A stretch of DNA of 64,000 bases, taken from contig CP075496.1 in assembly GCA_021613535.1 (NCBI GenBank), forward strand, positions 9,114,001-9,178,000, written 5' to 3'. Position 1 is the stretch's first letter. Every line of letters begins with the position of its first letter. Made by a program: the position numbers and the translations under genes. The DNA is from Adineta vaga (Eukaryota > Animalia > Rotifera). Shown piece after piece: positions 1-64,000 of this stretch. The notes beneath the pieces are model-generated. The model did not search any database, was not told the DNA's origin, and saw only the letters and a program-made list of their open reading frames with translations.

Positions 1-113
1 CTGACTGCACTCAAAAGAGTAATGAAGTACGACGTCTTGCCACAGAACATTTTACTGCAAGAGTTACCATTGTAAAAAATATCATCGAACCACCACCTCC
101 CTATCGATCGTAA
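1..113 (+). CDS. 3' end of a gene entering from the left edge, ending in a PPxY motif
   Basis: Frame from position 3 reads DCTQKSNEVRRLATEHFTARVTIVKNIIEPPPPYRS* (TAA 111-113), followed by T-rich UTR-like sequence. Confidence 0.45.
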   Translation, partial: DCTQKSNEVRRLATEHFTARVTIVKNIIEPPPPYRS

Positions 114-622
114 TGCAGCAAAACAGTAAAAATGATCGTTACGTTTTTCAGTTTCTTTTTGTTGTGATAGTATCGTGCATTGTCTCTTTCATTTTATCTT
201 TGTAAAAAGAATTCAAATTTTTATGCGTTTATTTGTGTGCATTATTCTATAACATTCTATGTTGTATTTCAGCTTTTGTATTGTTGAATCTTTTGTTGAA
301 CTGATATTTTACCTTTATAAGATGTTTCAATTCGATTAATAATATTTATGAATGATAAAGTATATTGAATATCTTGAGAGTATTGGTATGATTAAAAAGA
401 AAATAAATATCCATCGTTACACTTCATCTATTCTATCAACTATCGAGATTTAATCTTGTCTTTCTCTCTTGTTGATTTCGAATAGATTTGATATATTGAC
501 GATATAATCAATATTCTCAATTACAAAAGATATTTCGTTTTTGTGACGGATTATATTGAAATTTTTCATAGAAAAACATTTATCAGTTAATCTTTTTAAT
601 GTCAAATAGTATAACCATAAGA

Positions 623-2488
<1,866 letters not shown>

Positions 2489-3257
2489 TATTGCATGATA
2501 CTTCTTTCACCAAGCCAAGCACTAAATTACAATATTTAGTTGTGTCTATTTTATACAAAAAATGATAAGAATTAAAGTACTTTATCAAAATATTTGGTTA
2601 AGTAACAAATATTATCTCATTATATTTGAAATATCTCGTTGCTTTTTCAGTTTAACCTATAGTCTTTTCAATAAGTAGAACAATAATATTCTCTTCTTTA
2701 GACTTCAACATTTTCTAGGTAGATAAGAGAGTTCTTTGTTAAAAATAGAACAAGTTTTGTTTATAACAAACAACAATCCTTTATTCTAATATATATTACT
2801 ACATCCGATGAAATTATGTGAAGATACGACTGACATCTGTGTATCAATATTTCTATTTGAACAGTTCTATGTCATAATAAATAGAAGCTTTAGATTATAA
2901 TCTTGTCTTGTGTATGATAAATACAACTTCTGTTCTGTCTTTTTACGAATATTCGTGTTTATTACCCCTAAATGTTGTTATCTGAGTATTTTCAAATCTC
3001 AATAACAGAAATGGATAATTTTTGTTAGTTGTTCGATTATATAAATATTTTATTCTCTTTCCACCAAGATAAAAAAAAGAAAAGAAACGACAAAGGCACG
3101 TGTTAATAAAGAAAGAAACGGTATTTGCATCATTACACAGTAACTTACATAAATATTAAACACATTAACTTAGTAGAGATTTTGTTAGAAGAAAATAGAG
3201 CATATATATACATCTTCTCTTGATTTTTTAGTACATCATCGAATACAAAAGAAAGAA

Positions 3258-4402
3258 ATGACTAATTCAACAAATCCGATCACAAATGATCCACAAACTG
3301 AAGAGAAGTAAATATATATAGATATGATGATTTATTGAATAACGGGATGAATCAATTTTTCTCTTAGGAAACTATTCGATATACCCAAGTCAATTTTATC
3401 TGACAATGACAAACCTACAATAGTTATTCTAACTCCTGAATTGAATGATCCAATGTTTGCTGACTTTTGGCGATTCAATTTTGATGAGTTAGCTTGTAAA
3501 TTTGCTGAATTTGGAATAATTGCAATATCAGCACCATGGATGACGACACCTTTATCATGTAATTCGACTAATAAGTTCATATACATTGCTAATCTTGCAT
3601 GGGGATATCACTATCGCCCAGATCAATGGGATACATGGTTGCATAATTGGCCTAAAGAGATTAAACTGATCAACTCGCCATCACTTCTTCAATGGAATAC
3701 TCGCAAGACATATCTACAAGATTTACAAAAAGCTGATGTTCAAATTATTCCTACATTGTATATTGAGTCTTTTGATGAAAAAGTATTAATTAATGCAGCA
3801 AAACATTTTGGCGTATCTGATTTAATTGTTAAACCACAAGTATCTGCATGCAGTTTTAATATTGTACGTGTGTTGGTTGACAGTAATGATTTTGCTTCTG
3901 CACCAAGTAAAATGAACTATTTATGTATGGATTTTCATTTTTATTTTCTTCTTTGTTAGGATCTATGAGTCCTTCTGAAGCTGTTGCTGAGCTCACACGT
4001 TTAGATGCCGCTCATTCTCCAATGATGATACAACCATTTATGTCCAGTGTTGTTCAGGAAGGTGAAATATCCGTATTTGTATTCGATGGAAAAGTGAGTC
4101 ATGCTGTTCGAAGTAATACGCAACCGGACGATTATCGTGTACAATTCGAACATGGTGGTGTGACAACTGCACAAAAGGAGCTGTCATATGAAATGATTGA
4201 ATTAGTTCATCAAGCACTTGCTGTCTGTCCTGAAACTCCTGTTTATGCGCGTGTAGATATGATACGTAATAATATCATAGGGAAATTCTGTGTCATTGAA
4301 GTAGAACTTATTGAACCAAATCTTTTCTTACAATATGCACCTGATGGAGGTACAGCATTTGTACATGCTATCCTACGAGTTAGTGGTTTAAATTCACCAT
4401 AA
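3258..4402 (+). CDS. ATP-grasp ligase, RimK/glutathione synthetase-like (DcsG-like), 3 exons
   Basis: ATG 3258; introns 3308-3367 and 3907-3959 join the ORF pieces in frame. Motifs WGYH, WNTRKTYLQDL, KPQVSA, QPFMSSVVQEGEIS, DYRVQFEHGG, YARVD, EVELIEPNLF. Confidence 0.85.
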
Positions 4403-4613
4403 CTTTTATTTTCTTATCGATGAAGTTAGATCTAAAGCATAATACTTATCCAGTATTTGTTGCCTATTTTTTTGTGTAATAATAATAGTTTACAGTTAAA
4501 CAAATACACTTTTTTATCGATCATCGATAGAATTTATAGAATTTATCCACGGGGTAGTTAGTCAATATAAATGATAGAAAAAAGTAGAAGAAGAAGAAGA
4601 AAATAGAAGGAGT

Positions 4614-6293
4614 TTATTTTGTACGATTATCTTCTGTTTTGATCGAATGTTGATAATTAATAATGTCTGCAATTTTTGAGATAATATATTTTAGCTGAGA
4701 TTGAAGTACATCTGTTGTTATCGGTTTAATACCATGTCCTCGTTCAAATTCATCGGTAACTGTACGTGCATCGATAGCAAAACGAAAGGTTGTTACTGGT
4801 TCGGGATATTCTTTGAGTGAGAGAGTCGCCGGTTGTCCAATAACACATATAATTGGATGAGCATCTGTTTGAAGTCGTAACTTATTATACAAATCTTTAC
4901 ATGCTTCTTCACTGAGAAAGGTTTTACTCGATTGACGAATAAGAAATGGAAAAATAGTTTCATGACGAAATTCTTCATCATTTTCATCATAGAAGGAACT
5001 TCTCTTCATATTTACTACTGGTTGAAGTAAACCGGCGTAAGTCGAGAATGCAGCTCGAATTTCAGCACCAGCTGCTATAATGAACTGTTCTCGCCATTCT
5101 AAAGGTATAACCAAATAACGACGTAGTTCAAATACAGCAGCTGTTAATCGTAAGAAATGACCAATATTTGATTGCCATAAAACAGTAGAATAGTCTGCTA
5201 AACATTTACGAACATTTGTCCAAGATTGAGGCCAATCTGAAATGGCTGAATATGCAGCTAATTCACTAGACATATAATTTTGAACTGAAGCTTTTTGAAT
5301 TTGAGCACGAAAACAAGCAGGTACAAGAATTGCACCACTAAATGGTGGACCAGCGAGAAATTTTGAACCAGTAAGAGTTACAAATCGATTACGACTAATA
5401 TGTTCACGTACACGCGATGATGATATACGAAACTGGCAGGCATCGATAAGAATAGTCAATACTTCTTTACTATGTTGTTGCTCAATACGATTGAGACACT
5501 CATGACTTGGTGTTCTGTTACCTAATTTTGATGTATCAAGTGCATGTAAAAATATATGTGTATCTTCATGGCTACGAGTAAGATCATTGATAGACTGTTC
5601 AATGAATGCTTCATCTTGACATTTCTGATAAGAATATTCGATACATCGAGTATTAGAATTGTCGTCAGGTCCGTGTAGACCAGCGATTGGTGCGCCTTTT
5701 TTAACATCTTCACCACGAATATTTTTAAGATTAAAATGACGACCAGAAGCAGCATTTGAAACACGACCTGCTGCTTCATCGGCACCAAGAATTACATTTG
5801 TTAATACGGTTGTCGATCTGGGTAAACAAAGCTTGGCAAGAAAGACAGATTGAAGAGTTGCATCAGTACCTGAAGGAACAAAAACAATATCAGCATCATT
5901 TAATGTCAGACCAAAATAACCAAGTAATTCTTGACGAAGTCCTTCTATTCTTTCATCAATAACATTATCGTCAGGGATCTTGTTTAAACTATTCATTATT
6001 TCAGTAAGGTGAACAAAAGCACCATTCGAAATAGGAGTTGCAGTTGATGATGAAAGATAAATTGAAGTTGATGGATTGGTAGGATCTAGTGGGCAACCAT
6101 ACATATTGAAACCAGTTGACGATTCAATTGATAATCTTTCATCACCACCTGAACCTAATAATCGTATAAGTTCCAAGGATGAAATGCTTTCTTTATCTTT
6201 TGTTGTTGCATCTGATTGTACGACTGAATTTGTATTACTTGTAGTACATAGTTGTGATGTTATAGTGCTCATCGTCTGGCTGTATTCATCCAT
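4614..6293 (-). CDS. PLP-dependent transferase, fold type I class-V (cysteine desulfurase-like), intronless
   Basis: 559-aa ORF from ATG 6293 with FVPSGTDA, IDACQFR (pyridine-binding Asp) and LTGSKFLAGPPFSG (Schiff-base Lys). Confidence 0.75.
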   Translation of the reverse strand: MDEYSQTMSTITSQLCTTSNTNSVVQSDATTKDKESISSLELIRLLGSGGDERLSIESSTGFNMYGCPLDPTNPSTSIYLSSSTATPISNGAFVHLTEIMNSLNKIPDDNVIDERIEGLRQELLGYFGLTLNDADIVFVPSGTDATLQSVFLAKLCLPRSTTVLTNVILGADEAAGRVSNAASGRHFNLKNIRGEDVKKGAPIAGLHGPDDNSNTRCIEYSYQKCQDEAFIEQSINDLTRSHEDTHIFLHALDTSKLGNRTPSHECLNRIEQQHSKEVLTILIDACQFRISSSRVREHISRNRFVTLTGSKFLAGPPFSGAILVPACFRAQIQKASVQNYMSSELAAYSAISDWPQSWTNVRKCLADYSTVLWQSNIGHFLRLTAAVFELRRYLVIPLEWREQFIIAAGAEIRAAFSTYAGLLQPVVNMKRSSFYDENDEEFRHETIFPFLIRQSSKTFLSEEACKDLYNKLRLQTDAHPIICVIGQPATLSLKEYPEPVTTFRFAIDARTVTDEFERGHGIKPITTDVLQSQLKYIISKIADIINYQHSIKTEDNRTK

Positions 6294-7435
6294 TTTGATA
6301 GTATTCAATAAAAATAAAAAAATTACCTTAGACAAAAATTATATTCAGGTGACGTTATATATAATGATTACTTTGTCATCTCATGAAATCAATAACGTCA
6401 TAAAAATATTTAATCTAGTAACATTGATCATAAACTTGATGTTATTATATCGTAGAAATGTTTTTATTTTCTTCATCGAGTTATGCTTGAGTGAGAACGT
6501 AAAAGAAAAAGTATTTTCTTGTGTACATATTCATAGTTAAAAGTATACATTTTTTCGTCTCAATCAACGCATGTATATGTCTATGAGCACGTGAATTTTA
6601 TATTTGTCCTTATGATTTAACCTTTATCAACTAACTTGTTTACCAGAAATTAAAACTTGCATACAATTAACGAACAATTTCGAAAAACAAAAATCATATG
6701 ATGTTTACTCAAAGATGATAATTTTAGAAATATAAATTGGATGTTGACGCTTAATACAATTTGTAAATAATTCCGTATAAAATAAATAGAATTTATAAAT
6801 CATATACATATAAACAGCATAATTTAAAACAAGTGTGGTATACATATGAAGTTTTATATGCTCTAAAAATATTTTAAATACTTCCTTTGATATACCATCA
6901 AAAACAATCGTAACAGCCGTTCTTCTTAACTACAGAAGATTTTTTCTAGAAAAATATGGAACATCATCAGTATGTTATAGAATATAGTTGATTCGTTTTA
7001 GATTATAGGTTTCACTGATAGTGTGTATTATCTGACAGGAGAGAAGTAGTGAAAGACAAACATTGAGAAGTCTAGAATATTTTAGTGGATTTAATATCAT
7101 TTTGATAACATTCCCGTGCGTCATTGCGTGAAATTGTTTGTAGTTCAAATAAAATATTGAAAACAAATTTACTACCACTTTACATTATTTTTTATACTTG
7201 CTGTCAAAAAACCAAAGAGTATTGAAATGTAACAAGAAAAATCTTTGTATTTCTTCTGAAAAAAGTTCAGAGTAACAAAGTAATAATGCAAATCAACTTT
7301 TTGATCAATAATTTAGAGCACAGAAAGATTCTAAGTATGTTTGGAAATGTATATCCAACAATATATTGATAACGATTTCAAAAAAACATAGATTATAAAA
7401 GATTATACCATTTGAATAAGCTATCAGTTGTGTGA

Positions 7436-7452
7436 AGAGAGAGAGAGAGAGC
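7436..7452. repeat. (GA)n microsatellite
   Basis: Short AG dinucleotide run seen directly. Confidence 0.7.
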
Positions 7453-8056
7453 GATAATAGATGAAGGTATTAATATAGTAAAGATATTTTTAGGATGCAT
7501 AGCAGATTGACTTTGGAATAACTATGACAATTTATGGTTGCAAAAACGTCCTGTATCATACATTAAAATTAAACTTAAAAAATCCTAACATTGTAGCACG
7601 CATAAAGCTCGTAAAAGTATAGAGTTTTATTACTTTTTATCTCTTTGTATATATTTATACGTTTTTATAAAAGATTTCATTCCTTCAAGTGATTAAAACA
7701 TAATATTGACATGAAAAACGAATTCTGGCTTGTCGCTTTCTCATTTTCTCTTTTTCCTCACAGAATATTTTCTTGACGTATTTTTTTGTCGTTCTTTTGG
7801 TAAAATCTAAATATCATCCAATGAAAGTTTTTAATGAATGCGAAGTAATGGTGTTGACAAGGAGATATAGATACAACGTAAAGATGAAAGAGCAAAAAAA
7901 GGGGCAGTGCGACTAGACAAAGAATTCCACGTTTTCTTTTACTACAGAACAACAATAAGGTGTATTGTGTAACATAGTTATCTGCACCTATTTATTATCT
8001 TGTTTTTGAATCGGAAATATATTTTAACGTTGCAAAATTCTGATCTTAAGAGCGAT

Positions 8057-10340
8057 ATGACTGAAAATACGTCATCTCATGTTAAGAAAACTGTTTCGAC
8101 GTCTGAAAATCATATCGTGCGTTCCAGCCAGGATGAAAATAGAGAAGCTACAACTCTAATTTGGTTCGATCCAAAGATCGACTCAAATGAAGACACAAAA
8201 TTGACCATGAAACAACTTCGTCGTATAAATGACTATGTTATATTTCATCAAGAACTAGAAGCATGCCTTCTACATATCAAATCGACTAAAACTGAAAAAA
8301 TCCTTTTAATTACATCAGGTACACGAGCAGTACAACTTCTGTCGCATATAACCGCACTTCAACAAATCGATTCTGTTTTTATTTTTTGCATGAAACCAAG
8401 CAGATATCAATATTTGATGAGCGAATATCCGAAGATTGTTGGTATTTATACGGAACTCGATATGTTGTGCACCTCAATTAAAGAACAAATCAATCTTATT
8501 GACAAACAATTAGAAACATTTAGCTTTTTTGATCAAGCTGAAAAGGCGATTAAAGATTTATCAAAAGAATCAGCCGAATTTTTGTGGTATCAACTGTTTA
8601 CTCGTATTATATTGCGTCTTCCACGTCATCAACAAGCTAAAAAACAGATGCTTGATATGTGTCGTCATTATTACAGAGGAAACATTGAGCAACAACAGTT
8701 AATCGATGAATTTGAGCGTACTTATAAACCAGAAGATGCTATTCTATGGTATTCAAAAGATTCCTAGTTTATAGATTAGTAAACAAAGCTTTACGATGCG
8801 AAGATATTGATCAACTTTACGCGTTCCGTTTTTTTATCGGTGATCTATCGGAAAGTTTAGCTCGGAAACAAGAAGACATTATTCGATTGAATGAAGAAAC
8901 ATTGACTGTCTATCGCGGAACAAAACTATCACGTGATGAATTTGAGAAACTAAAAGAAAATCAAGGTAACTTGATCTCGACTAATGGATTTTTATCGACC
9001 AGTCGATATTATGAAGTTGCACTTGCTTTCGCTACAAAGATTTCAAAACGTTCCGATGTTGAATCTGTTATTTTCAAAATCAAATGTGATGTACAAAAAC
9101 TTAGAAATATTGTCATTTTTGCGGATATTAAAGAACAAAGTGATTTTGAAGATGAACTCGAGATTCTATTTGATTTGGGTGCTGCTTTTCGAATTGAATC
9201 TGTGGAACATGATGGTCAACTCTATCATATTAATATGAGTGTAACACCAGAGGCACAAGCTATTACTCATCATTATACTGAAATAACTCGACATGAAACA
9301 GAGGAAAGAAGTGTTGTTATCATGTTTGGAAGATTAATGTGTCAAATGGGTGAATATGAAAAATCTCAAAAATATTTCGAACAATTATTGAATGATCCAA
9401 ATGGAGAAGATCCTGCTTGGATCGAATTTAATATTGGTCGTTCTCTTCATTACAAAGGTAATTGGGAAGCAGCAGAGATCTATTATAATCGTGCTTACCA
9501 TCGGATGATCAATACAAATTCACTTCGTGTCGAAGATTCAGCGTATGTACTTAACAGCATTGGTACTGTTCTTCAAGCGCAACAAGAATACAACAAAGCT
9601 CTTGATTTTCATCGTCAAGCACTCGATATCTACGAAAAACATTATTCGATGGATCATCTCAATGTTGATACAGTCTTCACAGTACTGGTCGCGTACTACA
9701 TATTCAAGGAAAATATGATGAGGCTCTAATAGTTCATCGACGCGCCCTTGAAATACGAAGGAAACATTGCGATGCAGAACATCCCGATATAGCCCGTAGT
9801 CTTAACAATATTGGAAATGTATTGAATGACCAAAGAAAGTATGAGCAAGCTCTTCAACATTGTCGACAAGCACTTGAAATACGAAGAAAATATTGTCCTG
9901 TTAATCATCCCGATATTGCTTACAGCTTAAACAGTATTGGTAATATACTTGGTAGTCTAGGAAAATACGAGGAAGCTCTGGAAAATCTCCATCAAGCTCT
10001 TAATATACGAAAAAATCGCTATATAACTGGCCACCCAGAGATTGCTACTAGTCTTAGTAGTATTGGTGACATTTTTCGAGCACAAGAAAAGTATGATGAA
10101 GCTCTTGATATGTATCAACAAGCAGTCACGATACGAGAAAGATATCATCCTAATGGTCATACAGAAATTGCTCTTATTTTGAATAATATCGGAATAGTGT
10201 ATGAAAACCGGTGTTTAATTGAAATGGCATTGAAATTTTATCAGCAAGCATTATCGATGTACGAAGGCAATCTTTCAACTGAACATCCACATTACAAACA
10301 GATTGAAAAAAATATTCGCAGACTTTCTTCAAAGATATAA
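8057..10340 (+). pseudogene. Mono-ADP-ribosyltransferase (R-S-E clade) plus ~8 TPR repeats, two frameshifts
   Basis: N-terminal LIWFD domain; ART motifs TVYRG, GFLSTS, EDELEILF; 42-aa TPR units. Frame breaks at ~8762 (WYSKDS/LVYRLVNKALR) and ~9667 (HLNV/YSLHSTGRVLHIQGKY), each fixed by adding one base. Confidence 0.85.
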
Positions 10341-10628
10341 TTCGGTACAATGTATCAGTTACTGTAGACACAAAAACTTTGTCTAAAAACAACTATGCAA
10401 TAAAAAAAGAATAATTGGAGTCATTTATATAGATTTTTGATTACTAATTTCAATGTATAGTTATCAATCGACAAATAGGTCGTTTTTCGTCATTCTTCAG
10501 AAGCTGAATTGAGAATCTCAAAGAAGTTAAATAGGAAAGTTGAACTATAATAGTAAATCATCTTCAATTCAATTTATTTTGCAAATGTTTGAATAAAAAA
10601 TAAATAAAAAGATCTATTCAAAAAGAAA

Positions 10629-11721
10629 TCATTTACGAATACAAAGCAATTGTGCAAGTTCACGTCGAAATAATCGACTCGACAATGTACATAAATAAAA
10701 ACTCATACAAGGACTAAGTAAACCAACGAATGAAAGAACATTTCCTGTAAAACCTTGTATAGCTAATGATAAAGGATCTTTACGTAAATTATTATCAATA
10801 ACATTATACATTCCACCAATAGAACCAGCTGCTGATGTTAAACCAAAGAAAATTGATTGAACAAGTGTTATTTGAATTAATTGTCTATCAATATTTTTAA
10901 TTCGTTTTTGTCGTCGATTGATTATATCATGACCAAATGCTTTCTGAGCTGATTGTTGAATATTACGAATAGTGAGAAGACCAAAAATAAGCATAGTTAA
11001 TGATGGAATTAAACTCCATATAATAAGAAGAAAAATTCCATTTATTTTTTGAAATGAATTCGGTTGACCAAGACATATCAGAGGATGTCGATTAACTTTA
11101 TAAAAGATCAACATTGGAATTTGTGTTATGCCAATAAAAATAGTTACTAGAGGTATTAACCATGATGAAACATGAGTGGAACTCCACCTACGAACTGCTG
11201 TTGATGATGAACTACAAAAATATCTAAAGAAAGAAAAACGAACGGTGAATAATACAATCTAATCTTTCTTTATTCTTTACCGATCAAGAGATGCCAAAGC
11301 AATAAACCAACAAGGTAATATTCTATTTAAATAAAATGCATATGAATTCAATTTAATTCAACAAGTCATTTTCATTTGAATTACAATACCTGATCCAAGA
11401 GAAAAGAAATGTTAATGTTTTACATAAAATGTCTGAAGGAACGAATAAACTCCATTTGTATCCAAATTGTAAAAGACGAACAGGAAGAATACCAAATATA
11501 ATCAGATAACCACTAACAGCTGAAGCAATAAGATACCTTACACATGGACTAAAACGAAGTGAACGACGAGTAAATACACAAATATTTAACGAATGTCCAA
11601 TGAAACCAACAAGAAACATTGTTATACACCAATATCGAGTAAACATTATTGATCTCATTTTGACAGTTGATAAAAGATAAGTAGCATTATCATGCGTGAT
11701 ATTAAGTGAAGCAGAAGACAT
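10629..11721 (-). CDS. Class-A (rhodopsin-like) orphan GPCR, 3 exons
   Basis: Seven hydrophobic segments; introns 11323-11389 and 11224-11280 rebuild IALASLDRYFCSS (DRY motif); C-terminal FYLCTLSSRLFRREL. Confidence 0.85.
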
Positions 11722-13918
11722 CTAAAATTTATTTTAAATTTTTTATCTGTATTCAACAATAGAGCAGCAGATGTATTCATGAGTTCTAACGGTTGAGTTA
11801 TATTTATCGTCCTAAAAAAAGCTTTTCTTTTGGCAAAGTGTATATTACAAGGACGTTAGAGAACAACATATCCTTCTTTTAATCCTTCAGGCAACTCGAT
11901 GAACGCTGATCGTGTTATGAAAAGGAAATTAATAGAGAAAAAAGTTAACATTGAAATCTGTTACTTACTATTTATATTATAGTTTCATAGGTTTATTTAA
12001 GATAAACTGTATTCTAATTCATAGTTATTAGCTAATAAAGACAGTCGAGAAGTTGTCCTACCCTATTTGTAACAAAGAATGACTGTAAATTTTAAGACAT
12101 TTTTCACGAAGACAAACGTTCGATTATTATCTATTTTCAAGATAACAAACGAAAAAATGAACGCGTGATGAAAGGAAAATCTAAACGTATATATGTATCG
12201 AGAGGGCAAGCAAAGAAGAATGACATAAGACCTGGGAAGAATGAAGTATAATATGTAAAATGTACATATAAAAGAAAAAACATATCACGTGCCGATCAGA
12301 AAGAGAGATACATCATTCGACTTGAAATATATACTATATTACATGATCGAAACAACAACAAAAAATACAGTAATACCTTTGACTCGAAAACAAAAGAAAA
12401 AATTATTGTATTTTGCATCGATGATTCTTTTATGAAGTAGAACTGTTATTGATATGAATGTGTTTGTCTGTAATTATAGTCATTTTGATTGAGAAAGAAT
12501 GCCGAAAAAAATATTATACTGATTTTCTTTCTTTTACTTCTATCTTTGGAATGACCAGCAACAAGAATCATTAACAAGAGTATCAAAAATAGTTGGTATA
12601 ATAAAAAATACAGTAAATTTATTCGCGAATACAATTCAAAATACAAGATACATTCCGACTCTGTCCGCTGTTTACATATAGACATACCATTAAACACAAA
12701 TGTCAAGTATAGATTCAAGAAATGAAGGTCATTTGAGTAATGAATCGGTAAAACGAATATTGACTATAGTTAATTGGTTGAAGACAACGTCGATTAAACT
12801 ATACATTTGATAAAGGATGTATTTTTTCAGGAAACTATCTAATTCATATGAAGAAATAAAATAATTATATGCTTTTCGGTCGAAATTCCAAGTTTTGAAG
12901 TGTTTAGTTAATATATTTTCAGTTGTTTTGTTGATATCTTCTGTAAACAAAAGAAAATTAGACGTTGTTGTTTTCTTGATTAAGATTATTAATAATTAGT
13001 AGAAAAACCAAGAACGCAATACACGAGAATTGTAAGATTTAATTTGAATGATTGCAATTCTTATTCACTTCGATCATATTCGATCATATTCATGAAACCA
13101 AACTTCGAGATCGTTTTGGGTATTTTCTATTACTTTGATGACGTCAATACAATCATTACGGCAAATAAATACCTGACAGAAAATCGAAATATTTTGACAA
13201 ATAATAAGAATGCACATCAATCGTTAACATTATAGAGATTCATCTATTTTCAAAGCAACACGATTTTAATCGATTATAGAAAATAAAGTGACTTTATCTG
13301 CTAGACTTAATACGACGTTTTCCTTTTAATGCATTATCATTCATGATAAGGTCATATCCGTTCATTTCTATAGCAATCGATTGTGAATTAGTGTTATTTT
13401 TGTTTGCTTGTATTCACTTCCTACTGTCATTGCTAATTCTACCATTTGTCGATTATAAGAATTCGAATAATTTATTTGAATGAAGCATTACAAACCCTCA
13501 TGTGTCAAAATCATATTCAAGAAAATCAATTCATGAATATCTTCACTGCAAATTATTAGATGATAGTTGAAAAAGAATAGTTAATTGATCATTGATAGTA
13601 GTTCGGAAAATAATGTCGCAATTTGGTCATAGACTATCAAAGGAAACTTGTCTTGGAAAGAATCGCAAACTTTTTTTCAAAACACTACTTAAACTTTATA
13701 TGTTTAAGCTGGAAAGAAGAAAAAGCCAACATAGAGATGATTCACTTCCTATATAAAGTAAATAAATCAAATCAAAACTACATTGTCAAAATTTTCAACG
13801 TAATAAACGTTTAGCACATTATTATATTATCTGACAATAACGATTAAAACATAGATTTTGAAAAGTATTTTACATAATTAATGCTATTTCCTTCTTTTAG
13901 ATTTATTTAATAGAAAAA

Positions 13919-14708
13919 ATGTACAGTTTTGTTATATGGTGTCTTTTACGTCAAATTATAATTAGTATAACAACTGTTTCATCATCATCAGTTGATCTAT
14001 ATCAAATTGAAGGAAAAATTATCTTTCCAATTCGTGGAGATGGTATTCATCATATTCGTATATTAGTTGATGAAGGTCAATATGTTGGTATACCTCGAAT
14101 TGATGGTACCTTTGTCATTACTGGTAAAACATATCAATTAAGAAAATTATATACTTATAAATAAAATATTCTATAATTCTTTTTGTTTTGTTTATTTGTT
14201 AGGCATATCTAGTGGTTCTTACATTGTTTCAGTAATCTCACCAATTTACATTTTCAAATCTATCCGGGTCGATATAAATACTAAAGGAAAAATTCGTGCG
14301 CGTGAAGTTGACTTTATTCAACCAGACAAAATCGTTCCATTAAAATATCCACTTCATTTCGAAGTACAGGAACATAAAAATTATTTTCAAAAGCGTGAAA
14401 GTTATAAGTGGACTGATCTCATTTTAAATCCTACATTTCTTGTCATCATCGTCGGAGTACCTCTATTTCTCTTCATAATCAAAACGATGCCACAAGGAGA
14501 AGAATTTCAACCAATGTTACAACAAACTCAAGATATTTTTCAGCCAAATCTACAAATGCCTGATATCACTGATCTATTTATTCGGCTCTTTGGTGCTCCT
14601 CAAAGACGACGATCCGTCAATCAAGACTCAAATACACAAAATGCAACGACTTCCGCAGGTACATCTGCAAAAATAAACTCGAAACGCAAACACAAACGAA
14701 AATCTTGA
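13919..14708 (+). CDS. EMC7: ER membrane protein complex subunit 7
   Basis: Intron 14124-14202; signal peptide; GIPRIDGTFVITGISSGSYIVSV, RVDINTKGKIRAR, YFQKRE, a TM helix and a basic tail typical of EMC7. Confidence 0.88.
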
Positions 14709-15580
14709 ATTTCTAAATTTATACGTCTTTCTTTTTAATTGTATATTTCTATTGACTAAAATTCAATAAGTATCTAATCTTTACCTCTAATAAAATGAAT
14801 CCAAATCAAAAATTGTTCACAATGCTTTTTCTAAATTTCAAATTCTGTTAGAGACAATTTGTCAACGATTATTTCTATTTGTTGCTTTTCCAGTGATCAT
14901 TGATGCTTTTTTGCATATAACAGATTAATTAATTCGAACTTAAATTAAATTAAGTTAGTTTTGTGTCCACAACCGTATCTTTATCATCCTTTTCAAGGAA
15001 TTTTTTTGTTTTGCAATTAGAAATATGAATGTCTTGTAATGAAATGTGATCCAGACACGCATTTCTACAAGATTTTTTTTCTCAAATTCCACGCAAAATC
15101 ATACAATATCAACTTACAAAAAGTTTTCAAAGCATCTTTCTTCCGATTGCTCCAAAAAGGAATCACCTAAGCATATTTTCATTTTTTTTTTGAATCTCCT
15201 TTTACATCTATGCATACATATATATCGATTACCTTAAAACTGTGTTTTCTTAAGCTATTCTTTCAAATTCAAAAATTTGATCTTCACTCCTCCGCAGTTT
15301 TTTTCTCTCTTAGTCAAATATCGTACGAGGAAGTAGCCGCTACTATAAATTAACAGGTAATAACGATGAAAAACATGCGTTATTCATTTCAACAGTACAG
15401 AATCGTTATACTATCTCTTTGTTGGTAAGTCAAAATTATTTTTAGAGAATCCATATGAGAAAAACTCGAATACTTCATAGTTTTCAAGATCTTTAATGAT
15501 CATGAAAATTCTTCTAACATCTCTAAGTGAGAATGTCATCTATGGCATTGAATGTTCTTTTTATAATAGATTTGTTCGCA

Positions 15581-15874
15581 ATGGATTCAGCGTCTTTCAA
15601 CAATTTGATTAGTTCGGTAGAAGAAGCTAGCTTTGATGACGACAAGGTTAGTACAATTTTATCAACGATTCAATCAGTTGGTCGTATATCACCACAACAA
15701 GTCGTTCAACTAATGGGATTGATTTCGTTTGAAGATGGCCAACTGAAAGTAGCAAAACAAGCCTATCGCGCTGTTTCTAGAGAATATCGTGGTTCTTACG
15801 CAAGTGTTGTCGGTAAAGCGCTATCGTTTAGTGATGCAAAAGCTGAATTGAATGAATATATCCGTCAATTTTGA
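15581..15874 (+). CDS. Stand-alone DUF4476-domain protein (97 aa)
   Basis: MDSASFNNLISSVEEASFDDDK...QVVQLMGLISFEDGQLKVAKQAY...LSFSDAK fits the DUF4476 pattern; probable 5'UTR intron from 15424 (gtaagt). Confidence 0.7.
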   Translation: MDSASFNNLISSVEEASFDDDKVSTILSTIQSVGRISPQQVVQLMGLISFEDGQLKVAKQAYRAVSREYRGSYASVVGKALSFSDAKAELNEYIRQF

Positions 15875-16026
15875 TAGAAATTAATGACTACGAAACTGTC
15901 TCATTTTCGTATTTTAATCTAGAACTTTATAAAATTTTATTCAATAAATTAAATATGCAGGACTTTTCATGATTGACTTCATTTCGCCTGGCAATATTCG
16001 GTAGCGAAAAAGTTTGATTACCATCT

Positions 16027-17370
16027 TCATGTTGGAATAATTTTCATTTTTTTCAATCGATCAAAACATTGACTATAAGACTCCGCTGTATCAATTGTCG
16101 TTGTCCATCCATAGCTTCGAGCTTTAGTTAAATCACCTTCCGTGTTGTATGGAATACTGAACAGATAATCTAAAGGAAAATAAATAAACTGTATTATTTA
16201 CTATTTAAAAGTTTGTTTGTTAACATACGAGTAAATAACCAATTAGCATAATCAAAAGATGCTTTGTCCAGATTATATCGTTGAATAATTTGATCCCATA
16301 CAGTTTTACTTTGCGTCATGTATTCGTAAAAGTTTAATTGTGATTCCATTTTATTTTCTGAAAATTTTTGTTCATGGTGTTCAAAACCAAAATATCTAAA
16401 ATTAATTGTGTTTTTCGATGAAAACAATCAGTTTGCGTATACAATTTTTTCGTTACTTTTCAAATTTTGGCCATAATGTTCGAAATTGAACTTTATCGCC
16501 ATTATGAATATTAAATATTTGATTTGCTGTTTGATCATTTGTCGATGCCCATAATTGAAAATGAGAATTATTCGATGAACTCGAATGATCAAGTACAACA
16601 TCCCAAGCAAGTTCATTTCCTGGGAAAAGAAGTGGTTCGCCTTTTTCTTTTTGAACACTAGCATAGATTGCCAAACTTATAGCAAAATTCAACATATTTC
16701 CTATAATGACGTACAGCAAAGAATCAATTCCTCTGACAAATATCTATACCTTTCGATACACCAATGATTAGATTTGGACGTGTAATACTATAATTCCATT
16801 TATTTTTGGTAGCATATTCTTTAATAAGATCTTCTTGAGTATAATAGAAATTTACACCTTCATGACGAGCTGCATCTTCAATGAATGGCTGTGCAGCCAT
16901 GTATTGTGGACCTTTGTGTACACCATAATACTATAACGAGAGAAAAACTGATTGAATTGTGTAAAGACACCCACACCCGATTTCCTTACTTTATATCCTG
17001 TTTGTAATGAAACACATTTAACATTCTTACCGGCTACTTTTTCTGTAGCATCAAGAGCTTTTTGTAAGAGTATTTTATTAATATTATCTTGTTCGATTTC
17101 ATCCATTTTTGGAACGTGTGCATAATAAAACATATGCGTGATTGTATGACCATCTGCCTTAATTAATTCAGTGACAATTTCATCGATACCAGCTTCAATA
17201 AGATCAATTGAAATAAAATAAATACGCTTATCTTCAATATCGAATTGCATCTTTCGTCGAGATATACATATAATTTTGCTAAATGCACTAAGTGATTGTT
17301 CGATGAGTGCATCGATCATTCCTGTTCCTGATATTCCATTAGCACCCCATACACAAGCAACATTAGCCAT
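16027..17370 (-). CDS. PRISE-family short-chain reductase (progesterone 5-beta-reductase / iridoid synthase-like), 5 exons
   Basis: Exons 17370-16990, 16930-16750, 16700-16457, 16395-16229, 16169-16027 splice in frame. Motifs WGANGISG, SLQTGYKYYG, NFYYTQED, TRPNLIIG, FNIHNGD, DLTKARSYGW. Confidence 0.88.
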
Positions 17371-17559
17371 TGTTGATGTACACGTATCTGCTATTCTTCG
17401 AAATATTGAATAATGTGTTTTATGTTGAGAGTAAAACACTACAAAAAAAAGATAAAATAAACGCAACTATCTAGATGAAATACCAGATGCAAGTATTGTA
17501 TGTTTTAAGTAAGAAGTAACAACCAATGATACTTTCGTCTGCTTACATTTTAGTTCTCT

Positions 17560-18450
17560 AGATAAGCACTGCCATCTTCACACATATTTTTAATAGTTTA
17601 TGATTCATACATTGATGTTATTGCACAATGCTATCTATACTTTGCTGTTTTTATCATGCCTTATAAAACAAACTAAGATTTTCATTTTCGACAATGTCAG
17701 TGAAATGTTATGGCAAACGATTTCATTATATGCATCAGAAAACTTGACTACTTTAACTTTAATAAGTTCATGTGGTTTTTCAGAACTTTAACAAGTTTTA
17801 TCAATACCTTTCCATTGCTATACACTCCATTTTGCCCGAATTAAGAAAAATATTTGAAATACTGACGAATCTTAGAGAATTAAAATTATATCGATGATAT
17901 CTATTCGAAATCCCGAAGAGATTGATCATTTTAAAAGTTCCAATATCTTTACAAAAACTTCATTTAGAATATGGAAACTATCGAAAGTTTGGTACTCGAC
18001 CAGATATGAATACAATTAAACTTTTTTCTAAATGTATTCAAACATCAACTTCGTTCATACACATTATCGTCCGGATCCTCGATTGTTTTCGTATGATGAC
18101 AGTATATCCGGAAATGGATATAATTTTAACACTCTTCCACAACCTCATTTTTTTGACAAAATGTCCGATCGAACAAAATGAAAATGCTCATGTACTCAAG
18201 ATTTATTTCTTGAAGAATTCACTGATAGTACAACATTACATTATATTCCCGAAAATCAACTTTAAACTCTGCGCATTTCGATTTCACAGTTATCTGTTAA
18301 CATTCAATTGGTCCATTTGAAAGTGGTATTCATTGATGATGCTCTTGAAAATATCATACAAGATGAAGCAGAGACAGTTTCAGAACTTATGAACATATCA
18401 ACAAAGCTGGATACATTGACTGTCTTCAACATAGATATCGAAATTATAGA
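17560..18450 (+). pseudogene. Decayed leucine-rich (F-box/LRR-like) gene remnant
   Basis: Broken frames with LxxLxL-type pieces (ENLTTLTLI, NLRELKL, SLQKLHLEY, KLDTLTVF); many stops and frameshifts. Confidence 0.35.
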
Positions 18451-18478
18451 TTCGACACAGTATATTAGAATTTATTAG

Positions 18479-19417
18479 TTACATGGGTCGAACAATATTT
18501 ATAGTCGCGTTTCTTTTACGACATATTCGTTTTCCTATCCATTGGACAAATCGAGGTAATTGTCCAATACAAATCCAAGGAAGAAATATACACATAAAAT
18601 ACACCAAATCAAGTGCATAATTTCTTTGAAAATCGATTGCAAAATTAGGATCAATAGTTTGTTGTATAAGTGCAATTACAAGACCAGGTAACCATGCAAC
18701 TAAAAATAGCATCGATACAGCAAGAAGTTGTAATGTAATTCGTCTTTGCTTTCGCCAAGTAATATGTTGTTGATGACGACGTTTTTGTTTGATTACTCGT
18801 ATTATAAGTGATACATTTCCTAATATGATGATAAGTGTTGGCATACCATTATGTGCTGCCCAATCAAATGTAGACAATGTTTTACTGTATACTAAATGAC
18901 AATTAGCAAAGCCACAAACATTTGATGAATAATCCCATTGAAGACCATCACATGGATAAAAAACAATAAGAACCATATAAAGTATAAATGGATAGACAAA
19001 ACATAACAAGAGAGGAACATAATACAATAACCAACGAGTAATCCGTTTACGAAATATAGAATCATGAAAAATTAATATATGTCGTTGAATAGTAATCACT
19101 ACTACAAGAAGAGCAGTAATAACATCAAGCATATATTCAAAAAATGTCCACCATGTACAGTATGCTGATGTTGCTGGATTGACATGACCGATATAATAAA
19201 AATAGATAGGCATTGGTAGATCACATGTTAATTGAATGAAATTGTTACCTAATAATAATAGTATTGCTTGATGACGTATATCACGTAACAATGCACGATG
19301 TGTTAAGAAAAACCAAAAGATTAAAAGAGAAATAGCTATTCCAAAAATTTGAAATGTTAATAAGAAGATAAATTTAATACGATAAAGAGTTGCTAAACTA
19401 TCATGTCTTGTTTCCAT
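18479..19417 (-). CDS. Class-A orphan GPCR, intronless
   Basis: 312 aa, seven hydrophobic segments, YCTWW before TM3, ITIQRH at the DRY position, FLVAWLP in TM6. Confidence 0.85.
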   Translation of the reverse strand: METRHDSLATLYRIKFIFLLTFQIFGIAISLLIFWFFLTHRALLRDIRHQAILLLLGNNFIQLTCDLPMPIYFYYIGHVNPATSAYCTWWTFFEYMLDVITALLVVVITIQRHILIFHDSIFRKRITRWLLYYVPLLLCFVYPFILYMVLIVFYPCDGLQWDYSSNVCGFANCHLVYSKTLSTFDWAAHNGMPTLIIILGNVSLIIRVIKQKRRHQQHITWRKQRRITLQLLAVSMLFLVAWLPGLVIALIQQTIDPNFAIDFQRNYALDLVYFMCIFLPWICIGQLPRFVQWIGKRICRKRNATINIVRPM

Positions 19418-20429
19418 CTTATTGGAAAATATCTTTCGGACTATGAACTGAAGTCACAAAATGGTAAAAATTACCATAAAAGAATATAATATTTATATCT
19501 ATTATTGATGAAATATCGAAAAGAAAGTTTCATTACAATTAAAGTTCTATATATAAACTAACAAAAGAGAGAAACGATGCATAATCAAAAATCTCTGACT
19601 CAGTTATCTGATAAGTAGCATCTATAATGTATGAATATGTGTTTAATATACCGATAACAAGAAAGTAGATCGTTGCGTGTGAAAAACGTTTCTAATAGAA
19701 ATCTAAAATGTTCTCCGGTAAAAGACAAACCATCTCTTAATATAAAAAAAAGATTTTCTTTCTATGTGTCATATATGAAATGATTATAAGCTGATTAAAC
19801 GAAAAAAAGGATTATTATTTAAATAGACGAACATATCACAATATGACCCGTAGTAGGCTCCTTCTAGACAAACCTTTAATCCTTTCGAATCATATGACAG
19901 TGATGTTATAATTAAGCATCATACAATAATATGATCAGATGCTTCGCATTAAGTGTACATTAGTTAGTTATACAGAAATAACGGATGTACGAATTTCTTT
20001 TACATAAAAAGTACGTGATTTTATCAACATTACCTTGATGACGAACTTTGTGAATAAAGTCATGAGCAATTAATAAATAATTATCTGAAAAGAAATATAA
20101 TAATAATATCATCCATTACATGCATGCCTTTATACACTGATTATTCTTAAATAGATTCTTTCATGATACAATATCAGTGGGCATTATAGATTGCTTTGAA
20201 TCTTCATCTAGAAGGCGTTCATGTGCATTTTTTGACATTTTGCATCAGAGGAAACATGTATCGTTCATGAAAATTGTCCTTCTACCATGAACAGTGTACT
20301 TACTAGAAAATAAGACGAAATGCTATTATATTTATTCATTTCAAGTAAAATCTTTAAAAACTAATTTATTTTATATAAGAAAATAGATTTCGCAAACAAA
20401 ATATGTTACCATATCAGTGATTACATATT

Positions 20430-23400
20430 CTATATTTCGTTTAAACTTAATCGTTGTATAATAGATTCTAATTTCTGTCGATCTTGATGTGAAATAGTTG
20501 AACATTGTGTATAGATAATCGATGCTCGTTTGTAATATTCAAGTGCAATTTTATATTCTTTTGAATATTCAAAACAATTACCAATATTGAATAAACTTTT
20601 TCCTAAATCCTGATGATCAAATGATAATGTTCTTTCACGTATAAGAAAACATTTGAATTCATACATTAAAGCAAGTTTATATTCATTTCTTGCACGTTGT
20701 ACTTCACTTAAATATGAAAGTGTATCTAATATTGCTGAATGTTCTGAATTCAAATTCATTTCTCGAATTTGTAAACATTTTTCATAATATTCAATAGCAT
20801 GTACATAATCTAATTTAATAAAACAAATAAAACCTATCCATTGTAAATAACGTGCTATTTGAATATGATTATTTGGATAATAATCTTGATAAATAGTCAA
20901 TGCTCGTTTGTAAAAATCAAATGATTCATCATATTTACCTTGACGACTTAAACTACTTCCAATAAAACTAAGTATATTGGCAATATTTGAATGATGTAAT
21001 GGATAATATTTTTCATAGATATCTAATTGTTTTCGATAATACTCGACAGCTTCATCATATCTTCCTTGACTATTACGAATATTTCCCATATAATGAAAAC
21101 TATCAGCAATATTCATATAACCCGATGGATAATGTCGTTGTCGAATATCTAATGCATTTTGTTCATATTCAAATGCTTGATCATATTTTTCCTGATGATT
21201 TAAACTAGTTCCAATATTGCTAAGAATTGTTGCTATATCTGAATAACGAAATGATGAATTTGTTTCATAAATATCTAATGCTTTCTTATATAAATCAATA
21301 GCTTCATCATATTTTCCTTCACTACTTCGAATATTACCCATATAATTCAAACTAAGAGCCATATGTGCGTTATCTGAATCGTAATATTTCTTTTGAATTT
21401 TTAATGCTTTTTCATGATGTTTAAAAGCTTCATCACATTTACCAAGACGATATAAAATTTTACCAATATCATTTAAACTTGTTGCATAACTAATATGATC
21501 CGATGAATGATATGTTTCATAGATAATCATAGCACGTCGATGATAATCAAGTGCTTCTTCATTATTTTTCTGATTACTTAGAATATTTCCAATATTACTT
21601 AAACTATGAGCAATATTGACATTATCCGATGAATAATACGTCTTTTGCATGGCTAATGCTTGTTGATAGAAAAGAAGTGCATCAGAAAACTTTCGTTGTT
21701 TATTCAAATTATCACCAATATAATTGAGATTTATTGCTAAATGACCCGAATATGTTGGATAATATATTTCTAACATTTTCAATGCTTGTCGATGATATTC
21801 CAATGCTTCTTCATACAAACGTTTTCCACGAGAAAAAATATAACCAATATTATTCAAGATACAAACATTATCTAAATGGTCGGATAGATGATATTTTTTT
21901 TGCATAAATAAAACTTGTTGATATAATTCAACAGCAAGATCATAATTTCCTTGTCCATATTTAATATTTCCAATATTACTTAAACTTGTTGCAATATCAA
22001 TATGACCATATGGATAAAATTTCTTTTGTATTAAAATTGCACGTTGAACTAAATCAAGTGCTAGATGATGTTTCTTCTTGAGATAGAGAATATTTCCAAT
22101 ACTATTATAAGTTAATGCAAGAAAAATATGATCAAATGGAAAATATTTTTCATAGATAAATTTTGCTTGTTGATGATTATTCAGCGCTGCATCATATTTA
22201 CCTTGGTCGATTAAAACTGATCCAATATTTCTTAGATTAGTTGCAATATCAATATGAAAGGATTGAAAATAATTTTCTCGAATAACTAAAGCTTGTCGAA
22301 GAAAATTCAATGCTTCACTATATTTCAATTGTTGATAATAGACAAGACCAAGATTTTCTAAACTTGTAGCAATATGTGGATGATCTGAAGATGAATAGAT
22401 TTTCTTTCGAATTGTTAATGCTTTTTGATGATATTCATACGCTTGTTCATATTTGCCTTGTAAATGTAAGATTTCTCCAATATCCGATAGAACAAATGAC
22501 AATTTGTTCATACAATTTGTCGATATCTGATCAAAATATTTTCTTGCTTGAATCCAATCTCCTTTCCATCGATGAACTTGACCAAGATTGTATTCAATCC
22601 AAGATGAATCTTCAGTATGAAAATCATTCAGTAGAGATTCAAAATATGCTTGAGATTGATCCCATTGACATCGATCACAAAGTAATCGTCCGAATATAAT
22701 TGGAATCGATAAATCTTCGAATAAACGATGGGTATCATCAAGATACTTTTGAATTAATTCTCGTCCATGATTGACAACATTCATTTCTATTAACCATAGA
22801 TTGCCTTCTTGAGAAATTCTTTCGAAATGAAACGTTGTATTGAAATGAAAAAGAATTTGTTCTTCTTTCGATGAAGAAACCGGCGCAAAGATTACATGGT
22901 CTTTTGTTTGTTGAATATTACATTTAATTTGAAAAAGAACAGGAATAGAATCATCAACAAATGATATCTGTTCACATACAAATGATCGCGAATATGAACA
23001 TAAAAGAAATCGTTTCATTGAAATAAGTTTATTTTGATTATTAATAAATTTATTCAAATTTTCTTTCGTTAAATTCATTGTTTGATAAACAATCAATGAA
23101 TTCTCATTGGATTCGACAAATTGTTGATGTTGACAAGCAAGACATTCAATTAAATCACCGAGAAAATATCTTAATGTATAAAGTTCTTTTGTATTTTCTG
23201 TTTGTAATGCTGAATCAATCATATTTCGAAGAAAAGTTTTATTTAAATACCAATCAATAGCATCTTTTGATTGATAATTCTTTTCGAAATCATGAATTAT
23301 AGAATGGAAATGATCGGCATCGATCATTTGTTGTTTTGCTTGTTCATTTCGTGATAATTGTAAAATAACATCATGTAAAAGTTGAATCCAAAGAAAATCA

Positions 23401-23855
23401 CTTGAAAATTTTGATAAATCTTTGTTGAAATATTCATCTTGATCAACAAAAGTCCAAAGATATGATTTTCGACGAAAAAAATTCAACTGATCAATGAGTG
23501 ATTCATAAAGTAAATCGAATTCTCTATAAAATCCAATTATTTTCGAATATTGAAGATACAAATATTCGGATTGATCATTTTCAGAATTAAATATAAATAT
23601 ACATTGAATTTGTTCAAGTGTATTAAGATAAGGTAAGATATGAAACGCATGTTTATTGGAAATAATCAAAAAGAGTTGATTATCTTTATGAGATTGAACA
23701 TACGTTAAACATGTATCAAGTTTCGTTTGAAAAACAACTTCATTCATCAATTGATATAAACTTGTTTTCCAACGTTCATTTTCATGATTTGGAGAATACC
23801 AAATCAATATCATCTTCTCGTTCATATCAAGTATATTTGATACTAATGTTGTCAT
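20430..23855 (-). CDS. ART-like domain (catalytic motifs degenerate) plus ~18 TPR repeats
   Basis: 1141-aa intronless ORF colinear with the 8057-10340 gene (LIWY, DLSK..SDFLW, AIDWY, VLFQIKC, ILF), followed by 18 TPR units counted by eye. Confidence 0.9.
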   Translation of the reverse strand: MTTLVSNILDMNEKMILIWYSPNHENERWKTSLYQLMNEVVFQTKLDTCLTYVQSHKDNQLFLIISNKHAFHILPYLNTLEQIQCIFIFNSENDQSEYLYLQYSKIIGFYREFDLLYESLIDQLNFFRRKSYLWTFVDQDEYFNKDLSKFSSDFLWIQLLHDVILQLSRNEQAKQQMIDADHFHSIIHDFEKNYQSKDAIDWYLNKTFLRNMIDSALQTENTKELYTLRYFLGDLIECLACQHQQFVESNENSLIVYQTMNLTKENLNKFINNQNKLISMKRFLLCSYSRSFVCEQISFVDDSIPVLFQIKCNIQQTKDHVIFAPVSSSKEEQILFHFNTTFHFERISQEGNLWLIEMNVVNHGRELIQKYLDDTHRLFEDLSIPIIFGRLLCDRCQWDQSQAYFESLLNDFHTEDSSWIEYNLGQVHRWKGDWIQARKYFDQISTNCMNKLSFVLSDIGEILHLQGKYEQAYEYHQKALTIRKKIYSSSDHPHIATSLENLGLVYYQQLKYSEALNFLRQALVIRENYFQSFHIDIATNLRNIGSVLIDQGKYDAALNNHQQAKFIYEKYFPFDHIFLALTYNSIGNILYLKKKHHLALDLVQRAILIQKKFYPYGHIDIATSLSNIGNIKYGQGNYDLAVELYQQVLFMQKKYHLSDHLDNVCILNNIGYIFSRGKRLYEEALEYHRQALKMLEIYYPTYSGHLAINLNYIGDNLNKQRKFSDALLFYQQALAMQKTYYSSDNVNIAHSLSNIGNILSNQKNNEEALDYHRRAMIIYETYHSSDHISYATSLNDIGKILYRLGKCDEAFKHHEKALKIQKKYYDSDNAHMALSLNYMGNIRSSEGKYDEAIDLYKKALDIYETNSSFRYSDIATILSNIGTSLNHQEKYDQAFEYEQNALDIRQRHYPSGYMNIADSFHYMGNIRNSQGRYDEAVEYYRKQLDIYEKYYPLHHSNIANILSFIGSSLSRQGKYDESFDFYKRALTIYQDYYPNNHIQIARYLQWIGFICFIKLDYVHAIEYYEKCLQIREMNLNSEHSAILDTLSYLSEVQRARNEYKLALMYEFKCFLIRERTLSFDHQDLGKSLFNIGNCFEYSKEYKIALEYYKRASIIYTQCSTISHQDRQKLESIIQRLSLNEI

Positions 23856-24416
23856 TTTATTTGAAGACTACTAGACATAAAAATCATATTCGAACTAGAA
23901 AAATAAGATAGGAAGATCATCAAGGACAGATATATTTCGTCTTCTGATAAAACACACATATTTATTTTTGCTTAATATTTAAATAGAAGTGTCATGTGAA
24001 TGTTATCGAATCGTTTGTGTTAATTTTGTTATTTAAATAAAGAAAAAAACTGCAGTAAAGATCAGAAACTACTTACCAGAAAAATATTGAAGTAATAGAT
24101 GAGAATGTGTGGTTGCATTCGATCATCATTCACCTATCTTACCTTGATATAATTGAAAACAAACGTGGTCGATTTCTTTTTTTTTTATTTCTAATCAACA
24201 TGTTTGATAACATGAAAAGGAGAAGAATCACCTGTGTATCAACAACAATATCACACATGAAAAAAAATTACGGTTCTTTTTCTGTCGTTCTGTATCTCCT
24301 TTTTTTTGTTAGTTTGTGTTTACTAATATTCCTTTTTCTTGCTTCAGTCAATCTATGATTGAACAGATTATTTGATGAATATATATATATAGGAAGAATG
24401 TGAATCTCTTGAAGAT

Positions 24417-25170
24417 TTATTTCGCACTTCTATTGATTCTTCGAAATGGATGATAAAACTGAAATATTTTCATGCTTAGATAATTCAAAAGATCCTCCGG
24501 CAAATCTTCCTTTCCATTTAGTGATGGTTTTACGAGGTCGTAAAAAAGTGGATAATGAATAAGTAATTCAATGGTGTATCTTGCTGGAAGTAAACGTCGT
24601 GCCATCAGTACAGTACTTTTATTTGCAATAAATTCAGTTAAATTTAAAGAATTCTTTAAAATATAGAATAATTTTGATGCATTAGTTGTACTGATCCAAG
24701 CAGATGTTTGACTTAAATTTTTCACATAGAATTTTCTCAATAGATTTTATTTCAATGTACTTCCATCAGATTGATAACATTAAGCACTTTTATAAATAAC
24801 AGATTGATTTTCATCGAAGATACTATGTGAAAGAATTTTTTAATTCAATGTTTGATCTACTAATTCTATATTTCAATTTGATAGATAGAAAACAGAAAGC
24901 CATTCTATATAATAAAAAGAAACTGTTTTCTTTTATTAAATTTTCATCTCGACATTGATTAAACAACCTTGAAGCATTCTCTAATAGCCACAAGAATTGA
25001 TATTCACAAGTCACTAAATAACACCACATCATTCTTCGCAATAGTTCATACATATGCTAACTAATACACATTCCATGCGAACAAATCAACTTTAGTTTCC
25101 ATAAACAATATTCTCTTTTGCCTTCTACATATACTAATCTCATATTTCCGGTCTCTTTTATCAATAAAAA
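24417..25170 (-). pseudogene. Fragmented coding remnant of unknown family next to the duplication breakpoint
   Basis: Two same-strand ORF pieces (24823-25053, 24417-24740) with protein-like composition and no recognisable motif. Confidence 0.3.
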
Positions 25171-25371
25171 CTGACAAATAATTCATCCTTCTCACAATAC
25201 TCCACTGAAACATTGCTTATACGTCCAGAATCTTCAAAAGGATGCAACAACAATAGTCGATTTATTTTAATATTCAAACATCTATATAAAAGCACAATTC
25301 TCAGTTAAACACTCACATATAAGCGCACTTTTGTCTCGAATATTTACTATCATATCACATCTTCATCAAAT

Positions 25372-28300
25372 CTAACGACTACTCAGTTGTCGTCTTAAAT
25401 GTGAAATACGTTGTCGAAATTGTTTTCGATAAAGTGGAGATGGTAAAACAAAGATGATAAAAACACATGCTGCTGGAATAAATGATAAAAAATATCCAAT
25501 CAAATAGAACGAAAATAATCGCGATGATTTTTTACAATCTAAAATAATTGAAATAATCAAATGAGGAAAAGTTAAACAAACAATGATCATTGGACTAATC
25601 AAAAGTTGTTTGTATTTTAGAATTTTCCGTTTCAAATGACTCCAAAATGTTTTGTCTGTTTGTGATGCTGTTCGTTGACGAGCTGTAAATAGAATAATTA
25701 GAATAGTTGAACATATTTGAATACAAAATGGAATAAAATAATGAATAAATATCATCACCATCGTATAAATCTTCAACCAAATCTTATATTCAATCACACA
25801 CCAACTTCGTTCTTCAAGTTCATCTTGAAAAACATGAAGAAAGATGATTTGTGGAATAAGAAGTGTAACATTAAACAAAAATATCAATGGAACAATCACT
25901 TTTGCTATTCTTCGACTTCTACTTCGATCAAAATATAATCCTTGAATAACTGAACATGTTCTTTCAATTGCTACACAAGCATTCAACCAATTGTCAATAA
26001 ATAAAAATAATTTCAATAAAACTTCAATACAACGACAATTAAGAATTAAAACCATTCGAAGATTTGATATATTCTGATAAGAAAGAAAAAGTAACCAGAA
26101 TTTTATTGTAAAAAATGTTATTGTTAACAATGATGTCATCGATGATGAAAATAAATATAATCCACAACCAACTTCATGTACTTTTGCTTGTGAAAATGTC
26201 ATCATTGATAAGATAGCATTGATAATTCCAATAAGAAAGATAATCATTGTAGTTAATGCACTGATTTGAATCGAAAATGATTGAGAAAAAAATCCTTTGT
26301 TATGTCGAAATTCATAGCCAAGAATTTCATCTAATGTTGAACCAAGACCTTTAGCATAAAGTTGACATTGTTGACCAAAGAAACAATTGGCACATAAACA
26401 AATCTTTGTTGATGGACATTGAGGATGATCTTGATAACATTCACCTTGATTTAAACAATAATTATCATTTGATATACATTGAAAATGATGTTGTGATGAA
26501 GAATATTTTTCAGAAAATTCTAAACAATTTGCATGATGATCATTTGTACATAAACATAAATACATTTTATCAATAAAACATTGTAAATGCCAATGTAAAA
26601 AACATAATTTATGAAAATAATTGATTCGTTCATAGGGATGTAATTGTAAAATAGTTGAATTGAGATAGTTGTCGATTGAGTGACATTTTTGTTTTGGATT
26701 AAGACTTGTTAACATTGACATTTGTGATCGATGTTGAAGATAAACAAGATAGAAATCATGTTGAATTTGAATAAAAACTAAATGAAATGGAATGGATATA
26801 TGAAATGTAACAATATGTTGAAAAAGTGTTAATTTTCGAAGAATAATTGTTTGAATTGGTTGAGATTGATTGGATGTTGTATAGAAATATGCAATTAAAT
26901 AAGATGGAATCTCTATTTCATCTATTGAAACATCTAATTCCCATTTTCTATATTCACAATGTAAACCATAATATTTATTTGGACAAATACATGAATAATT
27001 CCGATGAAACATATTTAAATCATTGCGAATACATTGACCATGATTTTGACAATGATTTATTGAACATTTCGATGAGATCAAACAATTCGATCCATATTCA
27101 TTCAATGGACAAACACAAATCGATTCCTTTGCTCTTTTCTTTCCAATAAATATCGAATCATTTGAACATTTATGTCCTGAATTCGATTTCATCCATCGAC
27201 AAAATGATTTCTCTTCATTCACATACTTGACACATTCTTGTCCATTCGAACATTCCATTGAACATTGATTTCCTCTTTCCACTACATTCGATGATAAATT
27301 CAATGATAAACTCATACGATTAACAGGTAGAAACAAGAATGGAATTGTAAAATACCAATGTCCAATATAACTCATCCAATTCTTTTCAATAACATCAATA
27401 CGAATACTATAATTCGTTGACAGATTCTTTGGTCTTGTTGGATATAATAAATATTGATTAAATTTCATTGTACAACTATCTTTTGCAATATATTGAAGTT
27501 GATTAAATTCTATTATAATCTCATCATTATCAATCAATAAAATAACAATACCATATGTTTCATATCGATTTATTGAACTTAATTGTAATGATAAACTAAG
27601 ACGTTGATTTTGATATTCACATAAATCACCATAATAACTTGGTGGACACAAACAATTCGAAAATGTTCCATTATTTGTATATTTCTCAATCTTTATTCCA
27701 CGATTACAATAATGTGTCCATTGATCATCTTCTTCTATCATTGTTGTATTCTGTTTTATCATAAATTCTTCTTCTTCTTCTTCTTCTTCTTCTTCTTCTT
27801 GTGCTTGTAAATGATAATTGATTTCATTGGTGAGATGAGATGAGATTGAAGATGGATAAACGGGTGAAGTAATGAGAGTAAAGAATCTGTATCGATATTT
27901 GTCATGTTCATTTAATCCACAAAGGATTTGTTCGATTTCATTTCGATGATAGGATCCATTTTGCTCACAAGTGAATGTGAATTGAGAATCTTGACAAAAT
28001 GCCTCGTCATCATTGAGCACTGGACAATTTGTAGTTTTATCACATAATTCCGATGACTTTAAGCATGATGAATCATTCAAACATCGAAGATTCTGGGAGA
28101 TTTCATTGGAATAGTATCTCTCACGACACTCAATTTGTTCATCTGTTGCTCCGAGACAATCATCTCGTCCATCATTGACAAGTGTGTGAGGTAAGCAAAA
28201 CATTGTATAATTGTCTGGCGATATACATGGATGATGTTTTGGTGGACATAATGATTGACTACAATTAGATTCATCGCGTCCATCTGAACATGCCCAATAA

Positions 28301-30093
28301 CCATCGCAGCGTGCATATATGTTATCACATACCTTGTTCATTTCACATCCATCTTCGTCGGTGCGTATTTGTCTATTCAGATTGTAATAAAAGTAGTGAG
28401 TAATTCCATCACAAAACTTTTGAAATGGAATCTCTTCTTTACTTTGTGCTCTGCTGAATAAACAAGCATGTTTCTTTCCTATGGGTGACAAGCATTCACC
28501 AGTATTGTCACACTTTTCTCGGTGTTGATGGTTGAGTGAACAACTGTTTGAAAATGTTTCATCATCTATATCGATGCAATCTATGATTTTATCCATAATG
28601 CGTAGTGTAGAAATCATCTTGCGAGAGTTATTACAGTGATACAGCACGGGATATTCTATTAATTTCGTCGAAATTGGAAAGAAACTTTTTGATACTAGAC
28701 AGGAGCGAAACTTTTGCTCAATCCACAATATTAATGCACTCCAAGGATATGCCTTGTCCCATTCGATGTCGTTATCGAGTTCTATCAGACAACTTAGGTT
28801 ACCACGAACTCTTTCAAATGAACGAAATTCACACAACTCTGCATCATAACATATATAATTAGGGAACAAATTCATCTCCAGATCGCTTCGCGAATGAACA
28901 TTTTCATAGAAGAAACGAACATGATTCGAGTAAACGGCAACGCTTGGAAACTGAAAGAAAAGAGGACATTGGGTAAGATACGCATTTGCAGAGTCATTCA
29001 TTAGCCATTGATGACACAATGTTCCATTGATTTGCTTGACAACTCCACTCAAACAAACCATTGTCATCCAACATTCATCGGCAAGATCATCTTGTCTCAT
29101 GATTGATTCAATCAATAACTGATCTCGACCACTATGACAATATTCATATCTTGTCACACATTCGCCATCACCACATGAAAATGTACCTCCATCTGCTCGA
29201 CATGAATGTTCTTCACATCGAAATGATGCATCTTGATAACACATCTTCACATATGAAACATCTAATTTTTCATCAGATCGATCAACACAATCTGCTTCAC
29301 CATCACCATCATTCCACAAATCTTCTGGAATACACATTCCATTATGACATCGATATTCATCATCTCTGCATACATTCATTTCTATCACAAAACAATTTTC
29401 TTCATCAATACCTTCATCAAAACAATCCACAACTCCATTACAAATCTCACGCCAATCAAGACACCACTTCCTTCCATTTTGATGGCATTCAACCAGATCA
29501 TAGCATGGCATCGACACTGGCATCATCGTGTTCGATGAAGGTGAATAGGGTTGTTTTTGTTGAAATGTTGCTTCGATGATTTCATTAAATGACGAGATGT
29601 TTGTGTATCGAGGTTCGAACGAATATTGACATCGAACACCAAACCATGGAGGAGTACAGTTATAGAAGTATTCATTCAATGATTCGATACCTTTCGTATT
29701 CAAATAAGCTTGATAACGTTCAGCTATTTTCATCGAAATCGACCATGACAAAAGTTGCTGAGAAGTGATGCCAGTCAAACTGATCGTTTCGAATGATAGT
29801 TGACGAGCAAGTGGATGAACAGATGAATCCATTGGATCATCAGCTAAACGATGCATTGGACGAAAACAAAATGGTATAACATCAACAGTGATATCATACA
29901 AGTGTTGATAAGCTAGTTTTGCTCGATAAACATAATAATCCAAACAATCATATTCTAATGCATTACTCTTGTCATTTGTTTCTTCGATGAGATTGTACAT
30001 GTTCAGTTGACATGTCATCAATATCAACCAAAATGAAAATAGTAGAAAAATCAGAAATATTCTTTTACCTTGAATCAAGAATATAGTGTTCAT
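25372..30093 (-). CDS. Giant LDLa-repeat / EGF-repeat / 7TM GPCR, copy A (1573 aa, intronless)
   Basis: Signal peptide; LDLa modules (CLDWREICNGVVDC..GIDE, CHNGMCI..DCVDRSDE, CDGYWACSDGRDE); EGF modules (CLCPPSYYGDLCE); C-terminal class-A 7TM with CVAIER. Confidence 0.92.
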   Translation of the reverse strand: MNTIFLIQGKRIFLIFLLFSFWLILMTCQLNMYNLIEETNDKSNALEYDCLDYYVYRAKLAYQHLYDITVDVIPFCFRPMHRLADDPMDSSVHPLARQLSFETISLTGITSQQLLSWSISMKIAERYQAYLNTKGIESLNEYFYNCTPPWFGVRCQYSFEPRYTNISSFNEIIEATFQQKQPYSPSSNTMMPVSMPCYDLVECHQNGRKWCLDWREICNGVVDCFDEGIDEENCFVIEMNVCRDDEYRCHNGMCIPEDLWNDGDGEADCVDRSDEKLDVSYVKMCYQDASFRCEEHSCRADGGTFSCGDGECVTRYEYCHSGRDQLLIESIMRQDDLADECWMTMVCLSGVVKQINGTLCHQWLMNDSANAYLTQCPLFFQFPSVAVYSNHVRFFYENVHSRSDLEMNLFPNYICYDAELCEFRSFERVRGNLSCLIELDNDIEWDKAYPWSALILWIEQKFRSCLVSKSFFPISTKLIEYPVLYHCNNSRKMISTLRIMDKIIDCIDIDDETFSNSCSLNHQHREKCDNTGECLSPIGKKHACLFSRAQSKEEIPFQKFCDGITHYFYYNLNRQIRTDEDGCEMNKVCDNIYARCDGYWACSDGRDESNCSQSLCPPKHHPCISPDNYTMFCLPHTLVNDGRDDCLGATDEQIECRERYYSNEISQNLRCLNDSSCLKSSELCDKTTNCPVLNDDEAFCQDSQFTFTCEQNGSYHRNEIEQILCGLNEHDKYRYRFFTLITSPVYPSSISSHLTNEINYHLQAQEEEEEEEEEEEFMIKQNTTMIEEDDQWTHYCNRGIKIEKYTNNGTFSNCLCPPSYYGDLCEYQNQRLSLSLQLSSINRYETYGIVILLIDNDEIIIEFNQLQYIAKDSCTMKFNQYLLYPTRPKNLSTNYSIRIDVIEKNWMSYIGHWYFTIPFLFLPVNRMSLSLNLSSNVVERGNQCSMECSNGQECVKYVNEEKSFCRWMKSNSGHKCSNDSIFIGKKRAKESICVCPLNEYGSNCLISSKCSINHCQNHGQCIRNDLNMFHRNYSCICPNKYYGLHCEYRKWELDVSIDEIEIPSYLIAYFYTTSNQSQPIQTIILRKLTLFQHIVTFHISIPFHLVFIQIQHDFYLVYLQHRSQMSMLTSLNPKQKCHSIDNYLNSTILQLHPYERINYFHKLCFLHWHLQCFIDKMYLCLCTNDHHANCLEFSEKYSSSQHHFQCISNDNYCLNQGECYQDHPQCPSTKICLCANCFFGQQCQLYAKGLGSTLDEILGYEFRHNKGFFSQSFSIQISALTTMIIFLIGIINAILSMMTFSQAKVHEVGCGLYLFSSSMTSLLTITFFTIKFWLLFLSYQNISNLRMVLILNCRCIEVLLKLFLFIDNWLNACVAIERTCSVIQGLYFDRSRSRRIAKVIVPLIFLFNVTLLIPQIIFLHVFQDELEERSWCVIEYKIWLKIYTMVMIFIHYFIPFCIQICSTILIILFTARQRTASQTDKTFWSHLKRKILKYKQLLISPMIIVCLTFPHLIISIILDCKKSSRLFSFYLIGYFLSFIPAACVFIIFVLPSPLYRKQFRQRISHLRRQLSSR
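27766..27798 (-). repeat. (GAA)11 coding microsatellite, poly-Glu in copy A
   Basis: ttc x11 on the + strand. Confidence 0.9.
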
Positions 30094-30836
30094 TGTTAAT
30101 CTTGTAGTTTGTTTTTATTGAATCTCACGCAAAGCAGAAAGTTTTAACTTCTATATGGTGATGAGAATATGATAGTGAGATATAAAAGTAGGAGAGACAG
30201 AGAGGAAAATGCTTGGTATAAGTTATGTGATGTTTGCAGTGAGGAGAAAAAAAGGAAGGAAATGGTTTTTACAAAAGATACATGTACAGAAACATGATTG
30301 TCAAATTTGTATGAACCCTATGGAATTTTGATGGAGCTGTGTGTAGAGATGAGGAAATGATAATTTATCTTTACATTTACTGAACGTGGGTTTGCCGCAG
30401 CTTTGCGAAGGTCAAGTATGTGAAGAAATATTGTATAAGTGTCCTTGTGAAAATAATTGAATAAGAGTATATAACTTCGCATCTGGTCTTTTGTTCGGTC
30501 GCAAGACTAACACTCTTAAATACGGATTTATGAGAGAATTTATACTATTTATTTTTGCCAGTATTATGAATTTATGTGTGCCAATGAAAGATATTCGACG
30601 GCTTTCGGAAAAATCTGATTCTAAAGATGTGAATATGAGTTCCGTCTGCATTAGTCCCCCCTATTTCTCACATTCTCACTCAAATATTCAAGATGCAATT
30701 CTCTTATTTGCGATTCGTTATCGGTAGTTTTTCTCGAGAGATTAGAGGTCTCGGCTGAATGATTGATTCCATGATCATATATTCTGATACGTGCGATATC
30801 ACGCTATAAAATCTGATAGTCAATTTTTCAACGTGT

Positions 30837-31586
30837 CTATCCAGAGTCATATGTGATCAGCAACTTTTGTATCATTCGGTATAAGGCAGCATCCCAAATC
30901 TGATATCCATTCGCATTCAAATGCAAATCGTCTTCTAAATGCTCCCATCCTATCTGTTCCGGCGAATCCATCCAACGAACACGATGCTGTTGCTGCATTT
31001 GCGACTCCATTTTTTCTTGATTAACTTTAGTAACTAGTTCTTTTATAGCTGAATTTGATTGCATCGTACATTGTTCGTTAACATCTTTTCGTTTAGAGAA
31101 GCCTAGAATGAGTATCTGCGTACGAATGGGAAAATCTCTCAGTATGGCTTGCAAAAGAAGATAATAATCATCTAAATGTTGCTGTTGTAAAGCTTGATTT
31201 GGTCGAAGATTATTAGTGCCTATCAGTAACACAATAACTTTAGGATTATGAGGTTTCAACAGTCGAAATAATCCTAGGTTGACGCGATAAAGTACATTCT
31301 CAATTTTATCACCGCCTACGCCACCATTGAAGATTTGAGGATAGTGCAATTGTCCAAGCTGTGTGTTCTGTCCAGTAGTTTTGAAACGCTCAATTGCAGA
31401 ACTACCAATCAAAACGATATCAATTTGTGATGAATGGTGTTCAGATGAGACACTGTTATCAGAAGATGCTAAATGAATAATTTTTAATTGTGGTAGATGC
31501 ACATTAATATGTGTATCATGAGAGCGTTGTTTAAAACGAGCCCGTTCAGCAATACGTTGATCAAGTTCCAGCAGCGTCGAAGACAT
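30837..31586 (-). CDS. SGNH/GDSL hydrolase (PAF-acetylhydrolase-like), intronless
   Basis: Blocks LIGSSAI, GVGGDKIENVLYR, IGTNNL, DDLHLN; start could also be ATG 31667. Confidence 0.85.
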   Translation of the reverse strand: MSSTLLELDQRIAERARFKQRSHDTHINVHLPQLKIIHLASSDNSVSSEHHSSQIDIVLIGSSAIERFKTTGQNTQLGQLHYPQIFNGGVGGDKIENVLYRVNLGLFRLLKPHNPKVIVLLIGTNNLRPNQALQQQHLDDYYLLLQAILRDFPIRTQILILGFSKRKDVNEQCTMQSNSAIKELVTKVNQEKMESQMQQQHRVRWMDSPEQIGWEHLEDDLHLNANGYQIWDAALYRMIQKLLITYDSG

Positions 31587-32126
31587 TCTCTTCACTTCAT
31601 GTATCAAATTTCTTCTGATTCTCGCGTAAATTTTATGAATGTATAAGTATAATTTGATGGTAGACATAATAAAAATGTCTCCTCTATTAAAATAAACACT
31701 TCAACTGCATAAACGTGTAGATCAAAAGTGAAAAAATATGTTTGAATGTGATTGCTTACGTTAACTTCGTATGACAATTGACAAACATACTTTTGTACAT
31801 GTAGATAATGTTAATAAAGAAAATTATCTGATTAACACTACACGATCAATCGTCGTGCCATTTTTTAAGAAATTATTAAAAAAAAATTATAAATATACTT
31901 TTCCTTCCATATTTTCAGTGACTATGGAAACGAGCACGAAAGGTGTATAAGTTAGATATGGTATGTAGTGATTGTGTACTTATATGAACTATAAGAATAC
32001 TATATTCACATAAGATAGATTTATTACTATTTGAATAATTTGTCGACCGTAACTCATACTATGTACAAAACATTGATTAGAAAAAGAAATTCTTTTCTCA
32101 AAACACACGTAGATATGATCGTATAG

Positions 32127-33307
32127 TTATTCATTAATGTCTTCATATCTTGGTAAGATTTCACTGATAATAAAATCTTCATAGCTTGGTGGTGAATTTT
32201 CTTCTTCATCAATTGATAAATGTTCAAGAATTTCAGGTAAAGATTTTAATTCATCCATGATTTTTAATGTTCGTTGATGATCAGTTGTACAAATAATTGG
32301 TAGTGTTAAAGTAAAATGACTATTAAATAAACCATGTATATGACATTGAATATGAAGTTCATATCGAACATTCTTATACAATGATGTAGGAGCCATAACT
32401 TGACATTTCTCTAATGGAATTGATAATTCATAAATATTTTGATGATATTCATTATTAAATCCTTTAGATTTAAATACTGTTAATAATGAAGAAAAAATCG
32501 TAAAGTCAGTCTCTTCATCTGTTATCGTTCTATATTGTTTGAGTATTGCTCGAATTGACTTAATAGTTACTTTCATTGGATTATGTATTTCAATTTCTAA
32601 TAGATGAGTACAACCAGGCACCATTAGGCCATTATTTGAAAGGATTCCATATAATTTTACACCCTCATACTGAATGCTACCTTCGATGTTGTAATTTTGT
32701 AATAATTGATGCGAAAGAGTTGAGATGGAAGTTGGAGTATATAGAGTAAATGGAACTTTTCGAGATAAATTTGAACGATATAAATAAACACGAGCATAAT
32801 AACATATATATGAATCATTTTCATCATGATGTGGTAATGATGAAGGAAGTGAAGAATCCAAAAGACCATCAAATACCCATCGATAAGCTGGACGTGGATT
32901 GTTGATATCCTGAAAATAAAACAAGAGAACAATCAATTCCAAGTTTTTCTTTTTCAGATAAAAACAAATAGGAGTAACATTTTCACAAAACTAAACAATG
33001 TCAATAAAAAGCTAACCAATTGTTGATTGTCAGTTGGAATTTTGATTACTTGCACCCGTTTACGAAAAAATATTTGTACATTATTAAGATTTCTCTGTTG
33101 ATAAATATTTGTTTTTACATCTTTTGATTCACCGATTAATTCAACATATAATGGTCCATATCTGAAGTTTAAATCATGACCTTTATCGTTCGTTACAATA
33201 TCAATAATACCATGAATTCGATCACCACTCAAATAAAAATCATAGGGTGTTTCACGAGTTAATTTTACTTTAAATGATGATAATACTGATGGAGTAATAT
33301 TACCCAT
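32127..33307 (-). CDS. Alpha-arrestin (arrestin-domain) protein, 2 exons
   Basis: MGN start at 33307; YLSGDRIHG, VELIGE; intron 32910-33016; C-domain APTS..VRYELHI..TLPII; tail PY motifs PPSY and LPRY. Confidence 0.8.
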
Positions 33308-34045
33308 GTTTATCGAGATAGATTTAAGAAATGTGGTAGAATTCCAGTGTAAACCAAAGGCGTAGAAGAAAAGAAAGTTAAGGACAAACGATGAAAGAAA
33401 AAAGACGGAAAAAAGAAATAGCGAGAAATAGTTGGCACACATGATGACGCTACTTTGACTAGAAACGAAGAAAACAAGCAATCGGCTTGATAGAACGGAA
33501 GGAAAAAAAATCAGAAACGATCTTTCTCTCTCTCCACCCTGCTCCCCACTACCACCATGTAGTGGAAGAACGCAAAAAAGAACAGAAAAGATCTCAAAGG
33601 AGTTCAGGACATAACTGAATTGGCAAGAAAAGATATTTTGCATAGGAAAATTATTCCGTATATTATTGACTACAGAAACAATTCGATCTGTAGATGATCG
33701 TGTCTGTGGAAACTGACAGCTATCTTATAGAATAAATTTATTTTTATAGATAAAGTCACACATTAAAAGAAAGGAGAATGTATAAAAAGAATCATATTAT
33801 CTTCTATTTACATCATATAGTACAACTTTGTTGTATGAGATGAGCATATCAATAGGAACAATGCTCAAGGTATTAGTCCATATTTTATCATATTTTCAAA
33901 AACTATTTATTAAAGTGCCCTCTATATTTGAGTGAAACTATACTAACTCAAAACGATAAATTCAAGAAGTCAGAATTTCATAAAAAAACAAAAAAATGTT
34001 CATAGTTATATTCATAATTAATTGAATTTATGTTCAAAACTTTCA

Positions 34046-34633
34046 TTATTTAGATCCATGCAATTGTTCAAAGTGGAAACGTCCTGCAGCTAAAGTACAA
34101 ATACCAAAACTAAAGATGGTTAACAGATGAGCAGTTATATAGAGATCGGCGGAGTAATCATTGAAGACAATTATTCGAGCTCCTTCGGCAAGACCAGCTA
34201 GCATGAATAAGCAGGCAAGAAAGAGTAAAATAGGCGCAATTAAATTCATCCATGCACTCAAGCTAACGACGGCCATGATCAATGTGGCAACTATACCGAA
34301 AGCAATGAAAATAATACCAATGACGGAGAGACCAGCAGCATTCTGCAAACGGACACTCGTATCATTAGCAGAAGTGTAGAGACCACTAAAAGGTGAGTCA
34401 TAATAGAAAAGATTTCCATCTCGATTAAGACATTGATTTAAAGAACCATTTGTGAAAAAACTACACGCATAGAAGAAATTATTTGTCGACGATCGCTGAG
34501 CACTACCTGAAGAATATTGATATGTCGATTGCCAGTTTGGTGTTCCTATACCAACACAAGCTAGTAGAAGAGCGATTGCACTAAATGCAATAGAAATAAA
34601 CGCAATGATTCGACTAATATTATGTGGTTGCAT
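34046..34633 (-). CDS. Claudin/PMP22-like four-TM protein
   Basis: TM1 then TPNW, an extracellular loop with two Cys, and three further TM helices; ATG 34633. Confidence 0.75.
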   Translation of the reverse strand: MQPHNISRIIAFISIAFSAIALLLACVGIGTPNWQSTYQYSSGSAQRSSTNNFFYACSFFTNGSLNQCLNRDGNLFYYDSPFSGLYTSANDTSVRLQNAAGLSVIGIIFIAFGIVATLIMAVVSLSAWMNLIAPILLFLACLFMLAGLAEGARIIVFNDYSADLYITAHLLTIFSFGICTLAAGRFHFEQLHGSK

Positions 34634-35188
34634 CGATAGTTCAGTTTTCTTTTGTTTGACAAACGATATTTTTCTTCTTATCAATAGTGCAAATGTCTTT
34701 ATTATTGTTATAGACTATTTTAAGTTGTTGCATTTCTTGTTTTCTTTTTCAATGGTGAAAACGAATAGTATTGACTATAGTTACCAAGGACATGTGATTC
34801 TATCATCCGTATTGTTACGAATTGTAAATGAAAAAGTAAGGAATACAGTTTCTAATACATGAAACATCGAAAAAAAGAGCGCATTTTATGTTCGTTCTCT
34901 TATCAAACGATGATGTACAACTTTCAAAGTATAGTTTGAAGAATCATTGAAACTATTTTGATTGTTTCAATACATTTTTTTATTGATTCTTTTCTTTCAG
35001 TACGTATACACAGCTGAGTTTCGATAATTCATTGCCTCTCGATCGTTTTAAATCTTCAAAAGATTTTCTATTTTAAATGAAATCATACGACTTTATTTAT
35101 AATTATATTTTAGAAAACGTGTATATTTTCACTTGTAGACAGTTAGTTTTTGTTTTTATATTGAAATAAAATGATTTGGAAAAAAGTA

Positions 35189-35767
35189 CTACTCTTTTTT
35201 CGTATATGCTGTACATTCAATTTCAACTTTTGCACTTGCTGGTAGTGTTTTCACAGCAAAAGTTGTTCTGGCTGGATAATCTTCCATGGAAGAAAAATAT
35301 GAAGCATAAATTGCATTAACCGATTGAAAATCATTCATATCAGTTAAAAGTACAAGACATCGTTGTACTTGACTTAAATTTGCACCAGCAGCATTTAAAA
35401 CAGCTTGAATATTACGAAAGACTTGTTGAGTTTGATTTCGAACATCATCTGATACTAATTGACCCGTTGCAGGATTAATTCCAATTTGTCCACTCAAAAA
35501 GAGAATATAATTTATTTGAACGGCCTGATTATATGGTCCAATTGGTTTAGGAGCATCCTTTGAATAAAATTCATATTTAAATACATAGAGAACTTAAATT
35601 GAATGAGTGCTTTCACTTACTGGTGTTGATATAACTTTTTTCTTAACATCATAATCGCGAAGTTCTTCTTTGTGAACAATTCCTGTTGATCTAATTTTGG
35701 AAGCATTACAGTTATATTGACTAAAGATGCCAATGAGGCAAATACATAAAATCAAAATTCTATTCAT
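35189..35767 (-). CDS. RidA/YjgF/UK114 imine deaminase with N-terminal signal peptide, 2 exons
   Basis: Exon 1 MNRILILCICLIGIFSQYNCNA...KKVISTP; intron 35558-35620; then DAPKPIGPYNQAV, SGQIG, DMNDF..VN..Y, YPARTT (catalytic Arg), VEIE. Confidence 0.9.
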
Positions 35768-36296
35768 TCTAAAAAAGAAACGAAGAAAAGCATCATATTA
35801 TGGATTTATTCAGTCAACAATGTTGTTACATAGTTGTTAGAATATACACTTACACTATAAGAAAAAGAAAAAAAACGAAAGGTATTTAACAGAACTGATA
35901 AGAAGGTGTGCTGATGTGCTTATGTTTATCAAATAACATGAAAATATTTTTACTTCATAAGTATTGCGTTGACATATTTTGTTCTACTTTATGTATTTTA
36001 TACAAAATGAAATTTTGTCAACGTAATAAACATCGCAAACTGACTATAGTATAGCATTTCAAAAAGCATTATCATTCTGACGATATAGGTAACAATGATG
36101 ATACCATTTTTCCTTTCTATAACCATTTGTTTTTACTATTTGAAATCTTAAAGTCTTACTAAAATTTAAGATGCATCGAGCAACAACTCAGAACGCAAAT
36201 AACAAAGAAGAACATTAGTGTTAGATTAGATCATTTTATTTTATATCATAAGTACTAATAGTTTTGTTGACAAATGAATTTCTTATTCGAGATTTG

Positions 36297-36647
36297 TTAA
36301 GCACGTGGTACTGTCCAGATATTTTCTAATTGTTGACCTTTCTCACCGAAATCGATGCATTTACCATCACCACGACCTGTAAAACCGCCTGATGGAACAC
36401 AAATTTGACGACATTCTCCATCAAACAATGGATTGAACCGATCACAACAGCTGCTTGTAGCTAAATAAGTTATTTTACCACGATACATATAACTATCAAT
36501 ACGGATGTATGGACTAAGACGAGGTGTAGAATTAAGTCCATCGATCATTTTGTGGATACATTTTGGAATTTCTGCTGTTTTAGCTGTTGCTGATGAAAAA
36601 GAAGCAGCAATAGCAATGAAAATAATAGCAAGAATAAAAGTTCTCAT
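36297..36647 (-). CDS. Small secreted Cys-rich protein, DUF6970-like
   Basis: Signal peptide plus IPKCI...YMYRGKITY...CCDRFNPLFDGECRQICVPSGGFTGRGDGKC. Confidence 0.75.
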   Translation of the reverse strand: MRTFILAIIFIAIAASFSSATAKTAEIPKCIHKMIDGLNSTPRLSPYIRIDSYMYRGKITYLATSSCCDRFNPLFDGECRQICVPSGGFTGRGDGKCIDFGEKGQQLENIWTVPRA

Positions 36648-39261
36648 GTTGCTTTATAATCCAATAATATCTACAAAGTTCAAGAAAAGAAGGCAATGCA
36701 TATTTTCTTTTTCTTATGGTATTATCAAAACAAGATTCAGTATTTGTATAAATTTGGCACAAAATATTGCATCGAAATCAATATAAATAATAGAAAGGAG
36801 AGGTGCTAAATTCTACACTGATATTTTCATTTTCCAATTCGTTATCATATGACTCTATTGCCTCTTCTAAAGCCTTTGCCATACGTATTTGGTTCTCATG
36901 ATAAATCAAGATATTGTTATCATATTTGATTCTAGTTTAATTGTATGGCTCGTAAAATGATATGAAGCAAGAACGCGTGCTGTGTTATTTACTTGTAATC
37001 TTTCTATATACAATTTCATGAATAGAAAAACTAGATATATCACTGAAAGAGCAGATATCGTCAAAACTCATAATTATATGCTCAACATACATACAAAAAT
37101 GCGTTAATAGAGTAGACAATTAATATTAATATTTTTTTCAGCAAAATAAAGATATTTCGTCTTATAATATGCCTTATTCTAGTATTGGTGAATACATAAT
37201 GCATGCAGACCGAAATAATCCATATCGTATACATCAGTAGAACAAATCACATGTAATGCTATTCATTGTTATATTAAGACATTTAAACAAAATAGTGAAT
37301 GTGTTGATACTATTATTGGAGATTCGAAAACGATTTTTTTTGTTTGAAATTAAGTGAACTATTTCTGTTTTATATAGCTATCGATACTATGATTACTAAA
37401 AAGGTTCTGGTTTTTCTCATTGAAAATCGTGGTGATGAAGCACCAATGTGTAAAGCATGTAGGGCAAATATTTATGCAAGAGAAAAAGATCATAGCAAGA
37501 TATTGTTTTCAATGATTCGTATTAAATTTTTTCGCTCAATAAAACATGAGATTCTCTTATGGTAAGCTTACTGAAGGAAAATATAAACGTGTCGAAAATA
37601 GCTTCTACCTAAAGTCAATGATCTGCATATATAAATAGGGTCTATCGAAATAGATATATGCCATTGTTTTTTGCTTCGGCATATTCTAATTTCAAGCGAA
37701 ACGAACTTCACATGTTTGTGTGAAAAAATATTTCACATAGTATTTTTTCTTCATTGAATGTGGTGTAACGTAAGAATTTGCTAGATGCTCTAGTATTTTC
37801 ACGATGAAATTGTACCAGTCATTGAATGTCATCTTATCATTCAATAAATTATATTATGGAAAGAAGAGAGAAAAACGTGTTCGTATAACAATCATTGATC
37901 CAAATTATCCTAGATTTCAGGAGTCAATTTTCGACTTTTCATCAACAAAAATAAACGCTTTATAAAAACAGACTTCAACTTTTATGAAGACAACTACACT
38001 TAAATGAATCAATTCATTCGTAAAATATTATTGTATCGCTGAAACTGTTTTTTATTTGTTATTGTTCAATAGCAACATTATGGAAAAACGCTTTGTGTTC
38101 GGAATGAAATCAATAGCATCTTCTTTTTTGAACGACTTTCCAACAAATTCTTATCGTACATTCGTATTCTCTATGTTCACTCTCGTCGTTTTCTTTTCAA
38201 GTTAATTAGTAGTTTTCTATTCAAAATACATCACTAGAATATAAGGTTTCATATGATGTAGTTTATTTGCCATCTAAACTATATAGATATAACTACGTCA
38301 ATTCATAAAAGATGTTCTAATAATAAGATAGAATGCGAATTTCATTATTTCGAAAAACTGGGGAAAAATAAACAATATATGATTCATATATGAGAAGATG
38401 AAATTTCTCAAAATATTACCCCCTGTGTTATGTTTTGTGACTTTTTGTAAAAAGAATTCTACGTTATCATGTAATCAATGTACGACACAGGGACGTTTTG
38501 TTTTCGGTGAAACTTGCTAAAATATGAAATAACATTTATCACGCATATCTTTTATTTGACTCATCTTCCTCTTACTTTTTCTACGTAGTCAAAAGAATGA
38601 TCTTAGTCAGAATCTTTTGAAAATAAAATAACAATCGTCTTGATAAAAGAGAATAATCCATCTCGCCGATATATATGAACCATCAACCATAGTAAAATTT
38701 CGATTATTTTTATGAACATTTGATGTTATAGAGTCTTGCAGATAAAATTGTAAGCTGTTGTATTTATTTATTTTTCTTTTACAAATTGGTTTTTTCCTTG
38801 TAAATAGTTTCGAAATTGAAGTATGTGGGTGTATTGACACATTTAAAATATTTTTAATATTGCATGATTTTGTATTATTCTACCTGTATCCTTACGATAT
38901 CTTACCACTTCCTATTTTTCTCACTTTGTATAGCTTATTTACCATGCTGGTATACGAATTCGATCAACGAACGAATAACATCACAATAATGACAAAATAT
39001 CAAATATTCGTATGGAAATGTAATGAAAAAGTTGTCAGACTGGGAATCTTCAGATTCTTTTGCGAAGAGTCATAATCTACCTTCGTTTTGTTATCATTCG
39101 GAAGCTTCAACAAAGAAATGTATTTTTATTTTCATGTAACATATATAAACACTTTCATTCGTCGTAAAGTATTTCATATTTGAAAAATTCTAAAGAAAGT
39201 GATTAAACAATAAAATTATTTTTACATAATCTAATTTTAATTACTTTCAAAATTAATTATA

Positions 39262-39670
39262 ATGAATTCAAAACTCCGTATCTTAATCATTGTATTGATT
39301 ATTATACTATTCGTTACTGATACCATACATCAACGTGTTAGAACACCATCACATAGTAAGAGAAAATTTAATCTTTATTTCTTTCAGACTGATATATAAT
39401 GAATTGTTGCTCTTTTAGAAATATCGAAAAACAAAAACCCATGAAATTATTCATAAATAACATAGTACAGTAGTGAGAGTGAATCGAATTAGATTCAATG
39501 CTGTTAATATGATATTTAGATAAATTCTACCAAAGAAGAAGCGTCCACATTATTGCAAAGGAATAAACTTCGAAGAAGAAAACAAATGCAACCAACATTG
39601 TAAAAAGCAAAAGTATAACACTGGATATTGTGAACCGTATCAAAAGTATCGTTGTCTTTGTCGTGGCTAA
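39262..39670 (+). pseudogene. CS-alpha/beta defensin-like prepropeptide; exon joining is out of frame as written
   Basis: Signal exon 39262-39355 (MNSKLRILIIVLIIILFVTD, donor gtaag). Core 39527-39670: LPKKKRPHYCKGINFEEENKCNQHCKKQKYNTGYCEPYQKYRCLCRG*. AATAAA near 39742. Confidence 0.7.
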
Positions 39671-39874
39671 TTTACATTACCGATTTAACATACGTTTTGT
39701 TCTGGGAATTTTGTATGAATATTTCTCAAAAAAAAATCTCTAATAAAATAAACAAAATATAAATCCATAACACTAACGTCTGAATGTCAATCATTTATAT
39801 AGAGAAATTTATCGTCTCTCAGTCTATCGAACGTAGTAGCATGAAAATCGAATAAGAGCAATAGATGTTTCTAA

Positions 39875-41420
39875 TCATTTTCTATATGTAGGAAAATTCG
39901 ATGCTGAAAATCCTAAGGACGTTGTTATTGACGATGATGTTAGTACCGCTGTTTTTGCTGTTGTAATAACCGATTTCTTATATGATTCGAGAAATTTATT
40001 TATTTTCGCGTGAGCTGCTCGATTGTTCATAAAATATTCTTGAACAAGTGCGGTTGGATCAGCAACAGAATCATATTTATCTTGCAGTTCTTCTGGTAAG
40101 CCACACAATCCTACTCGACAAGATGGATCATTGTCGAATAGTCCAAGACAACAGCTCTAAACCAAATTTCGGTTGTTGTTTCGAAGAGCCACGTTGAACA
40201 AGTTTTGTTTTTTGTAACACAACCTGGGCTTGATCATTATTCAGTGGTGTATTTGCATCGAGATCATATACAAATCCATCGTGATAATGACAATTGCCAT
40301 AGTTTGTCTTCGATGGAATATAATTTTCATGACATTGAGGACACACTTTTTCAGTTTCATTATCAACACGTTTTTTTTTTCATCATCTTTTTCCTTTTGT
40401 AGTTGTTGAGCAGTCTTCTTGAATTCGATATCATCAATGATCGTTTGTCGCAAGAATGAATATTTAACAACAATAACTATCCATTTCTCCTTGACCATTT
40501 TCGGATTTTAAAACATATATGAACTCCGGTACAGATAGTAAATTAAATAAAAGAAAAACCTAACATTGTTGTCAACTATTTCTTCGACAATAGCAGTCTT
40601 GCATTTTTCTCGAATAAATTGATACAAACGCACATTTGAGATTGATTCTGATTTCGACATTTTAGAATCTCAGACATTGAGCATAATTAATGAATCAATG
40701 TCGAAAAACAAGCATCGATCGATTGTACTCATTAGATTCTAAAAGGAGTAAATAGGAGAATAATAATTTCAAAGATTCATTAGATAATTCAATAAGACAT
40801 TTACGATCATTCAGATCAATAAGAATACGACCTGATGGTAAAATTCTAGGTAAAATCAGTGAATATTCTTCCAATGCACGATCTTGTTTCGATTGAAATA
40901 CATATGGGTACATTCGACATATTTCGGGTAGTGTACCAATACCAAACCAGCAGCTGAATTCACGTACAGCATTATCTGCTAATTCAAGCAACAGATGATC
41001 AGTGAGAACAGTTTGATCACCTTCATCCATCATCACAAGAATACTTGATTTGAGTGCAACAACTGCTGCTCCATTAAAATTTGTACCGATTTTCACAAGG
41101 AAATCTAATCTTTCGTTCGTGGATACTTGTGAATTTTTGCATAATAATGGTCTTGACATTTTCTTTCGTATTTGCGGCGATGGTCGGCCAACAAAAACTT
41201 TTGCTTGCATCCGACGAAGCAAAGCTTCATCCATCATACTACGTCGATTTGTTGCTTCCAAAACAATCAAATTAGGTATATTTTTGACACATTCAATATG
41301 GGATAAAAGTACACTGATTCCATCAACTTTCGATTGCTGTGCATTATTATCTCGTTTAGGTACGAGACCATCAATTTCATTAATAGTCATAGCACAAATC
41401 AAATATGGAACGGTTTTCGA
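39875..41420 (-). pseudogene. 5'-truncated AAA-ATPase pseudogene with coiled coil and Cys/His-rich tail
   Basis: INEIDGLVPKR (degenerate Walker B), ATNRRSMMDEALLRR (second region of homology), no Walker A; later frameshifted pieces include CPQC..N.GNCHYHDG. Confidence 0.75.
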
Positions 41421-41884
41421 TATTCATCAATCAGATTCAAGTCAAGTAAGTCTTTCAATTCTTTGATTTTTTCGATCACTTTCGATTTCTGACTCTTGCT
41501 AGTATGTATCGATGCTTTACTCTGTTGTGTATTTCACGTTTTTGTAACAATTCTTTTTCTGCTTTATGCTTCTTTCCCTGATAGTTAATACGAATTTGTC
41601 GACCTTCATCATGCTTTATCTCCCAATTCTTGTTATTAAATTGATTAATAGCCATAGTTCTTGCTTCATCTATAAGTTTTTGTGCAGTCTACATTGTTGA
41701 TAACTATTCTGTAGACTACTTCTGTTGAGAGATTTTTCTTATTTATCTTCGTTTCTGTTTTTGTAACTGATATAACCATGAAAGACAAAAATGACAAGGG
41801 AATTGCTTTTTTCAAACTATAGTTATCGTTGATTGATAAAAGAAGAAAGATACTAGAGCTATATGATAGTTGTATCAGTAATAT

Positions 41885-44177
41885 GAAACTACACGATCTT
41901 CCCTATTTTCAGCTAGAACAAATTAATGATGAAAGATCATCTTATCAACGAAAAATATACATTCACGTTATAAACGTCAACAATATGAAACAAACAGTAG
42001 TTTTTCTCCATGGCGATGTAATCGTGGTTTGGAGATTGCCGTTGGTAGTATTGATAATCGCATGTGTTTATGTCCACCAGCGTATTATGGTGAAACTTGC
42101 CAATATCAAAATCAGCGAGTCAGTCTCACTATATGAAGTTTCAAACCTATGAATATTTAACAGCGTTTAGTATTGTTGTTGCTCTTGTTGATAATCGAAC
42201 ACAAGCTCATTCAATGGAACAATTTACTCATTTATCACTACAAGATTGTTCAAATAAATATGATGTTAATCTTCTATATTCTACTAGACCCAAACAATTC
42301 AGTGTCAACTATTCATTACATATTCATATTTATGATAAAAGTTCATTAAAGTATCGTGCGAGTCAGTCTTATCCACTCAAGTTTTCCTTTCTGTCAGTAC
42401 ATCTTCTTAGCGTTTATCTAGAAATTCCAGTTGACGAAATAGTACAAAATAATCAATACAATCTTAAATATGGTGAACACGGACGATGTATCTCATTCAT
42501 AAATAACAATATGGATAGTTTCTGTCAATGTGAACGAGGCTGGTCCGGTCCAATTTGCAATATATTTCATGCGTGTCAACATAATAGTATATGTCTTTCC
42601 TACCGATGAGCGTTTTTCCAACAATCGAAACTTTAAATGTATATGCAACGAAAGTTATTCAGGATCGTACTGTGAAAATGAAAATACTCGCATTGATATT
42701 AGTTTTTCACATGATATTATTATTTCTTCATCGATAATAGCTCATTTTATAACAGTAAGCAATAATTCACATCCAACATATTCGAGTATATATAAAAAGA
42801 TTGGATTCGATCGAGTTGAAATTATATTTTATATCTCCGATACGTTTCATATAATTTTCGTTGAATTTTATCACACTTATTATCTGCTTATACTTCAGCA
42901 ATACCATACATCTAAAAACCATATCATCGCTCAAGTCAGATCGTCTCAACAATGTGCACAAATTACTGAATTATTCAATGGAACAATCCTGAATTTACCA
43001 CCACTTCATCGTATCAAATATCACTAGCTGCCTTGTCAGCAACAAATAAACAAACTCGCGTGTTTTCATGATACTTTTTATGTGTTTATGTAGTGAACGT
43101 TATGCTAATTGTTTTCCATTTGAACAACGACCACCTCGTATATGTTCCGGTTACAATATATGCGAAAATGGTGCTCAATGTCGTTAAGATTATCTTGAAT
43201 GTCCCAAGTCAACATGTATATGTTCTGAATGTTTCTTTGGTTCACGCTGTCAGTTTGCAACCACAGGGCTAGGACTATCACTTGATGCTATTTTTGGCTA
43301 TCAAATTCGACCTCGCAAACCGTTTACACAACAACGAACTATTATTAAAATTAGTACTACTATTGTAATTTGTATGATGGTATGCAGTTTATTTAATAGT
43401 ATTTCTTCAATAATCACTTTTCAAAACAAAACACTACGTCAAATTGATTGTGGAATCTATTTACTAGTATTTTATTCGCATTAAAATTTTCCCTACTCAT
43501 TCTTACTCAAACAGCCGTCGTTAATAACAATAATATACGAAGTCTTATCTGTCTATTACATGATTTTTCACTAGATATTGCCTTGCATACTTATGGTTGG
43601 CTCAGTACATGCGTAGCCATTGAAAGAACTTTAACTGTATGAAAAGGTACCACATTCAACAAGTTGAAAAGTAAGGAAACTGCGACATGAATCTTACAAG
43701 TCGTTATTTCTATAAATATTTCTACAAATCTTCAAGATACATTTCATCGCCGTTTAATCAATGTATCGAAAAAACAACGTATCTAGTGTCTCATTACTTA
43801 TTCATTGTCCTTTCAAATCTTCACTTCTATCACGAAAATTTTACATTTTGTTTTTCCGTTTTTAATCAATGTCATTTCTGCTCTTTTAATTATTATCATT
43901 ATTGCTCATAAACGATCCATGGTTCAACCTGAACAATTCCAAAAACATAAACATTTGATTATTTCTGCTTGTGCAATTATTCTAATAAATTTACCTCGTA
44001 TTATCATTTCATTTTTATCAGTTTGAACGAAATCAGCACGTGAACCTTGGCTATTTCATATCATTTATTTCGTCAATGTTGGTTTTCGTTATTTTCGTTA
44101 TTCAATCCAATTTATATAAGGAATATATGCGAATACTTGGAAAATATCGAACAATAATACAATCTTATTTTCATTGA
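41885..44177 (+). pseudogene. 5'-truncated, decayed third member of the LDLa-EGF-7TM receptor family
   Basis: Colinear fragments WRCNRG..CLCPPAYYGETCQYQNQRVSL, LLYSTRPK, FFGSRCQF..GLGLSLDAIFGYQ, CVAIER, KHKHLIIS, with many stops and frameshifts. Confidence 0.88.
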
Positions 44178-44823
44178 TATAGTTCCCAATAATTCGACAA
44201 AACATTCACTTTCATCATAAAAAACTTAACGTTTCTCTTGATAACTTCACGATAGAATCCAATGAGTTTGTTCTGATCCTGTCGAAATAGAGATTAGAAC
44301 GAGATAATACTTTTCGGAATCTAACTTTGTGATAAGACAATGCCATGTAGAATCACCATATTCTAGGTGATACATATTTTAATAACAAAAAAAGACTATT
44401 CTGATTCGCTTTCACCATAACAACATCATCATTATTTTCCAAAAAACAATTTTAAACATTTGTATCTCAATCTTGAAAGATGAATAGAACGTGAATGTAG
44501 ATAGAGATGTAAGGCGATGCCTCAATCGTCGGCTCAACTGCACGGTTTATACCTCTATATGTAGGTATTTCTCTTCTTTCCACTTTCACACCCACCCCCA
44601 AGATACCCAGTGGATCTCATCGGTGTAACCGATGAAGGAAGTGAATATGTTACGTAATATTTTCATTACCTCAAAATCATTCGAATATAGAAGTTCACTT
44701 TTACAATTATTTCGCATAAGATTCATGATTTTGATCGCAACACAAACGACGATATAATTGATTCGAATACGAGAAATTTTTATTTCTATGAATGAAACTT
44801 GAGAAGTACAAAAAAATATCCGT

Positions 44824-45303
44824 CTAAGCAGCCATCTTTTTTGCCTCATATTGACGTTGCGCCGTAGCTTGTTCAGCCATACGACGACAATAAAACCAGT
44901 TCTATAAATGAAGAGAATATATTAATGTATATCCAACAAATCTACTAACTTCCAAATCTAAAAAAAAATCAAAACTTTCATTATGGAATTCTTTGCTGAT
45001 TGATCTAAGTTCATCAATTCCAGGAGATTTGTTGATCATATAATCTAAATAAGTATTTAGAGGGAATAAATATTCATCAAACAGATAGATACTTACATTG
45101 GCGTAAGTATAGAAGTTGTTGCTCAGTTAGTTTATTTTCAACAATAATTAAATCTAAACAAAGAATCAATCATTTAACATTTACAAACATCATACACATA
45201 TACTTCTCTTTCAAATTTTATTAAACACCTCCATTATTCTATGTACTCAATCGTTTTCTCTCATCATTCGGATTTCCATGCAGTAGATCATTTTCTCAAT
45301 AAA
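44824..45303 (-). pseudogene. Divergent homeobox gene (mini-exons); upstream exon has two TGA stops
   Basis: Exons 45153-45097, 45044-44950, 44901-44824 splice to ENKLTEQQLLYLRQYYMINKSPGIDELRSISKEFHNESFDFFLDLE/NWFYCRRMAEQATAQRQYEAKKMAA*. Exon 45303-45204 has TGA at 45249 and 45213. Confidence 0.65.
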
Positions 45304-46179
45304 CTGTATAATATCAATGTTTCAAATAGAATCATTGTACAATTTCTACTTTTTTTTCAAAAATATAATTAAAATCATTAATGATCAAAAAGGATCAAGC
45401 TAAGATGTTCTACATCAGACAACAAATAGAGGACATTGTAGGCACCGTTATAAAACAGAATTATTTATTTTAACATTTATTATAGAAATAATGTATTGAA
45501 GAATTGATAAAGGAAGGAGTTCTCAAATTTTCTATAAGATAAATTAGAAAATGATATTTATATCACTTACTTTGTGCACATTTAGCGAGAAATGTCCAAC
45601 TATGATAATAACCCATTCGAAGAACCGTTGAAATGAACTTTATTAGAAATACTTTCTTTATTCAACAACTTTTATGTTGCTCACAATCGTATACATTGAA
45701 TATATATATATATGATAGACTGAAGAGCAAATCTGTCGTGCATTGTTTCTTAGATCAATCTGACGAACGAACACATACATTCATTATATGAATAAAAATT
45801 CGAGGGTGAACGAAAAAAATGTCGTCAGGAAAAGAGAAAAAAAAATATACTCAAATGAAGTCTTATATGAATTAGTTTATATCGAAGATTATTTTTGATT
45901 AAATTCAATTGAAACATATTCTCTTTTAATTCTTCTCTTTATTTATTTAAAACGATGGTGATCAGCTATAAAAATCTGAACGTGTAAATAAATATTATCG
46001 TATCGACGTGAAGCTAGAACCATAGAGCTAGCACCACGAAAGAAATAATATATAAAAAGGAATTTATGTCCATAAAAATGAGTTCATTCGACGCAGAATC
46101 AAATTCTGCATCGAATGGTGGTACTTTCATCATCAGAAGAAGATTGGGAAAAGTTTCACTTAGATCTTTAATTTTCTCT

Positions 46180-47046
46180 TATACGTATATGTCCTAGGCA
46201 AAATTGAGTTTTAGGCAAAATTAAACTTAGGTAAAATTCGTTTATAATTAGGCGCACAGTCAAGAAATTAGTTTTTCTTTTATAATTAAATGCTAGTTTT
46301 TATTCAGGTAATTTAGATAAATGTATTAACCATGATGAATAGAGGGAGACAGCGCAGATGAATAGATAGTGGAAGTATCTTAGAAGTATACTGAATTCCC
46401 AGATGGTCATAATACTAATTTCAAAAAAGACAAGATCATTCGACAATCTATAGTTCGTTGAATAAAGCTAGAAAAACATGGACGAGACGAAATCATGTGA
46501 TCATCAAACCTTCGCAACTTGCTCGTAGAGATCTGTATGAAGAAGAAAATATTCTTAACACCTACAGTTGCGACAAGAGTGAGCCGGAGAAATTGCAACT
46601 CGTTCTAAAAGAGGAACATTTTCATACCAGCACTGAACACATTTAAACATTTTTTATTAAATCCTTCTTCTCCTCCTTTTTGGTCGGACTATTAACATCA
46701 TACTCATTAGTAATTCTTATAATCTCGAAACTATACATTTTTCCCAACTAAATTTAATTTCTAATGAGTACAACTCGCGAGCTCTATATCTTCCTAAACT
46801 TTAGTGTAATTTCTGTTGAATACAAGTAGCGAACTCTACAACTTCCAAACTTTTTGTTCATTTTCTATTGAATACAATTTATCATATAAATACCTATCTA
46901 AACTTCATTTCTATATTAAGCATAATTTAAAACATGCGAACATATTTTAAACTAAGATTTATATTTGAAATTAAAACTTAGAATACCTGAAAAATTAAAG
47001 TTTAACTTTGCCTAAAACCCAACTTTGCCTTACACATCTACATATA
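46180..47046. mobile_element. Non-autonomous TIR DNA element (MITE-like), ~870 bp
   Basis: 46180-46228 (tatacgtatatgtcctaggcaaaattgagttttaggcaaaattaaactt) matches the reverse complement of 46998-47046 with ~8 mismatches; TA-rich ends; no transposase inside. Confidence 0.75.
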
Positions 47047-48990
47047 TTCTCTCAAACGTTTTCTATATTCTGCGAGTTATAATCGTTCACCCCTACTGTC
47101 ACTCCACGTCCTCATCCTTAAGATGGGTAGTGGATGGATAGAATAAGATATAGTACGTGTGGAGTATAGCCAATATATTGATGGAATAAGTTAGAATATA
47201 CAAGCGGATTGCTGAACAATTGGAGTATCGCCTTTTTCTCTCTTGACCTCTGTTTCTACTACAGCCAATTTTATTAGTGACAATTGAGATACACGAATGC
47301 CGGATATCATAGGCTAAAACAGCTTAAAGACATTTGTAACGGAGAAAAACAATATTATTTTCTTTATCAGTATCAAACTTTTGTTCTCTCACATCATTAT
47401 CACTACATATCTTCCACAGAATGAGTCGAAAAAAGCCGAGTCAAGATAATTAAAGTTGCCTTTTCATTCATTGATTCTGTTCAATTACATAAAATTAATT
47501 AATCAAAATGTTATAATTTTAAAGAAAATACTTATCTCATCAACTAGGAAAAAATCTACATAGATAAAATGATTTAGAGCTATATGAATTAGTTATTGAT
47601 GACTTTACTCGAAAATAGCAGTAAATGTCTGTATCTAGAGAGCTCTCCGCAGCCATTCAACAGTAATTTATCGATAGAAAACAAAACTTTGGAGAACTAT
47701 GACATCATAATATTGAATAAAAGAAATAATCACTTGTCTAACATAACTGACGTTTAGACGATGATTATTTCGATGTCATACTTCCTTTTTCAATGTTGGA
47801 TAAAAATGATGAGAAGAACAGCAGTTGTTGTTTTCATATTTGAATATGACACATACAGACATTATTGTGCGCCGTTATTAGATAAAAGAGTATTAGACAT
47901 TATTTTGCAGAATACCAGCATATATTTTGAGTCATTCATAGACGGTTTTTTTTTATTCGGCGAAACTTGCTAATGCAATAAAGATATTATAAGTTATTCT
48001 TATGAATATGAAATAGAAGATTAATGTTATGGATGAAGATATGAATTAGACTATCCAGCAGATATTAAGCGACAAACAAGCCATGGAATTCGGTGCTAAG
48101 AGACGGTTCATTTATGATTAATTTTGAAAAGGTACAACATATACACATTGTCAAGACTTATAGACCGTATCATAATGATGAATGCATATGGCTAGTATTG
48201 TTGTGTTATATTGTGACTAGTGTTATTTGAATAACTGACTTGTTTTCTTATTCAGATCGTTTATAATCAAAGCATAATTCTCTTCTACTTCAAACCTACT
48301 TGTTCAGCTATAATTAGTTAGATTAGTCGTGGAACGTATATGCTATCACAACTTCTTATAGTCATTGTTCATCAGCATCATAGTGATAATTGTGATGAAA
48401 AACGGCAGATTCTTTCAAATAATCCAATGATAATATTGATTTGAAACGAGAGTTCTGCTGAATAATTACAGTGGTGATGAAAGATTTTCGAAATGTCTTT
48501 CTAATTCGCTTATATGTGATATACCACTACCGTATAGAAGAAGAAATTTTGTTCATAATGATGTATGAAGTTCGTATTTGCCATTACAGGAAAAAATAAT
48601 TGTTTTCTTCGTCGACGATCGTTGTATTCTATATGATTAATGCATGAATATTCGAATGAATTCAATGAAAAATGAATTGGTAGGATGTTGGAAATATGTG
48701 CGTGTTGAAAAGATATCAAGCACTTGTAATTTTTCCCAAAGTAATGAATAATACTGTATGCAACGAGTAGGTTTATTCCTTTTTTTGTATTTTCGGCAAA
48801 CAGAATCATCTAATACAACAATAGAATCTTATCAATATGATCATGACGGATTATTATGCGCTGCAATTGAAAATGTAAGACGTAATTCAAAGATAGATAT
48901 GTGTAGGTGATGCTCGGGAAAATGATGACTTACTTCCGATCTTTTATCAATGGGAAGCTTTCGCAGATGAAGACTGTTTCCCTAATGCAC

Positions 48991-48998
48991 TATATAAG
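48991..48998 (+). promoter_or_regulatory. Candidate TATA box of the defensin-like gene
   Basis: tatataag upstream of a probable 5'UTR intron (49077-49131) and ATG 49134. Confidence 0.4.
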
Positions 48999-49133
48999 AA
49001 GACTGCTTGCTACAAGAAAAGCATTCCTTGTTTAGTTCTTATAATTAAAACTAATTTTTCAAAGCATCAAAAAAAGGTAAGTAGAAAATCGAGTAGACTG
49101 TGCGTAATGTGAAATACATATTTAGTTATAGGT

Positions 49134-49452
49134 ATGGTTTACTCAAAACATTCTATCTTGGTTATAATGTTTGCCATTGTATTATTAATTGTGCAAATAG
49201 TGGCCCAACTGAGCGCAAGTGTGAATGCTAGTAAGAAGAAATATTTTTTGATCAATATAGCGCTCAATATTTTATATCTGAATAGATACGATTGATGGTA
49301 ACGATGTACCAGAAGATCGTCGCATTAGATATTGCAACGGTACAAGCATTCGAGACGACATTACATGTAATCGATGGTGTCGATCGATTCGTTTCAGCTA
49401 CGGTTATTGCCAGCCACGCAACGGCAAAATTGTTTGCTTCTGTCGTGGTTGA
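49134..49452 (+). CDS. CS-alpha/beta defensin-like prepropeptide (87 aa), 2 coding exons
   Basis: Exon 49134-49230 is a signal peptide; intron 49231-49285; exon 49286-49452 gives NTIDGNDVPEDRRIRYCNGTSIRDDITCNRWCRSIRFSYGYCQPRNGKIVCFCRG*. AATAAA at 49524. Confidence 0.85.
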
Positions 49453-50917
49453 TGAATAACGGGTGTTATTACGCAATTAATCCAGAACTTTAAAAAAACA
49501 TTTATAATATCACTTGATAGAGCAATAAAACAGTGCTTTTAAAGCACATGGATATAAGTGTATTCATCATATTCGCTATTAGCTAATATCTGAGAAAGTC
49601 AATCATATAATAAACTGTACGAGTGTGGATGAAGATGCTCGTAGGATATAAGGATCGTTAAAAATAAATAGGGTGTGGGGTGTGGGTGTGTTTTTGGACG
49701 AGCAGTCAAGTTCACATTTAAATCTGGGTGCAGATGTGGATGTGCATTAAAGTTTCATTTGCATTCAAATGATGATATAAATTCCCCTTTAGATATGGGT
49801 GGAGGTTTGAGCGTACTTTTAAGTTTTTACTTGGACGTGATTATTGCAAGTAAATCAGATGTCGAAGACTTGCATGTATGAGACACAGAGAGTTTAAAAT
49901 CATAAACTTAGACCCAAACTCAAATGCAATATCAAAGCATAAAACGAACCAAACCCTTACGGTTTGTGTTTGTTACGTGTATAATTGTGAGTGCCGGTAA
50001 ATATGGGAAGGAATCAGAACCCAGCGGTGGAAATTGAATGGCATTATAGGATAGACACAAAAGGGAAAAGTGATTCCTTATAGTTCTGGTTAGATCCTAT
50101 GTTTCTTGACGAATAAAAACACTCATAAGATTTGGGAAACTATTGAACTATTCAGAAACTAACAGGATACGGTGAATCCGAGGAACCAGAAACGAAATGT
50201 TCCTACTTATAATGGCTTTTGAGAGTCCCTGATGATTTCTAGGAATCGCTATGTCCGTCTTAGTAGACGTGCATCACATAAAACCCAAACTGTTTGGGAA
50301 TTTTATTTTAAGCTAGCCAACGGGCTTGAATGAGATATCGATTTTGCGAATATGTCAATCTTAATTCATCTGGACTTCCGAGTTTTTAGTTATTAACATC
50401 AGCTTGGGTTCAGTGGGTGTCCAAGATGAGGGACGACTATCAGTATATTCATACTCAACGGTGTCAGTCAATCAAGGGATTCATTAATGATCTTTGTTAT
50501 TTCTAAAAAAAAGTTACAGTCGTTTCCAACGTTGAAGAGACAATCGATTTAAACTTTTACGCAGATCCAGGCTCGCAACTTTACGCAGCACATCTCACAA
50601 ACACACTTATATTACATTCTTTTATGTTACGAACCTTCTCCGAACGGCTTCAAGCACACGTTCAGTAAATGTAAAGATAAATTATCATTCCATCACGTTC
50701 ATACACGTTTGATAATCATGTTTCTGCACATGTATCTTTTGAAATACGATCTCTCTCCTTTTTCTCTTCACTGCAAACATCACATAACTTATGCCAGGCA
50801 TTTTCCTCTCTTTCTCTCCTACTTTTTTTATCTCACTATCATATTCTCATCACCATATAGAAGTTAAAACTTTCTGCTTTGCGTGAGATTCAATAAAAAC
50901 AAACTACAAGATTAACA

Positions 50918-53900
50918 ATGAACACTATATTCTTGATTCAAGGTAAAAGAATATTTCAGATTTTTCTACTATTTTCATTTTGGTTGATATTGATGACATG
51001 TCAACTGAACATGTACAATCTCATCGAAGAAACAAATGACAAGAGTAATGCATTAGAATATGATTGTTTGGATTATTATGTTTATCGAGCAAAACTAGCT
51101 TATCAACACTTGTATGATATCACTGTTGATGTTATACCATTTTGTTTTCGTCCAATGCATCGTTTAGCTGATGATCCAATGGATTCATCTGTTCATCCAC
51201 TTGCTCGTCAACTATCATTCGAAACGATCAGTTTGACTGGCATCACTTCTCAGCAACTTTTGTCATGGTCGATTTCGATGAAAATAGCTGAACGTTATCA
51301 AGCTTATTTGAATACGAAAGGTATCGAATCATTGAATGAATACTTCTATAACTGTACTCCTCCATGGTTTGGTGTTCGATGTCAATATTCGTTCGAACCT
51401 CGATACACAAACATCTCGTCATTTAATGAAATCATCGAAGCAACATTTCAACAAAAACAACTCTATTCACCTTCATCGAACACGATGATGCCAGTGTCGA
51501 TGCCATGCTATGATCTGGTTGAATGCCATCAAAATGGAAGGAAGTGGTGTCTTGATTGGCGTGAGATTTGTAATGGAGTTGTGGATTGTTTTGATGAAGG
51601 TATTGATGAAGAAAATTGTTTTGTAATAGAAATGAATGTATGCAGAGATGATGAATATCGATGTCATAATGGAATGTGTATTCCAGAAGATTTGTGGAAT
51701 GATGGTGATGGTGAAGCAGATTGTGTTGATCGATCTGATGAAAAATTAGATGTTTCATATGTGAAGATGTGTTATCAAGATGCATCATTTCGATGTGAAG
51801 AACATTCATGTCGAGCAGATGGAGGTACATTTTCATGTGGTGATGGCGAATGTGTGACAAAATATGAATATTGTCATAGTGGTCGAGATCAGTTATTGAT
51901 TGAATCAATCATGAGACAAGATGATCTTGATGATGAATGTTGGATGATAATGGTTTGTTTGAGTGGAGTTGTCAAGCAAATCAATGGAACATTGTGTGAT
52001 CAATGGCTAATGAATGACGTTGCAAATGAGTATCTTATCCAATGTCCTCTTTTCTTTCAGTTTCCAAGTGTTGCCGTTTACTCGAATCATGTTCGTTTCT
52101 TCTATGAAAATGTTCATTCGCGAAGCGATCAGGAGATGAATTTGTTCCCTAATTATATATGTTATGATGCAGAGTTGTGTGAATTTCGTTCATTTGAAAG
52201 AGTTCGTGGTAACCTAAGTTGTCTGACACAACTCTATAACGACATCGAATGGGACAAGGAAAATCCTTGGAGTGCATTAATGTTGTTGATTGAGCAAACG
52301 TTTCGTCCTTGTTTAGTATCTGGAAGTTTTATTCCAAGTGAAATGACACTTTCAAATCACTCAACAATATATAAATGTTCGAACTCATCAAAATTGATTC
52401 CTATGAGTCGAGTCAAAGATTTTTTAGAAGATTGTGTCGAGGGTGATGATGAAAGTATCACAAATAGTTGTCAGCTTGGCGATCGACATAGAGTCAAATG
52501 TTATGGCGTAAATGATTGTTGGTCATCAATACAGAAAGAAAAAGTCTGTTTACGGAGTAGGAGGCAAAGTCAAAACAATCTCACATTTCTAAGTTTTTGT
52601 GATGGAATTGCTCACCACTCCTACCAAAATCTCAACGGAAAAGAGCGCAACGAAGAAGATGGATGTGAAATGAACAAGGTATGTGATAACATATATGCAC
52701 GCTGCGATGGTTATTGGGCATGTTCAGATGGACGCGATGAATCTAATTGTAGTCAATCATTATGTCCACCAAAACATCATCCATGTATATCGCCAGACAA
52801 TTATACAATGTTTTGCTTACCTCACACACTTGTCAATGATGGACGAGATGATTGTCTCGGAGCAACAGATGAACAAACTGAGTGTCGTGAGGCATACGAT
52901 TCCAATGAAATCTCCCAGAATTTTCGATGTTTGAATGATTCATCATGCTTAAAGTCATCGGAATTATGTGATAAAACTACACATTGTCCATTGCTCAATG
53001 ATGACGAAGCATTTTGTCAAGATTCTCAATTCACATTTACTTGTGAGCAAAATGGATCATATCATCGAAATGAAATCGAACAAATTCTTTGTGGATTAAA
53101 TGAATATGACAAATATCGATACAGATTCTTTACTCTCATTACTTCACCCATTTATCCATCTTCAATCTCATCCCATCTCACCAATGAAATCAATTATCAT
53201 TTACAAGCACAAGAAGAAGAAGAAGAAGAAGAAGAAGAATTTATGATAAAAAAGAATACAACAATGATAGAAGAAGATAATCAATGGACACATGATTGTA
53301 ATCGTGGAATAAAGATTGAGAAATATACAAATAATGGAACATTTTCGAATTGTTTGTGTCCACCCAGTTATTATGGTGATCTATGTGAATATCAAAATCA
53401 ACGTCTTAGTTTATCATTACAATTAAGTTCAATAAATCGATATGAAACATATGGTATTGTTATTTTGTTGATTGATAATGATGAGATTATAATAGAATTT
53501 AATCAACTTCAATATATTGCAAAAGATAGTTGTACAATGAAATTTAATCAATATTTATTATATCCAACAAGACCAAAGAATCTGTCAACGAATTATAGTA
53601 TTCGTATTGATGTTATTGAAAAGAATTGGATGAGTTATATTGGACATTGGTATTTTACAATTCCATTCTTGTTTCTACCTGTTAATCGTATGAGTTTATC
53701 ATTGAATTTATCATCGAATGTAGTGGAAAGAGGAAATCAATGTTCAATGGAATGTTCGAATGGACAAGAATGTGTCAAGTATGTGAATGAAGAGAAATCA
53801 TTTTGTCGATGGATGAAATCGAATTCAGGACATAAATGTTCAAATGATTCGATATTTATTGGAAAGAAAAGAGCAAAGGAATCGATTTGTGTTTGTCCAT

Positions 53901-55633
53901 TGAATGAATATGGATCGAATTGTTTGATCTCATCAAAATGTTCAATAAATCATTGTCAAAATCATGGTCAATGTATTCGCAATGATTTAAATATGTTTCA
54001 TCGGAATTATTCATGTATTTGTCCAAATAAATATTATGGTTTACATTGTGAATATAGAAAATGGGAATTAGATGTTTCAATAGATGAAATAGAGATTCCA
54101 TCTTATTTAATTGCATATTTCTATACAACATCCAATCAATCTCAACCAATTCAAACAATTATTCTTCGAAAATTAACACTTTTTCAACATATTGTTACAT
54201 TTCATATATCCATTCCATTTCATTTAGTTTTTATTCAAATTCAACATGATTTCTATCTTGTTTATCTTCAACATCGATCACAAATGTCAATGTTAACAAG
54301 TCTTAATCCAAAACAAAAATGTCAATCAATCGACAACTATCTCAATTCTACTATTTTACAATTACATCCCTATGAACGAATCACTTATTTTCATAAATTA
54401 TGTTTTTTACATTGGCATTTACAATGTTTTATTGATCAAATGTATTTATGTTTATGTACAAATGATCATCATGCAAATTGTTTAGAATTTTCTGAAAAAT
54501 ATTCTTCATCACAACATCATTTTCAATGTATATCAAATGATAATTATTGTTTAAATCAAGGTGAATGTTATCAAGATCATCCTCAATGTCCATCAACAAA
54601 GATTTGTTTATGTGCCAATTGTTTCTTTGGTCAACAATGTCAACTTTATGCTAAAGGTCTTGGTTCAACATTAGATGAAATTCTTGGCTATGAATTTCGA
54701 CATAACAAAGGATTTTTTTCTCAATCATTTTCGATTCAAATCAGTGCATTAACTACAATGATTATCTTTCTTATTGGAATTATCAATGCTATCTTATCAA
54801 TGATGACATTTTCACAAGCAAAAGTACATGAAGTTGGTTGTGGATTATATTTATTTTCATCATCGATGACATCATTATTAACAATAACATTTTTTACAAT
54901 AAAATTCTGGTTACTTTTTCTTTCTTATCAGAATATATCAAATCTTCGAATGGTTTTAATTCTTAATTGTCGTTGTATTGAAGTTTTATTGAAATTATTT
55001 TTATTTATTGACAATTGGTTGAATGCTTGTGTAGCAATTGAAAGAACATGTTCAGTTATCCAAGGATTATATTTTGATCGAAGTAGAAGTCGAAGAATAG
55101 CAAAAGTGATTGTTCCATTGATATTTTTGTTTAATGTTACACTTCTTATTCCACAAATCATCTTTCTTCATGTTTTTCAAGATGAACTTGAAGAACGAAG
55201 TTGGTGTGTGATTGAATATAAGATTTGGTTGAAGATTTATACGATGGTGATGATATTTATTCATTATTTTATTCCATTTTGTATTCAAATATGTTCAACT
55301 ATTCTAATTATTCTATTTACAGCTCGTCAACGAACAGCATCACAAACAGACAAAACATTTTGGAGTCATTTGAAACGGAAAATTCTAAAATACAAACAAC
55401 TTTTGATTAGTCCAATGATCATTGTTTGTTTAACTTTTCCTCATTTGATTATTTCAATTATTTTAGATTGTAAAAAATCATCGCGATTATTTTCGTTCTA
55501 TTTGATTGGATATTTTTTATCATTTATTCCAGCAGCATGTGTTTTTATCATCTTTGTTTTACCATCTCCACTTTATCGAAAACAATTTCGACAACGTATT
55601 TCACATTTAAGACGACAACTGAGTAGTCGTTAG
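50918..55633 (+). CDS. Giant LDLa-repeat / EGF-repeat / 7TM GPCR, copy B (1571 aa, intronless)
   Basis: Same architecture as copy A, near-identical outside the central ectodomain. Confidence 0.92.
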   Translation: MNTIFLIQGKRIFQIFLLFSFWLILMTCQLNMYNLIEETNDKSNALEYDCLDYYVYRAKLAYQHLYDITVDVIPFCFRPMHRLADDPMDSSVHPLARQLSFETISLTGITSQQLLSWSISMKIAERYQAYLNTKGIESLNEYFYNCTPPWFGVRCQYSFEPRYTNISSFNEIIEATFQQKQLYSPSSNTMMPVSMPCYDLVECHQNGRKWCLDWREICNGVVDCFDEGIDEENCFVIEMNVCRDDEYRCHNGMCIPEDLWNDGDGEADCVDRSDEKLDVSYVKMCYQDASFRCEEHSCRADGGTFSCGDGECVTKYEYCHSGRDQLLIESIMRQDDLDDECWMIMVCLSGVVKQINGTLCDQWLMNDVANEYLIQCPLFFQFPSVAVYSNHVRFFYENVHSRSDQEMNLFPNYICYDAELCEFRSFERVRGNLSCLTQLYNDIEWDKENPWSALMLLIEQTFRPCLVSGSFIPSEMTLSNHSTIYKCSNSSKLIPMSRVKDFLEDCVEGDDESITNSCQLGDRHRVKCYGVNDCWSSIQKEKVCLRSRRQSQNNLTFLSFCDGIAHHSYQNLNGKERNEEDGCEMNKVCDNIYARCDGYWACSDGRDESNCSQSLCPPKHHPCISPDNYTMFCLPHTLVNDGRDDCLGATDEQTECREAYDSNEISQNFRCLNDSSCLKSSELCDKTTHCPLLNDDEAFCQDSQFTFTCEQNGSYHRNEIEQILCGLNEYDKYRYRFFTLITSPIYPSSISSHLTNEINYHLQAQEEEEEEEEEFMIKKNTTMIEEDNQWTHDCNRGIKIEKYTNNGTFSNCLCPPSYYGDLCEYQNQRLSLSLQLSSINRYETYGIVILLIDNDEIIIEFNQLQYIAKDSCTMKFNQYLLYPTRPKNLSTNYSIRIDVIEKNWMSYIGHWYFTIPFLFLPVNRMSLSLNLSSNVVERGNQCSMECSNGQECVKYVNEEKSFCRWMKSNSGHKCSNDSIFIGKKRAKESICVCPLNEYGSNCLISSKCSINHCQNHGQCIRNDLNMFHRNYSCICPNKYYGLHCEYRKWELDVSIDEIEIPSYLIAYFYTTSNQSQPIQTIILRKLTLFQHIVTFHISIPFHLVFIQIQHDFYLVYLQHRSQMSMLTSLNPKQKCQSIDNYLNSTILQLHPYERITYFHKLCFLHWHLQCFIDQMYLCLCTNDHHANCLEFSEKYSSSQHHFQCISNDNYCLNQGECYQDHPQCPSTKICLCANCFFGQQCQLYAKGLGSTLDEILGYEFRHNKGFFSQSFSIQISALTTMIIFLIGIINAILSMMTFSQAKVHEVGCGLYLFSSSMTSLLTITFFTIKFWLLFLSYQNISNLRMVLILNCRCIEVLLKLFLFIDNWLNACVAIERTCSVIQGLYFDRSRSRRIAKVIVPLIFLFNVTLLIPQIIFLHVFQDELEERSWCVIEYKIWLKIYTMVMIFIHYFIPFCIQICSTILIILFTARQRTASQTDKTFWSHLKRKILKYKQLLISPMIIVCLTFPHLIISIILDCKKSSRLFSFYLIGYFLSFIPAACVFIIFVLPSPLYRKQFRQRISHLRRQLSSR
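53213..53239 (+). repeat. (GAA)9 coding microsatellite, poly-Glu in copy B
   Basis: gaa x9; explains the 2-aa length difference from copy A. Confidence 0.9.
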
Positions 55634-56321
55634 ATTTGATGAAGATGTGATATGATAGTAAATATTCGAGACAAAAGTGTGCTTATATGTGAGTGTTTAA
55701 CTGAGAATTGTGCTTTTATATAGATGTTTGAATATTAAAATAAATCGACTATTGTTGTTGCATCATTTTGAAGATTTTAGACGTATAAGCAATGTTTGAG
55801 TGGAGTATTGTGAGAAGGATGAATTATTTGTTTCTCGTGTAGAGCATTGTCTAATTTAAAATGCATTTGGAACAATCCTGCTAAAACCAATATATTGAGC
55901 TTATGAAATGAGTACATTTATAGTAGGACAAAAGTTAAACTTTGAGATAAATTAAGCTGATAACGGTAGTTTCTTCCAATACAAATGTGATTGTCATTAA
56001 ATTCTCCGTGATTGCATCATAGAGATTATGTTATTTATTTCGTCCTATACTGATTCTTATTCGTCAGTATTCGATCTCGATTAGACATAAGACTTTTTCT
56101 AAATATTACATTATCGTCGCATATCCCATCTTGCATAGTTGATATTAATTGTTACTATTGAAAAATACTTCTATATTACGAATACATCAGTTACATTTCT
56201 TCGTATAGACGAATAAAGAACCTATTCTCTGTATGATAAAATATTGTGAATCTATAATTTGTTAGATTATCATGATCTTTTATTATTATTATCATTCATA
56301 GAATGGTGTATCTTGAACTTT

Positions 56322-57452
56322 TTACAGAAGTCCTGCATAGATTTTACCAACATTTGTTAGTTCACTCAGATCGTCCGTAATCATTGCACCATTTGTAATA
56401 CCAGCCATGTTTGCAGCATTCATTGGTCCGAACATAGAGTATCTTGCGACAAAACTTTGTGCATCAAGCCATCGTAAAGCTTGTTTTACAAGATCAGCTG
56501 TAGCTGCACTTGACATTCCAGTAAATTGCCATTCAGTAATCCATAATGGATGAGTTGGATAACGTAAATGAAATTTAGTAATATGTGTTTGGAAATCTAT
56601 TAACGAATTTCCGTACCAATGAAGTGGGATAAAATCGAATGAACACGAAGGTCGCGTACAATTGCTATGAAATTGTTCGAGCCAATTAAGTCCCCATCCA
56701 GAACCGACACCATTCGTCACAGCTGGAGCTCCTAATATTGTACCACATTTTGCTTTTAAAGGTTGAACATATTGTCTCCAGAGAACAGATGCTTCATATG
56801 GTGAAATGTAATCACCTCCATAACTTGCTGGTAAATCAGGTTCATTAAATCCTAGAAAATGTCTTGCATAACAATTGGTAAAATACGCTGGAACTTGTGA
56901 TATTTCCTTCTTGGTTCTAGACATTGATACATATTCAGCAGATGAATAAATACCTTCTCCTCGTGGATCCCATAATTCCCAGTTATATAGCCAAGGTATA
57001 ACGTTAGGTGAGAAGAGTGCAAATGATGATTTAGGATTATTCCATGGCCAACAAAGACCGCGTTTTGTACTATTTGTCGCTGGTAAATCTATCATCTTAG
57101 TATAAACCACAGATAAAGCATTTGCTCCTCCACAAATTTCTGACGAATCACCTGCACAAGGCATTGTACAAGCCGTCGATAGAACAGTCGGTGTTCCCAT
57201 TGAACAATAACATTCATTACCATATTCAGTGCCAGAATAGGGAAAACGCAGAGAACTACAGTATGCGGCACATGTTAAAGGAGTATTAGAACTTGACGTC
57301 GTTGCAGCATCAGACATTATTCGCAAAGTTGGATAGAAATCAGCATAACAGCCAATAGGTGTTAAAGGTGATTCTGAAGCGAAACTGATTGTGACTACAA
57401 TGATTATTAGAATTTCAACGTAGAGACAAGAAACGAGTGTCAACTGTAACAT
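56322..57452 (-). CDS. Secreted WSC-domain plus GH128 beta-1,3-glucanase (Asl1-like), intronless
   Basis: Signal peptide; WSC (GCYAD...CAAYC...GTEYGNECYC...C.MPCAGDSSEICGG); GH128 motifs KRGL, WLYNW, LGFNEPD, PLHWY, WITEW with both catalytic Glu. Confidence 0.9.
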   Translation of the reverse strand: MLQLTLVSCLYVEILIIIVVTISFASESPLTPIGCYADFYPTLRIMSDAATTSSSNTPLTCAAYCSSLRFPYSGTEYGNECYCSMGTPTVLSTACTMPCAGDSSEICGGANALSVVYTKMIDLPATNSTKRGLCWPWNNPKSSFALFSPNVIPWLYNWELWDPRGEGIYSSAEYVSMSRTKKEISQVPAYFTNCYARHFLGFNEPDLPASYGGDYISPYEASVLWRQYVQPLKAKCGTILGAPAVTNGVGSGWGLNWLEQFHSNCTRPSCSFDFIPLHWYGNSLIDFQTHITKFHLRYPTHPLWITEWQFTGMSSAATADLVKQALRWLDAQSFVARYSMFGPMNAANMAGITNGAMITDDLSELTNVGKIYAGLL

Positions 57453-58129
57453 GACTCTAAGATAAGTGCAACACTATACGATTGTTTTTGCCGATAGAAT
57501 CGTCTTGTTTTATCAAAATGAAATAAAAAATAAATATTTCTCATCAATGTGTGATGAAGAACCGAACAGAGAGAAAGAGAATGAAAGACTATTTGACTTA
57601 ATACTATAGTTTGATTTAAAAAACTAGGCTTTGGTAGAATATATAAATGCAAATCGTTTTCTTGTCGTTTCATCTTATTCACGTTCTGTGATAACGAGTC
57701 TTTGGTTCTATAAAAAAAAGAAGAAAATCAAAGAATGTATAAGTATTAGCTGTCTTTGCCATATACAGATGAGTTTTTTGTGATAATTGGAGTAGTTCTG
57801 TCTTATAGATATTGAAAGGATAACAATAGAATTATTCAACGAAAATTTCTGAATTATGAGATAAACCGTTTTAAAATGAAAAATAATCTCATTACGAATA
57901 TGTGAATTTCTTACGTTTTACTCGGTATAACACGTGTTTTTCTTTTTACTCTCTTTACATTCGTATGTTTTAATCAACCGTAACATAAACACTCTGATAT
58001 AAACGTAAGAATCAAAATGAATACTTTTTCTCAACAAAATAAAGAATAGAAAAAATAAGCGATCATTTATTTTTTACTTCCCGTATTCTTATTCAAACGA
58101 CATATTTTACCTACCATCATAACATCAAA

Positions 58130-59436
58130 ATGTATAGACAGCGTGATTATTTATCTCGTTTGGGTATTATTACAGTTATGTTCAATCCTGTTCGATATAG
58201 AACTCGTTATGAACGATATCGACAATTTGCTTATCATATGGCACGTTCTGGTGTCAATTTATTTACTATCGAATGTATTTTTGAATCAGCAACACGATTT
58301 GGTTTACCACCACAACGATTCGAAGTAACACGACCCAATAATCCACAACATTTTCAAGTCATAGCTCCATCAATTCTTTGGATGAAAGAAAATTTGATAA
58401 ATATTGTTGTTCAACAACTACCACCACATATCGACCGCATTGCATGGATTGATGCAGATGTGGAATTTGAAGTAGAATATTTTTTTCTTCATTTTCTTTG
58501 TGCAAAACATCTCTTAGCATTGATTTGTTTGTATTTCTAGCGTCTGGATTGGCCTCAATTGACGATGATTGCACTTGATCGGTATCCGATTGTTCAAATG
58601 TTTAAAACAGCGTATATCACTGGTTCAGGTGGTAAACATGAAATCTTGAAAAGAAACTTTTCAATTGGATATGTTATTCGTCGTAGTAGATTTATTCAAC
58701 AGCATCCTTCTCGTGGATATTTTCAAGCAGGTTCTGCTTGGGCAATGCATCGAAGTGTTTTTAGTGCAATTGGTGGTCTTCTGGATTTTTGTATTGTTGG
58801 TTCAGATGATTTGCATTTTGCTTATGCTCTGTTAGGTCGAATAAGAGAAACATTTCCAAGTAATTTACATCGAGATTATACTAAGATAGCAACTGATTGG
58901 GGTGATCGTGTTGCTCATGTTGCTGGTGGTGGTGTAAATGTTGGATATGTTGATGTGAATGTTTATCATCGAGGGAATGGAAGTCGAAACATTCGAAATC
59001 ATATTGCACGATGGTAAGAGAGAATCTAAAGATTGTATTGTTGAATGTTGGTTTATTTATTATTCATATTGAAAGGTTAATCTTATCTCATTATGACTTT
59101 TCTCCAACAAAAGATCTAACGAGGGATGAACAATCAGGTGTGATTTATTTGATAAACAAACGTCGATCTGATCTACGTTTAGGAGCAAATCGAATTCAAG
59201 AAATGCAACAAGCTATAGTATATTATTTTCTATCTCGTGATGAAGATAATCGGAGAACGATGGGTCAAATATCACGAATGGGTCGTTATGGTGTTACACC
59301 AGTTATCCCTCCACATCGACATCGATCTGCATCTCCATATGCTATGATAAGAAGACCTCAACAACAATTTGTTGCACCGATGATGAATCGAGCACGTATG
59401 GTACCTCGTCGATCTTATCGTCGTGGAGTCTATTAA
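58130..59436 (+). CDS. Putative GT-A-fold glycosyltransferase-like protein with an Arg-rich tail, 3 exons
   Basis: Introns 58472-58540 and 59014-59075 join three ORFs in frame. Motifs FNPVRY, LWMKENLIN, AWIDADVEF (DxD), GSAWA, IVGSDD. Confidence 0.7.
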
Positions 59437-62400
59437 TTTACTGTGGTGATTGCATTATAAGATATTTTAATAATAAAGAGATAATTGACACTATATTCAG
59501 ATCTTGTTTGTTTTTAAAGAATAGCAAGGTAATGGTACTGATTGAAAGATATTGTATTGTTTTGAAAGGTATTTCTGCTCGAAGTGCTCGTTTCCATCGG
59601 TGAAGGGTCGTGGTTTGACTATTTCAGCCATCATTCGTCTTAGCTTTTCAATGCCTAGTTCTTTCGAAATATTCATTACTATCAGTTCCATCAACTTTGG
59701 GAACAGGATAATAGCACATAAATTGCGATGAATATTTATGCATAAGTTAGTTAAAATAGTTTACAATACGATATTGGAAGTTCCTTTGGAAACATCGCTA
59801 GTGTTATGGGTGGCCATGAGTAATAAAGAAATAGTTTTTCTACTTTTGTGCAATCAATTCACAACAAAATAGAGACATGATCTAAACATATAAAGAGATT
59901 ATAATTTTACAAAAAGCAAGAACAATGCATGTTTTGAATAGAGGATTTATATACATTCTGCGGCGGCATTAATGTACGGTATGAGATGTTCCTTTTATTT
60001 GATCTTTTAATCTTCGTATTACTATTTTAAAAAATTGAAGATTTATTGAATATTCTGAGACCGTATTTTATTCAATCTTTCCACGTAGTCAAAACCAAAA
60101 TCAATGATTTTATTACATGAATTTTTCTAAATCTGAACGCAAAGGAAATGTAAAGAGACATTTTCATAGATTCATAATATCATCAGTTATTAAGAAACAA
60201 TACGCGATATAGGTAAGAACTTGATAAATTGATAAAAACGTATCTTTTCACCAAGTTATATTATATTCACTTATCATGCTTTATAGAAAGAGAGAGAGAG
60301 GGAAATTCTTCCAAGTAGCTTTCATAACTGTGAAATTTCCTATTGGAGTGAGATCGTTAGGAAACTGTCATCATACTTGTTACCTAGAATCACATATCAA
60401 TAATGAATATAAGAATACTGTAAAAAATTGAAAACTCTGTAGATACATAATCAGATCACTCTATTAGATTTATTGTCAAAACCAATGCAAAGTTCGACAA
60501 TACTTGCGATTTGGTAGACGATAGACTCCTCTCTCCTCAAATTTTGTTACAAGAATAAACACAATATGGATACATTCATTACTCTATGATCTGGAAGAGT
60601 TAATGAAATTTTAAATAGAAAGTTACGAATATAAATATTCATTGTATATGCATTGCAAAAGAAACTGATATACTCAATTCTTTTACGACGTACTTGTTTC
60701 ACGTAATTACATACCGTACATGTGATGATACGGTCAAGTGGACTTCTTTTTCATTTTTTTTCTTTTCTTTCAGTCGATGTTTACAGTTGGTTCAATGAAC
60801 CATGACTACACACACATGGTTTTTTATTTTTTCCAATACTAGATATGATAAATTTAGTATTACCTCTATGATGTTTTTGAGACTGGCAATATTAAAAAAG
60901 TAAGGAGATATTTTTTGTATTTAATTGATCGTTATTCTTTTTTTCACAGACAATAAGAGCAAAAAAACCTCATTCGAATCTATTCGAAATGTATTTTATA
61001 ATAAATTCATTAACATTGGATCGTAAGAATTACTTGAAATTAAAAAAGAATTAATATAAGAAGATTATTGTAATTATTCAGTATTCAAAAAGGTATATTT
61101 GTTTATTTTCATAAATATCGTTATGTATAGTTAAAGAATAGAACATTTATTATAACAAACAAGATCTCTTATATTTCCTCGATTATAAAATAGAAAGAAA
61201 ATGCTTTATCCGTAGTAAAAAATGTAATGAATTCTTTCAGTTCTAAACACGATGCAAAGAAAAAGATTATTTTTTTCTCTATAGTCTTCTCTTCATTTCA
61301 TATATGCTGTTCTTTTTATTAAGAGGAAGTTGTTAATAACATTGAGCGTTTCATCGACTATGAACGTTAGCACATCAACGAAGAAAGAAAGAAAAATGAA
61401 CGAAAAATATCGTTTCCTATCATATGGCAATTTTTATATAAAAAGAATAACCTTGAATTATTAACATTCCTTTCTTGTTCAACCCTATTCTGTCACGACT
61501 ATAATTAGTCTGTCTTTTGATGCATTTGCTTGAAAAAATTGTGAATAAATAGTAAGGTAAATAAATCATAAAATAAACGTTTCGAAAGAATGATATTTTT
61601 TCACCATGGTCGGTAATATAATATGTTCTTCTTAAATAATGATAGAATTAGATTCGTCACATAATAGGCAAGTTCTTGTCAGATACTCGAAAGGTCTATC
61701 ACAGAAACTCATTTGCTCTTAGTATAAATAGTGCTTTTACCACTAAGTAATACAAAATTTATATTCTTCATAATTAATCGAGACAACATACTTCTTATTC
61801 ATACTCGTTACTTTGATGAAATGTAACATTCTCATTTGTAATTCATTAAATTTAGAATATTTTATTCTAAATTACGTTGTTCTCTTTTTGTAATGAACCA
61901 GTTTTATTGGAATAATAATTCTACGTTTTTCGTATGCGCTCGAACTCTACAATTATTTAAATTTACTATAAACGTCATCATAATGATGGACTGGACTCTG
62001 ATTGATCAGTGATCTGATATATATGTGCCTAAAACTCTTTTCTTATTTTATTGTCAGGATTATTTCTTTTTTTGAGAAAGAAAAAGAAACAGAACGAAAG
62101 ATATTTGGAGGGAAGACGCTCATAGATTTTGTTGGAATCTTGTTCTGTCACATTTTTTTCTCTTTTCTTTGCTCCTTGAGCAACTCTTTCGATACTTTCT
62201 GATGCCAAGTCCGATATTTTTTCTAAGCAAGCATCGCGGTGCTTTACTAAAGAGAGATGAATAAGCCTTTGGAAAACATAAAGAAGAAGAACGCGAGAAA
62301 GATAAAGTATGACATTTTTGTATGAACGTCATGAGTTTCTGTTAGACAAGCAACATAGAAGAAAATTTTTCACATGAAGTGATTCTTTTTGATGATACTA

Positions 62401-64000
62401 TTCTTTATAGACTTGATTTTTTCTTCAATGCCATTGATATTTTAGCAACAATCTTTATAGAATAAAAATACCTAAGGTTGCGTTCGTTTTGTCTTGTTAA
62501 TTATCGACATAAAATCTAAAAAAATATACATTCAGTTTTTCTCATTATATGCAGATCTTATCACTTAAAATTGATAATACTCTGGTTTTGAATGACATGA
62601 TAATTATTTTTTGTCACATTTCTACAACTAATAGAATTTAATAGTAGGTTCTAATTGAAGAAAAATGAAGACTTCCGTGGAAGATTCATCTGCTTTTTAC
62701 ACCATTATGATATATGTTTTAGAGTGTTGTGTTGTATAGGTTATTACAGTTTTGATATTATTCCATCTGTTAAGTTCTCACATTTACTTAGTAGAGATCG
62801 ATCAAGCAATCGTTCTTTTTCTTTATGGATACAGTCATAGGCATTACATAAGGTCTAATAAAACCGATGGCAGAAAATGATTAGTTTCTTTTGACAAACT
62901 CTCTTCAGTCATTCAGATTGCTGGGATTCAGTATCGATCAGATTATGATGATCGAGTAAGTCAATCGGTGAAAATAAAATGAAAGAACGAATGTACACCC
63001 GACTATTATACTGTAAAAGAAAAGAAAATCATAGTATATATGTATGCAAAGAACAAATTCTTGGTTGAATAGATACTGAAAAAAGACGGATAGTATACTA
63101 TATGCCTTAATTGAATAAAGTAATGTAAGTTTATAAAATCACTCTCTTACGCCATAGTACTACGTTTTGTTCCATAGACAGCATTGAACTATTAGTCGCA
63201 AAACTACGACATCATACGTTTTTTGTATCAGAATACCAGTTGATATTCATGTAATTCGACGAATGTTTTAAAGCATTTCAACACAAAGATACAATATAAG
63301 TGGATAGAGATACTGACTCTCTGAGATAATCATAAAATACAATATTTTAAAAGACTAGATCATTTTTTGACGATCGATAGATATGGTGATGATATATGAA
63401 AAATCTCAAAAGAAATTATTTTTTCCTGTGTTTTTTGTGGAGATAAAGAAGTTTTACATTTTGTTTGAAACAAGAATAATTCTTGATAGACGTATGAGGA
63501 TTATATTCACTATTTCAACTACTCTTTTTTTCTTTTACTTCATCGCATATCATCATGCACTTGTAATAAATACTTTATATAGTCACATTGTTTTAGGTTC
63601 TTTCAGTTACATTTCTTTTTCGCTCTTTCTTGTGTATAATCTATAGGATAGAGTTAATTTTTCTCTCATTCATGTACGATATCATACTTTCCTCAATTTT
63701 ATTTCCAAACGATTAATATGAGTAGTGTGTAAAATTCAGAAATGTTTTATTCTTATATTGTAATATTCTTCAGAAAATAATCAATCTTCTTTTCATATAC
63801 GTCTATCATCAAGATTCGATATCTTATAGAAACAAAGACGTGCGAAGAGATGAACGTTTTTTCGGAAGTTTTTCATATCTCATTAAGATCTATTATCAGT
63901 TAAAGATGAATTGTGAATAAATTAAATACTTAGATGTCTTAATTCTTTCTTATAGGTTTACTTTTAAATTGTTTAGAATAAATGAGAATCAAAATTTGTT

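Follow-up and report, generated by a model that had tools for sequence, protein, structure and literature searches.

How two receptor genes can be almost identical along nearly their whole length and yet differ at about half of the positions in one short internal block is the question raised by a locus on chromosome 4 of the bdelloid rotifer Adineta vaga. The window analysed here, a stretch of 64,000 nucleotides, carries at this locus two intronless receptor genes, A and B, arranged head-to-head about 20 kb apart. The original prediction, made from the sequence alone, described an inverted, near-identical pair differing only in one sharp-edged ectodomain cassette. It offered two origins, import of the cassette from a distant paralog or arm-to-arm conversion that had homogenised everything but a selected specificity module, and proposed a cassette-shuffling variable-receptor system. 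In this study, we report the anatomy of the pair, the age and selective regime of its divergent core, the absence of a donor for it, the orthology of gene B, and the old divergence at one arm edge. We put at roughly 0.7 the probability that the pair is an old inverted duplicate in which arm-to-arm gene conversion has homogenised the arms but left one island unerased.

Organisation of the inverted receptor pair

Coordinates of the features are collected in Table 1. Alignment of the arms bore out the inverted, near-identical receptor pair; both reading frames are open, and the two proteins are 94% identical over their whole length. Each joins a cysteine-rich ectodomain of LDLa/EGF type to a 7TM domain of rhodopsin type. 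The latter was identified by Pfam 7tm_1 (PF00001) at 47.9 bits, with a gathering cut-off of 30.5, at aa 1300-1539 in A and aa 1298-1537 in B. Degenerate Cys modules, LDLa-like and EGF-like, make up the ectodomain of ~1,250 aa, which has a match to Ldl_recept_a (PF00057) at aa 242-276 (25.3 bits, cut-off 24.1); no leucine-rich-repeat domain was detected.

The divergent core comprises a degenerate LDLa-like Cys module followed by a Cys-rich linker. It carries a DC..DDE acidic motif, part of a CxNSxKCIS...DGIxDC...DDE pattern that is present in most paralogs and of which A and B lack one cysteine. A profile search of the piece aa 332-643 gave no Ldl_recept_a match above the gathering score inside the core, and the sole weak match in that piece (aa ~580-611, E = 1.6-1.9) lies just past it. 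An AlphaFold2 model of aa 425-645, built on a 29-sequence alignment, had a mean pLDDT of 51.8, which is too poor for a judgement on the fold.

The receptor family is very large: a first look gave 899 candidates, and full-length paralogs number at least 30. Its named matches in public data all come from bdelloid rotifers, and many further ones are unnamed metagenome proteins. No sequencing run recorded as RNA contained the stretch; two runs with a small share of it were of other organisms and merely guessed to be RNA.

Table 1. Features of the inverted pair, in positions of the window
Feature	Position	Strand	Description and evidence
Arm A	25174..30388	.	~5.2 kb; repeat search, BLAST/MAFFT alignment to the reverse complement of arm B
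Gene A	25372..30093	-	single uninterrupted intronless ORF, 1573 aa
C-terminal-side shoulder	27500..28133	-	~3% differences; aa ~654-865 by coordinates, statistics used aa 583-800
Perfect tract	28134..28356	-	223 bp, 100% identical between arms; abuts core on its C-terminal side
Core A	28357..28705	-	gap-free divergent island, aa ~463-579; base-level alignment
Transition zone	28706..28785	-	~80 bp, N-terminal side of core A
N-terminal-side shoulder	28706..29150	-	~3% differences; aa ~314-462, statistics used aa 314-436
Region upstream of gene A	30094..30440	-	three-way MAFFT alignment (A, B, A. ricciae)
Spacer between arms	30389..50656	.	unique, ~20.3 kb; ORF list and Pfam
Arm B	50657..55831	.	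~5.2 kb; same alignments, 55831-50657 on the reverse complement
Gene B	50918..55633	+	single uninterrupted intronless ORF, 1571 aa; Pfam matches as in A
Core B	52306..52654	+	counterpart island of core A; base-level alignment

The spacer contains ORFs for a GDSL lipase, an arrestin-like, a claudin-like, an EGF and a small cysteine-rich protein, and an AAA fragment. The outer edge of arm A, at 25174, is sharp, and its inner edge decays gradually across 30199-30388. In the region upstream of gene A, identity to the corresponding region of B falls from 100% to ~85% and then to ~65-75%, with indels but with homology kept. A motif in this region is common to the upstream regions of gene A, gene B and the A. 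ricciae ortholog described below, and a tblastx comparison matched positions 9684-9771 of the locus of that ortholog (L036) to both 30363-30449 and 50637-50684 of the window. Decay to 65-75% with indels means that a duplication as young as dS 0.01 cannot account for this edge.

Distribution of divergence along the pair

Divergence between the arms proved strongly non-uniform. The arm ends are 99.6% identical and two shoulders beside the core ~97%, whereas core A and core B share ~52% of their nucleotides and 44% of their amino acids (the latter over aa 466-580). This agrees with the predicted gap-free block of about 48 identities in 112 residues, and all cysteines and the DC..DDE motif align between the cores as had been stated. 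The predicted counts of about three differences in the first ~330 and in the last ~750 residues also hold, 2-3 being found in the first ~315 and three in the last ~750. In the coding sequence, 151 differences fall within 146 codons and 41 within the other ~1,427, a clustering far beyond chance.

The block is accompanied by further differences, and of its predicted sharp edges one was borne out. On the C-terminal side, the first mismatch lies exactly at 28357, directly after the perfect tract, which may represent a recent conversion tract halted at the heterology. On the N-terminal side, dense mismatch ends at ~28705 and is followed by the transition zone; in B the block spans 52654-52306. Outside the core, the two shoulders and a 2-codon indel in the length of a poly-Glu run (27766-27771, within the C-terminal-side shoulder) also distinguish the copies. 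Nucleotide differences amount to 2.7% in the shoulders (aa 314-436 and 583-800) versus 0.4% at the gene ends (Fisher p = 2e-9).

Values of dS between A and B were 0.005 at the N-terminal end, 0.03 in the N-side shoulder, 0.04 in the C-side shoulder and 0.015 at the C-terminal end. The core, with a dS of 1.0-1.5, exceeds the ends about 100-fold, and its dN/dS is ~0.3-0.4 (0.31-0.38). Together, these core values point to old divergence under purifying selection and not to recent diversification, which speaks against the proposed likeness to immune or antigen diversification. Across 25 paralogs the core region is not hypervariable, and other paralog pairs diverge uniformly.

Orthology of gene B and age of the core

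By position as well as by sequence, gene B is the ortholog of A. ricciae protein P0001. The upstream flank of the A. ricciae gene is collinear with the spacer at 47679-49443; beyond the gene immediately upstream of B, the comparison with A. ricciae gave only paralog-level matches of 25-28%. Between gene B and A. ricciae, dS is uniform at 0.57-0.81 over the entire gene, including the core (0.67-0.71), whereas the core of A stands at 1.5-2.2 from A. ricciae. At the 151 differing core sites, the A. ricciae state matches B at 70 and A at 48. Over the remainder of the gene, the proteins of A and B share 99-100% of their amino acids with each other and 69-70% with P0001, with a dS of 0.005-0.04 between A and B versus 0.57-0.83 to A. 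ricciae. The two genes are thus closer to each other than to the ortholog, yet their cores are at least as old as the speciation, a combination which is the signature of concerted evolution.

Separate trees of block and flanks were incongruent. The flank tree places A and B 0.004 apart and C, a third paralog on chromosome 3, at 0.56. In the core tree, A, B and C form a clade with support 100/100 and near-equal distances of 1.14-1.31. With A. ricciae included, DNA of the core gave the topology (C,(A,(B,A. ricciae))), supported at 94/91 and, for the pair (B,A. ricciae), at 91/90; AU tests on this short core did not reject alternative topologies (p = 0.07-0.30), and in the protein core tree with A. 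ricciae the branching was unresolved. By the core tree, the duplication would postdate the divergence of paralog C and predate that of A. ricciae, and core A is read as the older lineage and core B as the vertically inherited version. One A/B-type gene was seen in the A. ricciae protein set, the contig there ending 1.6 kb past the flank examined, short of where a partner ~20 kb upstream would lie, so a duplication before the speciation requires either loss in A. ricciae or an unannotated copy.

Paralog C was also considered as a syntenic ohnolog and rejected, the neighbouring GDSL-lipase paralog lying on chromosome 1 (the homoeolog of chromosome 4) and C on chromosome 3. Two other -/+ receptor pairs, 17-20 kb apart, were found on chromosomes 5 and 1. 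An ancient inverted-pair layout of the whole family was nevertheless rejected, since the + members of these pairs belong to a different clade and core B groups with A and C. GC3, compared as a sign of biased conversion, showed no arm-specific signal between the A and B arms; that of gene C was strikingly low.

Search for a donor of the core

DNA and protein searches of the 100.8-Mb assembly with each core found no donor. For neither core was there a DNA-level match, and the near-identical donor for which a BLAST of the blocks had been suggested was absent from the assembly. The closest genome relatives of either core are the other core and paralog C, at 51-54% aa identity, followed by next best matches of 38-41%. 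In public proteins, a word-indexed search and an exhaustive one of representatives likewise found no donor for either core. With core A, the former returned solely A. ricciae P0001 (49%) and a Rotaria protein, and the best non-self match of the latter was A. ricciae P0003, a member of the C group, at 56-57%. A further candidate, P0126 (68% over 62 aa), was discarded, being a public and apparently mis-spliced model of gene A itself.

These results bear directly on an origin by import, in which a block of ~350 bp would have been pasted into copy A from a lost or unassembled member of the same clade. The A/B pair would then be young, or would have been fully homogenised beforehand, and the heterology, created at once, could not be crossed by later conversion. 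Several observations fit such a mosaic: core A is the odd one, the core of B being no different from the remainder of its gene in dS to A. ricciae; a single A/B-type protein is known in A. ricciae; the block is gap-free and has one very sharp edge. The best protein match of core A is the C-group protein P0003, and a grouping of A with the C group withstood the AU test (p-AU 0.07). However, core A does not lie nearer to C than core B does (dS to C 1.15-1.24 for A versus 0.83-0.91 for B), and the core DNA tree joins A with B and A. ricciae and not with C. No donor exists in the genome, where the best match after B and C is distant and confined to the protein level. Concerted evolution would be needed in any case to explain the shoulders and the old divergence at the arm edge. 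Homologous repair is, moreover, unlikely from a donor whose flanks are ~25% diverged. We therefore consider import from a same-clade member unlikely, and the predicted import from a distant paralog is opposed both by the failure to find a donor in the genome or in public proteins and by the nesting of core A as (A,(B,A. ricciae)).

Copy number and stability in independent data

Contigs from four independent studies (2013 to 2022) contained the 409-bp segment around core A (28327-28735) with 3-7 letter differences, in a comparison of contigs that covered core A and that rare variants would escape. In the same four studies, the k-mer depth of core A was about half that of the arms and about equal to that of the unique flank; in one example (X1), arm contigs stood at 120-165 and the unique flank and core A at 56-62. 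The reads also contain half-depth variants inside the arms that match neither assembled arm, so the exact identity of A and B may reflect haplotype choice or polishing of a repeat.

An assembly artefact, in which one arm would be a mis-placed haplotype or a chimera, deserves consideration on this account. Palindromes reported in the first (2013) A. vaga assembly later turned out to be artefacts of scaffolding (PMC8494291), and the arm divergence of 0.4-3% is within the allelic range. Yet the twofold depth of the arm contigs is that expected for two real copies, each with a unique core. Between the arms lie 20 kb of unique sequence with genes, the upstream regions of A and B are distinct, and a ~50% diverged, in-frame, cysteine-conserving core is no allele. 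An artefact is thus highly improbable.

The least probable of the readings is a cassette-shuffling variable-receptor system with a constant 7TM part and ligand-binding modules exchanged by conversion, which would suit the great size of the family, its modular cysteine-rich ectodomain and the one module that differs between otherwise near-identical genes, but which is opposed by the presence of two versions only, the lack of any stock of donor cassettes or pseudogene pieces that match either core, the same core A in all four data sets, a saturated dS and low dN/dS that mark the core as old and constrained, and the uniform divergence of other paralog pairs.

A probable conversion-homogenised pair with an island of divergence

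The reading of A and B as a pair homogenised by conversion accounts for the incongruent trees, the ~100-fold difference in dS, the shoulders, the perfect tract and the arm edge, and of the two origins originally offered it is arm-to-arm conversion that these features support. Gene conversion is here deduced from its footprint. A and B would be old inverted duplicates of one receptor gene, between whose arms non-reciprocal copying has occurred repeatedly (intrachromosomal gene conversion between inverted repeats), probably accompanying the repair of double-strand breaks. This copying would have held ~4.8 of the 5.2 kb nearly identical, as in concerted evolution. The ectodomain segment of ~350 bp would have escaped, retaining its original, saturated divergence under purifying selection in both copies. 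At ~50% identity the island presumably cannot pair, and heteroduplex extension would be blocked. Conversion tracts would stop at its edge, which explains a perfect tract abutting the core, and sequence near the island would be converted less often, which explains the shoulders. The outcome would be a pair of receptors that share their signalling part and almost all of their ectodomain and are set apart by a single extracellular module.

The island may be preserved by selection for two binding specificities, at about even odds, or as a passive obstacle to recombination. Its onset under continuous conversion requires either selection or a one-off event. The fuller proposal, that selection keeps the island on a conversion-homogenised chassis, with aa ~463-579 as the determinant of ligand specificity and with concerted evolution predating the split of A. 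vaga and A. ricciae, is offered only tentatively and is, in our estimate, somewhat more doubtful than not.

Most likely, the pair is a clear example of a known process, the "peak of divergence", and not a new receptor-shuffling system. Under interlocus gene conversion, such a peak has been described in exon 5 of the red/green opsins of humans, which lie ~24 kb apart, and theory was provided by Innan 2003 and by Teshima & Innan 2008 (reviewed in PMC3924837); GOT1p1/p2 in Tigriopus are further duplicates of this kind (PMC3728101). Like these, A and B lie tens of kb apart and are nearly identical along most of their length, with a short internal region of old divergence, a graded surround and region-wise incongruent trees, and the island is a candidate functional difference. 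Unlike them, the A/B repeats are inverted and not tandem, the host is a bdelloid rotifer, and their island is a very deep one (dS at least 1, with 44% of ~115 amino acids identical) where the known cases have few substitutions.

The inverted arms around a unique spacer, with genes within the arms, also resemble ampliconic palindromes. Those of primate Y chromosomes have inverted, gene-bearing arms around a unique spacer and are kept at >99% identity through intrachromosomal conversion. The A/B arms differ in measuring just 5.2 kb with a single gene each, in a spacer four times the arm length, and in the unconverted island inside the arm, which is untypical of Y palindromes. In trypanosome VSG genes, Neisseria pilin and chicken Ig pseudo-V genes, as in A and B, one segment of a surface protein differs and the rest is constant; unlike those systems, A and B have no donor archive and no variation among data sets, and their island is old and under purifying selection. 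In domain composition, the rhodopsin-family 7TM domain with extracellular LDLa-class module(s) on its N-terminal side (Pfam) recalls the LDLa module of the relaxin-family receptors RXFP1/2 and type C LGRs (PMC11863921). The A/B receptors are without detected leucine-rich repeats, are intronless and exist in hundreds of copies, and we claim no membership among the relaxin receptors.

The locus offers a clean and datable case of inverted paralogs undergoing non-allelic gene conversion in a bdelloid rotifer, a group for which it is a central question how recombination and DNA-break repair proceed. It also provides a natural domain-swap pair, whose members agree in the 7TM domain and the C-terminal ~770 residues, and nearly so elsewhere, bar one module of ~115 aa. 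This pair hints at the possible site of specificity in a receptor family that is very large, uncharacterised and so far known only from bdelloid rotifers. If the reading in which selection keeps the island is true, it would pinpoint what sets ligand specificity in an orphan receptor family with hundreds of members and would document long-term concerted evolution in a putatively ancient asexual lineage.

Methods
The A. vaga assembly (100.8 Mb, six contigs), in which the window occupies 9114001-9178000 of chromosome 4 (C4), was searched, and the inverted arms were delimited by repeat search, BLAST and global MAFFT alignment. Synonymous (dS) and nonsynonymous (dN) divergence and dN/dS were obtained by Nei-Gojobori counting. 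Logan contigs of A. vaga were taken from four studies (2013, 2015, 2021, 2022) and aligned to 25000-30500 of the window; contig depth, a coarse measure, was used solely for the 1:2 contrast repeated across the four runs.

Results
Inverted pair of intronless receptor genes
Two inverted arms were found, separated by a unique spacer of ~20.3 kb and each occupied almost entirely by one intronless open reading frame, with the 5' ends of both genes (A and B) facing the spacer. A single LDLa module (aa 242-276) and, towards the C-terminus, a rhodopsin-type 7TM domain were recognised by Pfam, and EGF-like modules scored weakly. The public A. vaga model of gene A (P0126, 842 aa) treats aa ~73-545, together with the greater part of the 7TM domain, as intronic; the gene A frame is continuous across the stretch spliced out there, and the model is probably a mis-annotation. 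Among the neighbouring genes, the WSC/Glyco_hydro_cc protein is of a type common in fungi.

Features of the receptor gene pair and related loci (window coordinates unless a chromosome, C1-C5, or locus is named)
Feature	Position	Strand	Length	Remark
Arm A	25174-30388			inverted repeat
Arm B	50657-55831			inverted repeat
Gene A ORF	25372-30093	-	1573 aa	single exon
Gene B ORF	50918-55633	+	1571 aa	single exon
Core A	28357-28705			divergent, aa ~463-579
Core B	52306-52654			divergent
Upstream motif	30350-30388; 50657-50695; A. ricciae locus L036, about 9700-9770			conservation; candidate
Short rhodopsin-type 7TM ORF	18482-19417		312 aa	neighbour
TPR-repeat protein ORF	20433-23855		1141 aa	neighbour
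WSC + glycosyl-hydrolase (Glyco_hydro_cc) protein ORF	56322-57452			neighbour
Gene C (paralog, L008)	C3:1162890-1167575			69-71% DNA identity in core-plus-flank search
Other pair	C5:1653542-1658161; C5:1678214-1682809	-; +		head-to-head
Other pair	C1:11038423-11042943; C1:11059913-11064493	-; +		head-to-head

The genes of this family are intronless, encode ~1,500-1,600 aa, and combine LDLa-like and EGF-like cysteine modules with the 7TM domain. The search of the A. vaga genome returned 899 first-look candidates and at least 30 full-length copies. Public data contained 288 proteins at E < 1e-100, of which those with names came from Adineta and Rotaria and many others were unnamed metagenome proteins. 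Among named proteins, the family is so far known only from bdelloid rotifers, and a literature search for it found no description. Two further family pairs, on C5 and C1, have the same -/+ head-to-head layout as A and B, with 17-20 kb between the partners. These pairs are fully diverged (38-44% to B), and the partners of each pair fall in different clades; the shared layout may be due to chance or may be one that recurs in the family.

Authenticity of the inverted repeat
In the chromosome-level genome paper for A. vaga, chromosomes 1-3 are homoeologous to 4-6, and the palindromes of the 2013 draft are described as artefacts (PMC8494291); the reality of the inverted repeat was therefore checked explicitly. 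The same 409-bp contig (28327-28735), comprising core A out to the positions at which the identity of A and B begins, was recovered in all four studies. Its k-mer depth reached roughly half the arm-contig value and was close to that of unique flank (62 against 120-165 and 56 in one read set; 102 against 194-259 and 107 in another). This 1:2 contrast, seen in all four runs, is the expectation for two true copies with one private core each, and an assembly artefact is very unlikely. Many half-depth variants inside the arm contigs (25300-30139, e.g. 28181-28235 and 29975-30139, in the four studies) match neither assembled arm, with 10 in 225 bp at the gene 5' end as an example; they may represent a second haplotype or differences lost in repeat polishing, which leaves the exact identity of the arms with an uncertainty of no more than a few percent. 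Within core A, three variants were at full depth in most runs (two in 4/4, one in 3/4).

Divergence between the two copies
The two proteins are 94% identical overall, with strongly clustered differences. Nucleotide differences amount to 0.4% over aa 1-313 and 801-1573, at the ends of the gene, as against 2.7% in the shoulders beside the core (aa 314-436 and 583-800; Fisher p = 2e-9), and the cores align without gaps at ~52% nucleotide and 44% amino acid identity. The original prediction of a block of divergence in an otherwise near-identical pair was borne out for the core, in which every cysteine and the DC..DDE motif are aligned, and had to be amended for the shoulders, which also differ. 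At base level, 223 bp of perfect identity is followed by the first mismatch at 28357, exactly where it had been predicted; the opposite boundary is gradual and fades out over 28706-28785. The sole indel within the coding arms is in an ectodomain poly-Glu tract (27766-27771 and the 53236 region), with 14 residues in A and 12 in B, a difference of two codons.

Synonymous divergence between A and B rises from 0.005-0.015 at the ends through 0.03-0.04 in the shoulders to 1.0-1.5 in the core, where dN/dS is 0.31-0.38. These values mark the core as old and constrained, and exclude an origin by recent positive selection in a young duplicate. At the inner arm ends, upstream of the start codons, identity declines from 100% to ~85% and then to 65-75%, with a 32-bp and other indels and still clear homology; this decayed edge rules out a duplication as young as the arm-centre dS of ~0.01. 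The inner end also carries a ~40-bp motif (CACGTTCAGTAAATGTAAAGATA...ATTATCATT), ~260-300 bp before the ATG and conserved in A, B and the region upstream of the A. ricciae ortholog, which from its conservation is a candidate promoter element.

Donor search and phylogeny
One of the two origins proposed for the cassette was a donor paralog. A whole-assembly DNA search, in which each core was extended by 50-100 bp of flank, detected nothing beyond the two arms and gene C. In the own-genome protein search the cores of A, B and C were 51-54% identical to one another, and nothing else exceeded 41% among 135-148 family matches; in public protein data the nearest relative of core A was P0003, an A. 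ricciae protein of the C group (56-57%), with nothing closer. Neither a donor nor a cassette archive was thus found in these searches, and the proposal of import from a paralog is not supported. The wider idea of a cassette-shuffling variable-receptor system fails: these searches found no archive, the data sets do not vary, and selection on the core is purifying. Across the family the core region is not hypervariable, and divergence in other paralog pairs is uniform, which makes the mosaic a peculiarity of A and B.

In the flank tree of 26 full-length paralogs, A and B are 0.004 apart and C lies at 0.56; in the core tree the three form a clade (100/100) with near-equal distances of 1.14-1.31. 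In the sequence beyond the core, A and B cluster with the A. ricciae protein P0001 (69-70% aa) and C with P0003 (73-83%). The region just upstream of B (47679-50684) is collinear with that directly upstream of P0001, and B is therefore its positional ortholog. By tblastx, a small gene there (48623-49443) is conserved with 8131-9048 of the A. ricciae locus (35-54%, E down to 8e-18). B-P0001 dS is uniform throughout (0.57-0.81; core 0.67-0.71), and A-P0001 dS rises to 1.5-2.2 in the core; at the 151 differing core sites, A. ricciae is matched by B at 70 and by A at 48. The core nucleotide ML tree was (C,(A,(B,A. ricciae))), with support of 94/91 and 91/90; the core protein tree with A. ricciae did not resolve the branching, and AU tests did not reject alternative core topologies (p = 0.07-0.30). 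On the best tree, core A would belong to the gene's own lineage as an old branch that predates the divergence of the two Adineta species. Third-position GC of gene C is extremely low (0.05-0.12, against 0.15-0.35 in A/B and 0.17-0.37 in the A. ricciae ortholog), and its dS to A/B (0.5) is below that between A/B and A. ricciae (0.6), yet its dN is higher.

Discussion
We propose that the pair goes back to an old inverted duplication, and that gene conversion from arm to arm, still ongoing, would have left one conversion-resistant island. Conversion tracts would be barred from the unpairable core and would reach its neighbourhood less often; the shoulders, and a perfect tract whose end coincides with the start of the heterology, are consistent with repeated tracts of this kind. 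Selection for two distinct extracellular modules may maintain the island, or it may persist simply since a ~50% diverged block is not convertible. It could have arisen gradually under selection; a start by one-off import from a now-lost lineage appears unlikely.

A peak of divergence in duplicates under conversion is known from the red/green opsins, ~24 kb apart, and from the Teshima & Innan model (reviewed in PMC3924837), as well as from Tigriopus GOT1 (PMC3728101). The A/B pair has the same pattern and is probably a further, well-resolved case of this process, here as non-allelic conversion in a bdelloid rotifer. For a receptor family that is very large and uncharacterised, its core singles out a candidate specificity module.
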